A DNA stretch of 38,546 nt from an uncultured Planctomycetales bacterium. GTDB lineage: Bacteria > Planctomycetota > UBA1135. A program made the translations under genes and the position numbers. The notes under the pieces are model-generated. The model was not told where the DNA came from, searched no databases, and saw only the letters and a program-made list of their open reading frames with translations. Positions 1 to 38,546 of this stretch are shown piece after piece (within the stretch, counting starts at the first letter, position 1; each line of letters opens with the position of its first letter). The DNA lies in contig CAYXFZ010000008.1 in assembly GCA_964464385.1 (NCBI GenBank), positions 1 to 38,546 of the forward strand, in the 5' to 3' direction.

Positions 1-254
1 ATACCCAACCTGAGCAAGAAGGATGGGGCATGGATCAAGCCTTGACTCGTCAAGAGGCCCTTTCCATGCTCACGGAGTGGCCGGCCTTCGCCGCATTTCG
101 CGAACATGATTTGGGCCGCATTGCCCCCGGAATGCATGCGGATTTGGTCGTGCTCAACCGCGATTTGACAACAATTCCACTAGAACAAATCTCGGGGTCG
201 ATTGTCCTCTTCACGATCTTCGCCGGAAACATTGTCTTTCAGGCCGAGTTCTGA
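1..254 (+). CDS. Amidohydrolase-family (metal-dependent hydrolase) protein, C-terminal fragment; the gene starts left of the window
   Basis: The frame is open from the window edge. The tail GMHADLVVLNRDLTTIPLEQI...TIFAGNIVF matches the usual C-terminal pattern of amidohydrolase_3-type enzymes (ADLVVLDRD...V..T.V.G..V). Confidence 0.55.
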   Translation, partial: TQPEQEGWGMDQALTRQEALSMLTEWPAFAAFREHDLGRIAPGMHADLVVLNRDLTTIPLEQISGSIVLFTIFAGNIVFQAEF

Positions 255-1103
255 GCGGATCGCTTTTTCCAGTTGATCGGGACGGAATCCCTGAGGCCCC
301 CGCCCACCGACGAATCCCAATGTTCCATCTTTGGTAATCAGGTAGAGTCGGTCTGGATGGGCGGACCAAGTGGCACTGACCTTATTGTCCAAGAGGTCCA
401 CTACGGTGGGTAGGGTCTTCAAGGACAAGCCAACGGCGCACCGTCCGGCCACGGCCAAGCGTTCTTTCAAAGTCGCAGGCTCCTCAACCAAAGGGGCGCC
501 TCGGCGTGTGTTGGGGGATCGGCCATCCATGGCATGGGCCTCGGCGATGTAAACAAGAAGAAACTGCACACGGTCTCCGTATTCCTCAAAGAGTTTATTC
601 AGCCGACCGGCCGAAGAGCGAAAGGGTGGTCATGTGTATGAACCGAAAATAAGTGCGACGGGTTTTTTGTTGGCAAAAGAAGAAAGTCGAATCGAGGGTC
701 GAGGCTCCTTTCCGATTTTTTTCTTTCCGGTTTGTTTTGCTGCATGAACCAGGATGGGAAGCTTGAAATCCGGGGCGACTTGGCCGACTTGCAGAGCAGG
801 GACTCGCGCGCGGCGGGATAGTTGGGAAGAATCTCGGGATCCTGGTCGTGCCGAGCGACGGCCTCGAGATGGACGACCGAACGAGCTCCAGTCTTCTAGA
901 CTCAAGGTGCCGTCACCGTTTCGATCTAGGTTCCCAAAAGCATCATCCGAGCGGGAGTATTCTTCGCGAGTAATGATTCCGTTGTCATCTGCGTCGTACT
1001 TTTCGGTCAAGTATTCCCAAGGATTCGACGGCGCCGTTTTCTCTCCCGGGGGGAGTGGAGCAGGATCTTGAATGGCAAGACAGAAAAGGAGGGTCATCAG
1101 CAT
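180..1103 (-). CDS. Secreted EF-hand + iodothyronine-deiodinase-like (thioredoxin-fold) selenoprotein; in-frame UGA (Sec) at 630..632
   Basis: ORFs 630..1184 and 180..569 share one frame (1184-569=615). Read-through gives ...KKPVALIFGSYT-U-PPFRSSAGRLNKLFEEYGDRVQFLLVYIAEAHAMDG..., the deiodinase active-site signature. EF-hand loops are DADDNGIITREE and DRNGDGTLSLED. The signal peptide MLMTLLFCLAIQ starts at ATG 1103; the extension to 1184 runs into a terminator hairpin. Confidence 0.8.
598..615 (-). promoter_or_regulatory. Candidate bacterial SECIS hairpin (7-bp stem, GGUC tetraloop), 14 nt downstream of the UGA
   Basis: Minus-strand mRNA: UGA CCACCCUUUCGCUC UUCGGCC-GGUC-GGCUGAA. The stem pairs U-A, U-A, C-G, G.U, G-C, C-G, C-G. 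Loop sequence and spacing resemble the E. coli fdhF SECIS apical hairpin (GCA-GGUC-UGC). Confidence 0.55.
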
Positions 1104-1154
1104 GACGGAAGAAACCCTACTTCTGACCTGAGGTTTCGGGGGGTGATTTGACCC

Positions 1155-1193
1155 CAAAAAAGGAACCGGCCCCCGTGCAAGCACGGGGGCCGG
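1155..1193 (-). terminator. Rho-independent terminator downstream of the 1217..2986 gene
   Basis: Perfect 12-bp stem CCGGCCCCCGTG-CAAG-CACGGGGGCCGG (1166..1193), followed on the minus strand by TTCCTTTTTTG. Confidence 0.65.
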
Positions 1194-1216
1194 TATCTAA
1201 GGGAAAAGGTCAGCCG

Positions 1217-2986
1217 TTACTTGATGGTCAATGCAAGGCTGTTTACGAACAACTGAGCCGTTCCAGCATCAGCACCATGGAACCAAATGTTGACTCCAGA
1301 GGCCCCAGGAGGGACGTTGTTGCTGACGGAAGCATTACCGCTAGCGTCTGCAACGAGCCTGATGAGTTTGTAAGGCGAAGAGACATTCGCATTGCCGTAG
1401 GGGGTACCAATTGGACCACCACCGGCCAGAGAGTAAGCGACGAAGACCGCGCCGCCAGGCGTGCAATTCGTGGTATCTACGGTTGCCGTTGCACCAGCAA
1501 CGAGGTTAGTCACTGCAATCGTCGGTCCCGGAGGAGCGGCACTGTAGATTGAAATGTCATCAATCTGGATGCCGTCCAGGTATCCCATTGGGAAGTTATC
1601 CATCTGAGCAAACAGCAAGTAGAACTGCCCATTGGTATCGACTCCTGAATTAGAGAGGTCGACTCCAGTGACAACTGTCCAGGCCGTCAGGAGAGGTGAC
1701 CAAGGTCCATAGACCATGGTCCAGTTCACTCCATCAGAGCTGACCCAAATGCCGTCCCATGTATGGGTTTCTTCACCATGATCAACGATGCCGAAATCCA
1801 AGAGCAAGTCACCAGCACCGGTTCCGTCTAGACCCATGATGAGGCCAGAGCGGTTCGAGAAGCCAGTTGGGCCCAAGGGATCTCCGCCCATTTCTAGGCA
1901 GTAGGCACCCGAGCCGCTTCCGGCCCAGATTCCCGCGCCAGAACCAGTTTCCTGGCCACAAGCACCTTGCTGGCCAATGTTGCACCAGGCACCTGCATCT
2001 GGAAGACCAGTTATGTCAGACAAGGCGTTGGCGCCCATGTGCGAAGGAACCACACCGGCGTGACCATCAAAGTTCTCGTTATGAACTGCGGGAATGAAGA
2101 CAGTTGGCAGTTCAGGCCAAAGCGGAGGTGGCGGTGGGGGTGCACCAACGGTGTCATAGACAGCAATTGAGTCTGGCGCCGTTTGATGCAACATCACCAT
2201 GGAGAGACCATTGGCGTTGAGAGGATCGTTGTAGACATCTGCTCCACCAGGGGAGCCACCGAGAGCGGTGAAAAAGCCAACTCCAGTGCCCAGTCCAGTT
2301 GCGGGGTCCATTTCAGTAGCCGAACCACCTGAGTCCGAGCACCAAATGGTGCCCTTATTGGAATCGTAACCCATTCCGTAGCTAGAAATAGCGGAATTGG
2401 GAAACACATTGATTACAGCACCCGTAGCCATGTCGAACTCGTAGGTTGAGCTAGTGAAAGACTTCGTGAAGAAGTTTCCAGTTGCTGTGTTCTGGCACAA
2501 GGCACGAACCGTTCCAACGACGGCAGTTGTCACCGTTGAGGCATGGGTCAATCCACCCGTGACCGGGTCGTAAGTTTGGACTTCTACAAGGCCGCTATCG
2601 TTGCCAATCCAGAGTGTATTGGCATTATCATCGGCCTCCATGTCTCGGCCTCCCCACCCACTGAGTGGAGTGAGTTGTGGGTAACTAGCAAGATAAGCAC
2701 CTTTTTTATCGTACTTATGAATCATGAAGTTATCGCCTACCGAGGAATGACCACGGCCACTGACCCAGTAATGACCAAAAGCTTCTTCGACACCGAGGCA
2801 CCGGTTGTCGTAGGGACCAGCTTCAACATCAAAGGGGCCAGCGATCAAATCTCCCAATCCGCGAGTACCAGCACCCATGGTGGGCAGGACTCGACCATCG
2901 GGATCAATGTCGTTGTTTTGAGCGGGCATGGCGACGGTAAGGCTCGCCAAAGTGAAAAGCAGAATTAAACTTTTTCCTAAAGTCAT
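1217..2986 (-). CDS. Secreted protein (beta-propeller-like N-terminal region, PPPPPP linker, jelly-roll-like domain) with the shared ~100-aa C-terminal domain
   Basis: Signal peptide MTLGKSLILLFTLASLTVAMPAQ from ATG 2986. C-terminus: TIAVTNLVAGATATVDTTNCTPGG..YSLAGGGPIGTPYG..SSPYK..DASGNAS..VPPGASGVNIWFHGADAG..NSLALTIK. The TTG-initiated extension to 3055 only translates the C-rich repeat. Confidence 0.8.
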   Translation of the reverse strand: MTLGKSLILLFTLASLTVAMPAQNNDIDPDGRVLPTMGAGTRGLGDLIAGPFDVEAGPYDNRCLGVEEAFGHYWVSGRGHSSVGDNFMIHKYDKKGAYLASYPQLTPLSGWGGRDMEADDNANTLWIGNDSGLVEVQTYDPVTGGLTHASTVTTAVVGTVRALCQNTATGNFFTKSFTSSTYEFDMATGAVINVFPNSAISSYGMGYDSNKGTIWCSDSGGSATEMDPATGLGTGVGFFTALGGSPGGADVYNDPLNANGLSMVMLHQTAPDSIAVYDTVGAPPPPPPLWPELPTVFIPAVHNENFDGHAGVVPSHMGANALSDITGLPDAGAWCNIGQQGACGQETGSGAGIWAGSGSGAYCLEMGGDPLGPTGFSNRSGLIMGLDGTGAGDLLLDFGIVDHGEETHTWDGIWVSSDGVNWTMVYGPWSPLLTAWTVVTGVDLSNSGVDTNGQFYLLFAQMDNFPMGYLDGIQIDDISIYSAAPPGPTIAVTNLVAGATATVDTTNCTPGGAVFVAYSLAGGGPIGTPYGNANVSSPYKLIRLVADASGNASVSNNVPPGASGVNIWFHGADAGTAQLFVNSLALTIK

Positions 2987-2995
2987 GGGGCTGGT

Positions 2996-3038
2996 GGGGA
3001 AGGGGGAAGGGGGAAGGGGGAAGGGGGAAGGGGGCGGG
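2996..3038. repeat. Heptanucleotide tandem repeat (AAGGGGG)x5 flanked by extra G-runs; G-quadruplex-capable on the + strand, C-rich leader on the coding strand
   Basis: G-runs at 2996-2999, 3002-3006, 3009-3013, 3016-3020, 3023-3027, 3030-3034 and 3036-3038, spaced by AA. The array ends 10 nt upstream of ATG 2986. Confidence 0.9.
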
Positions 3039-3276
3039 TAAGAACCCAGCCACAAATTCCAAGATATTCCTTTTTGTTCAGCCTGGGGTTAGAAATTGCT
3101 TATTTCTGGGGATTAACGTTCTCTAGATGCACTTAAGCGGTGTTTTTAGGCTCAGAATCACCAAATTGGCAACTTTGCCTACATGTCTTGGTTCGAAAAG
3201 CAACTCATTTTGAGGACTTCACTTTCGCCTGAATTGTCCTTTTTGGGTAAGGAAAGGGTCATTTTCTGATGCTGCA

Positions 3277-4161
3277 TTAGGGTTTTTCCTTACAGATGGA
3301 GCCCGCGAACACCTTCAGAATTTCCAATTGCTCGGACGGAGTGTGATCTGGCGAGGACATGACCGACCTTGCGACCACTTGCGGCCAGGGCGAGGGACCC
3401 AGGGCCGCAAGTCGAGGTACGGAGGCTGCAACCAAGCTGAGTACGTTCTTGGCGTTGGCTCGAGCCGTGGCCACAACCGTTGCGACATCCACGTCGTCGT
3501 GGTCGGGATACCAGCAGTCGTAATCCGTCACCATGGCGATGCAACACCAACTCATACCAGCCTCGCGAGCAAGTTTGCTCTCGGTGCCATTGGTCATGCC
3601 AACGATTTTTGCCCCCCAGGATCGAAAGAGTTCCGACTCCGCCTTGGAGGAAAATTGAGGTCCTTCGATGCAAACATAGGTGCCGCCAGCATGGGCCTCC
3701 ACGCCGACTTCTTGGGCGGCGGCGGAAACGGCCATCACCATGTCCGGGCAGACAGGATGAGCCCAGGGCATATGGGCCACCAAGCCATCCCCGAAAAAAG
3801 TTTGAATGCGGCGATGGGTTCGATCTATGAACTGATCCACCAATACAAAATCCCCCGGGGCATATTCTTCGCAAAGAGAGCCAACCGCACTCACGGAGAG
3901 GAGACGCTGGACGCCAAGCTCTCTTAGGGCGAAGATATTGGCTCGGTAGGGGACCTCCGTTGGAGTCAAAGTGTGGTGTCGGCCATGGCGGGGCAAAAAT
4001 GCGACCGGAATTCCATTCAACTTCCCACAACGAAGGACATCCGAGGGGCGACCGAAAGGTGTGTCCAACTCGAGGTTTTGGACATCCGAGAGGCCATCGA
4101 GTTCATAGATTCCACTGCCCCCAATGACGCCCACGAGGATGGGGTCTCGACCTGTAGTCAC
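3277..4161 (-). CDS. mtnP: S-methyl-5'-thioadenosine phosphorylase
   Basis: ILVGVIGGSGIYELDGL...TPFGRPSD...FLPRHGRHH...YRANIFALRELGV...GMTNGTESKLAREAG..MVTDYDCW matches the MTAP/PNP family. The GTG start at 4161 overlaps the upstream stop (GTGA). Confidence 0.9.
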   Translation of the reverse strand: MTTGRDPILVGVIGGSGIYELDGLSDVQNLELDTPFGRPSDVLRCGKLNGIPVAFLPRHGRHHTLTPTEVPYRANIFALRELGVQRLLSVSAVGSLCEEYAPGDFVLVDQFIDRTHRRIQTFFGDGLVAHMPWAHPVCPDMVMAVSAAAQEVGVEAHAGGTYVCIEGPQFSSKAESELFRSWGAKIVGMTNGTESKLAREAGMSWCCIAMVTDYDCWYPDHDDVDVATVVATARANAKNVLSLVAASVPRLAALGPSPWPQVVARSVMSSPDHTPSEQLEILKVFAGSICKEKP

Positions 4162-5588
4162 TGGATCCGCAGGCGATAGACGCCATCGTCGTCCGAAAGG
4201 GGCGTGGTCACGTTTGTGTCTGACCAGCGGATGGTTGCGAAAGCGGCGCTCATGTCGGCATTAAAGACAATGAGGTTTGCGTTTGCCTCGCTGTAGCCCA
4301 AAGTGGGCGAGAAATCCAGGCCCGAATCCCAAGATTTCATCCAGCCCGACTTGCCGGAATCCAAGGATCCATACACCTTGGTGTTGTTGCTTGCAGGGTC
4401 ACCCGCATCCGAGCGAAGGGATCCGACCATGCAGGCTTGAAAGGCGGGGCCAGAACCAATACCCACGGCCCCGGCAGGTGTGGCATCCACAATCTTGAGA
4501 GTCAATGCAGAATTGGACGCAGGATCCGTCCAATTGGCGATGTAGGGAAGATCAGCGTTGCGTGCAGTCCAGGAACCATTTTTGGTAAAAAAGATTCCTT
4601 TGCTGCGATTGTTGACTTGAACGTTGGTGGCAAGATCAATGTCGAAGGTCAGGCCCGTGTGGGAGGCCCAGACGGCGGCCTTGGGACCCGTAGCAGCCAT
4701 GAGAATCATGGTTGAGGAAGAAACTCGAACGGTACTGGTGCCCAGGCTGTTGGACTGGTTGATTTGCGTGGGCAGTCCGGAGTTGGCCTTTTGGAAGGTA
4801 CCAGCCCCGGAGCTTGCACTGAAATAAACTTGGCCAGAAGACGTGGCCTTTTTGCTTCCAAACAAGATCACAGTGTTGATGTGGACATCAAGCATGCCCA
4901 GCAAAACATAATTCGGAGACTGTGGCAGGACAACAATGCTTGCGGCAACACCCGTGCGTGATTTGCCATCGGAAGTGCTGTCATAACGTGGCGGAAGTCC
5001 CGAGTTGTTGCTGGTCCAGCTCTGTCCTCCATCCAGCGAAAAGAAAAAACCAGGATGGTTGGGAGAAGGGTTCAAGAGATCGAAACCCGCGGTTTGGGCC
5101 ACACTGAGATAAATGCGGTTGGCATTCCCGGGATCCATGGCCACGGCCACTGCGCCCCAGTTGGCGTTGGGGAAACCAAGGCCGTTGTGGATTGGTGACC
5201 AGGAGGACCCCCCATCCGTGGAACGGAACACGCCATCTTCTTTTGTGCCAACTACCAAAGTGTTGGGCGAGGATTGACAAATGGCAATATCCATGATCTC
5301 GGCGTCGCCAGCCAGGGAGGCATCGCTCAATTGGGACCAAGTATTTCCAGCATCACGAGTGACCCAGAGCCCATCCCCGGGTCCGGGAGTCCCGGTGACG
5401 GGATCCAGAGAGGAAACTGTGCACAAATAGAGGGTGCTGGGGTCGGTCGGATGCGCGATCATGCGCCCAAGATTGCTCTGCAGAACCGTGCCATTCAGGG
5501 GCGTGGCTTCCCACTGGTAACCACGCTCCTGAGCAGGAGCGATTGGGGAGGCAAGAGAAACGGCGAGGAGGAAGGTGATGCAAACCAT
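4158..5588 (-). CDS. Secreted BNR/Asp-box repeat beta-propeller protein
   Basis: Signal peptide MVCITFLLAVSLASPIAPAQE from ATG 5588. Asp-boxes: TRDAGNTWS, STDGGSSWS, SLDGGQSWT. The ORF extension to 5738 would overlap eda. Confidence 0.8.
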   Translation of the reverse strand: MVCITFLLAVSLASPIAPAQERGYQWEATPLNGTVLQSNLGRMIAHPTDPSTLYLCTVSSLDPVTGTPGPGDGLWVTRDAGNTWSQLSDASLAGDAEIMDIAICQSSPNTLVVGTKEDGVFRSTDGGSSWSPIHNGLGFPNANWGAVAVAMDPGNANRIYLSVAQTAGFDLLNPSPNHPGFFFSLDGGQSWTSNNSGLPPRYDSTSDGKSRTGVAASIVVLPQSPNYVLLGMLDVHINTVILFGSKKATSSGQVYFSASSGAGTFQKANSGLPTQINQSNSLGTSTVRVSSSTMILMAATGPKAAVWASHTGLTFDIDLATNVQVNNRSKGIFFTKNGSWTARNADLPYIANWTDPASNSALTLKIVDATPAGAVGIGSGPAFQACMVGSLRSDAGDPASNNTKVYGSLDSGKSGWMKSWDSGLDFSPTLGYSEANANLIVFNADMSAAFATIRWSDTNVTTPLSDDDGVYRLRIQ

Positions 5589-5619
5589 GGTGTGTGGTTC
5601 CGAATTAGACCCTGCCAGT

Positions 5620-6255
5620 TTAACCTGCATTGGCCAATACTTGTTGAATGCGCTTGGACCGCGCTTCGATGGCGAGGAAGTTCCCACTGGCCATTTCTTC
5701 AGGGCGGAACAGGCTGGCGACAAAGCCGACCCCGGCAACTCCGAGCTTTAGCACTTCCTCAAAATTGTCTTCGTCCACTCCTGCAGTGGGAAATACCCGA
5801 AGGTCCGGGAGAGGGCCGCGCAGGGCAGTCAGAAAATCCAACAAATTCCCCGGAGAAGGAAATAATTTGACAAGGTCTGCGCCGCCGCGCCGAGCAACCA
5901 CCATTTCGGTAGGAGTGGAAGTTCCCGGGATGGAAGCAAGGTCCAATTCTCTGGCGAGGGAGACAATTTCGGAATCGAATACCGGCGACACAAGAAACCG
6001 AGCTCCAGCATAGGCGGCCTCACGAGCTTGTTCCGGTGTCATTACGGTACCGGCGCCCACACAAAGATTTTTGTTTGCCGCGAACTCGCGAATTAAATCC
6101 ATGGCACTTGGAATCGTGAGGGTGAATTCAATGACGGTAAACCCTCCTTGGACTGCAGCGCGCATGGCATGGCGGGCGTTGTCTGTGTCATCCGTCCGAA
6201 GAATGGCGCTGGCGCGAGCAGCGAGGATTTTCTGGACGGTGGTTTCTCGAGACAT
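5620..6255 (-). CDS. eda: 2-dehydro-3-deoxyphosphogluconate / 4-hydroxy-2-oxoglutarate aldolase
   Basis: ILRTDD...GGFTVIEFTLTIP...VGAGTVMTPEQA..A..AGARFLVSP...IPG..TPTE......GADLVKLFP matches the KDPG aldolase family pattern, ~210 aa. Confidence 0.85.
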   Translation of the reverse strand: MSRETTVQKILAARASAILRTDDTDNARHAMRAAVQGGFTVIEFTLTIPSAMDLIREFAANKNLCVGAGTVMTPEQAREAAYAGARFLVSPVFDSEIVSLARELDLASIPGTSTPTEMVVARRGGADLVKLFPSPGNLLDFLTALRGPLPDLRVFPTAGVDEDNFEEVLKLGVAGVGFVASLFRPEEMASGNFLAIEARSKRIQQVLANAG

Positions 6256-6288
6256 GGGAGCAGAATAAGGGCGCCCATGCCTCGAGTT

Positions 6289-8802
6289 TCAACCCACGAC
6301 CTCAGCCAATGGGTTGGATAAGGTGCCGGACCTCAAATCGAGTGCCTGGATCCAGATTTGGATCCCGGTCGCTCCGGCCGGAACGGCCAGAGGAAGGTTT
6401 GCCGTACCCACCGGATCCGAAACAACAGCAGGGAGATTGATAAACGGATTGGAAAGAGAGACCAGTCCCCAAGGAGTCGTTGTGGGGCCGGGGCCCGTGA
6501 ACGAACAGGCAAAGTAGGCCTTCTGGCTTGGAGTGAAATAGGTGGCGGACAAGAGGGCCTGTCCACCTGCAACAAGATTCCGTATGACAATGGAGGGCTG
6601 ATGCCACTCGGCCAAGGCGCGATACTTCGGAGCCTCGGCATAGGGTTGGTTTTGGTATTCCAGAACACCCCAAGAACCAAAGCGATTCCAAGCCTCCACA
6701 TAAGAAAAATTGTTGAATACCCCAACCCGTTCCGAGTGGAGCATATCCAGATAACGGGTGTACGTGTCCTTCATGCGAAGATCTCGATTGGCAGCCTGCA
6801 TAAGACCCATCAGGGTTGCATCGGCCTCGGCCCCTTCAATGGCATGGAAGTGCTGCCCTCCCTCGTAACAAACCAATTGGGCCCCTTGCGCTCGAGCAAT
6901 GTCCGTTTGCCAGATGATTTGGTTGCGGAGCTCGGCGATGGCATTTGCAGCAACGACATCCAACATGTCATCTACGGTTGGATAACTGGGCGCAATGGGG
7001 GGGATGTCTTCAGGGGAATAACTTCTGCCAAAATACGGGGCTATGGCGACCACGTCCGGCATCAGATAATTCGGGTTGATAGTCGGATCATTCAAGTATT
7101 GGAAACGAAGACCAGTGATGGAGAGCATGGAGGCTCGACCACCCATGACCTTGACAATACGAGTCGGATCGTTGTTGAATATCTCCAAGAAAAAACTCCA
7201 TGCTTGCGTGGAACGCAAAACATGATAAGCATTTCCTGCTTGCCAGTAGTCATCGCTGAGCCCCAAGGAAAATCCCGTATTTTGCACATAGGCGGCCTGG
7301 TCAAAAGTGTTGTTCCAGGTCTCATTGGAATACTCGACATATACCTTCGAGTATTGATTCATCGTAGTTTTGATCAAAGTCGCCATTTGACGAATGAAAT
7401 CGTCATCAGCTTGGTGAGGAATATTGATCCACAGATCCACCTTCATTTCGTTCACCAAGGAGATCACATGCTCCAAGGCGACGCCTTCAACTCCAGTTTG
7501 GGTGTAGGTGTCTGGCGTGGTTCGATCACTCCAGGAGACGACCGGCGAGTTCGAGGTCTTGGACCAACCAGTAAAGCGGATATGTTCAAAGGGGCGCAGG
7601 CGCTCGGTGAACTTGGGGTGGAAGAACAGGGTTTGATAGGTGTTGTCAAATCCTGGGCGCACCACCGAAATCTTGCGAATTGGATCCAAAACAGCCGAAC
7701 GAAGAATCTCGACGGCAATGGAGCCCTCTTCACCGCTAGGAATGACAAAGGTGCTGCTGAACGCGCCGCCTGTTGGGGAGTATTCGGTCGATGTGGCGTC
7801 TGCGATGATGCGCACTTCTCCTGTGCCTTCCATATGCACGGTGTAGGTGCCAAAGTCGGGAGCAGGCATGAGGGTGTGTGCAAAATGATCATTGCCGTCA
7901 GAGGCCAGAAAGGGGAGACCAGTCGGCCAACCATTTCCGTCCACGGACATTTCGGAAGCCATGCCGCTGTTCCAAACGGATTGGTTATTGACGTCTCGAG
8001 TGGACCAAGTGCGAGCAGTCTTGAACACATCCACGAAGGCCCAAGAAGTGGACCAGTCTTGAACTCCGGCCAAGTTCATGCCCAGGCTCATGTCGGGGGA
8101 GGGCAAGGAGTCAAAGTTCCCGGTAATTCGCATGTCCTGGTTGACCGTGATGGTGCGCGGATTCCCCAAGCCTGTCACATCCCCGGACCAACCCTGGAAA
8201 ATATTGTTGGGGTTGGGGCTTGCAAGTATCTGAATGTCGGTTCCTGCCTCAAACCAGGAACCGCTTGGAAATGTATTCACTGTGCCTCCCGAAAAAACCC
8301 GCAATTGAACATTGAACAGAGGGCCAGGTTGAGAAAGCAGGTGATTGGAAAGGCTAGTCAGGGAGGAATGGAGAATGTTGGCGCCGAAAACATAGGCGCG
8401 GAATTGGACGGATCCCGAAAGGGGGCCAAATCCCTGTGGGGGGACAATGAAGGAGACGGTGGGGCGGCCACTCGTGGTAGGCGCCAACTGGGTAGAAAAA
8501 ATGGCGTTTGCTGGAGAAAAGCCACCCACATCCGAAAAGATCACCAAATCCAGGGGATCTACCGAATCCGTTCCCATTTCGAAGCTGATTTTCTGTCCCC
8601 CTAGGTCGAAAGGCTTGCGCAGAGAATCCACCCGGAAGGAAAAATAACTCCCTTGGGCCAGGGCTTCCTCAAGATTGGGGGGCAAGGCCGAGTTTTCCTG
8701 CAATCCAGGCCCAGTGAGGCCAGGAGCAATCTGCAACCCTCCCGCGCCCTGGGCAGGGGCAGAAAAGGACGACAGGAGGATCAGAACGGCAACGAGAGGC
8801 AT
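6289..8802 (-). CDS. Secreted multidomain protein: N-terminal domain, InlB-B-repeat-like module, TIM-barrel glycoside-hydrolase-like domain, shared C-terminal domain
   Basis: Signal peptide MPLVAVLILLSSFSAPAQG from ATG 8802. NIFQGWSGDVTGLGNPRTITVNQDMRITGNF resembles a divergent InlB B-repeat. VYVEYSNETWN and LVCYEGGQH look like clan GH-A acid/base and nucleophile motifs (inference). C-terminus: IRNLVAGG...FTGPGPTTTPWG...VPAGATGIQIWIQALD...LSNPLAEVVG. Confidence 0.75.
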   Translation of the reverse strand: MPLVAVLILLSSFSAPAQGAGGLQIAPGLTGPGLQENSALPPNLEEALAQGSYFSFRVDSLRKPFDLGGQKISFEMGTDSVDPLDLVIFSDVGGFSPANAIFSTQLAPTTSGRPTVSFIVPPQGFGPLSGSVQFRAYVFGANILHSSLTSLSNHLLSQPGPLFNVQLRVFSGGTVNTFPSGSWFEAGTDIQILASPNPNNIFQGWSGDVTGLGNPRTITVNQDMRITGNFDSLPSPDMSLGMNLAGVQDWSTSWAFVDVFKTARTWSTRDVNNQSVWNSGMASEMSVDGNGWPTGLPFLASDGNDHFAHTLMPAPDFGTYTVHMEGTGEVRIIADATSTEYSPTGGAFSSTFVIPSGEEGSIAVEILRSAVLDPIRKISVVRPGFDNTYQTLFFHPKFTERLRPFEHIRFTGWSKTSNSPVVSWSDRTTPDTYTQTGVEGVALEHVISLVNEMKVDLWINIPHQADDDFIRQMATLIKTTMNQYSKVYVEYSNETWNNTFDQAAYVQNTGFSLGLSDDYWQAGNAYHVLRSTQAWSFFLEIFNNDPTRIVKVMGGRASMLSITGLRFQYLNDPTINPNYLMPDVVAIAPYFGRSYSPEDIPPIAPSYPTVDDMLDVVAANAIAELRNQIIWQTDIARAQGAQLVCYEGGQHFHAIEGAEADATLMGLMQAANRDLRMKDTYTRYLDMLHSERVGVFNNFSYVEAWNRFGSWGVLEYQNQPYAEAPKYRALAEWHQPSIVIRNLVAGGQALLSATYFTPSQKAYFACSFTGPGPTTTPWGLVSLSNPFINLPAVVSDPVGTANLPLAVPAGATGIQIWIQALDLRSGTLSNPLAEVVG

Positions 8803-8876
8803 GGCAGAATTCCGCTGGAATCTTACCATCGGAATTAGGATCTTGGGGGAGAGTTGGTACCGCCCAAACAAAGAAT

Positions 8877-9959
8877 TCAGGCCATATGGGCGGCCATTTT
8901 GGAGGAATTTGGAGCCTCTACAACGCCCCTTTCGGTAATGATGGCCGTCACGAACTTGGCCGGGGTGATATCGAATGCCGGATTCCAGGAGGAAATCTCG
9001 GCCGGGGCCAGACGGGTGCTCATTGTGTGGGCGATTTCTTCTGGATCTCGCAGTTCAATGGGGACCTCGGCTCCGCTCGGACACTGCATGTCCACGGTTG
9101 TCGTTGGGGCCGCTACATAGAAGGGGACGCCGTGTTCCCGAGCCAGGACAGCCAGTGGGTAGGTGCCTATTTTGTTGGCGACGTCCCCGTTGGCGGCAAT
9201 GCGATCACTACCGACAACAACTGCGTCAATCTTGCCTGCGGCAAGGGCCGAGGCAGCAGCGCTATCGCACTGCAAAGTGACGGGAATGCCGGCACGCTGG
9301 AGTTCCCAGGCCGTGATTCGAGCACCCTGCAACAGGGGTCTTGTTTCGTCGGCAAAGACCGCGATATTTTTTCCCAGTGCACGGGCGGCATACACCACGC
9401 CCAGGGCGGTCCCGATGCCCCCGGTGGCAAGGGCGCCCGCATTGCAGTGCGTCAGGACGGTGGGCGAGTCGTTCAAAAGTTCAGCGCCGTTTTTGCCAAT
9501 GGCCAAGCAAAGCGCCTGGTCCTCTAGGTGAAAGGCGCGGGCTTGCTCCAGAAGGGACTCAGACCACTCGATGGGAGTTCCCGAACCGGCTGTGGCCAGT
9601 GCCTGAGCGAAGGACAACATGCGTTGCGCACCGAGTCCAAGATTCACAGCGGTGGGGCGCGCTGCGGTCAATTCGATTGCGGCTTTTTCGGCCAGCTTCA
9701 GCCAAGCGTTGGCCGATTCTGTTTCGTGTTGTACTCCCAGCACCATGCCGTAGGCTCCAGCACAGCCCAAGGCGGGTGCGCCGCGCACCACAAGTCGTTG
9801 GATGGCCTCCACTAAATCAGGGACTGATGCCACCTCCACCTCCATTTCCTGGGAAGGAAGCAGAGTTTGCTCCAACAAACTCAATAGCCCGGGGATCTCG
9901 CCTTCCCAGCCCAGGGTGCGAAACCCTAGGTCAATGGCCGGCAAGGGGTGGGAAGTCAT
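8877..9959 (-). CDS. mtnA: S-methyl-5-thioribose-1-phosphate isomerase
   Basis: VRGAPALGCAGAYGM...TARPTAVNL...THCNAGALATGGIGTALGV...ADETRPLLQGARITAWEL...VVGSDRIAANGDVANKIGTY matches the MtnA/eIF-2B family. ATG 9959 overlaps the cupin stop (ATGA). Confidence 0.9.
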   Translation of the reverse strand: MTSHPLPAIDLGFRTLGWEGEIPGLLSLLEQTLLPSQEMEVEVASVPDLVEAIQRLVVRGAPALGCAGAYGMVLGVQHETESANAWLKLAEKAAIELTAARPTAVNLGLGAQRMLSFAQALATAGSGTPIEWSESLLEQARAFHLEDQALCLAIGKNGAELLNDSPTVLTHCNAGALATGGIGTALGVVYAARALGKNIAVFADETRPLLQGARITAWELQRAGIPVTLQCDSAAASALAAGKIDAVVVGSDRIAANGDVANKIGTYPLAVLAREHGVPFYVAAPTTTVDMQCPSGAEVPIELRDPEEIAHTMSTRLAPAEISSWNPAFDITPAKFVTAIITERGVVEAPNSSKMAAHMA

Positions 9960-10429
9960 TGGGAGTAGTCTTCGCAGTCCGGGTTCATGAGGTCTCGCCA
10001 AGGTTCCTCCTGGCAACAGTCCACCACCATGGGCTCTTGAAATTTTGGACTAGCCAAAGCCACCAGAAAAACACAAGGCTCTGAAGAAGTGTTGTAGGTG
10101 CCGTGCACTTCTCCAGGTGGAATATGGGCCACGTCTCCAGCTTGCATGGGGCGTGGGTCCTCTCCAACCCATTGCGTGGCCGTGCCCTCCAAGAAATAGA
10201 TTGCTTCTTCGAAATGGGGATGAAAGTGAAATCGATGCGCTTGGCCTGGGCCCATGGTTACCCGAACCACCATCAAATGTTCACTCTGGGTGAGAGGGGC
10301 TTGCACGAACCATTCGTTTTCTCCCCACGGAGTCTCCTCGACCAAAACATTGGGGGTAGCAACAAACCGGAGGCACTCTTTTCCGCACATGCCTCCATGG
10401 TATCGGATGACTTCTATACTTTTCTCCAT
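9956..10429 (-). CDS. Cupin-domain protein
   Basis: Cupin_2 motifs GPGQAHRFHFHPHFEEAIYFLEG and GDVAHIPPGEVHG. ATG 10429 is preceded by AGGGAGGAG 8 nt upstream. Confidence 0.75.
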   Translation of the reverse strand: MEKSIEVIRYHGGMCGKECLRFVATPNVLVEETPWGENEWFVQAPLTQSEHLMVVRVTMGPGQAHRFHFHPHFEEAIYFLEGTATQWVGEDPRPMQAGDVAHIPPGEVHGTYNTSSEPCVFLVALASPKFQEPMVVDCCQEEPWRDLMNPDCEDYSQ

Positions 10430-11645
10430 GATTGAGGCTCCTCCCTTTCTGATCTTGGCGACCTGCGATACCAAGGGGGAAGAGGGAGCTTGGATTCGGG
10501 ACCGGTTGCTCTCAATTGGTTTGCGAGCCCACTTGGTAGATGTTGGCGTTTTGGGCGACCCGGTCGTGGCCCCGGATGTGCCAGCAATCGAGCTCATCCC
10601 TGAATGGGAACAGATTCGGAGTCTTCCTCGCGGGGAGGCTGTGAATCGAATGGCGGAGGGCGCGGCTCGCTGGGCTGGAGCTCATGCCCACGAAATTCGA
10701 GGGGTCCTGGCATTGGGAGGTAGTGCTGGTACCACGATTGCCTGCCAAGTCATGCGATCCCTTCCCCCTGGGATGCCCAGAGTTATGATTTCTACTTTGG
10801 CTGCTGGCCCAGTGGAGCACTATGTCCAAGGACATGAGATTCATATGGTGGATCCATTGGTGGATGTCGCCGGATTGAATCGGATTTCTCGTCGAACATT
10901 CTCTCAAGCCCTCACTCTCCTCTTGAACCTGGCCCACTTGGAGCTTGTTTTACCGGAAGACAACATTCCAGAGGATCGACCCCTGGTCGCCGCGACGATG
11001 TTTGGAGTGACCACGGCCTGCGTTGATGAAGCCAGACGACTCGGTGAAGAACGGGGCTGGGAAGTCCTGGTCTTTCATGCCACGGGTCATGGGGGAGCCA
11101 CTATGGAAAAATTCATTCGGGATGGCCGAATTCATGGTGTTTTGGATTTCACAACTACGGAAATTGCAGATGAATGTGTCGGCGGGGTCCTCTCTGCTGG
11201 ACCATCTCGATTGACGGCGGCCGCTGAAAAAGGGGTTCCTCAAGTGGTTTGCCCTGGTGCAACCGATATGGTCAACTTTCTCTCGCCAGAAACGGTACCC
11301 CTCACTTTTTCTAGTCGCAAGTTTCATGTTCACAACGCAAACGTCACTTTGATGCGGACTACCACGAAGGAGTGCCTGGAAATTGGTGAGAATATCGGTA
11401 GGAAGCTTTGTCCTGCGCATGCGACCACTCGATGTCTTTTCCCGAAAAGAGGTGTATCTGCACTGGACGCGCCCGGTCAGCCCTTCGAAGATGGGGAGGC
11501 AAGACAGGCCCTGTACCGGGCATGGAGGATCCATGCCTCTCCGACCCCCTGTCTGGAATTGGACTTGCACTTGAATGACCCTTCTTTTGCCAAGGAAGCG
11601 GTCGCCCATCTCGACCAACTCATGAACACCAATCAACATGTCTGA
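10428..11645 (+). CDS. UPF0261 family protein (Tm-1 N-terminal-half-like, putative nucleotide-binding)
   Basis: N-terminus [15 protein letters not shown]..., with ...[10 protein letters not shown]... and [11 protein letters not shown] typical of UPF0261. The start is uncertain (ATG 10428, or CTG/TTG within 27 nt). Confidence 0.8.
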
Positions 11646-12471
11646 CCATTCCCGCCAAGCCATTCTGAAGCGTTTTCGACAGCGTATTGCCAACAAGGAA
11701 CCCATCATTGGGGGTGGCGCCGGCACAGGGATTTCCGCGAAGAGTGAGGAAGCTGGCGGGATTGATCTTCTCATTCTCTACAACTCTGGTCGGTACCGCA
11801 TGGCTGGTCGAGGCTCGACGGCGGGTTTGATGCCCTATGGCAATGCCAATGAAATCGTCAAGGAAATGGCCTATGAGATTTTGCCTGTGGTTCAACACAC
11901 ACCTGTTCTTGCTGGCGTTTGTGCTACCGATCCCTTCATCATGCCTCAACAGTTTTTGGAGGACTTAAGGGCATTGGGTTTCGCGGGAATTCAGAATTTT
12001 CCAACCGTGGGTCTCTTTGAGGGGCGCATCCGACAAACCCTGGAGGAAACCGGAATGAGTTACCAGCTGGAAGTGGATATGGTTGCCCTAGCCCACGAAA
12101 TGGACATGCTGACCACGCCCTATGTTTTCAATCCCGAGGAAGCTCAGCGCATGACCGAAGCTGGCGCGGATCTCGTGGTTGCTCACATGGGTTGCACCAG
12201 TGGGGGCACCATCGGAGCCGAGACTGTAGATCCCCTGGAGGAATGCATTCCCTTGATTCAAAGCATTGTGGATACTTGCAAAGGTCTGCGTGAAGATGTC
12301 CTTTGCCTTTGCCATGGCGGTCCGATCGCAACACCATCCGACGCCCAGTCTATTCTTGAAAGTGTGTCCGGACTCGACGGATTTTATGGGGCAAGCTCCA
12401 TGGAGCGGTTTCCCGCCGAAATTGCAATTCGAGATCAAATTCGAGCATTCAAGGAAATCCGACTTTCCTGA
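11638..12471 (+). CDS. Phosphoenolpyruvate hydrolase-like TIM-barrel protein (Tm-1 C-terminal-half-like)
   Basis: [49 protein letters not shown]...[26 protein letters not shown]...[19 protein letters not shown]. Overlaps the upstream gene by 8 nt. Confidence 0.85.
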
Positions 12472-15400
12472 TGGCCGTTATCCTGCTGCTCTTCCTTCCT
12501 GGCCTTGGGCAAGCCGAGTCGTCATTCTCCACAGATCGATTGCATGTTTTGTACATTGGCGATCGCGGGCACCATCAGCCTCTGGCTCGGATCAAAGATG
12601 TTTGGGGCCCCTTGGCGCGGGCTGGGATTGCCGTGGAGTGGGAGGAGGATCTCGGTGCCGTGACCCCTCAGCGGTTGCTGGACTTTGATTGTGTTTGGAT
12701 GTATGCAAATCAGGCCCAGAACGCCATCGTTCCGCCCAAGTTTTTTTCTGCCCTTCAGGGATTTGTTCGCAAGGGTGGCGGCTTTCTCGCACTGCATTGC
12801 ACGAGCGGTTGTTTCATGCAATCCCAGGCGTGGTTGGAATTTATCGGTGCTCGCTTTGTCTCTCATGGTGCGGAGGTCTTTCGGCAGACGGTTCTTGTCC
12901 AAGATCATCCCCTCCTGCGCGGGTGGCAGAACTTTGAATCCGGGGATGAAACTTATGTGCAGACACACTATGACGGCGGCCGTGAGGTCTTGGCCATGCG
13001 AGGCACGGAGCCTTGGATGTGGATTCGACAAGAGGGTCAGGGCCGCGTTTTCTATTGCGCCTCAGGGCATGACGCTCGAACTTGGCAGGAACCAGGATTT
13101 TTGGATCTCTTGATTCGAGCCACGGATTGGACTTCGGGTCCCGAAGCTGCAGCCAGGAGGGCCGCTTTTCGATTGCCTGAGTTTGATTACGAAGAGCGAG
13201 AATTTGTTCCCAACTATGAAGAGTGGGATCCGCGGATGCTTTTCCAACTGCCTTCCACCCCCGCCCAGGCCCAAGCCCATCTTCAGCCCCCGGCTGGAAT
13301 GGAGGCTCGGCTTTTTGCAGCGGAACCCATGGTGGTGAATCCCATCGCTTTGGATTGGGATCTCCGGGGCCGATGCTGGGTCATTGAGACACCGGATTAC
13401 CCCAACGAGGTCCGCCAGAAGGGGGGGACGGACCGGATTTCCATCTTGGAGGACACGAATGGGGACGGTGTTGCCGACAAGAAGACCGTCTTTGCCGATG
13501 GACTCAATTTGCCCACCGGGCTTCTTCTTGTGCCGGATGGAGTGGTTGTTGCCATGGCTCCCGATCTCCTGCTGTTTCGGGACACGAATGGGGATGATCA
13601 GGAAGATGAGCGCTTGATCCTGACGTCTGGATTCGGGCGTTTCGATACGCACGCAGGCCCTTCCAACCTTCGGTTTGGCCCGGACAACGCCATCTGGGGG
13701 GCGGTGGGTTACTCGGCATTCTCGCGAAAGGATGGGAGTCGTTTTGGAAGTGGTCTCTGGAGGCTCCTGCCAGGTGCACAAGAACCCCAATTTATGGCCC
13801 AATTCACGAACAATACTTGGGGTTTGGGATTGCGAGATGACGGAGAAGTCTTTGGCTCTACCGCAAATGGTGCCCCTTCCTTCTTTGTGGGCGCAAACAA
13901 GCTTCAAATGGCCATCTCGAATCCCAATCACAGTGGCGCCTTGCCCGTCCACGACACCGCCTGGGTGTTTCCTGCCCTTGCTGAAATCCGTCAAGGAGAC
14001 TGGATGGGGCAGTACACCGCTGCCGCCGGGCACTCCTTTTCTACGGGAAGCCAACTCCCGACCTCTTGGAGCGATCGCTCTGCCTTTATTTGTGGGCCGA
14101 CGGCCCATACCGTAGGTCGTTTCGATACTTCCATGGTGGGGGCCGGGTGGGAGAGCCGCAATGCTCTCAACCTTTGCGCTTCCACGGATGATTGGTTTTG
14201 CCCTGTCCAAGCATCCGTCGGGCCGGATGGAGCGGTTTGGATCGCAGATTTTTCCCAATTCATTATTTTGCACAACTTGCCGGGAAACCCGGAGCGCGGT
14301 CTGCCAAAAATCGAATATGGGGAGGGAAGTGCACACCTCAATCCCATGCGTGACCAATCTCATGGGCGGATTTGGCGTCTTGTGCGCAAAGAGGGCGCGT
14401 TTTCCAAACCCAAGATTGCGGATTCCTCACCGGACTCTTTCTTGAAAACCTTGGGTCACCCAAATCGATTTTTGCGGACTACGGCTCGGCAGCACTTGAT
14501 TGCGGAGCCACCGTCCGGGTTAACTCCTTCCCTGGTCCAGCTCATTACAAATGGCCCCCCTTTGGCCGCCATGGAGGCATTGAGGATTTTGCCAGCAATG
14601 GTTTCCATTTCTCAAGAGGAATGGAAAAAGGTGATGTCCTCCGTTTCTTCTGACTCGGACTTCCGGGTCTTGGTCGCACTTCTTCAGACCATGCCGGCCT
14701 CGGATGCTTCGGCAAACTGGCTTGTTGAATCCGATGTGCTGAACCATGCCAGCCCATCCATCCGGCGTCATGCCCTGCTTGCAGCATCACGTATGCCGGA
14801 ATCCGCTGTGCTTGGAATTTCCTTGGTGAGTCGCGCGATATTGGAATCTCCGGAGGACACATGGATGACTTTGGCGCTTCGGGCGGCGATCGTTGCTCAC
14901 CCCACCTCTTTCTTGAAATCGGCCTTGCCCTTATTGAAGAGGGATTCCCAGGCCCCATCGGCAAACGAATTGCCCAACCCTGGTTTCGAATGGTCCGATC
15001 CGGCTCACCCATCGGATCCATTGGGTTGGCGCGAGCGATCATATGGCGGCGTAGCCGAGGTGTCTTGGAGTTTGAACGGAGGACGCAACGGCAGCAGAGC
15101 TCTTCGAATTTCATCCCAAACCGGTGCCGACACTTCTTGGTGCATCGATGTCCCTGTCCGTCCAAATACGCGTTATCGCCTAGGCGGTTGGATTCGGACG
15201 GAGGGATTGACCCATGAGGGAACGACTCACGGAGCATTGATGAATGTGCATCCCACCCGTTCTGTTACGGAGTCTGTGTTTGAAGATTCGGGTTGGACTC
15301 CAGTAGCCGTTGAATTTTCTACCTCCTCGGATCAAGTTTCCGTGAGCTTGAATTGCCTTTTTGGAGGGTGGGGCAAGTCCATAGGTGCGGCCTATTGGGA

Positions 15401-15806
15401 TGACGTGTTTCTGAATCGACTGGGTGATGCGGGCGGTTTGGAGTCTTTGCTTGCCTTGGCCAACAAATATGCCAAGGAGGGTGCCGATCATGAGCCGGAT
15501 GCGCCAATGGACGTCTTGCTCGAGAATGGAGATGCAACGAGAGGCGAGCAAGTGTTTTTTCAAAACATGGTTTTGTCATGCAATCGTTGCCACTCCTTGA
15601 GCGGAATCGGCGGGGGTATTGGCCCACCCCTAGACGGGGTGGGATCGAGATTAAGCAAGTTAGAACTCCTTCAATCTATTTTGGATCCAAACGCTAGGTT
15701 GGCAGAAGGGTGGAAAGCGCCGGTCTCCGCCATGCCTGCTTTGAGTTCTTTCATGACGGAAGAAGAACTCAGCGACCTCATTTCATTTCTAGAACGTCAG
15801 CGTTGA
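12471..15806 (+). CDS. ThuA-like + PVC-type membrane-bound-dehydrogenase beta-propeller + HEAT-like + CBM4_9-like + C-terminal cytochrome c (CxxCH) multidomain protein
   Basis: Signal peptide [17 protein letters not shown]. ThuA-like: LHVLYIGDRGHH...FYCASGHD. Dehydrogenase domain: LFAAEPMVVNPIALDWDLRGRCWVIETPDYPN. Heme site: SCNRCHSLSG...LDGVG. The ATG shares one nt with the upstream TGA. Confidence 0.85.
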   Translation: MAVILLLFLPGLGQAESSFSTDRLHVLYIGDRGHHQPLARIKDVWGPLARAGIAVEWEEDLGAVTPQRLLDFDCVWMYANQAQNAIVPPKFFSALQGFVRKGGGFLALHCTSGCFMQSQAWLEFIGARFVSHGAEVFRQTVLVQDHPLLRGWQNFESGDETYVQTHYDGGREVLAMRGTEPWMWIRQEGQGRVFYCASGHDARTWQEPGFLDLLIRATDWTSGPEAAARRAAFRLPEFDYEEREFVPNYEEWDPRMLFQLPSTPAQAQAHLQPPAGMEARLFAAEPMVVNPIALDWDLRGRCWVIETPDYPNEVRQKGGTDRISILEDTNGDGVADKKTVFADGLNLPTGLLLVPDGVVVAMAPDLLLFRDTNGDDQEDERLILTSGFGRFDTHAGPSNLRFGPDNAIWGAVGYSAFSRKDGSRFGSGLWRLLPGAQEPQFMAQFTNNTWGLGLRDDGEVFGSTANGAPSFFVGANKLQMAISNPNHSGALPVHDTAWVFPALAEIRQGDWMGQYTAAAGHSFSTGSQLPTSWSDRSAFICGPTAHTVGRFDTSMVGAGWESRNALNLCASTDDWFCPVQASVGPDGAVWIADFSQFIILHNLPGNPERGLPKIEYGEGSAHLNPMRDQSHGRIWRLVRKEGAFSKPKIADSSPDSFLKTLGHPNRFLRTTARQHLIAEPPSGLTPSLVQLITNGPPLAAMEALRILPAMVSISQEEWKKVMSSVSSDSDFRVLVALLQTMPASDASANWLVESDVLNHASPSIRRHALLAASRMPESAVLGISLVSRAILESPEDTWMTLALRAAIVAHPTSFLKSALPLLKRDSQAPSANELPNPGFEWSDPAHPSDPLGWRERSYGGVAEVSWSLNGGRNGSRALRISSQTGADTSWCIDVPVRPNTRYRLGGWIRTEGLTHEGTTHGALMNVHPTRSVTESVFEDSGWTPVAVEFSTSSDQVSVSLNCLFGGWGKSIGAAYWDDVFLNRLGDAGGLESLLALANKYAKEGADHEPDAPMDVLLENGDATRGEQVFFQNMVLSCNRCHSLSGIGGGIGPPLDGVGSRLSKLELLQSILDPNARLAEGWKAPVSAMPALSSFMTEEELSDLISFLERQR

Positions 15807-15885
15807 TCTTGGCCGATGGGCCTGACCAGTCCGCACGCCAGCATGCTGGTGAATCCGTCCACCCCCATGGGAGCCCAGATCTGGC

Positions 15886-15920
15886 AAAAAAAAGCTCCCG
15901 CCTTATTGCAAGGCGGGAGC
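15886..15920 (-). terminator. Rho-independent terminator downstream of the 15941..16882 gene
   Basis: 11-bp stem GCTCCCGCCTT-ATTGC-AAGGCGGGAGC (15894..15920), followed on the minus strand by TTTTTTTT. Confidence 0.65.
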
Positions 15921-15940
15921 AAGGTGTTCCAGGTTGGAAC

Positions 15941-16882
15941 CTAGCCTATGGTCATGGCCAAGGCGTTGGTCAGAGTTGCCGTTTGTAAGTCGGCGCCATG
16001 GAACCAAACATTGATTCCAGTCGTTCCTTTGGGGAGGCTTTGCATCAAGTTGGCCGCTCCCAAGGCATCGGTTTGCATTGGCACCACTTTGTAGGGTGGG
16101 CTGACATAGCCGGTGCCGAACGGAGTATTCACGGGACCGCCGCCTGCCAAGGACCACACGAAGTAAGCGGTGTCGTTGGGGGTGCAGTTTGTGAGATCAA
16201 CGCTCGTGGTTGCTCCGGCAACCAAGTTCGTGACAGCAAGAGTCGGTACGCCACCACCACCGGGGGTGTCGTAATAGATCGTGCCATTCCAAACACGGGG
16301 AACAAAAGTGCTACCCGTAAAGGAAGGAGTTCCTTTGCCGTAATAAGCATCCAAGGTCAGCTCGGCATTGGCATAGGTTTCCGGGGTGCTTGATCCGTTG
16401 GTGTAATTAATTCCTCCGGAGGTGCTGTAGTTGACATTGTCCATGTAAACGCCGTAGACCTGGCCGGCCAAAAAAGTCACTCCATTTCCGCTCAGATCGG
16501 CATACGTTGGGCCATAGGCCCCTGCACCCTGAATACCTGTCGCTTGACCAAGGAGGGTCCAACCCGAGGGGTTCATGTCGAAGCCCACACAAGTTCCCAT
16601 GCGGTACCAAACATCAATGTCGAACAAGCCGGTGTTGTTCCGCGCGTGGAAGTCAATGCCGGTTATTTCGAGATCTACGGACGGTGTGATGTCGAACATA
16701 TTGCCTGCGAAACCGTTGCCACCATTGAAGTGGGTAGTTAGGGAACCTGCCGCTCGATTGCTACTGCCGCCGGGGGCGGGGGCTGTCTGAACTGCGATTC
16801 CGTCATCGGCAATCACCGTGTTTTGGGAAAATCCAAACGGGGAAGTCAAAGCAAGACAAAGGAAAGGAAGAAGGGATTTCAT
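15941..16882 (-). CDS. Secreted protein (jelly-roll-like N-terminal domain) with the shared C-terminal domain; paralog of the 1217..2986 C-terminus
   Basis: Signal peptide MKSLLPFLCLALTSPFGFSQ from ATG 16882. C-terminus: TLAVTNLVAGATTSVDLTNCTPND..WSLAGGGPVNTPFG..SPPYK..DALGAAN..LPKGTTGINVWFHGADL..TNALAMTIG. Confidence 0.8.
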   Translation of the reverse strand: MKSLLPFLCLALTSPFGFSQNTVIADDGIAVQTAPAPGGSSNRAAGSLTTHFNGGNGFAGNMFDITPSVDLEITGIDFHARNNTGLFDIDVWYRMGTCVGFDMNPSGWTLLGQATGIQGAGAYGPTYADLSGNGVTFLAGQVYGVYMDNVNYSTSGGINYTNGSSTPETYANAELTLDAYYGKGTPSFTGSTFVPRVWNGTIYYDTPGGGGVPTLAVTNLVAGATTSVDLTNCTPNDTAYFVWSLAGGGPVNTPFGTGYVSPPYKVVPMQTDALGAANLMQSLPKGTTGINVWFHGADLQTATLTNALAMTIG

Positions 16883-16983
16883 GGTGGGGGTAAGAGGTAG
16901 AGGGGGGAGATGGTGAGCCATCCCTGCCAAGTTCGCAAGGAGAATCATATTAGCATAGAAAATTGGAATTCTGTTAGGGGGAG

Positions 16984-18249
16984 TCAGGGATATTTTTTGG
17001 GGGAGTCGGAAATTTTGATGCCTGCCCGATAAAACCCACTCATTTCGGGATTCAGGGCGCCATCTTCATTCCATTCCATCCAGCGGCCCTCAATCTCCCC
17101 ATTTTTGTATTCTCGCACTCTCAATTTTTGGCCGCTTTCATACCAATCCATCCAGCGTCCTTCCGGTATCCGATCCTTGAATTTTCGTTCCCATTTTTTT
17201 TGTCCGTTTGCATACCAAGCCTCATGCATTTCCGTCCACTGATCTTTGCCCTTGCCGTGGCTGTACATCCCCTCATATTGTTTCCTGCCGTCCTCATTCC
17301 ATCCAGCCCACGGTCCCTCCTTTTCTCCGTGCTTGTAAAGACCTTGGTTTTTCTTTTGCCCATTTTCGTGCCATTCCTCCCAGAGTCCTTCCTTTCGTCC
17401 GTCCTGGTATGCCCCCTCATCTTGCTTCTGACCATTGGCATGCCATGAGGTGATCCGTCCATTGACAACCTTTCCGTTCTTGTATGTTCGATTGAAACGG
17501 GTCTGTCCATTTTCGTGCCACTCGTTCCAGGACCCATCCAGAAGGCCATTCTTGAAATTCCTCTCGGACCGTTTCTTCGCATTATTATGCCATTCCGTCA
17601 TCCGGCCCTCTGCCTTCCCGTTCTTGTAAGTAGCTTCATACCATTTTTGTCCGGTTTCCAGCCACTCGATCCATCGTCCATCCAACTCCTCGTTCTTGTA
17701 TTCTCGCTCCCTGGATTTTTGTCCGTTTTTATGCCACTCCGTCCAACGCCCCTCCAGCGTTCCGTTTTTATACTCCCGCTCTCTAATTTTCCGACCTTCA
17801 CCATCCCACTCGGTCCATCTCCCGTCCCTTGTGCCGCTGGGGTCCTCCAATTCCAGACGCAAGGGGACCCTCCTCCCTGAGGTAGTCCGCTCATAGGTTC
17901 TGAGCCAAAGGAGGTAGCCGTTTGTGTATTCCCCTTCCTTTTCTTTCGTACCCTCTTCCAGCCACCAAGTCCAAAGGCCGACTTTTGTTCCGTCACTGAG
18001 CAAGCGTCCTTCGGATTTCTTCTGACCGTTCTCATGCCTTTCGACAAAGAGTTCCCCCCAACCGGCCCTTTGAGTTTCCAACCGCACCTTTTGCTTGCGT
18101 TCAAATTCGGCAATCCTTTTCCTTTCCAAATCCTTTTCATATTTCGCAATGCGTTGGGCAGGCTCCTCTCTTTCCTCGTCACCTCGGCTTGGGTCGGAAC
18201 ATCCTCCCAAAGCGATGCTTAGAGCGAGGACTAGGGGGCCAAAGCGCAC
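16984..18249 (-). CDS. Lipoprotein made of ~14 MORN-variant (YwqK-like) repeats
   Basis: Lipobox LALSIALGGC. Repeated YKNG.L.GRWTEWHxNGQK units run along the whole length. Confidence 0.85.
   Translation of the reverse strand: MRFGPLVLALSIALGGCSDPSRGDEEREEPAQRIAKYEKDLERKRIAEFERKQKVRLETQRAGWGELFVERHENGQKKSEGRLLSDGTKVGLWTWWLEEGTKEKEGEYTNGYLLWLRTYERTTSGRRVPLRLELEDPSGTRDGRWTEWDGEGRKIREREYKNGTLEGRWTEWHKNGQKSREREYKNEELDGRWIEWLETGQKWYEATYKNGKAEGRMTEWHNNAKKRSERNFKNGLLDGSWNEWHENGQTRFNRTYKNGKVVNGRITSWHANGQKQDEGAYQDGRKEGLWEEWHENGQKKNQGLYKHGEKEGPWAGWNEDGRKQYEGMYSHGKGKDQWTEMHEAWYANGQKKWERKFKDRIPEGRWMDWYESGQKLRVREYKNGEIEGRWMEWNEDGALNPEMSGFYRAGIKISDSPKKYP
17049..18069 (-). repeat. Coding tandem repeats (MORN-variant units, ~69-72 nt) producing many shadow ORFs
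   Basis: Recurrent ...tggcatgccattc.../...ccattcctcccagag... blocks. Shadow ORFs 17121..17582, 17128..17448, 17515..17880 and 17598..18182 lie here. Confidence 0.7.
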
Positions 18250-18257
18250 GGGGATAG

Positions 18258-18635
18258 TCTAGTTTTCTCCCTTCTATTTGGCTCAGGCAACTTTTTTGTC
18301 CGTTCGATTCTCCAATCCAGAAATCGGGGTTTCTTGGAGATGGTGAACTTCCGGATCGTCCCGTGCCTCTTTTGGGCAGAATGGCCAGCGATATCAACGC
18401 CTTGTCCCCGGCATTCGCCTTGTTTTGTGGCGACTTGATCGCCGGCACGGGCACGATTTTCGGAAACTCCGCGGAGTGGAAAGCTTGGGGGGCGCCTACT
18501 TACAGCCTGCAACGCCCCCGCTTTATGGTGCCGGGAGAGAACGATCCGACCGGTCCGACGCCGCGCCTCAACTCGGTGGCTTGTATGGCAACCATTGTCC
18601 AGCAAAATTTGACGTTTGCCCTGATCGTGGGCTGA
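18258..18635 (+). pseudogene. Possible decayed metallophosphoesterase gene remnant
   Basis: The open frame gives ..GFLGDGELPDRP..PAFALFCGDLIAGTG....EWKAW......PRFMVPGENDP. This matches the order and spacing of the calcineurin-like phosphoesterase motifs (DxH / GDxxD / GNHD), but with catalytic residues substituted and the protein truncated at ~125 aa. Confidence 0.3.
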
Positions 18636-18639
18636 GGGT

Positions 18640-21189
18640 CTATCCTTCCAGCAGTTTTCGAATCTGTTCTTCCAGCTCGTCGTTTTGGCGGCGAATCTCT
18701 TGCAACTTGGCGTGGATTTCCTCGGACGGATCGGTTTTTGTTTCCGCTTCTGCTACCAACAAGTTGAGGCGGTAACTTTCCTCGATGAGGAGTGTCAGAT
18801 CATCTTGCGGCGGCATGAAGTGCGTCACCAAGGACTTGGTCCGTTTGATAAGGTCGCGGAGTTCACGCATTTGCGCATCGGCGGGATCTTCCCGCACCAA
18901 GTTTTGCGCATCTTCCAATAGTTGATCGAAGGAGTCGCCTCGTGCCCAGTAACTGCGACGCAAGAACTCGGCGAACTGAGCCGTCACGTTAGAACGACGG
19001 AAGTCCCGGGAGGCCAGTTCCCAACGGGAGCTCCCCTCGCCTAAGGCCAACCTCCATTCTTGCTCCTGGGCCTCGTCGGATCCGTCTGGGAACCAGCGCA
19101 CTCGGACTTTGGCAATCCAATCGCCTAGGGCAACCCCGATGTGGGATTCCAGTTCATACAGGGCAGTGACCTCGTGCCCGGCGCCGATCTCACCAGCGTC
19201 CACAGCATCATTACGGAAGTCCTGGTCAGCCACGGCGCGGTTTTCGTAACCCAGCTGGCGCCATCGGCGCAAGATGCCCGGGTTGAATTCTACTTGGATT
19301 TTCACGTCTCGAGCAATGGTCTGCATCGTGCCGGTAAAGCGCTCTACAAACACGCGCTTGGCTTCGTCGTAATCGTCCACGTAATGGCAAGCACCATTGC
19401 CCTTGTTGGCCAAGCGCTCCAAAAACACGTCGTTGTGGTTGCCCATGCCGACCCCAATGGTGGTCAAGTCGATGTCGCGTTCGGCGAAGGAACGGACTTT
19501 TTCCAAAATGCGTTCTTGGTCGGTTTCGCCAGTGTTGGCGACGCCGTCTGAGCATAAGATGACGCGGTTGACGGCCTCTTCGCGCCAGGCGCGTTCCGCC
19601 ATTTCGTATCCCAGGAGCAAACCGGCCTCGGCATTGGTGGAGCCGCCCATTTCAATGCCGCGTACGGCCTCGCGGATTTTCCAGCGCAGGGTTCCAGCGG
19701 TGGGCTCCAATTCCAAGTGAGCCTTGGATTCGAAGCTCACGATGCCGACGGTGTCCTCTTTGCGGAGTTGATCCACCAACAATTCCAGGGAGCGTTTGAC
19801 CATTTCCATGCGGTCACCGGACTTCATGGATCCCGATCGATCCACGACAAACACTAGGTTGAAGGGCTTGCGGTCACCCGCTTGGATCTCGCGCGCTTTG
19901 ATGCCGATCTGTAGAAGGGAGACGCCCTCCTGGTGACGGTAGCGGGAAGGGGCCATTTGCAATGTGACGGCAAAATCACCTTGCTTGGGGGCAACCAGCC
20001 CATGGTCAAACCAATTCAGGAACTCCTCGGTTCGGATAGCACCTTTGGGTGGCACATTTCCTTTCGTGAGGTAGTTGCGCGCCAGGGCCCAAGAAGCCGT
20101 GTCCACATCGGCGGCGAAGGTGGAGAGCGCATCGGCATCGGCCGGCACAAAGGCGTTGTCCCCGTAGTAGCGGAAGAACATGTCGCGCGGCGATTCCTGC
20201 GGCTGGCGATGAATGTGACGCAAGATGTGCGGCCCATGCAAGGTGCGCCCATAGCCATCATGGAGGCTGTAACGAAAACCTGCCCGACCCCTTTCCCTCT
20301 CGGCTTGCAAGCGATCGCCCAGGGCAAGGCCCAAGGATTCTTCCGCGATAGGTGCGTCCTGTATTTCTTGCAGGGATTCCAGTTTCAGGCCTACGTAAAC
20401 ATCGGCCTCTTTTCGAAAATCTTCCGCTCGACGGCGAAGCAAAGATTCGGATATGAGCCTCCCACCCTTGCCTCCACGGGCGCCATGTTTTGCACCGACC
20501 TTGCCACTCACAGCGCCACCTCCGGAAACGCTGCCACCCGCGCCGCCACCAATGCCAGTGGCGTTATTGAAGGCCAATTTGTCGAAGACCGCATCATCTT
20601 TGGCCTTGAATACGGATTCGGAACTGGACTTGATCGGCACCGCCGGGGCGGTGTTTTGAGAATTTTCGACCATAGAGCCCAAGGAATTCAGAGTCTCGAA
20701 CCATTTGTTTTCGCTATCGGCGACCACCTTGCCGGCTTGAACCAGACTGCTAGGAGTTGGTTCTGCTGAATCCGTTCGGGGAACGGAAACATCCGAGGCG
20801 GAAGCGGAAGTTTCTGATTCCAGTCCGAGATGATGATCTCCAAAACGGATGTCGGCATTAGGGTTGAAAAGGGACAATCCTCCGGCTACGAGCAAGACAG
20901 CAGCGACCCATTTCATGGGCAACTGAAATTCGAGTAGCTGGCCTGCAGGCTGTTCACTCGAGTTGATTGCGCGGGCGGCGGACTGGAGAGTTTGACGGCG
21001 ATCCTCGGAAAGCTCTTCCGTTTCAATTGTGGCCTCTTGGACGAGGCCCAACACCTTGTTCATTTCCGCCAAGTAAGCGCGGAGTTCGGGATCCTTTTTC
21101 AGTTCCTGTTCCAGGGATTTTGTTGCTTCGGCATCCAGTTCTCCGAGCAGGAAATCCGTCACTTGTTGTTTTTTGTCTTCTTGATTCAT
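18640..21189 (-). CDS. Anti-sigma-factor N-terminus + TM helix + YfbK-like von Willebrand factor A (vWA/DUF3520-type) extracytoplasmic domain + C-terminal coiled coil
   Basis: ATG 21189 lies 12 nt after the sigma stop. N-terminus: VTDFLLGELDAEATKSLEQELKKDPELRAYL. TM helix: WVAAVLLVAGGLSLF. STFAADVDTASWALARNYL is the vWA N-terminal module. MIDAS motif: VFVVDRSGSM. The extension to 21534 overlaps the sigma gene. Confidence 0.85.
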   Translation of the reverse strand: MNQEDKKQQVTDFLLGELDAEATKSLEQELKKDPELRAYLAEMNKVLGLVQEATIETEELSEDRRQTLQSAARAINSSEQPAGQLLEFQLPMKWVAAVLLVAGGLSLFNPNADIRFGDHHLGLESETSASASDVSVPRTDSAEPTPSSLVQAGKVVADSENKWFETLNSLGSMVENSQNTAPAVPIKSSSESVFKAKDDAVFDKLAFNNATGIGGGAGGSVSGGGAVSGKVGAKHGARGGKGGRLISESLLRRRAEDFRKEADVYVGLKLESLQEIQDAPIAEESLGLALGDRLQAERERGRAGFRYSLHDGYGRTLHGPHILRHIHRQPQESPRDMFFRYYGDNAFVPADADALSTFAADVDTASWALARNYLTKGNVPPKGAIRTEEFLNWFDHGLVAPKQGDFAVTLQMAPSRYRHQEGVSLLQIGIKAREIQAGDRKPFNLVFVVDRSGSMKSGDRMEMVKRSLELLVDQLRKEDTVGIVSFESKAHLELEPTAGTLRWKIREAVRGIEMGGSTNAEAGLLLGYEMAERAWREEAVNRVILCSDGVANTGETDQERILEKVRSFAERDIDLTTIGVGMGNHNDVFLERLANKGNGACHYVDDYDEAKRVFVERFTGTMQTIARDVKIQVEFNPGILRRWRQLGYENRAVADQDFRNDAVDAGEIGAGHEVTALYELESHIGVALGDWIAKVRVRWFPDGSDEAQEQEWRLALGEGSSRWELASRDFRRSNVTAQFAEFLRRSYWARGDSFDQLLEDAQNLVREDPADAQMRELRDLIKRTKSLVTHFMPPQDDLTLLIEESYRLNLLVAEAETKTDPSEEIHAKLQEIRRQNDELEEQIRKLLEG

Positions 21190-21200
21190 GTCTATTCTCC

Positions 21201-21758
21201 TTATCCCGTGGCCGCGACGCGGCTCAGCCGAAACGAAAGGCGGCCTATGGCCTGATGTGCCAGCCAACCCACCGTGCCCTTGGCAATGCCCAGAACTTCG
21301 CCAATTTCTTGGTATGTCAATCCTTCCTGCACCTTGAGTTGCAAAACTTCCCGTTCTTTTGCGGGAAGGAGGCCAATTTCCTGGTGGACTAAGGATTGGA
21401 TCTCCGCACCCCCCAGGATTTCTTCTGGCGTGGGTGGGCTTTCCCGGTGCGCAGAATTTTCGGCGCGGTCCATTTCTCGATTTTCTTTTTTCATGGCATC
21501 CAAACAAAAATTGCGGCACACCTGGAACAACCATGGCCCTAAGGAACCAGATTTTCCGCAGACCGGTTTGGCGCGTAAAAACCGCAAGAAAGTTTCCTGC
21601 ACAGCATCTTCGGCCGCCATCCTCTCTCTTCGAAAGGAAAGGGCGAATCGCAGGAGCGGGGTTTGCCAGCGATCCACCAAGGAATCGAAGGCAGGGGCTT
21701 CGCCGGCGCGAAATTGCTCGAGAAGGACGGAGTCCGGGGGCTCAGGGTTGGCTTTCAT
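21201..21758 (-). CDS. ECF-type RNA polymerase sigma-70 family factor
   Basis: Region 2: AFDSLVDRWQTPLLRFA....AEDAVQETFLR. Region 4: LPAKEREVLQLKVQEGLTYQEIGEVLGIAKGTVGW. Confidence 0.9.
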   Translation of the reverse strand: MKANPEPPDSVLLEQFRAGEAPAFDSLVDRWQTPLLRFALSFRRERMAAEDAVQETFLRFLRAKPVCGKSGSLGPWLFQVCRNFCLDAMKKENREMDRAENSAHRESPPTPEEILGGAEIQSLVHQEIGLLPAKEREVLQLKVQEGLTYQEIGEVLGIAKGTVGWLAHQAIGRLSFRLSRVAATG

Positions 21759-21854
21759 TCGGTTTCCAAGGGGTCAACGACACGACACTGCAGAAGTTTG
21801 GACATTTTTTTGGGATGGCATGATGGGGGTAGGATGCTTTTCCTTGTTTTGACG

Positions 21855-22757
21855 ATGAAACTACCTCTCTCCTGTTTTTTCGCCACCCTCTCGATCTTGT
21901 CGAGTTGTTCCGTTGCCCCGCTTCCCGCGGATACCGCCCTTCTCTCGTCGGCTTCCTCGGAGGAATTGCGCGTCATGACCTTCAACATCCGTTATGGCAC
22001 GGCCCCGGATGGCCCCAACCATTGGCTTTTACGCCAGGATCGCGTGCTCGACACCATTCGTGCTGAATCTCCGCACATTTTGGCCATTCAGGAGGGCTTG
22101 GCCTTTCAGATGACGTTTTTAAAGGAGCATTTGCCCGAGTACCTCGCCCTTGGTCAGCACCGCGATGGCGGCAAGCGGGGCGAATTCAGCGGATTGCTGG
22201 TGGACGAAGCTGTCCTGGAAATCCTGGACTCCGGTCAGTTTTGGTTGTCGGCCACTCCAGAGACTCTCGGTTCAAGGGGATGGGATGCTGCATTACCTCG
22301 CACCGCGGTTTGGGCCCGACTCCGCTGGCGGGCTGTACGAAATGGCGAGGCCAGCGCCGCCCATGAGTTTTTGGTTTTAGGCACCCACTTGGATCATCGT
22401 GGCAAAGAGGCTCGATTGCAAAGTGCGCTTCTCATTCAGCGGCGCATGGAGGGACTGGCCAATGGCATTCCCGTCCTGTTGATGGGGGACTTCAATGTTG
22501 CTCCGGAAGATCCGCCCATGCAAGTGTTTCAGGAAGCAGGTTTTCAGAGCGCGGTTCTCCTTCATGATTCAGCGGCTGCTGGTAGCGGGACCTTTCACAG
22601 TTTTCGAGGGCATGAGACGGGCCGCCAGATCGATCACATTTGGGTTTCTCCTGGCTGGAATATCCAAGTAGCTGAAATTCTCCGGCCCCGATTTGATGGC
22701 CGCAGTCCCTCGGATCACGATCCTGTATTCGCCCGGTTTGGCCTAGCTCCGCACTGA
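21855..22757 (+). CDS. Endonuclease/exonuclease/phosphatase (EEP) family lipoprotein
   Basis: MKLPLSCFFATLSILSSC lipobox. LRVMTFNIRYG, ILAIQE, GTHLDH, LMGDFN and SDHDPV are EEP motifs. An alternative ATG lies at 21834. Confidence 0.8.
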   Translation: MKLPLSCFFATLSILSSCSVAPLPADTALLSSASSEELRVMTFNIRYGTAPDGPNHWLLRQDRVLDTIRAESPHILAIQEGLAFQMTFLKEHLPEYLALGQHRDGGKRGEFSGLLVDEAVLEILDSGQFWLSATPETLGSRGWDAALPRTAVWARLRWRAVRNGEASAAHEFLVLGTHLDHRGKEARLQSALLIQRRMEGLANGIPVLLMGDFNVAPEDPPMQVFQEAGFQSAVLLHDSAAAGSGTFHSFRGHETGRQIDHIWVSPGWNIQVAEILRPRFDGRSPSDHDPVFARFGLAPH

Positions 22758-22774
22758 TAGGATTTCATGCAGCA

Positions 22775-24220
22775 ATGGCCATCGTGCGACTTCAGAATTA
22801 CATCGGCGGGGCGTGGTTGGATTCCGCCGCGCCCTCAACCTACCCTGTAACCAACCCGGCAACGGGGGAGGTGATTGGCGAATGTCCTCTGTCCACAACT
22901 TCCGAGTTGGACGACGCCGTTCGCTCCGCCGAAACTGCGTTTCAAACTTGGCGCCGCGTCCCGGTTCAGGATCGGATTCAGTATCTCTTTCAGCTGAAGA
23001 CACTCATGGACGAGCACGCCGAGGAGTTGGCTGCCATCGTCACCCGCGAAAACGGAAAGACCCTTTCGGAAGCCTTGGGTAGCGTCCAGCGCGGTATCCA
23101 GATGATCGAGGTCGCTACCGGGGCACCCACTCTCCTCATGGGGCAGTCGCTTGAGGACATCGCCCGGGGTATCGACTGCGAATCCGTGCGCCAACCTGTG
23201 GGTGTATTTGCCTGCATCGCTCCCTTCAATTTTCCGGCCATGGTGCCCCTTTGGTTTTTCCCTTTTGCTGTGGCTTGTGGCAATACCTTTGTGTGCAAAC
23301 CTTCCGAGCAAGTTCCCTTCAGTCAGAAGTTCATTTGGGATCTGATCCACAGGGCGGGTTTTCCGCCTGGTGTTCTGAATCTGGTCAACGGTGGTCGAGA
23401 AGTGGTGGAAAGCATCTGCGAACACCCGGGCATTGCCGGCGTGTCTTTTGTGGGCTCCAGCCCTGTTGCTGAAAAAGTGTATGCCTCCGCCGCCGCCACT
23501 CGGAAACGAGTTCAATCACTTGGCGGAGCCAAAAACTTCATTATCGTCATGCCAGACGCCGACATGGTCCATACGGCTTGCAACGTAAGCGAGTCCGCCT
23601 TTGGTTGTGCCGGAGAACGCTGTTTGGCAGCGTCGGTCATTCTTGCGGTGGGAGATGCCCACGAGGCTGTTCGCCTAGGCTTAAAAAAGGAAATGGAGGC
23701 CATCGTGATTGGGGATGGCTCTAAGCCTGGGGTAACGATGGGCCCGCTCATCAACGAAGCCGCGAAACAGCGCGTCTTGGACTTCATTGATTTGGGCGTG
23801 AGTGAGGGAGCCGAATTGGTTGTGGACGGGCGCGAATCCGAGGTTCCAGAAGACGGATTTTTTCTTGGCCCAACCCTTTTCGACAACGTAACTCCAGAAA
23901 TGAAAATAGCCTCCCAGGAAATTTTTGGGCCGGTGTTGTGTCTTCAAGGGGTTGAGTCCCTGGATGCAGCTCTTGCCGTCACCAAGGCTCAGCCCTTGGC
24001 CAACGCGAATTCCATCTTCACCACTTCCGGAAAAGCGGCGCGGCAGTTTCGCTACGAAGTGGATGCCACCATGGCCGGCGTCAACATTGGCGTGGCGGCA
24101 CCCATGTCCTTCTTTTCCTTTGGTGGAGCCAAGGGGTCATTTTTCGGGGACCTCAAGGCCCATGGCCGCGAAGCCTTCGACTTTTTCACGGACCGCAAGG
24201 TCCTCATCTCCCGCTGGTAA
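22775..24220 (+). CDS. mmsA: CoA-acylating methylmalonate/malonate-semialdehyde dehydrogenase
   Basis: NYIGGAW...NPATGEV...IAPFNFPAMVPLWFFPFAVACGNTFVCKPSEQ...GERCLA...FGG.K.S.FGD matches the MmsA subfamily pattern. Confidence 0.9.
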   Translation: MAIVRLQNYIGGAWLDSAAPSTYPVTNPATGEVIGECPLSTTSELDDAVRSAETAFQTWRRVPVQDRIQYLFQLKTLMDEHAEELAAIVTRENGKTLSEALGSVQRGIQMIEVATGAPTLLMGQSLEDIARGIDCESVRQPVGVFACIAPFNFPAMVPLWFFPFAVACGNTFVCKPSEQVPFSQKFIWDLIHRAGFPPGVLNLVNGGREVVESICEHPGIAGVSFVGSSPVAEKVYASAAATRKRVQSLGGAKNFIIVMPDADMVHTACNVSESAFGCAGERCLAASVILAVGDAHEAVRLGLKKEMEAIVIGDGSKPGVTMGPLINEAAKQRVLDFIDLGVSEGAELVVDGRESEVPEDGFFLGPTLFDNVTPEMKIASQEIFGPVLCLQGVESLDAALAVTKAQPLANANSIFTTSGKAARQFRYEVDATMAGVNIGVAAPMSFFSFGGAKGSFFGDLKAHGREAFDFFTDRKVLISRW

Positions 24221-24229
24221 ACCATTCCC

Positions 24230-25096
24230 ATGTCCAGAATCGTCCGCGGCGGCCTGATCCAGTGTGCCAACCCCATCAATGACGAAAATCGTCCGGTGGC
24301 CGAAATTCAGGCGGCTTGTTTTGAGAAGCACCTGCCCATGATCGAAGATGCCGGCACCAAGGGGGTACAAGTGTTGTGCCTGCAAGAGATTTTCAATGGC
24401 CCCTACTTTTGTCCCAGTCAGGATCCTCGTTGGTATGACGCTGCCGAGCCCGTTCCCGGCCCGACTGTCGAGGCCCTGACTCCCCACGCGGTCAAACACA
24501 AGATGGTGATCATCGTGCCGGTTTATGAGCGTGATGAGGCCGGCATCTACTACAACACCGCGGCCGTGATTGACGCTGACGGCACCTACCTCGGTAAGTA
24601 TCGCAAGAACCACATCCCGCACACTTCTGGTTTCTGGGAGAAGTATTTTTTCAAGCCTGGCAACCTCGGCTACCCCGTTTTCCAAACGGCCTATGGCAAG
24701 ATCGGAGTTTACATTTGCTACGACCGCCACTTTCCGGAAGGAGCACGCCTCCTGGGATTGAATGGGGCAGAGATCGTGTTCAATCCATCGGCTACGGTTG
24801 CTGGTTTGTCTCAATATCTTTGGAAACTCGAGCAACCCGCGCATGCAGTAGCCAACGGCTACTTCATGGGGTGTATCAATCGTGTGGGCGAAGAGAGTCC
24901 TTGGGATCTTGGTCGCTTTTATGGCACGAGTTATTTCGTGGATCCGCGCGGCAATTTTTTGGCGGAGGGTTCCGAAACCGAAGACGAGTTGGTCGTAGCC
25001 GACATGGACCTCTCGATCATCGAAGAGGTCCGCCGTGTTTGGCAGTTCTACCGAGATCGTCGCCCCGAAACTTACGAGGCCATGACTAAACTTTAG
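24230..25096 (+). CDS. Beta-ureidopropionase / N-carbamoyl-beta-alanine amidohydrolase (nitrilase superfamily)
   Basis: LCLQEIFNGPYFC...YRKNHIP...GVYICYDRHFPE...NPSAT gives the Glu-Lys-Cys triad context. Position is within the pyrimidine cluster. Confidence 0.85.
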   Translation: MSRIVRGGLIQCANPINDENRPVAEIQAACFEKHLPMIEDAGTKGVQVLCLQEIFNGPYFCPSQDPRWYDAAEPVPGPTVEALTPHAVKHKMVIIVPVYERDEAGIYYNTAAVIDADGTYLGKYRKNHIPHTSGFWEKYFFKPGNLGYPVFQTAYGKIGVYICYDRHFPEGARLLGLNGAEIVFNPSATVAGLSQYLWKLEQPAHAVANGYFMGCINRVGEESPWDLGRFYGTSYFVDPRGNFLAEGSETEDELVVADMDLSIIEEVRRVWQFYRDRRPETYEAMTKL

Positions 25097-25101
25097 AAAT
25101 C

Positions 25102-26478
25102 ATGAGCATTCTCCTGAAGAACGGAAAGGTGGTCACCGCGGACGAGACTTGGGTGGGGGATGTCCTTTGCCAGGATGGCACCATCGTGGCCCTTGGCCCC
25201 GATCTCGAGGCGGGTGCCGGCGATACGGTGATTGACGCCAGTGGGCAGTATGTTTTCCCCGGCGGCCTCGATCCGCACGTCCACATGGAGTTGTCCTTCA
25301 TGGGGACGATTTCCGCCGACGACTTTGAATCGGGCACCGCGGCAGGTGTGGCGGGTGGCACTACCTCGATCATTGATTTTGTCATCCCTCCCCGGGATCA
25401 GAGCTTGATGGAAGGCTTGGCCGAGTGGCACGCAAAGGCCGACAAGGCGGTTGCCGACTATGCTTTTCACATGGCCGTCACTTGGTGGGGAGATCAAACC
25501 GCCGAGTGGATGCGACGCTGCGTGCAGGAGGAGGGCATCCCTTCCTTCAAGACTTTCATGGCCTATCGCGGTGCCATTGGCGTCGACGACTGGGAATTGA
25601 TTCAAGTCATGCGCACGGCCAAGGAGTTGGGCGCTTTAACGACCGTCCACGCTGAGCACGGCGACATGGTGGTGCATCTTCAGGAAAAATTGTTTGCTGA
25701 GGGAAAAATCGAACCCAAGTACCATGCCCAGTCGCGGCCTGCCCCGGTCGAGGGTGAGGCCACTTCCAGGGCCATCATGTTGGCCCGTATGACCAACGAG
25801 CCGCTTTACGTGGTACACGTCACCTGCAAGGAGTCCGTTGCCGCCATTGCCGAGGCTCGCAGTCGCGGCCAGAACGTCATGGGGGAAACTTGCCCGCAGT
25901 ACTTATTGTTGGACGATTCCATCTACGACCAACCCGATTTTTTAGGTGCCGCCGCTGTCATGTCCCCGCCGATTCGCCCCAGCGGGCACCAAGAACCGCT
26001 TTGGCAAGCCCTTCGAGACGGCACTCTGGAAGTCGTGGCCACGGACCACTGTCCTTTCAATCTCGTCGGCCAAAAAGATCTGGGCAAGGAGGATTTTCGC
26101 AAGATCCCCAACGGCGCCGCTGGCATTCAACACCGCCTCGCCCTGATGTACACCTTTGGGGTCTCGGAAGAACGACTGGACTTGAATCAGTTCGTGGATC
26201 TCACTTCAACCCGAGCCGCCAAAATTTTCGGACTTTATCCTCGCAAGGGTTCGATTACCGTCGGCGCTGACGCAGACTTGGTCGTATGGGATCCTGCAGC
26301 CACCGGAACAATTTCGGCAAAGACCCACCATCACAAGGTGGACACCAACATTTTCGAGGGATTCCAAACAAAAGGTGCGCCGACGACCGTGATCGTGAAC
26401 GGGCGCGTGCAATTCCAGGACGGCGATCTGCGTGTGGAGCGTGGCGCCGGCCGCTACCTCAAACGGACGCTGGCTTGA
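25102..26478 (+). CDS. Dihydropyrimidinase (D-hydantoinase)
   Basis: FPGGLDPHVHMEL, SFKTFMAYRG, TVHAEHGD and VATDHCPF are cyclic-amidohydrolase motifs; 458 aa. Confidence 0.9.
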   Translation: MSILLKNGKVVTADETWVGDVLCQDGTIVALGPDLEAGAGDTVIDASGQYVFPGGLDPHVHMELSFMGTISADDFESGTAAGVAGGTTSIIDFVIPPRDQSLMEGLAEWHAKADKAVADYAFHMAVTWWGDQTAEWMRRCVQEEGIPSFKTFMAYRGAIGVDDWELIQVMRTAKELGALTTVHAEHGDMVVHLQEKLFAEGKIEPKYHAQSRPAPVEGEATSRAIMLARMTNEPLYVVHVTCKESVAAIAEARSRGQNVMGETCPQYLLLDDSIYDQPDFLGAAAVMSPPIRPSGHQEPLWQALRDGTLEVVATDHCPFNLVGQKDLGKEDFRKIPNGAAGIQHRLALMYTFGVSEERLDLNQFVDLTSTRAAKIFGLYPRKGSITVGADADLVVWDPAATGTISAKTHHHKVDTNIFEGFQTKGAPTTVIVNGRVQFQDGDLRVERGAGRYLKRTLA

Positions 26479-27797
26479 CCCCATCCAAGACCGACGACTC
26501 CACTCGAGAAAAAGTGCTTGCCAAGCACGAGGAATATATCCTCGGAGCCGTTGCCAATTACTACGTCGAGCCCATCGTCCCCGAGTCCGGTTCCGGGCGT
26601 CACCTGACGGATACCGATGGGCGTACTTACCTGGACTTTTTTGGTGGCATTCTCACTCTTTCCGTCGGTCACTGTGACGAGCGTGTCACCGGCCCTCTGA
26701 AGACTCAAATTGATCGCCTTGGCCACGTTTCGACCCTGTACCCGACGATTCCAATCGTCGAGCTTGCCGAGCGATTGGCTCGGATTACCCCGGGTCGCTT
26801 GCAAAAGAGCATGTTCACGGCAAGCGGGACCGAGGCCGACGAAACTGCGGTAGCTTTGGCCCAGGTTTACACCGGCTCGATTGAACTCATTGCCCTGCGT
26901 CATGGGTACTCCGGCCGTTCCTTGCTCGCCCAATCCCTGACGGGCCAAGCTCCGTGGCGGGCGGTGCCATCCCAAGTGGCTGGCATCAAGCATGCCCATG
27001 CCCCTTACTGTTACCGTTGTCCATTGAAGCTTGAATATCCAAGTTGTGGGGTCGCCTGTGCAACGGACATCGAAAATCTCATCCGGACCACTACCACCGG
27101 CCAGATTGCTGGCTTTTTGGCTGAACCGATCCTGGGTGTTGGCGGGTTCATTGTTCCTCCTCCTGAATACTTTCAGATCGCCACCGACATCGTTCGCAAG
27201 TACGGTGGTATTTTCATCTGCGATGAGGTGCAAACGGGCTTTGGCCGAACCGGCGGAAAAATGTTTGGCATTGAACATTGGGGTGTCGAACCCGAAGTCA
27301 TGACCATGGCCAAGGGCGTGGCCAACGGGATGCCCTTGGGCGTTACCATCGCCACGCCGGAAGTGGCCGATGCTTTTCAGGCCTTGACGATCTCGACATT
27401 CGGCGGCAACCCGGTTTCCTCCGCTGCGGCCAACGCCACCCTGGAGGTCATCGAACAGGAAAATTTGGCGCAAAACGCCGAAGTCATGGGCACGCGCCTG
27501 CGCAACGGCCTCGAAGAACTGCAACGCAAACACCCCAAGCACCTGGGCGACGTGCGCGGTAAGGGATTGATGCTCGCCATTGAATTCGTTGCCGACGAAC
27601 CGGCCGGCGATCGTAGCCCAAGCCCCACGACCACGAATTTGGTGTTTGAAGCAGCCAAGGAACGCGGTCTCTTGGTTGGCAAGGGCGGCCTGGACGGCAA
27701 CATTTTGCGCATTTCCCCCGCCTTAACCGTCACCACCGAGGAGATAGACCAAGCCCTGGATCTCCTCGGCCAAGCCTGTTCCAAACTACCCCAATAG
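26475..27797 (+). CDS. Class III (omega) aminotransferase, probable beta-alanine transaminase
   Basis: YLDFFGGILTLSVGHC, ICDEVQTGFGRTG and TMAKGVANGMPLG. No ATG follows the upstream stop; TTG 26475 overlaps TGA 26476-8 (GTG 26514 is an alternative). The ORF-track start at 26286 lies inside the dihydropyrimidinase gene. Confidence 0.8.
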   Translation: MTPSKTDDSTREKVLAKHEEYILGAVANYYVEPIVPESGSGRHLTDTDGRTYLDFFGGILTLSVGHCDERVTGPLKTQIDRLGHVSTLYPTIPIVELAERLARITPGRLQKSMFTASGTEADETAVALAQVYTGSIELIALRHGYSGRSLLAQSLTGQAPWRAVPSQVAGIKHAHAPYCYRCPLKLEYPSCGVACATDIENLIRTTTTGQIAGFLAEPILGVGGFIVPPPEYFQIATDIVRKYGGIFICDEVQTGFGRTGGKMFGIEHWGVEPEVMTMAKGVANGMPLGVTIATPEVADAFQALTISTFGGNPVSSAAANATLEVIEQENLAQNAEVMGTRLRNGLEELQRKHPKHLGDVRGKGLMLAIEFVADEPAGDRSPSPTTTNLVFEAAKERGLLVGKGGLDGNILRISPALTVTTEEIDQALDLLGQACSKLPQ

Positions 27798-27806
27798 GAG
27801 ACAACC

Positions 27807-28907
27807 TTGGTAAACCTCAGCATCGTCGTGGATGGCCTCACCTTCGCCAACCCCTTTATCCTTGCCTCCGGCCCACCTGGAACCAATGGCAAGGTGATCC
27901 AACGCTCTTTCGAGTTGGGTTGGGGTGGCATCGTTTGTAAGACGCTCAGCCTGGATCACAGCAAGGTGACCAACGTTGCCCCGCGCTACGGCAAGCTCGC
28001 CGATCTGGACGATCGAAAGAATGTGTTTGGCTTTCAAAACATAGAGCTGATTTCTGATCGCCCATTTGATGTCTGGCTCGAGGAATTAGCTGCCGCCAAA
28101 GCGGCCTACCCCGATCGCATTCTGATCGCATCCATCATGGAGGAGTACGAGAAGGCACGCTGGGTGGAAATTACCGAACGCACCCAGGATTCCGGAGTGG
28201 ATGCTTTTGAATTGAATTTTTCATGTCCGCATGGCCTTCCTGAGCGCCAAATGGGAGCGGCGATGGGCCAAGACCCAGCAATTGTGGAAGAGGTCACCGG
28301 TTGGGTGACAGCCGCCAGCAAGATTCCGGTTTGGGCCAAGATGACGCCCAATATCACCGACATTGCCGTGCCTGCCAAGGCCGCCGAGCGCGGCGGGGCC
28401 GACGGCCTGAGCGCCATCAATACCATCTTGGGTGTGATTGGTGTCAATCTCGACACCCTTCGCCCGATGCCAACCGTGGAGGGCTATACGGTCCCCGGCG
28501 GTTACTCCGGTCGTGCCGTGCGGCCGCTTGCTTTGCGTCAAGTCATGGAGTGCGCCCACGCTTGTCCTGACCTTTCCATCAGTGGTATGGGTGGGGTGGA
28601 GAATGCCTCGGATGCCGCGCAGTTCATGGCCTTGGGCGCTTCCACTGTTCAAGTTTGCACCGGTGCCATGTTGCAGGGCTACGAAATGATCACGGGTCTA
28701 TGCCAGGATCTATCCGACTTTCTGGATTCGAAAGAAATGACTTCGGTGAGTGAACTCGTCGGCGTTTCTTTGCCCTATTTTTCGACCCATGCCGATCTCG
28801 TCAACCGCCAGCGTGAAGCCAAGCGCGAAAAGGCGGGCGAAGCCGAGCGCGACAGCATGTGGCAGGGCAACATTGCCAAGGAAACGGATTCTCTCCTCAG
28901 CGATTGA
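27807..28907 (+). CDS. Dihydropyrimidine dehydrogenase PreA-like FMN (DHOD-fold) subunit without the C-terminal 4Fe-4S domain
   Basis: NPFILASGPP, LNFSCPHG (active-site Cys context) and MGGVENASDA. TTG start with AGGAG 7 nt upstream. The C-terminal 40 aa have no Cys. Confidence 0.8.
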   Translation: MVNLSIVVDGLTFANPFILASGPPGTNGKVIQRSFELGWGGIVCKTLSLDHSKVTNVAPRYGKLADLDDRKNVFGFQNIELISDRPFDVWLEELAAAKAAYPDRILIASIMEEYEKARWVEITERTQDSGVDAFELNFSCPHGLPERQMGAAMGQDPAIVEEVTGWVTAASKIPVWAKMTPNITDIAVPAKAAERGGADGLSAINTILGVIGVNLDTLRPMPTVEGYTVPGGYSGRAVRPLALRQVMECAHACPDLSISGMGGVENASDAAQFMALGASTVQVCTGAMLQGYEMITGLCQDLSDFLDSKEMTSVSELVGVSLPYFSTHADLVNRQREAKREKAGEAERDSMWQGNIAKETDSLLSD

Positions 28908-30351
28908 CCTGCCCGGTCAAACGCATCCCCAGCCAATACGTCGTTGCAGAAATGCCAAAGCCGACAAACCAAGCGTACTGATACAGATGGGTCCAAAAAT
29001 TTTCCACTTTTAATCCCTGGACGGCAACCAGGAAGCCCGGAAGGTTGGGGAGAACGCCGAGCACCAAGGCCAGGATGGCGACTAAGTTCACGCCGCGGAA
29101 ATAGCGGTAGGGGCCATCCGTACGGTAAAGACCCTCCAAGTCAAGTTGAGTTCGACGGACGATGAAGTAGTCGATGATGACGATGCCGCCGATGGGGCCC
29201 AGTAGGGCCGAATAGCCAATCAGCCAAGTGAAGATGTATCCGCCGGTGCTCTCGATGAGTTTCCAGGGGAAGATCACGACCCCAATCCCGGCCGTGATCA
29301 TGGCGCCGATGCGGAAACTGGCCTTGCGCGGAGCCAAGTTCATGATGGCGTTGGCGGGGGAGACCACGTTGGCGGCAATGTTGGTGGAGAGCGTGGCCAC
29401 GGTCAGAGCGCAGAGGGAAACCACGACCCCGAGCCCACCACCCATGCGGCCGGCCAGGACGGTGGGATTGGGAATGGCTTCCCCAAAAATCACCACGGTG
29501 GCCGAGGTCACGGCAACACCGATGAAGGCGAAGAGCGTCATAAACAAGGGCAAACCGATCGCCTGACCCATGATTTGGTCGCGTTGGCTCTTGGCGTAGC
29601 GGGTGAAGTCGGGGATGTTCAGGGAAAGAGTCGCCCAAAAACCGACCATGCCCGTCAATCCGGGCAGGAAGGCGGACATGAATTTTCCTTCCTTGGGGCC
29701 GCCAGGGTCAAAAGCGGAAGGGGTCGAGAGCGTGGCGCCGAAACCATCGGCTTTGATATAGGCCCACCCCAGAAGAGCGAGTCCCAGCAGAATCAAAAAG
29801 GGTGCAGCCCAAGTTTCCAGCACTCGGATGGAATCCATGCCCCGCAAAAGGATGGCCACTTGCAACGCCCAAAAGAGACCGAAGCAGAGCAGTTCGCCTG
29901 CGTTGATGCCCAGCCAGGCCAGGTCGGGGCCAATCAAAAATCCACCGGCCAAAGCATTGAAGAGTTGGTAAATGGCACTGCCGCCAATCCAGGTTTGAAT
30001 GCCGAACCAACCGCAGGCCACGGCGGCGCGCAGCATGGAGGGGATGTGGGAACCATGAATGCCAAAACTGGCGCGGGAGAGGACCGGGAAGGGGATGCCG
30101 TATTTGGTGCCGGCGTGGCCATTGAGGAGCATCGGGATCAGGACGATGGCGTTTCCCAAAAGGACGGTGCAGACGGCCTGCCACCAGTTCATGCCCAGAT
30201 CAATCAGACCACCCGCCAGCATGTAGGTGGGGACGCAGACCACCATGCCAATCCAAAGCGAGGCCATGTGGCGGACCTTCCACGTGCGACCTTCGGGCGG
30301 GGTGGGCGCTAGGTCATCGTTGATTAGGCGCGGGTCGGGTTGGTTGAGCAT
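28897..30351 (-). CDS. NCS1-family nucleobase:cation symporter (cytosine/uracil/allantoin-type permease)
   Basis: INDDLAPTPPEGRTWKVRHMASLWIGMVV at the N-terminus, ~12 predicted TM segments, 484 aa. The 3' end overlaps the PreA-like gene by 11 nt. Confidence 0.85.
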   Translation of the reverse strand: MLNQPDPRLINDDLAPTPPEGRTWKVRHMASLWIGMVVCVPTYMLAGGLIDLGMNWWQAVCTVLLGNAIVLIPMLLNGHAGTKYGIPFPVLSRASFGIHGSHIPSMLRAAVACGWFGIQTWIGGSAIYQLFNALAGGFLIGPDLAWLGINAGELLCFGLFWALQVAILLRGMDSIRVLETWAAPFLILLGLALLGWAYIKADGFGATLSTPSAFDPGGPKEGKFMSAFLPGLTGMVGFWATLSLNIPDFTRYAKSQRDQIMGQAIGLPLFMTLFAFIGVAVTSATVVIFGEAIPNPTVLAGRMGGGLGVVVSLCALTVATLSTNIAANVVSPANAIMNLAPRKASFRIGAMITAGIGVVIFPWKLIESTGGYIFTWLIGYSALLGPIGGIVIIDYFIVRRTQLDLEGLYRTDGPYRYFRGVNLVAILALVLGVLPNLPGFLVAVQGLKVENFWTHLYQYAWFVGFGISATTYWLGMRLTGQVNR

Positions 30352-30393
30352 GGAAAGAAGGGAGGGCCGCTAGGCTCCCCCCTGCCGGAGAGC

Positions 30394-30873
30394 ATGACCT
30401 CCCCGGGCGATTCCATGCAAGATCCCTCTCCTCCCCAAGACCTCTTTTTTCGCGCCGCCTTGGATGAGGCCCGCGCCGGGCTTGCCGAGGGTGGGATTCC
30501 CATCGGCTCGGTCTTGGTGCTGGACGATGCCATTGTCGGCAGGGGGCGCAACCGTCGTGTGCAGCAAGGAAGTCCCGTTTTGCACGCCGAAATGGATTGT
30601 TTGGAAAATGCTGGGCGCATTTCTGCCGTGGACTACCGCCGCGCCACCCTCTACACCACGTTGTCTCCCTGCGACATGTGCAGCGGTGCCGCTCTGTTGT
30701 TCGGCATCCCGCGCATTGTCATCGGCGAGAACCAGACTTTTCAGGGTGCCGAAGATCACCTCCGATCCCGCGGCGTGGAACTCACCCTCCTCAACGACCC
30801 GGAGTCCATTGATCTGATGGAAGCCTTCCAACGGGAACACCCCGAACTCTGGAGCGAGGACATTGGGGAATGA
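30394..30873 (+). CDS. Yeast-type (Fcy1-like, CDA-fold zinc) cytosine deaminase
   Basis: HAEMDCLEN...LSPCDMCSGA zinc motifs, and a C-terminal ...HPELWSEDIGE resembling the Fcy1 tail (..WFEDIGE). Start is ATG 30394 or 30415; the track start at 30340 would overlap the permease gene. Confidence 0.8.
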   Translation: MTSPGDSMQDPSPPQDLFFRAALDEARAGLAEGGIPIGSVLVLDDAIVGRGRNRRVQQGSPVLHAEMDCLENAGRISAVDYRRATLYTTLSPCDMCSGAALLFGIPRIVIGENQTFQGAEDHLRSRGVELTLLNDPESIDLMEAFQREHPELWSEDIGE

Positions 30874-32624
30874 GCCCCCTCCTTTTGCCCGTCCTTTTCT
30901 CGACCGTCTCCCTTGCTCTAGCGGCACAAGGGCCGGACGATCCGCTCTCGGGTGTCTGGAAGGGGGACATCATGACACCAAACGGGCCCTTGCCAGCCGT
31001 TTGCTGGTTTGAGCCTGATGGAGCTGGCGGCTGGACCGGCACGGCCGATACGCCGACCCAGCTTGCCTTCGGCATTCCGTGGAGTGAGGTTGCCTTTGAT
31101 GGGAAACACTTCGTTGCGAAGATTGCCCTGACCGGCGCGGTTTACGAAGCGACCCTGGCAGGGGAGACCCTCACTGGAGTTTGGAAGCAGCGCGGCGGTG
31201 AAATGCAACTTCAATGCACGCGGCAGTCCATGCCAGAAGCCCTTCCGGAGGTTCTTGCCACCCAACTTGTCGGCACTTGGGAGGGCAAGCTGGATGTCGG
31301 GCCGATTTCATTGCGGCTCGTTGTTTCATTGAAGCGGTCACCGGTCGGTACGGTATTGGGTTTCATGGCCAGCCCGGATCAGACCGCTGAGGAGTTTCCG
31401 GTTGGTCGTGTTGATTTCAAAGAGGGTCGCACGGTTCTCATCCGGGTGGGGGCCGTTTCCACGACTTTCGAAGTAGAAATTGCCGAGGATGGGGCTTCGT
31501 TCCAGGGGAAGTTTCTCCAAGGGGGGCAGACCATTCCCATCGAGATGAAAAAGGTGGCGAGTCCGACCTTGGTGCGCCGACCTCAAGAACCCAAGCCACC
31601 TTTCTCCTACCGCGTGGAGGAGGTGAATTACCAGAGCAATGCCGTTGACGTCACTTTGGCCGGCACACTGACTCTGCCTAAGGGGAAGGGGCCCTTTCCG
31701 GCCGCCCTGATGATCACCGGCTCGGGTGCACAGAATCGCGATGAGGAGATTTTTCAACACAAACCCTTTTGGGTCATTGCCGACTTTCTTACGCAGCACG
31801 GGATTGCCGTTTTGCGCGTGGACGACCGTGGGGTCGGGGGATCCACCGCGGGCTCGAATCCCAGCGCCGCGACCAGCTTCGATTTTGCCGATGATGTTGA
31901 GGCAGGTATTGCCTTCCTTGCGGCGCGGGATGAAATTGCTAACGATCGTATTGGTCTCATTGGTCATAGTGAAGGGGGAGTGATTGCGCCGATTGTGGCT
32001 GCTCACAACGATCAAGTTGCTTTTATCGTTCTTCTTGCCGGTACCGGGATTCGCGGCGCTGAACTGCTGGAATTGCAGAGTGAGTGGATCCAGCGCGCGA
32101 GCGGTGTCGCAGAGGATGAGATCACCGAGGCGCTCAAGGTTCATCGCGCTCTCATGGCAGTCTTGCTGGATGAATCGCTCACCCCCGACATCGTTGAATC
32201 GCAGATGCGCGTCCTCATTGCGGCCGATCCAAAATTCGCGGCGGCGAGTGAAGAGGATCAAGCAACCGGCATGGCTCAGGCCCTTGCACAGTTGAACAAC
32301 CCGTGGATGACGGCTTTTGTCCGCCATGATCCAGCACCCACCCTAGTGCATGTCCGTTGCCCCGTGCTGGCAGTCAACGGTGAACTTGATTTGCAGGTTC
32401 CTTGCCAAGCGAACCTTGATGCCATTGCCGCCGCGCTCAAAAAGGGCGGCAATCCAGATGTCACCGTTCAGGCATTTCCCCAGCTCAACCACCTTTTTCA
32501 GCACAGCGAAACTGGACTCGTGTCTGAGTATGGCACCCTCGAGGAAACCTTTGCGCCCGAGGTACTCGTCACCATTGCCGACTGGATTACGAGGCGCTTT
32601 CGCCCCTCGTCCAAGATTGACTAA
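30870..32624 (+). CDS. Secreted alpha/beta-hydrolase-fold protein
   Basis: Signal peptide MSPLLLPVLFSTVSLALAAQG. Nucleophile elbow IGLIGHSEGG. The ATG overlaps the upstream TGA (ATGA). Confidence 0.8.
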   Translation: MSPLLLPVLFSTVSLALAAQGPDDPLSGVWKGDIMTPNGPLPAVCWFEPDGAGGWTGTADTPTQLAFGIPWSEVAFDGKHFVAKIALTGAVYEATLAGETLTGVWKQRGGEMQLQCTRQSMPEALPEVLATQLVGTWEGKLDVGPISLRLVVSLKRSPVGTVLGFMASPDQTAEEFPVGRVDFKEGRTVLIRVGAVSTTFEVEIAEDGASFQGKFLQGGQTIPIEMKKVASPTLVRRPQEPKPPFSYRVEEVNYQSNAVDVTLAGTLTLPKGKGPFPAALMITGSGAQNRDEEIFQHKPFWVIADFLTQHGIAVLRVDDRGVGGSTAGSNPSAATSFDFADDVEAGIAFLAARDEIANDRIGLIGHSEGGVIAPIVAAHNDQVAFIVLLAGTGIRGAELLELQSEWIQRASGVAEDEITEALKVHRALMAVLLDESLTPDIVESQMRVLIAADPKFAAASEEDQATGMAQALAQLNNPWMTAFVRHDPAPTLVHVRCPVLAVNGELDLQVPCQANLDAIAAALKKGGNPDVTVQAFPQLNHLFQHSETGLVSEYGTLEETFAPEVLVTIADWITRRFRPSSKID

Positions 32625-32655
32625 AATACTCCTAAAGTCGTCCTTGAGGAGGTCC

Positions 32656-32732
32656 GTCCCCGTAGCTCAGCTGGATAGAGCATCGGTTTCCTAAACCGAA
32701 GGTCACACGTTCGAATCGTGTCGGGGACGCCA
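32656..32732 (+). tRNA. tRNA-Arg(CCT): tRNA-Arg (anticodon CCT), CCA encoded
   Basis: Manual cloverleaf: acceptor GTCCCCG/CGGGGAC, D stem GCTC/GAGC, anticodon stem TCGGT/ACCGA with loop TTCCTAA, 5-nt variable loop, T stem ACACG/CGTGT with loop TTCGAAT, discriminator G, then CCA. Confidence 0.9.
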
Positions 32733-32842
32733 TTCCCTTTGTTTGGGGAGTGCTCAGAAGTTATGGGGCTCTTCAGAGGTGAAGAACTTGTCCTAATTTT
32801 GTCCTAGCTGGAATGGGCAGTCAAGCTATCTATCGTCGGCGG

Positions 32843-34756
32843 TTACTGAATTGTAAGCGCCAAGCCATTGCTTAACTTGCGTCTAGCTACATCAAAAGCC
32901 TGAGCCCATATGGGAATTCCAGAAGCGCCAGCAGGGACAAAGACCTGCCACTGAATAAATCCATTCGTATCGGAACGTCCTTTGCGTAAAGGAAAGTACG
33001 GAGGACTCAGAGCCAAATCTCCCCAGGGAGAGCTTGATGGCCCGCCACCCGCCAAAGAATAGGCGGTGTATATCAGCTTTCCAGGAGTCGTATCTGTTAC
33101 TTGAATGTTTGCTGACTGTCCCGCGCTGAGACTTGTAATGGAAAGGGTCGGGTCAGGGGGTGGCGCTTGGTTGTAATAAAACGCACCCATGTCCGTGCGT
33201 GTGCCATCTGGGTCGAGGGGAGAATTCGGGTTGCCCGTATCGATGCAAGGGGAGCCGGATTGCAAATGAACGTCCCCGTTTGCAGGATCAACAAACAACG
33301 GGTCGACATCGATGTTGCCTGTGCCCGACCAGCCACCTTTCACATCGCTGTAGGTAACATTAGGACCACCGCCATAGACATAAATTTCCGGACTCTGCGG
33401 TGCGTTGTTGCCCCAAAGTATGCAACTGTCCAGGTATAAAATTGTTGAGTAATAATATATTCCGCCGCCTTCAGTGCTAGCTGTGTTGTTCGTAAACGTG
33501 CAGTTGTCCAAGGTTGAAATGTTGCCTAAAGGGCGAAAATCGTCGCAAAAAATTCCGCCGCCTCTGGTTGCCGTATTGTCCGAAAACGTGCAGTTGTCCA
33601 AGGTTGAGGAGGAAAGCGTGGTCCAGAATATCCCGCCGCCATCGAAGCTGGCCGCGTTGTTCGTAAACGTGCAATTGTCCAATGTCGGAGATGAGGAGAA
33701 GCAATACATCCCGCCACCCCTGTAGTTAGTGTCGTTAGTCGTGAACGTGCAGTTGGCCAATGTCGGAGAGGAGGAGGAGGAAAATATCCCGCCGCCGTAA
33801 TACTGACTCGTGTTATTCGTAAACGTGCAGTTCTCCAAATTCGCGGGGGAGGCGTAGCAAAGCATCCCGCCGCCAGAGTCAGCCGTATTGGCCGTAAACG
33901 TGCAGTCCTCCAAGATCGGAGAGGAGTTATCGCAAGACATCCCTCCGCCATCGAGGCTGGCCACGTTGTTCGTAAACGTGCAGTTGTTCAAAGCCGGGGA
34001 TGAATCGTCGACAAAAAGACCACCGCCTTCCCAGGCTGTGTTGTTTGAAAATGCGCAGTTGTCCATGGTCGGAGAAGAGAAGCGGTAGCAATACATCCCG
34101 CCACCACTGTTGGAAGCCATGTTGCTCGTAAACGCGCAGTTCTTTAAGGTCGGAGAGGAATACCAGTAGCAAGACATTCCGCCGGCGTTGCCGGTAGTTG
34201 TGTTGTCCTTAAACGTGCAGTCCTCCACTATCGGGGAGGAGTTATTGCAAGACATCCCGCCACCGTAGCCGGTAGCCGTGTTGTCCTTAAACGTGCAAAA
34301 TTTTATGCTCGGGGAGGCGGAAATACAGCACACCCCGCCGCCGTTGATAGAGTTTCCATTCGTCACCGTAAACCCCTCAATTATCGAGTTGATCCCCTCG
34401 CCGCTGTCGAACGTCACAACACTTCCCGCCTGATTCCCATCAATAACCGTTGTCGCAGGACCATTCTCGCTCTTCAACGTAATCGCCTTTCCATTGAAGT
34501 TAATGTTCTCAACATAAGCCCCATCCCTGACAATCACAGTGTCTCCATTGACTACCTGGGCATCATCAATCGCCTGCTGGATTCCAGTGAAATTGCCGGA
34601 ACCACTCTGATCTACATACCAGGTGGACTGGGCAATCCCCGCTGAAGGGAAAACCAGAAAAACAAGGGAAAGGAAGGCGTGTCGCACAGTAAGGGGAGGA
34701 GCTGGAAAAACTCTCCTCCAGTCTATTAAAGAAAGAAAATCTCTGTTTGGAGACAA
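32843..34756 (-). CDS. Secreted right-handed parallel beta-helix (PbH1) repeat protein with the shared C-terminal domain
   Basis: ~12 tandem ~26-aa coils of the form GGGM.C....SSP.L.NCTF.NNTA. C-terminus: TLSITSLSAGQ...YSLAGGGPSSSPWG..SPPY..DTNG...VPAGASGIPIWAQAFD...LSNGLALTIQ. The signal peptide RHAFLSLVFLVFPSAGIAQS suggests GTG 34687 as an alternative start. Confidence 0.85.
   Translation of the reverse strand: MSPNRDFLSLIDWRRVFPAPPLTVRHAFLSLVFLVFPSAGIAQSTWYVDQSGSGNFTGIQQAIDDAQVVNGDTVIVRDGAYVENINFNGKAITLKSENGPATTVIDGNQAGSVVTFDSGEGINSIIEGFTVTNGNSINGGGVCCISASPSIKFCTFKDNTATGYGGGMSCNNSSPIVEDCTFKDNTTTGNAGGMSCYWYSSPTLKNCAFTSNMASNSGGGMYCYRFSSPTMDNCAFSNNTAWEGGGLFVDDSSPALNNCTFTNNVASLDGGGMSCDNSSPILEDCTFTANTADSGGGMLCYASPANLENCTFTNNTSQYYGGGIFSSSSSPTLANCTFTTNDTNYRGGGMYCFSSSPTLDNCTFTNNAASFDGGGIFWTTLSSSTLDNCTFSDNTATRGGGIFCDDFRPLGNISTLDNCTFTNNTASTEGGGIYYYSTILYLDSCILWGNNAPQSPEIYVYGGGPNVTYSDVKGGWSGTGNIDVDPLFVDPANGDVHLQSGSPCIDTGNPNSPLDPDGTRTDMGAFYYNQAPPPDPTLSITSLSAGQSANIQVTDTTPGKLIYTAYSLAGGGPSSSPWGDLALSPPYFPLRKGRSDTNGFIQWQVFVPAGASGIPIWAQAFDVARRKLSNGLALTIQ
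33391..34342 (-). repeat. Coding tandem repeats (~75-81 nt beta-helix coils)
   Basis: Recurrent ...gttcgtaaacgtgcagttgtccaa... blocks at about 33483, 33573, 33655, 33730, 33810, 33885, 33965, 34038, 34120, 34200 and 34280. Shadow ORFs 33474..33725, 33526..33951 and 33888..34088 lie here. Confidence 0.8.
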
Positions 34757-34802
34757 AATCCACCAGCTTTTGGGCTCTTAAACAAGATTGTTCCCATTTT
34801 GT

Positions 34803-34931
34803 TCATGATTTTGTTTCGACTAGCTCGTCTTTCCAATTCAAGCCTTTTTCGATGTAATACGGATTGCCGTCATCCCAGGATTCAACGGTATGCCCGCACC
34901 CATCGCAGGTAAAGATCACTTGCTGTGCCAT
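34803..34931 (-). CDS. Hypothetical 42-aa protein with a single CxxC
   Basis: Manual translation: MAQQVIFTCDGCGHTVESWDDGNPYYIEKGLNWKDELVETKS. It lies 46 nt upstream of, and co-directional with, the beta-helix gene. No clear SD; it is below the ORF-track size cutoff. Confidence 0.25.
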   Translation of the reverse strand: MAQQVIFTCDGCGHTVESWDDGNPYYIEKGLNWKDELVETKS

Positions 34932-35002
34932 AGCTGAATGATAGGTTCCCTACCGGGAAGATACTGTAATTTCAAGGGCAAGCCGAAGGCTAAGATGACA
35001 GG

Positions 35003-36199
35003 GTGCATTCCGAATTCCGCAAAAACTGGACGCTCGACGAAGATTTCGTCTTCCTGAACCACGGTTCTTTCGGAGCCGTCCCCAAGGCTGTGCAGGAGCA
35101 CCAGGCCGGACTTCGGGAGCGGCTGGCATCCCAGCCGGTTCGCTTCCTTGCCAGGGAATTGTCTATGGCCCTCGCAGAGAGCCGTCTTGCCCTAGCCTCC
35201 TTCGTGGGTTGCCTAACTGAAGACTTGGTCCTGATTCCCAATGCCACTTTCGGGGTCAACTCGGTCCTCCATGCCTACCCGTTCCGGCAAGGGGACCGTG
35301 TGCTGGTCACCGACCACGAATACAACGCCTGCCGGAACGCATTGGACGCCGCCGCGGAGCGAGCGGGAGTGGGTGTGGATGTGGTGGCTTTGCCTTTTCC
35401 TCCTGGTTCCGGAGAAGAAATTACCGATGCCGTTTTGAGAGCTGTTCGGCCCGAAACCCGTCTCGCCCTTTTGGACCACATCACCTCGCCGACTGGGCTG
35501 CTCATGCCGATCGAGGATCTGGTTTCAGGAATGAAGGAGAGCGGTGTTCATGTCCTGGTGGACGGAGCCCACGGCCCGGGACATGTCCCGCTCGACCTCG
35601 AGGCTCTTGGCGCGGATTTTTACACCGGGAACTGCCACAAGTGGATGGGCACTCCCCTTGGAACCGCCCTGCTTCACTGCCGGCGGGAGCATCAGGAATG
35701 GTTGCGCCCCCCGGTTGTCTCCCACGGTCGAAACACCCCACTCGAGAACGGTCGCACACGATTCCAGGAAGAGTTCGAGTGGACAGGAACCTTCGACCCG
35801 ACCCCGTGGATGTGCATTCCGGTTGCCATTTCCGTCATGGGGAAAATGGTGTCTGGAGGATGGTCGGAAGTCATGACCCGCAATCGCTCCCTAGCCGTGG
35901 AGGCTCGCGACCTGCTGGGGGAGGGCTTCGAGCAGGAGCCTAAGGTGCCGAACGACCTTCTCTCCGCCATGGTTTCCTTCCGATTGCCGGACGGGGACGC
36001 GGACGCTTTGCACGGGCGACTTGTGGATGCGGGGTTCGAAGTCCCCGTGATGCCCTGGCCCCCGACACCGCCTGGCGGCCACCAGGGCCGAATCCTCCGA
36101 GTTTCTTGTCAGCTCTACAACGACTTGTCCGACTATGAACGCCTGCTCGATGTTTTGCCCGGGCTCGTCCTGGAACCCGCCCGGGAATCAGGGCAATGA
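35003..36199 (+). CDS. Class V-fold PLP-dependent enzyme (isopenicillin-N-epimerase / cysteine-desulfurase-like)
   Basis: FLNHGSFGAVP, ITSPTG, VDGAHGPGHVPLDL and YTGNCHKW (PLP-lysine context). GTG start. Confidence 0.85.
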   Translation: MHSEFRKNWTLDEDFVFLNHGSFGAVPKAVQEHQAGLRERLASQPVRFLARELSMALAESRLALASFVGCLTEDLVLIPNATFGVNSVLHAYPFRQGDRVLVTDHEYNACRNALDAAAERAGVGVDVVALPFPPGSGEEITDAVLRAVRPETRLALLDHITSPTGLLMPIEDLVSGMKESGVHVLVDGAHGPGHVPLDLEALGADFYTGNCHKWMGTPLGTALLHCRREHQEWLRPPVVSHGRNTPLENGRTRFQEEFEWTGTFDPTPWMCIPVAISVMGKMVSGGWSEVMTRNRSLAVEARDLLGEGFEQEPKVPNDLLSAMVSFRLPDGDADALHGRLVDAGFEVPVMPWPPTPPGGHQGRILRVSCQLYNDLSDYERLLDVLPGLVLEPARESGQ

Positions 36200-36432
36200 A
36201 GCCCTTGCTCGACATACAGTTTATAGACCTTGGGATTCTGGCAATTGATTTCATTAATCGAGCAGGTTCCTCCCGGACACAACTGCAATGAATTTGCTAT
36301 GAAATGACCCTTAGGTTGGCATTTGACAGCATCCCACTGCTTTCCAAGGAGCCGTCGTAAGAATATTAAATAAAAGATCTTGCGGCTATAAACCTTTGCC
36401 AGATAAGGCTTTCGGAATTGTGGATTTTCTGA

Positions 36433-36505
36433 TTCCTAAACCGAAGGCCGCACGTGGGCTAGGCCGCGCGCCCCTCGTCGAATCGTGTCGGGGACGCCAT
36501 CCCCT
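36433..36505 (+). repeat. Direct repeat of the tRNA-Arg 3' half (att-like), interrupted by a 22-nt GC-rich insert
   Basis: 36433-36447 is 15/15 identical to tRNA 32688-32702. 36448-36455 matches 6/8. 36456-36477 is the insert gggctaggccgcgcgcccctcg. 36478-36499 is 22/22 identical to 32711-32732. Similarity continues a few nt past CCA. Confidence 0.8.
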
Positions 36506-38278
36506 TATGGTTTTCGGAGGACACTAGAAGCAGTATCCATGGCCAAATTTTGGCTCAGTTGGAAGGAGTGGTCAATTGCTTTGTTGCTGGCGTGGCAAGG
36601 AACTTCTCTTCACCTATTGAGAATAGGAAACGCGAGATTGGTTCTAAGCTCGGAATCTGGGAATTCCCATTGTGGAAATTAATAACTCCACATAGAGCCA
36701 CGCGGAAACACCCCGGGACCATCCGGGTAGGTGCCCGGGTTGAAACCCCCGAGCAGGAACAGGCGCTCTCCGTCGGAAGCAACTTGCCCATGGTCCAATG
36801 GGGAGTCGGGCACCGAGGTTCCAGTTTTCAAGAGCGACCAGGATTCAGAATTGGGGCGATAGAGCCAGATTCCCGGGCGATCCCCCGGGCCGGGATAAAA
36901 CCCGAACAACACCAGACCGCCGAGTTTTTCCACCGGACAGAGGAACCCATGGTCCAAGTTCGGTGGGTTTGAAGGGGTATCCACCAAGCTCCATGCCAAA
37001 GCATGGAAATCAAAATGCCATGTCTCGGCCCTCGCATCGTCTTCCGGGGAGCCGCCGCTGAGCACGGTCACCCCCGACAAGGTGTCGCGGGCCATCTTCA
37101 CATGGTCCTGGGGTTGGGGAAGGAGGGAGCCCTCTGGCGAGTCGAGTTTGGTCCATCGCAAATCATCCATGCCGAGAAGCCAGGTGTCGCGAAGAGGGTT
37201 TTGTTTCCCGTCCCGCCCTCCAAAAACCATGACCTGGTCGGTGACCGGGTCGTAGACCATGCCATGTTTTGATCTGGGGGGCGGAGAAAGGCCGAGAGTC
37301 TCCAACTGAGTCCACTTGGTCTCGGATCCATCCAAGGCCCAGATGTCGCCGAAGGTGGTCTCCATATTCGTGCCTCCGAAAAGAACCAAGCGCGCTCTAC
37401 TGGAGTCCAGGACCATGGTGTGGGAAATCCTGGACCCGGGGCTTAAGGCTTCCTCGCCCACGACAAGATTCCATTCCGGAGATCCAGGGGACCATGCCCA
37501 AGTCTCCGGGCGAATATTCCAGTTTCCGTCATGGCCTCCGTGAAGGAAAAAAACCTTGCGGCCCGGATCCCAGCTCATCGCGGAGTCCACTTTTGGGCCA
37601 CTCGTTTGCACTGCCAACGCTTTCCAGCCGAATTCATCGGATTGAGAGCAGGAAATCATGCCGGAGCACAGGCACATCCCCAGCCAAAGTACGCTTTGGA
37701 CACGAATCTTTTCCACATGGCGGCCGAGAGAAGCCTGCACCGCCTCCCAGGCCGGGGCCAGGAAGAGGGCGAAAAGAAGGGAAAGTGATTTCATGGTTTT
37801 TATGGAGTTTGGGGGTTTCCGGGTGGTCTCCCGTAGATTACTACTTGGGCGAATGGCCGTTGGCCCATTTTAGGATTGGTTTCGATTTGGATGAACAGGT
37901 TTGAAGATTCGTCCCATCTGAATGAGAAGGAATGGGATTTGGCTTGGGTTTGGCTGCTCGGTTCCTCAGCACTACTTTCTGTTTGGACTTCCTCCGACCC
38001 TGGGAACTTTTACTGCTACTCACCGGCACCCAATGAATGTGTCTATTTCATGGAAGAAAAAGCCGCAGGGCTCCTACCCCGGGTTAACGCCCTAATATAA
38101 AAGCTCTCCAGCGAATCGTCCTGACCATCTGTGCAGAAACTGTGAAAAGTAAGGAGGTTTGATGGTCATTCATGGAGGGCCTCCGACCTCATCCGTCTCC
38201 TACCTAAGTTGATTAAATAACTGGGCCGATGGCGATAAACGCCTTCGTTACAATCACTTGCCTAACCACCTGAAGTTA
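36506..38278. mobile_element. Putative decayed tRNA-integrated island, segment 2 (between the two tRNA-half repeats); no integrase present
   Basis: Flanked by the two att-like repeats. It holds one Kelch gene plus ~480 bp of visibly AT-richer non-coding DNA. Confidence 0.4.
36679..37794 (-). CDS. Secreted or lipoprotein Kelch-repeat beta-propeller protein
   Basis: MKSLSLLFALFLAPAWEA is followed by a second lipobox-like segment, LCSGMISCS. Repeated ..LVLFGG.., ..VMVFGGRDG.. and W..L units are typical of Kelch/galactose-oxidase-type blades. Confidence 0.8.
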   Translation of the reverse strand: MKSLSLLFALFLAPAWEAVQASLGRHVEKIRVQSVLWLGMCLCSGMISCSQSDEFGWKALAVQTSGPKVDSAMSWDPGRKVFFLHGGHDGNWNIRPETWAWSPGSPEWNLVVGEEALSPGSRISHTMVLDSSRARLVLFGGTNMETTFGDIWALDGSETKWTQLETLGLSPPPRSKHGMVYDPVTDQVMVFGGRDGKQNPLRDTWLLGMDDLRWTKLDSPEGSLLPQPQDHVKMARDTLSGVTVLSGGSPEDDARAETWHFDFHALAWSLVDTPSNPPNLDHGFLCPVEKLGGLVLFGFYPGPGDRPGIWLYRPNSESWSLLKTGTSVPDSPLDHGQVASDGERLFLLGGFNPGTYPDGPGVFPRGSMWSY

Positions 38279-38321
38279 GTTTTCTAAACCGAAGGTCACA
38301 CGTCCAAATCGTGTCGGGGAC
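38279..38321 (+). repeat. Second direct repeat of the tRNA-Arg 3' half (att-like), 40/43 identical
   Basis: gttttctaaaccgaaggtcacacgtccaaatcgtgtcggggac versus tRNA 32686-32728 gtttcctaaaccgaaggtcacacgttcgaatcgtgtcggggac. Confidence 0.8.
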
Positions 38322-38376
38322 ACAACTTCTATTATCGAATCAAAGAAATGCGCACGATATCCTGATTTGTGCATTT

Positions 38377-38546
38377 CTACGCTCTAATGCGGCATACTCC
38401 AAGCCAACTTAAGCCCACGACCATACAGCTCAGACTAGCCGTAGAGCCGAATGAAAAGTCGAGAGCAATCGAGGCCGGCCAACTGATAGCAACCGAAATC
38501 AGGCTAAGTGAAACGGTGCGACGCAAATAAGGGACAATTCCGGGCT
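38377..38546 (-). CDS. Possible 3' end of a hydrophobic (membrane?) protein gene entering from the right edge
   Basis: The frame is open from the window edge: ..LSLISVAISWPASIALDFSFGSTASLSCMVVGLSWLGVCRIRA*. The stop at 38377-79 overlaps an imperfect hairpin, AGAAATGCAC-N13-GTGCGCATTTCT. There is no homology evidence. Confidence 0.25.
   Translation of the reverse strand, partial: PGIVPYLRRTVSLSLISVAISWPASIALDFSFGSTASLSCMVVGLSWLGVCRIRA

Follow-up and report, generated by a model that had tools for sequence, protein, structure and literature searches.

Two adjacent open reading frames of a planctomycete contig very probably form one gene for a deiodinase-like selenoprotein, probably exported and presumably calcium-binding

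The window analyzed here, the whole 38,546-nt stretch of DNA from an uncultured Planctomycetales bacterium, carries on its reverse strand two adjacent open reading frames (ORFs), and the question is whether they are two genes, one broken gene, or one gene in which an in-frame UGA is read as selenocysteine (Sec). ORF 630..1184(-) closes at TGA 632..630, directly after ...KKPVALIFGSYT, and ORF 180..569(-), which lies in the same frame, terminates at TAG 182..180. Frame inspection found zero stops in the 60 nt at 629..570(-) between them, in agreement with the preliminary description, which had reported a shared frame and an open gap. Read-through from ATG 1103 yields a 307-aa protein with the peptide ...FGSYT*PPFRSSAGRLNKLFEEYGDRVQFLLVYIAEAHAMDG...LPTVVDLLDNK...PDRLYLITKDG across the TGA. 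ATG 1103 is the likely start (or ATG 1097, possibly TTG 1157); GTG 1184 was excluded because it falls within the terminator hairpin 1165..1194 of the upstream gene. We conclude with high confidence that 180..1103(-) is a single gene for a deiodinase-like selenoprotein, probably exported and presumably Ca-binding, a judgement that takes in the gene model, the Sec recoding and the family assignment, and that very probably gives the window a corrected gene model and its organism a sign of selenium use. The features are listed below; residues are counted from ATG 1103, and the 84 relatives are distinct related sequences (window included), 83 with Sec and 1 with Cys.

180..1103 (-), predicted selenoprotein coding sequence, complete, 307 codons including Sec158 (continuous frame; domain matches spanning the TGA)
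1103..1101 (-), probable start ATG, alternatives ATG 1097 and TTG 1157; stop TAG at 182..180
1068..1103 (-), hydrophobic N-terminus MLMTLLFCLAIQ, putative export signal, cleavage site uncertain (sequence reading)
876..1022 (-), EF-hand pair, residues ~28-76 (Pfam, regular expression, P0001 model)
960..995 (-), EF-hand loop 1, DADDNGIITREE, residues 37-48 (regular expression for the canonical loop)
891..926 (-), EF-hand loop 2, DRNGDGTLSLED, residues 60-71 (regular expression for the canonical loop)
792..875 (-), basic Arg/Ser-rich linker GRPSRGRRSARPGSRDSSQLSRRARVP, probably disordered (equivalent P0001 segment with pLDDT <60)
258..791 (-), deiodinase-like thioredoxin/peroxiredoxin-fold catalytic domain, residues ~105-282 (Pfam, NCBIfam and PDB matches)
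711..749 (-), lineage-specific 13-residue insertion V119-G131, VHAAKQTGKKKIG (gap columns in 72-77 of the 84 relatives)
630..632 (-), UGA, predicted Sec158, within FGSYT-U-PPF (aligned with the residue changed from Sec to Cys in the Dio3/Dio2 crystal constructs)
598..615 (-), candidate SECIS hairpin, 7-bp stem UUCGGCC/GGCUGAA, loop GGUC at 605..608 (fold and covariation)
438..440 (-), Cys222 (TGC) in ER..VA..C, candidate resolving cysteine (kept in 79 of the 84 relatives)

The claim that the two ORFs are one gene was borne out by the continuous frame and by Pfam, PDB and NCBIfam alignments that all cross the TGA. The read-through translation matches Pfam PF00837 (T4_deiodinase) over residues 143-279 with E=1.3e-22 and 80.7 bits against a cut-off of 27, and the EF-hand models proposed for the same profile check also score above cut-off. 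The PDB matches are mouse Dio3 (4tr3, E=3.7e-18) and Dio2 (9h48, E=1.7e-13), and NCBIfam NF038285 aligns with the catalytic domain over residues 105-282. FGSYT-TGA-PPF at 630..650(-) aligns with FGSCTCPPF and FGSATCPPF of the Dio crystal constructs; among the 84 relatives F153, G154, S155, T157 and P160 are invariant, while P159 is kept in 76 and F161 in 82. The deiodinase blocks FGSxT-U-PPF, YIxEAH, VD..DN, PDRLYL and GGRGP are all there and nearly invariant, the first four being blocks that the preliminary description had matched.

The UGA itself falls, as had been proposed, on the catalytic Sec/Cys column: homologues P0003-P0010 have Cys at this position, as do the Dio3/Dio2 constructs, and the Cys-containing homologues show FGSYTCPPF. 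We compared 80 species-representative genomes that hold the closest relatives among the matches listed, and found TGA at this column in 79 loci and TGC in one. All 80 loci retain ~130 further conserved codons downstream, so the homologues are conserved past the TGA and do not end there; the taxa include Planctomycetota, Gaiellales, Chloroflexota, Latescibacteria, Verrucomicrobia and others. Orthologue identity is 53-64% over the 149 codons after the TGA vs 44-51% before it. By its sequence, the window gene is a member of an already known selenoprotein family that is common in Planctomycetota; the family has at least 598 loci in species-representative genomes, is widespread (Planctomycetota, Gaiellales, Chloroflexota and other phyla) and forms the bacterial counterpart of the thyroid-hormone deiodinases.

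Following the UGA, the hairpin at 598..615 occupies nt 18-35 if the U of UGA is taken as nt 1, with its GGUC loop at nt 25-28; the loop of the E. coli fdhF SECIS is GGUC too, at nt 22-25. In alignment A2, whose sequences were selected partly by hairpin register, both sides change in 6 of 8 pairs; the covariation score is equalled by 0 of 500 shuffles and is far above that of slid controls. Of 82 Sec forms, 69 combine a loop G with a stem of 5 bp or more (shuffled mean 12, maximum 21). The Cys/Leu forms examined have 2-4 of 7 positions paired in the same register and lack the GGUC loop, one of them keeping a weak hairpin relic, and the stretch AGRL, which the hairpin region encodes, is conserved across Sec forms and variable among Cys forms. 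The single-sequence fold of 570..640 (71 nt) is no more stable than its shuffles (z=0.17), and the case for a SECIS element therefore rests on the comparative data. No SECIS family in Rfam was matched in a gathering search of the whole window or in a permissive search of 540..680; Rfam appears to hold no model for this hairpin, which makes that result uninformative. In translation, the hairpin, with its GGUC loop 21 nt past the UGA, would serve as a bacterial SECIS element that recruits SelB-GTP-Sec-tRNA(Sec), the involvement of SelB being taken over from the established bacterial mechanism, and UGA 630..632 would be read as selenocysteine and not as stop.

It could be argued that the gene belongs to the selenoprotein family and that the organism has since lost its Sec-insertion machinery, and with it full-length expression. 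Searches for tRNAs and with Rfam and Pfam found none of selA, selB, selD or tRNA-Sec within the 38.5-kb window, whose only tRNA is a tRNA-Arg. This fits such a loss, but sel genes are rarely expected in any 38-kb window. The ORF, the catalytic residues, the SECIS stem and the GGUC loop are intact, and the window gene has neither a frameshift nor an extra stop relative to nearest relatives that are ~50-60% identical (53% for the best genome-contig match among those listed). Such preservation is unexpected once decoding is lost, and we regard a relic as improbable. The window was also scanned for a second selenoprotein gene among in-frame TGAs flanked on each side by 60 or more open codons (55 candidates). 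The four candidates with the longest flanking frames besides 630..632 gave no further selenoprotein gene; they are other-frame overlaps of real genes, or neighbours that share a frame by chance.

Still less probable is a genuine stop, which would leave either a pseudogene, silenced by nonsense mutation, or two independent genes, one for an EF-hand protein and one for a short piece of thioredoxin fold starting at GTG 569. Such a start codon is available, 14 of the 27 confident window genes end at TGA, more than at any other stop, and callers do annotate orthologues as two genes. The preliminary description had predicted this last behaviour, and it is seen in P0038/P0040 and the separate 104-108-aa T4_deiodinase pieces; the same split is present in independent assemblies from other organisms. 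But the TGA divides a single thioredoxin fold in its middle, at the catalytic residue between beta1 and alpha1, and neither half would be able to fold by itself. Conserved residues (PPFRSSAGRL...) are encoded in the 60 nt that separate the supposed genes, and a stop would hardly be kept in 79 of 80 divergent species ahead of a frame that is intact and better conserved than the one upstream. The split would then be a systematic annotation error that gives most of the ~80 related genomes two meaningless fragments, and protein databases therefore under-represent this selenoprotein family. Insertion of a standard amino acid (Trp, Gly or Cys), through a reassigned code or near-cognate read-through, can be set aside almost entirely even though read-through is clearly needed and UGA is reassigned in some bacterial lineages: the code is not reassigned here because TGA ends those 14 window genes as an ordinary stop, with full-length Pfam matches ending there, homologues have Cys and animal deiodinases Sec at this column, and conservation extends to a SelB-type hairpin that shares its loop sequence with fdhF and lies at a suitable distance.

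With the gene taken as a single Sec-containing unit, its catalytic domain can be placed. The fold was compared by means of homologue P0001, which has Leu at the Sec site, is 42% identical and has the same architecture. The AF2 model of P0001 (pLDDT 81.7) has Dio2 9h48 and Dio3 4tr3 as top PDB matches, with target-normalised TM of 0.80 and 0.77; ResA/TlpA-type and 1-Cys Prx/BCP proteins come next. Judged from this model, the window domain is predicted to be a thioredoxin fold with the Dio-specific insertion. Animal Dio1-3 (4TR3, 9H48; PMC11592359) and the window protein have in common the fold, the family, the FGS-x-T-U-PPF motif, the Sec nucleophile, and the Ser/Thr/Tyr/Glu/His network together with the GGRGP arginine. 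In the window protein the network consists of Ser155, Thr157, Tyr185, Glu188 and His190, which are invariant across the 84 relatives and represent five of the six "proton relay" residues of animal deiodinases. The relay and substrate residues of Dio3 are Ser167, Thr169, Tyr197, Glu200, His202, His219, Arg275 and Trp207 (PMC11592359). The GGRGP Arg occupies the Arg275 column; unlike in Dio1-3, conservation does not extend to the second relay His or the loop-D Trp, the window protein having Pro at the His219 column and Arg at the Trp207 column. Its N-terminus is an export-signal-like segment followed by EF-hands and not a transmembrane anchor, and its SECIS is a bacterial hairpin within the ORF, whereas that of animal Dio is a 3'-UTR element. 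Cys222 is invariant in alignment A1 and lies in a column other than that of the Dio3 distal Cys; by analogy with the Prx-like re-reduction cascade of deiodinases (PMC11592359), it may act as the resolving cysteine. One would not expect thyroid hormones as the substrate.

Deiodinase-like bacterial selenoproteins were published in 2005 from the Sargasso Sea (Zhang, Fomenko & Gladyshev; PMC1088965) and are listed in reviews (PMC9312934, PMC13188914); activity has been demonstrated for no bacterial member of the family (PMC1088965, PMC13188914). The window protein resembles that family in its PF00837 domain, the occurrence of Sec and Cys forms, the thioredoxin-like fold and a presumed redox role, and the window gene in the SECIS hairpin that directly follows the UGA and carries a G in its small apical loop. 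The reviews give the motif of the bacterial family as UxxC, whereas the window protein has U-P-P-F, as in animal deiodinases, and the family descriptions (PMC1088965, PMC9312934, PMC13188914) say nothing of an N-terminal EF-hand pair, an export signal or a predominance of Planctomycetota. The closest existing model is NCBIfam NF038285 "deiodinase_rel", a hypothetical equivalog of 347 positions with an EF-hand-containing N-terminal region and a deiodinase-like domain. The window protein scores 176.1 bits, below the 250-bit cut-off, in two matching stretches, its catalytic domain falling on model positions 177-340. Among the homologues scored, only P0010 (421 bits, positions 4-347) and P0014 (371 bits) pass the cut-off; these are Cys forms of ~420-440 aa with FGSFTC[GN].F, EAHPTDGW and more EF-hands, in contrast to the short Sec form of the window with two EF-hands and EAHAMDG. 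On these matches, the window protein is best described as a subfamily related to, yet distinct from, NF038285.

The N-terminal region carries, as the preliminary description had stated, two canonical 12-residue EF-hand loops, both recovered with the pattern D-x-[DNS]-x-[DNSG]-G-x-[ILV]-x-x-x-[DE]. Pfam scores on the second loop exceed their cut-offs marginally (EF-hand_5, 26.8 with a cut-off of 25.9; EF-hand_6, 26.0 with 25; EF-hand_1, 25.5 with 25.4), and the P0001 model has a confident helix-loop-helix pair at this place (pLDDT >90). The pair presumably binds Ca2+. Lanmodulin-like lanthanide binding was considered on account of weak LanM matches in relatives and was rejected: Pro at position 2 sets lanmodulin EF-hand loops apart, and the window loops are without it. 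The signal peptide that had also been claimed stands in part. The hydrophobic N-terminus is there, and the N-termini of orthologues show either a clear signal peptide (...LGLAAQ|E) or a lipobox (L-A-G-C), L011 and L086 sharing the "...LLQDPAP" form; but the segment is short and has no basic n-region if translation starts at ATG 1103. Taken together, the hydrophobic N-terminus and the orthologue signals indicate that the window protein is probably exported. The fusion of EF-hands to a deiodinase-like domain had been called unusual, and this did not hold up: one to six N-terminal EF-hand loops occur in 54 of the 84 relatives, and NF038285 already models the architecture. The recurrence of the EF-hand and export-signal fusion suggests chemistry outside the cytoplasm and calcium dependence, which narrows down the experimental route to a function.

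Two other groups of thioredoxin-fold proteins bear comparison. Calredoxin (Chlamydomonas CRX, PDB 5E37; PMC4911631) also has EF-hands N-terminal to a thioredoxin-fold redox domain and sets a precedent for thiol redox activity under Ca2+-dependent control (PMC4911631); unlike the window protein it has four EF-hands and a classical CxxC thioredoxin, lacks Sec and resides in a eukaryotic chloroplast. With E=0.64 there is no significant sequence relationship, and by this comparison the likeness is one of architecture only. ResA/TlpA/DsbE and 1-Cys/BCP peroxiredoxins are, as is probable for the window protein, exported or periplasmic, and likewise have the nucleophile at the N-terminus of alpha1, whereas the window protein lacks both CxxC and a Prx-type motif and has the deiodinase-specific insertion. 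AhpC-TSA and Redoxin Pfam matches are weak and below their cut-offs. Assignment as a peroxiredoxin (AhpC/TSA, PF00578; 21.0 bits with a cut-off of 26) was rejected as fold likeness only: the peroxiredoxin motif has Thr three residues ahead of the peroxidatic Cys, and in S-Y-T-U Thr157 adjoins Sec158.

A working model can be drawn from these comparisons. The mature protein would consist of the N-terminal EF-hand pair, a flexible basic linker and the C-terminal deiodinase-family thioredoxin/peroxiredoxin-fold domain, with the Sec158 selenolate as nucleophile within the Ser155/Thr157/Tyr185/Glu188/His190 network. The selenolate may attack a small periplasmic or cell-surface substrate at an electrophilic O or halogen atom, Cys222 may then resolve the oxidised selenium to a selenenylsulfide, and an external thiol reductant would regenerate the enzyme. 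We propose this Prx/Dio-type cycle, its chemistry and its substrate with low confidence. The EF-hand pair most likely stabilises the enzyme or gates it by Ca2+ outside the cytoplasm. A peroxide-type oxidant is somewhat more likely as substrate than an organohalogen, and the AhpD/CMD-like domains fused to relatives P0041 and P0047 are a hint of peroxide or thiol redox chemistry. A further reading, unlikely though worth stating, would make the Planctomycetota selenoproteins with EF-hands and a deiodinase-like domain true reductive dehalogenases, extracytoplasmic and Ca2+-dependent, in which the Sec enzyme would strip I or Br from halogenated phenolics such as algal iodotyrosine-like or bromophenol metabolites. 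We keep this doubtful reading in view because the protein retains the GGRGP arginine along with the Dio-type network and the Dio-specific insertion; if true, it would give thyroid-hormone deiodinase chemistry a functional counterpart in bacteria and the enzymes a part in the marine halogen cycle.

The gene neighbourhoods of related loci L001-L007 have nothing in common with that of the window gene, and operon context therefore gives no functional clue. Elsewhere in the window, an aldehyde dehydrogenase has an identical copy on an 18.7-kb metagenome scaffold in ENA. The insertion V119-G131 separates both N-terminal strands of the catalytic domain, where L001 carries a longer one.

The minus-strand ORF 630..1184 ends in ...KKPVALIFGSYT and stops at TGA (632..630); no stop occurs in the following 60 nt, and ORF 180..569, closed by TAG at 182..180, continues in the same frame, just as the preliminary description of two in-frame ORFs split by a TGA had it. 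Because the GTG at 1184 falls within the terminator of the upstream 612-aa gene (a 13-bp hairpin at 1165..1194 with a T-run), ATG 1103 is most likely the start of the selenoprotein, giving a read-through product of 307 residues with the TGA as residue 158. This terminator (minus strand) is strong and intrinsic, with 11 GC pairs in its stem, and lies only about 60 nt 5' of the start codon, thus leaving scant space for a promoter of the selenoprotein gene's own. At the other end, a convergent amidohydrolase gene on the plus strand (end at 254) shares 75 nt (180..254) with the selenoprotein 3' end. The main features are as follows:

Residues 37-48: EF-hand loop 1, DADDNGIITREE, canonical loop pattern
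Residues 60-71: EF-hand loop 2, DRNGDGTLSLED, canonical loop pattern, with marginal, above-threshold Pfam EF-hand matches
598..615, minus strand: SECIS hairpin UUCGGCC-GGUC-GGCUGAA, 7-bp stem and GGUC tetraloop, nt 18-35 from the U of UGA

When the read-through protein was searched with Cys in place of the TGA, Pfam T4_deiodinase (PF00837) matched residues 143-279 (E=1.3e-22, 80.7 bits against a cut-off of 27) and the NCBIfam "deiodinase family protein" model NF038285 matched residues 105-282. The top solved structures by sequence were mouse Dio3 (4TR3, E=3.7e-18) and Dio2 (9H48, E=1.7e-13), animal iodothyronine deiodinases whose FGS(C/A)T-C-PPF, with Sec mutated to Cys in the crystal constructs, aligns exactly with FGSYT-TGA-PPF; all three alignments continue across the TGA. 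Full-length database homologues P0003-P0010 carry Cys at this column (FGSYTCPPF). Database proteins P0038 and P0040 end exactly after FGSYT, and their contigs show TGA at the column followed by a conserved in-frame deiodinase half, called as separate 104-108-aa "T4_deiodinase" proteins. One genome per GTDB species was scanned with a peptide pattern lying just 5' of the codon, which treats TGA and TGY alike; this gave at least 598 related loci. Among the matches listed, the 80 closest to the window protein have TGA (79) or TGC (1) at the column, and in each a further 130 or so codons are open and conserved; their hosts are mostly Planctomycetota, with Gaiellales/Actinomycetota, Chloroflexota, Latescibacteria, Verrucomicrobia, Binatia, and Proteobacteria also represented. 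Identity to the nearest relatives is 53-64% past the TGA versus 44-51% ahead of it. TGA terminates 14 of the 27 confident window genes, therefore the organism uses the standard genetic code.

Folded alone, the 71-nt region shows no unusual stability (z=0.17), so the case for a SECIS element rests on comparative evidence. A hairpin occurs at the equivalent position in essentially all Sec forms, and 69 of 82 distinct sequences form an uninterrupted stem of 5 bp or more with G in the loop's first two positions (shuffles: mean 12, maximum 21). Among 50 sequences in the GGUC register, chosen partly by that register, 6 of 8 stem pairs are changed on both sides (e.g., UA to GC or CG, CG to UA), the covariation score was reached by 0 of 500 shuffles, and sliding the partner by 1-3 nt lowered pairing from 80% to 11-49%. 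Some compensations couple Ala GCC to Val GUC on one arm with a synonymous Arg CGG to CGA on the other, which selection on the protein would hardly explain. Over the hairpin, Sec forms keep the encoded residues AGRL while Cys forms vary there, and four non-Sec relatives (TGC, TGC, TGT, and TTG) pair at only 2-4 of 7 positions in the GGUC register and have no GGUC loop. The apical loop of E. coli fdhF (MG1655 sequence), GGUC at nt 22-25, is identical to that of the window hairpin. The SelB determinants of fdhF are G23/U24 of the loop and a bulged U17. Typical of the Gaiellales/Chloroflexota clade is a second register, in which the loop is GGU/GGC and occupies nt 21-23; such hairpins (loci L051, L058, and L063-L088, from Gaiellales, Chloroflexota, Pirellulales, and others) lie 14-31 nt past the UGA, about 4 nt further upstream, with 3-nt loops and, in many cases, a bulged A in the 3' arm. 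The Cys (TGT) locus L090, encoding P0009, retains a relic hairpin in this register (GGCGUC-AGUUG-GACGUC), which may mark a recent Sec-to-Cys conversion.

The Sec/Cys pairs, the alignments across the TGA, and the hairpin thus bear out the earlier reading of the split pair as one UGA-recoded deiodinase-like selenoprotein, and we regard the combination of one gene, Sec recoding, and deiodinase-family assignment as very probable. No selA, selB, or selD was found within the 38.5-kb window, where the sole tRNA is Arg-CCT; that the gene is a relic is argued against by its intact ORF, catalytic residues, and SECIS. The genome of the window was not among the species genomes matched by the scan, and an identical protein was seen only on an 18.7-kb ENA metagenome scaffold.

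AlphaFold2 was applied to P0001, the closest full-length homologue of the same architecture (42% identical, with Leu in place of Sec). In the resulting model (pLDDT 81.7) the EF-hand pair and the thioredoxin-fold domain are predicted with confidence, whereas the basic linker is disordered. In PDB comparison the catalytic cores of Dio2 and Dio3 matched best (target-normalised TM 0.80 and 0.77), followed by ResA/TlpA-type periplasmic oxidoreductases and 1-Cys/BCP peroxiredoxins. The locus is a single gene whose Sec codon falls on the catalytic residue and which contains a SECIS-type hairpin; its product combines an EF-hand pair, a linker, and a Dio-like fold. The catalytic domain of the window protein has a private, Lys-rich 13-residue insertion (711..749, minus strand; VHAAKQTGKKKIG) that separates its two N-terminal strands and lies roughly at the site of the Dio2 isoform-specific insertion (PMC11592359). 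Trp246 is likewise unusual, with Tyr there in 83 of 84 relatives.

A 2005 Sargasso Sea study (PMC1088965) described deiodinase-like proteins in Sec and Cys forms with SECIS elements of the bacterial type, and current reviews (PMC9312934; PMC13188914) list them; these reviews give the motif as UxxC, whereas the window protein has UPPF as in animals. A text search and the papers cited here gave no mention of an EF-hand fusion to such a protein. The preliminary description called this fusion unusual, which is overstated: N-terminal EF-hand loops, 1-6 each, occur in 54 of 84 distinct related sequences (window included), and NF038285 already models an N-terminal region that contains EF-hands together with the catalytic domain, matching P0010 end to end (421 bits). 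The window protein scores 176 bits, under the 250-bit cut-off, and represents a short two-EF-hand Sec-containing subfamily. The locus thus adds a member to an established selenoprotein family, and its architecture recurs there and is already modelled in databases; its interest lies in how widely family genes are mis-annotated and in the biochemistry of bacterial deiodinase homologues, made testable by the presumed export and Ca2+ context.

Ser155, Thr157, Tyr185, Glu188, and His190 are invariant in the 84 relatives and would match five of the six proton-relay residues known from deiodinases (PMC11592359). The Arg of GGRGP occupies the Dio3 Arg275 column; the subfamily conserves neither the second His of the relay nor the loop-D Trp. 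Cys222 (ER..VA..C), which 79 of 84 relatives share, may plausibly act as the resolving cysteine if a selenenylsulfide forms as in a Prx-like cycle. AhpD/CMD-like fusions of the same domain (P0041, P0047) hint at peroxide or thiol redox chemistry; dehalogenation may still be possible, Dio-specific features being retained. The N-terminus (MLMTLLFCLAIQ) is hydrophobic but short, and the protein is presumably exported: orthologues have clear signal peptides (MKTTLALLLVFALPLGLAAQ followed by E) or lipoboxes (LLAGC, LSAC), and the N-termini of loci L011 and L086 share the "...LLQDPAP" form of the window protein. The EF-hands would then bind Ca2+ outside the cytoplasm in a structural or regulatory role. 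Calredoxin, not a relative, is a precedent for thioredoxin-fold activity under Ca2+ control (PMC4911631).

Close homologues with Leu (TTG) or Ser at the Sec/Cys column, such as L091 (P0001) and P0002, may be non-catalytic. Other architectures around the catalytic domain include a C-terminal AhpD/CMD-like domain, N-terminal TPR repeats, and C-terminally placed EF-hands (P0034, P0041, P0047; P0031-P0039; P0029/P0030 and L053); several of these database proteins start just past the Sec codon and are probably truncated selenoproteins. Some Planctomycetota genomes carry two Sec paralogues, a short form with 2 EF-hands and a longer one with 3 (L012/L072 in CAZUCE01, L015/L041 in JBLIOL01). Elsewhere in the window, a UPF0261/PEP-hydrolase-like gene pair (10254..12471) precedes a 1111-aa fusion of ThuA, DUF7133, and a C-terminal cytochrome c domain (12471..15806, plus strand). 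A cluster at 22775..30873 resembles reductive pyrimidine catabolism, with an aldehyde dehydrogenase, a CN-hydrolase (beta-ureidopropionase-like), an amidohydrolase (dihydropyrimidinase-like), a class-III aminotransferase, and a DHO_dh-family protein, as well as a minus-strand cytosine/uracil permease followed by a cytidine/dCMP deaminase.

Follow-up and report, generated by a model that had tools for sequence, protein, structure and literature searches.

A conserved C-terminal beta-sandwich module of exported proteins in uncultured marine Planctomycetota, a candidate surface-targeting or anchoring tag

The type A C-terminal domain of T9SS (TIGR04183/PF18962) is a folded Ig-like sandwich of ~80-100 aa that is found in one copy at the extreme C terminus of many unrelated Sec-exported cargoes, and its architecture has been described as a compact beta-sandwich of seven strands in a 3+4 arrangement (PMC11285876). 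When the secretion systems of bacterial genomes were surveyed, T9SS was found in Bacteroidetes only (PMC4793230). Gln at position +1, directly after the signal peptide, has been described as typical of Bacteroidetes and as phylogenetically coincident with T9SS, and a role as a sorting signal was excluded for it in that group (PMC5837995). A second class of C-terminal tails comprises the tripartite signals (PEP-CTERM/exosortase, IPTL-CTERM, GlyGly-CTERM, LPXTG and MYXO-CTERM), in which a signature motif is combined with a TM helix and a cluster of Arg residues within 20-35 aa. Surface-protein domains that are found with alternative anchors are known as "choice-of-anchor" domains (doi 10.1101/2023.03.06.531300). 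The passage of proteins across the outer membrane of Planctomycetota and their display are poorly understood, and the marine clades concerned here are uncultured.

Four genes with a common C-terminal module

The window, i.e., the whole stretch of 38,546 nucleotides analyzed here (uncultured Planctomycetales bacterium, GCA_964464385.1 CAYXFZ010000008.1), had been described as carrying four signal-peptide proteins that share a C-terminal module and are otherwise unrelated. This description was upheld when the ORFs and translations were checked: the last ~105 codons align, and the stop codon directly adjoins the module in all four genes. The features are as follows.

1217..2986, minus strand: gene 1, encoding a signal peptide, a ~460-aa cargo without annotation and the module
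2921-2986, minus strand: gene 1 signal peptide, MTLGKSLILLFTLASLTVAMPA, followed by Q
1220..1534, minus strand: module copy 1, 105 codons, ending ...LALTIK, with the stop codon at 1217-1219
6289..8829, minus strand: gene 2, encoding a signal peptide, an InlB B-repeat-like domain, a large unannotated region and the module
8752-8829, minus strand: gene 2 signal peptide
8110-8292, minus strand: gene 2 InlB B-repeat-like domain (PF18998, E 5.4e-6)
6292..6606, minus strand: module copy 2, ending ...LAEVVG, with the stop codon at 6289-6291
15941..16882, minus strand: gene 3, encoding a signal peptide, a ~190-aa beta-sandwich cargo, a Gly-rich linker and the module
16826-16882, minus strand: gene 3 signal peptide
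15944..16258, minus strand: module copy 3, the copy used for the AlphaFold2 model (pLDDT 96.8)
32843..34687, minus strand: gene 4, with a GTG start, encoding a signal peptide, a right-handed beta-helix with PMP repeats, a choice-of-anchor-Q-like cap (weak match), a Pro-rich linker and the module
34628-34687, minus strand: gene 4 signal peptide
32846..33160, minus strand: module copy 4, ending ...LALTIQ, with the stop codon at 32843-32845

Two of the starts differ from those of the preliminary description: in gene 2 the ATG at 8829 is more plausible than a start at 8802, and gene 4, previously begun at 34756, most likely starts with the GTG at 34687, in agreement with a near-identical public protein (P0015). 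The signal peptides of the four genes, assigned by a heuristic reading of the sequence, are of the Sec type and end in MPA, APA, GFS and GIA, in every case followed by Q.

The cargo labels held up unevenly. The beta-helix of gene 4 was recovered as a beta-helix/PMP-repeat protein by domain profile search, but the gene 1 cargo, labeled propeller- or jelly-roll-like, has no match in Pfam, NCBIfam or PDB; homologues of this cargo that carry the module are found in three Planctomycetota MAG loci (L004, L007 and L013) and in protein P0016. Gene 2, labeled glycosidase-like, matches no glycosidase family, the InlB B-repeat-like domain being the only one detected, and has no PDB homologue. The gene 3 cargo (sequence pattern GSLTT...NG.AGNMFDI...RVWNGTIYYD), labeled jelly-roll-like, is a beta-sandwich that comes closest to PHR domains.

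The module itself is ~103 aa in length. Its four copies align without large gaps, with 26 columns invariant in all of them and 36-52% identity to copy 1 as the reference. When the window was translated in six frames and searched with a profile HMM of the copies, exactly these four were recovered (E 1e-49 to 1e-52), and the next match stood at E 0.59. At the DNA level the copies are merely 43-58% identical, which indicates old protein-level paralogy rather than a DNA repeat. As the preliminary description had supposed, the module is not recognized by existing family models, those of T9SS C-terminal domains included: the four copies gave nothing at E<=10 against the T9SS C-terminal domain models (TIGR04183/PF18962 and TIGR04131/PF13585), and 60 diverse members gave no match at E<=1 to Pfam-A (2025) or NCBIfam (2026), these models included. 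T9SS C-terminal domain families are likewise absent from the domain censuses of 114 full-length members. Searches of PDB sequences with the module profile returned no true match, with neocarzinostatin-family apoproteins reaching E 0.6-7.

The AlphaFold2 model of copy 3 is a compact Ig-like beta-sandwich of nine strands, including an extra hairpin, and in the full-length model of gene 3 it follows a Gly/Pro linker of lower confidence; the module can confidently be predicted to be a compact domain that folds autonomously. Of the fold comparisons proposed earlier, the Ig-like one was borne out, but no T9SS C-terminal domain structure is present among the best 50 Foldseek PDB matches of the model. 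The top matches are the neocarzinostatin, macromomycin and C-1027 apoproteins (TM 0.46-0.60, E 1.2e-3 to 7e-3, 12-18% identity), and the modeled fold appears to have no close relative among solved structures.

Distribution, position and cargoes of the family

An exhaustive HMMER search retrieved 1101 clusters (50% identity) at E<=1e-3 and 460 at E<=1e-10, so the large family suspected from four copies does exist. All 16 genome matches are to uncultured Planctomycetota MAGs and every named cluster member is a "hypothetical protein [Planctomycetota bacterium]"; the family is specific to a clade of uncultured marine Planctomycetota. In 210 of 217 members the protein ends 0-1 residue past the module, and none contains two copies. 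Among 36 loci, 58 of 63 module genes have the module in terminal position, the remaining five differing only by a divergent last strand. Position and copy number are thus tag-like. The strictly terminal position first claimed holds for about 97% of members, but in five of the 217 the module directly follows the signal peptide or is internal, which argues against a signal that requires a free C terminus. Nearly all complete members begin with an SPase-I-type signal peptide, and only 3 of 145 look lipobox-like. Gln stands directly after the predicted cleavage site in 131 of 145 module proteins, resembling the "Q-rule" of Bacteroidetes; the same pattern was seen in exported proteins that lack the module.

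The cargoes are highly diverse and of types typical of surface or extracellular proteins: beta-helix/PMP adhesins, a pectate-lyase-like beta-helix, FG-GAP proteins, M12 and S8 proteases, lectins, RCC1 propellers and others. They include the NCBIfam choice-of-anchor domains J (6 members, best E 2.6e-13), Q (4) and Z (3), as well as relatives of PEP-CTERM, GlyGly-CTERM and T9SS-dependent proteins. Among 89 homologues of the gene 3 cargo domain, 53 have the module. Others carry in its slot PEP-CTERM (PF07589, above cut-off), IPTL-CTERM (PF18203, above cut-off) or other beta tails of ~110-130 aa; one PEP-CTERM example is a cyanobacterial protein that NCBI names a PEP-CTERM protein. PF07589 and PF18203 match only those cargo homologues that lack the module. 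In this cargo family it can be seen directly that a folded tail and a short tripartite signal can replace one another in evolution as answers to the same problem. Within the gene 3 family the identity of the module drifts to a floor of ~37%, its conservation being no higher than that of the cargo.

Secretion or processing machinery that might accompany the module was looked for in the gene neighborhoods, with a negative result. In 36 loci (500 kb), the recurrent neighbors are all ordinary (ECF sigma factors, ABC exporters, Ser/Thr kinases, CotH, a sulfatase and a TolC-like OEP), and no candidate partner, translocon, peptidase or other such machinery recurs beside the module genes. No T9SS core component (SprA/Sov, PorV, PorU, GldK/L/M/N) was seen in these loci.

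Proposed function and alternatives

The module is a credible candidate for a surface-targeting or anchoring tag. Our leading interpretation, a tentative one with a probability of roughly 45%, is that it forms a lineage-specific, independently folding Ig-like beta-sandwich tail, which some of the proteins that this marine clade exports by Sec have in common as their address or anchor. From their sequences, the proteins would be exported by Sec and their signal peptides removed by signal peptidase I. The folded tail would then bind one shared envelope partner, which may be either a protein of the outer membrane or a glycan or lipid of the surface, and diverse cargoes would thereby reach a single place and be kept there by non-covalent contacts. 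The tail fills the functional slot of the PEP-CTERM, IPTL-CTERM, GlyGly-CTERM or T9SS C-terminal domains in homologues from other phyla and is a member of none of these. Sorting or anchoring gains circumstantial support from the presence of PEP-CTERM and IPTL-CTERM in the same slot and from the choice-of-anchor cargoes. Against an anchor stand the neighbor analysis of 36 loci, which yielded neither partner nor machinery, the conservation of the module at a level no higher than that of its cargo, and the fact that near-invariant module positions are mostly Gly or Pro, residues that could have a purely structural role; a C-terminal beta-sandwich might just as well have an external substrate as its ligand.

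The module may instead, though this is unlikely, be what is recognized by an undescribed pathway that moves proteins across the outer membrane and attaches them, following the logic of the T9SS C-terminal domain. An Ig-like sandwich of ~100 aa, folded and in single copy at the extreme C terminus of many unrelated Sec-exported cargoes, would suit such a role. The folded tail would be recognized in the periplasm, the cargo moved across the outer membrane and the tail possibly cleaved. Consistent with this, some of the cargoes belong to families that in other phyla depend on T9SS, PEP-CTERM or GlyGly-CTERM, and the prevalent Gln at +1 is a trait that coincides with T9SS phylogenetically (PMC5837995). 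However, Gln at +1 is shared by module-less exported proteins and is not a sorting signal in Bacteroidetes, no candidate translocon or peptidase recurs beside the genes, and a C-terminal translocation signal should not tolerate the N-terminal or internal placement seen in five proteins, which fits a binding module better. A marine planctomycetal secretion and surface-attachment system of this kind, independent of the Bacteroidota T9SS but convergent with it in its folded C-terminal beta-sandwich tag and Gln/pyroglutamate N termini, is similarly doubtful; if it exists, the family of >1000 clusters would define its secretome.

The occasional N-terminal or internal placement, which is also seen in CBMs, is in keeping with a ligand-binding, CBM-like or adhesive domain directed at an external substrate (marine particles, algal polysaccharide or prey surfaces) rather than the cell's own envelope. 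The beta-sandwich weakly resembles the neocarzinostatin-type apoproteins, which bind small ligands, and Ig/FN3 binders, and a conserved aromatic and polar set (W90, Q/H92, S40 and N103) appears to have the strand periodicity that would be expected of one sheet face. Proteases, lectins and the pectate-lyase-like beta-helix are also cargoes that could be expected of such a domain. Like the translocation signal, this explanation is unlikely: the module is never duplicated within a protein (0/217), many cargoes are non-enzymatic (FG-GAP, RCC1 and PMP), and cargo homologues exchange it for cell-anchoring signals and not for known CBMs. No CBM, adhesin or Ig-like repeat model in Pfam or NCBIfam (Big, PKD, FN3, CARDB, DUF11 and the CBM families) matches the module, and its membership of these known Ig-like adhesin repeat or CBM families was rejected on this ground and on the single copy per protein.

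The dominance of Gly and Pro, the unexceptional conservation and the lack of machinery in the neighborhoods would all be accommodated by a passive structural cap, spacer or stabilizer without a targeting role that became widespread through domain accretion in a lineage whose secretome had expanded. This is quite improbable, as a spacer should lie between domains or form tandem arrays rather than stand as a single terminal copy in >95% of proteins, a passive cap hardly explains replacement by real sorting signals in homologues, and the module is kept across >1000 diverged clusters. Least probable by far is a highly divergent Bacteroidota T9SS C-terminal domain handled by the canonical T9SS: the general logic and Ig-like sandwich are the same and GldK/PorK is the best NCBIfam match of four FGE-sulfatase members, but these scores (44-178 bits, cut-off 350) reflect the generic FGE-sulfatase fold, no T9SS C-terminal domain matches the module by profile (E<=1) or among the best 50 Foldseek hits, nine strands with an extra hairpin differ from the 3+4 architecture (PMC11285876), and T9SS was found in Bacteroidetes only (PMC4793230).

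One HMM of the tail would label a large share of a surface and extracellular proteome now recorded just as "hypothetical protein", among them lectins, proteases, FG-GAP proteins and beta-helices resembling adhesins, and would provide a handle for a partner search by phylogenetic profiling. Should the partner be a translocon or attachment enzyme, the result would be a new protein-sorting system; should it be an envelope ligand, the module would be a new anchor that could be put to use in surface display.

Comparison with known systems

The module resembles T9SS C-terminal domains in its predicted Ig-like fold class, size, mostly terminal position, single copy and range of Sec-exported cargoes, and in the Gln at +1 of the host signal peptides. 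It differs in having no sequence or profile match to them, in its nine strands and extra hairpin, in the few N-terminal or internal members and in its host phylum, as Planctomycetota are not known to have T9SS. With the tripartite signals it shares the C-terminal slot, the signal-peptide proteins and the many paralogues per lineage, but it is a soluble beta-sandwich of ~100 aa. Module proteins end in a beta-strand (..LSNxLAxTI[GQ]) without a hydrophobic helix, and the module has a median Lys+Arg count of 2 and a pI of about 4.6. It therefore cannot be a substrate of a tripartite-type intramembrane protease or transpeptidase, and a tripartite identity was ruled out; the motif, TM helix and basic tail of PEP-CTERM- or LPXTG-type signals are lacking, as already noted in the preliminary description. 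Type I secretion uses ABC/MFP/TolC to export substrates that have no Sec signal peptide at the N terminus, whereas module proteins do have signal peptides there; a type I C-terminal signal was ruled out on this basis and because ABC and TolC-like neighbors, of unrelated types, occur in just 3-4 of 36 loci.

The neocarzinostatin, macromomycin and C-1027 apoproteins (PF00960-type) have a similar seven-strand Ig-like sandwich with a small hairpin subdomain, but as actinomycete enediyne carriers their biology is unrelated, and the resemblance is weak, at the level of the fold, with no sign of homology. SLH domains, dockerin-cohesin, LysM and WxL differ in fold and sequence, and the module is never found in tandem. 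Like the module, they are autonomous folded modules, in most cases appended to one end of exported proteins of many kinds, with occasional flexibility of position, and binding to one shared envelope partner is proposed.

The C-terminal module and its predicted fold

That four proteins of the window end in one common C-terminal module, as the preliminary description held, was confirmed by alignment and profile search. The same ~105-residue sequence closes all four translations, with 26 invariant columns in the alignment and copies 36–52% identical to the first copy at the protein level (n = 4), and in the module genes the stop codon lies directly 3' of the last strand. Searched against the six-frame translation of the window, the four-copy profile recovered exactly these copies at E values of 1e-49 to 1e-52, the next best match having an E value of 0.59.

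Module ORFs (cleavage regions heuristic; the slash marks the cleavage point)
1217-3055, minus strand: module ORF 1, start ATG 2986, cleavage region MPA/Q
6289-8871, minus strand: module ORF 2, start ATG 8829, cleavage region APA/Q
15941-16948, minus strand: module ORF 3, start ATG 16882, cleavage region GFS/Q
32843-34756, minus strand: module ORF 4, start GTG 34687, cleavage region GIA/Q

The start of gene 4 was placed at GTG 34687 because of the near-identical protein P0015 (P-numbers denote public homologous proteins). A DNA-level repeat or recent cassette spread was rejected: the copies share only 43–58% identity in DNA, which makes the module an old protein domain rather than a repeat element. 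The gene 4 cargo (the region between signal peptide and module) forms a right-handed beta-helix and contains PMP repeats. The cargo of gene 2 has an InlB B-repeat-like domain as its sole match and no PDB homologue was found for it, that of gene 1 has no match whatever in Pfam, NCBIfam or PDB, and that of gene 3 is predicted by AlphaFold2 to be a beta-sandwich closest to PHR domains. For a 748-aa ORF antisense to gene 2 (6358-8604, plus strand) there is no support, and most likely it is an artefact of composition; similarly long antisense ORFs are also present in the MAG loci.

Pfam-A and NCBIfam returned nothing for the four window copies at E ≤ 10, nor did Pfam and NCBIfam for 60 diverse members at E ≤ 1, and a profile search of PDB sequences gave noise only (cadherin and C-1027 apoprotein, E values of 0.4–0.6). 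Members carry the NCBI name "hypothetical protein", and literature searches did not find a description of the domain. With a 60-sequence alignment, AlphaFold2 predicts an all-beta module (pLDDT 96.8, pTM 0.87) of nine strands, forming a seven-strand Ig-like sandwich plus a hairpin, and in the full-length gene 3 model a lower-confidence Gly-rich linker precedes it. Comparison with known folds, as envisaged in the preliminary description, was made by Foldseek against PDB, which gave nothing better than an E value of 1e-3, the best matches being neocarzinostatin-type apoproteins and Ig/FN3 domains (TM 0.46–0.60), and no T9SS C-terminal domain appeared among the top 50 matches.

The module is acidic (median pI 4.6) and rich in Gly, Ala, Thr, Ser and Pro, and Lys and Arg are scarce (median 2). 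Near-invariant positions are S40, G43, G45, P46, G52, P59, G72, P81, G86, W90, D95 and N103; most of the invariant residues are Gly or Pro, which counts against over-interpretation. The proposition that conservation is higher in the module than in the cargo was tested and found to be false, and an N-x-T sequon at the "NCTP" motif was dropped, its Asn occurring in fewer than half of the members.

Family distribution, placement and cargo

With the module profile, a word-indexed search of proteins gave just 14–17 matches, mostly short fragments, and exhaustive HMMER searching was therefore needed. Run against 1.84 billion 50%-identity representatives, it returned 1101 matches at E ≤ 1e-3 and 460 at E ≤ 1e-10. 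The genome scan, which covered one genome per GTDB species, located 16 loci, all in uncultured Planctomycetota MAGs, including UBA1135, J029, NIOZ-UU38 and NAT19; its pattern was narrow, so this taxonomic range may be underestimated. The contig of the window is itself part of an ENA metagenome assembly. In the MAG and metagenome loci carrying module genes (L-numbers), these genes often form tandem arrays, with up to five in L007, four in L003 and three in L016. Arrays of two to five genes were seen in related MAGs (also L004, L005 and L014), and their members are often paralogues sharing a cargo type.

None of 217 module proteins contains two copies. The module ends 0–1 residue from the protein end in 210 of them, two more deviate by a divergent last strand alone, and five are real exceptions to C-terminal placement.

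Module proteins with non-C-terminal placement
P0070, P0078, P0081: signal peptide, then module, then FGE-sulfatase domain
P0127: module flanked by two FGE-sulfatase domains
P0146: RCC1, then module, then IPT-like domain

FGE-sulfatase proteins account for four of these five, none of them in the window. Almost all complete module proteins have an SPase-I-type signal peptide at the N terminus; a lipobox-like sequence is present in 3 of 145. Stand-alone module proteins were rejected, the short matches being gene fragments or mis-called starts.

Pfam cargo census (114 full-length members examined)
Beta_helix: 13 members
FG-GAP: 12 members
Chlam_PMP repeats: 11 members
Reprolysin-type M12 protease: 7 members
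FGE-sulfatase: 4 members
RCC1: 3 members
C-type lectin: 3 members
Subtilase, LamG, phytase-like and others: 1 member each

NCBIfam models identified choice-of-anchor J in six cargoes (best E 2.6e-13), choice-of-anchor Q in four and Z repeats in three, and they also identified relatives of the PEP-CTERM protein ScyF, of the SVAGG family (GlyGly-CTERM) and of an M6-like protease that depends on T9SS. The "choice-of-anchor" domains are surface-protein domains found with alternative anchors, namely LPXTG, PEP-CTERM or T9SS (doi 10.1101/2023.03.06.531300).

Exchange of tails on the gene 3 cargo domain

The gene 3 cargo domain (window 16265-16825, ~190 aa; GSLTT..NG.AGNMFDI...RVWNGTIYYD) is without a Pfam or NCBIfam model and is also present in P0166-P0250. 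A search with this domain alone yielded 89 homologues, 53 of which carry the module, at the extreme C terminus in 51. At the end of P0245-P0249 a PEP-CTERM signal stands in the module's place; PF07589 scored above cut-off in both scanned proteins, P0245 and P0246, the latter a cyanobacterial protein named by NCBI as a PEP-CTERM protein. IPTL-CTERM closes P0229 (PF18203 above cut-off) and is also the precomputed Pfam annotation of P0240, with a sub-threshold match only in P0237. Other homologues end in unrelated beta tails of ~110–130 aa, of at least two further types, and in a third.

Further C-terminal beta tails on gene 3-type cargo
Type A, unannotated: P0180, P0188, P0190, P0203, P0217
Type B, unannotated: P0196, P0197, P0206, P0208 and others
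Type C, marginally similar to the module: P0198, P0200

Neither type A nor type B is related to the module by hhalign, and for type C the similarity is borderline (probability 46%, E 2e-4). An ending of the form SN-x-hydrophobic-x-hydrophobic is common to the module and the type B and C tails.

One cargo domain is paired, lineage by lineage, with differing C-terminal tails, among them several established sorting signals. The gene 3 domain behaves as a choice-of-anchor domain whose tail, according to lineage, is the module, PEP-CTERM, IPTL-CTERM or another beta tail. This tail swapping is the strongest argument for placing the module in a sorting or anchoring slot. The earlier proposal of an unrecognised sorting or anchoring domain is partly borne out: comparative evidence for the slot is strong, and the mechanism is hypothetical. 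Our preferred reading, to which we assign a probability of roughly 0.45, sees in the module an autonomous, lineage-specific beta-sandwich tail that would bind one shared partner, and so provide diverse Sec-exported proteins with a common envelope address or anchor.

Genomic context, alternative readings and known sorting systems

No family other than cargo was a consistent neighbour of module genes across 36 loci (500 kb, 389 clustered ORFs, 63 module genes). Recurrent non-cargo neighbours, each family in 3–5 of the 36 loci, were limited to ECF sigma factors (5 loci), ABC exporters/ATPases, Ser/Thr kinase-TPR proteins, CotH-LTD proteins, a sulfatase, TolC-like OEP and BNR/sortilin-like proteins. 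Cargo genes of known sorting systems are dispersed too, so the partner search by neighbourhood is uninformative rather than negative. In the window (18640-21758, minus strand), the gene directly upstream of that for a large vWF_A/VWA/YfbK_C protein encodes an ECF sigma-70 factor, a possible anti-sigma/VWA pair. In 3 of 36 loci (window 4158-5738, minus strand; L018 1574-4915; L006 6292-7359), a BNR/Sortilin-Vps10-like exported protein is encoded close to module genes, probably by chance.

Among other window genes, module gene 2 is flanked by a phosphorylase-superfamily gene (3277-4161; PNP_UDP_1) and an IF-2B-family gene (8877-10016), minus strand. The former is possibly an MTA phosphorylase and the latter is MtnA-like; they would be methionine-salvage genes if these assignments hold. 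A gene for a KDPG/KHG aldolase is located at 5620-6255. At 10254-15806 (plus strand), a UPF0261 and PEP_hydrolase-like gene pair is followed by a 1111-aa ThuA-DUF7133-CBM-cytochrome c fusion, an architecture probably typical of PVC-group bacteria. The region 22775-30351 is an apparent reductive pyrimidine/beta-alanine catabolism cluster, with an aldehyde dehydrogenase, a CN-hydrolase (beta-ureidopropionase-like), an amidohydrolase (dihydropyrimidinase-like), a class-III aminotransferase, a DHO-dehydrogenase-family protein and, on the opposite strand, a cytosine/uracil-type permease.

An [AGS]-Q dipeptide occurs at the signal-peptide end, as placed heuristically, in 131 of 145 complete module proteins, against a background of 15% per 20-aa window. 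Gln also follows the predicted SPase I site in most exported proteins lacking the module in the window and MAG loci.

Signal peptides with Gln after the predicted SPase I site
Module genes of the window: 2921-2986, 8752-8829, 16826-16882, 34628-34687
Also seen in: window 4158-5738 and 12471-15806; loci L005, L014, L015, L017, L018

The "Bacteroidetes Q-rule" denotes Gln at position +1 of SPase I substrates. Mean Q-values are 71% in Bacteroidetes and typically lie under 20% in Chlamydiae and Spirochaetes; most Chlorobi stay below 9%, and Planctomycetes were not part of that analysis (PMC5837995). The pattern points to N-terminal pyroglutamate in a clade of Planctomycetota, a trait described as characteristic of Bacteroidetes (PMC5837995). 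The Q-rule is noted to coincide phylogenetically with T9SS, yet has been shown not to be a sorting signal (PMC5837995).

On these heuristic cleavage sites, module proteins parallel those of Bacteroidetes in combining the Q-rule with a folded C-terminal tag. This raises the prior for the module being a recognition tag of an as yet undescribed outer-membrane translocation pathway, a reading we nevertheless consider unlikely: the N-terminal and internal occurrences of the module disfavour a signal dependent on a free C terminus and favour a binding module. That such a module is directed at substrate is improbable to a similar degree, and a passive structural cap is more doubtful still. We give very little credence to a divergent true T9SS C-terminal domain, as the module neither matches those profiles nor has such domains among its best structural matches. 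Known T9SS C-terminal domains are 3+4 seven-strand sandwiches (PMC11285876), and T9SS was restricted to Bacteroidetes in a bacterial-genome survey of secretion systems (PMC4793230). A T9SS lead through the FGE-sulfatase members was likewise rejected; the T9SS ring lipoprotein GldK/PorK was their best NCBIfam match, but at 44–178 bits against a cut-off of 350, and EgtB, PvdO and SenA were matched as well, indicating a generic fold.

A T1SS signal was rejected as module proteins have Sec signal peptides. The tripartite sorting signal, defined as a signature motif, TM helix and Arg cluster (doi 10.1101/2023.06.07.544157), was also rejected, the module being without this architecture. We propose that the tail is analogous in function, and not homologous, to PEP-CTERM/IPTL-CTERM signals, T9SS C-terminal domains, SLH domains and dockerins.
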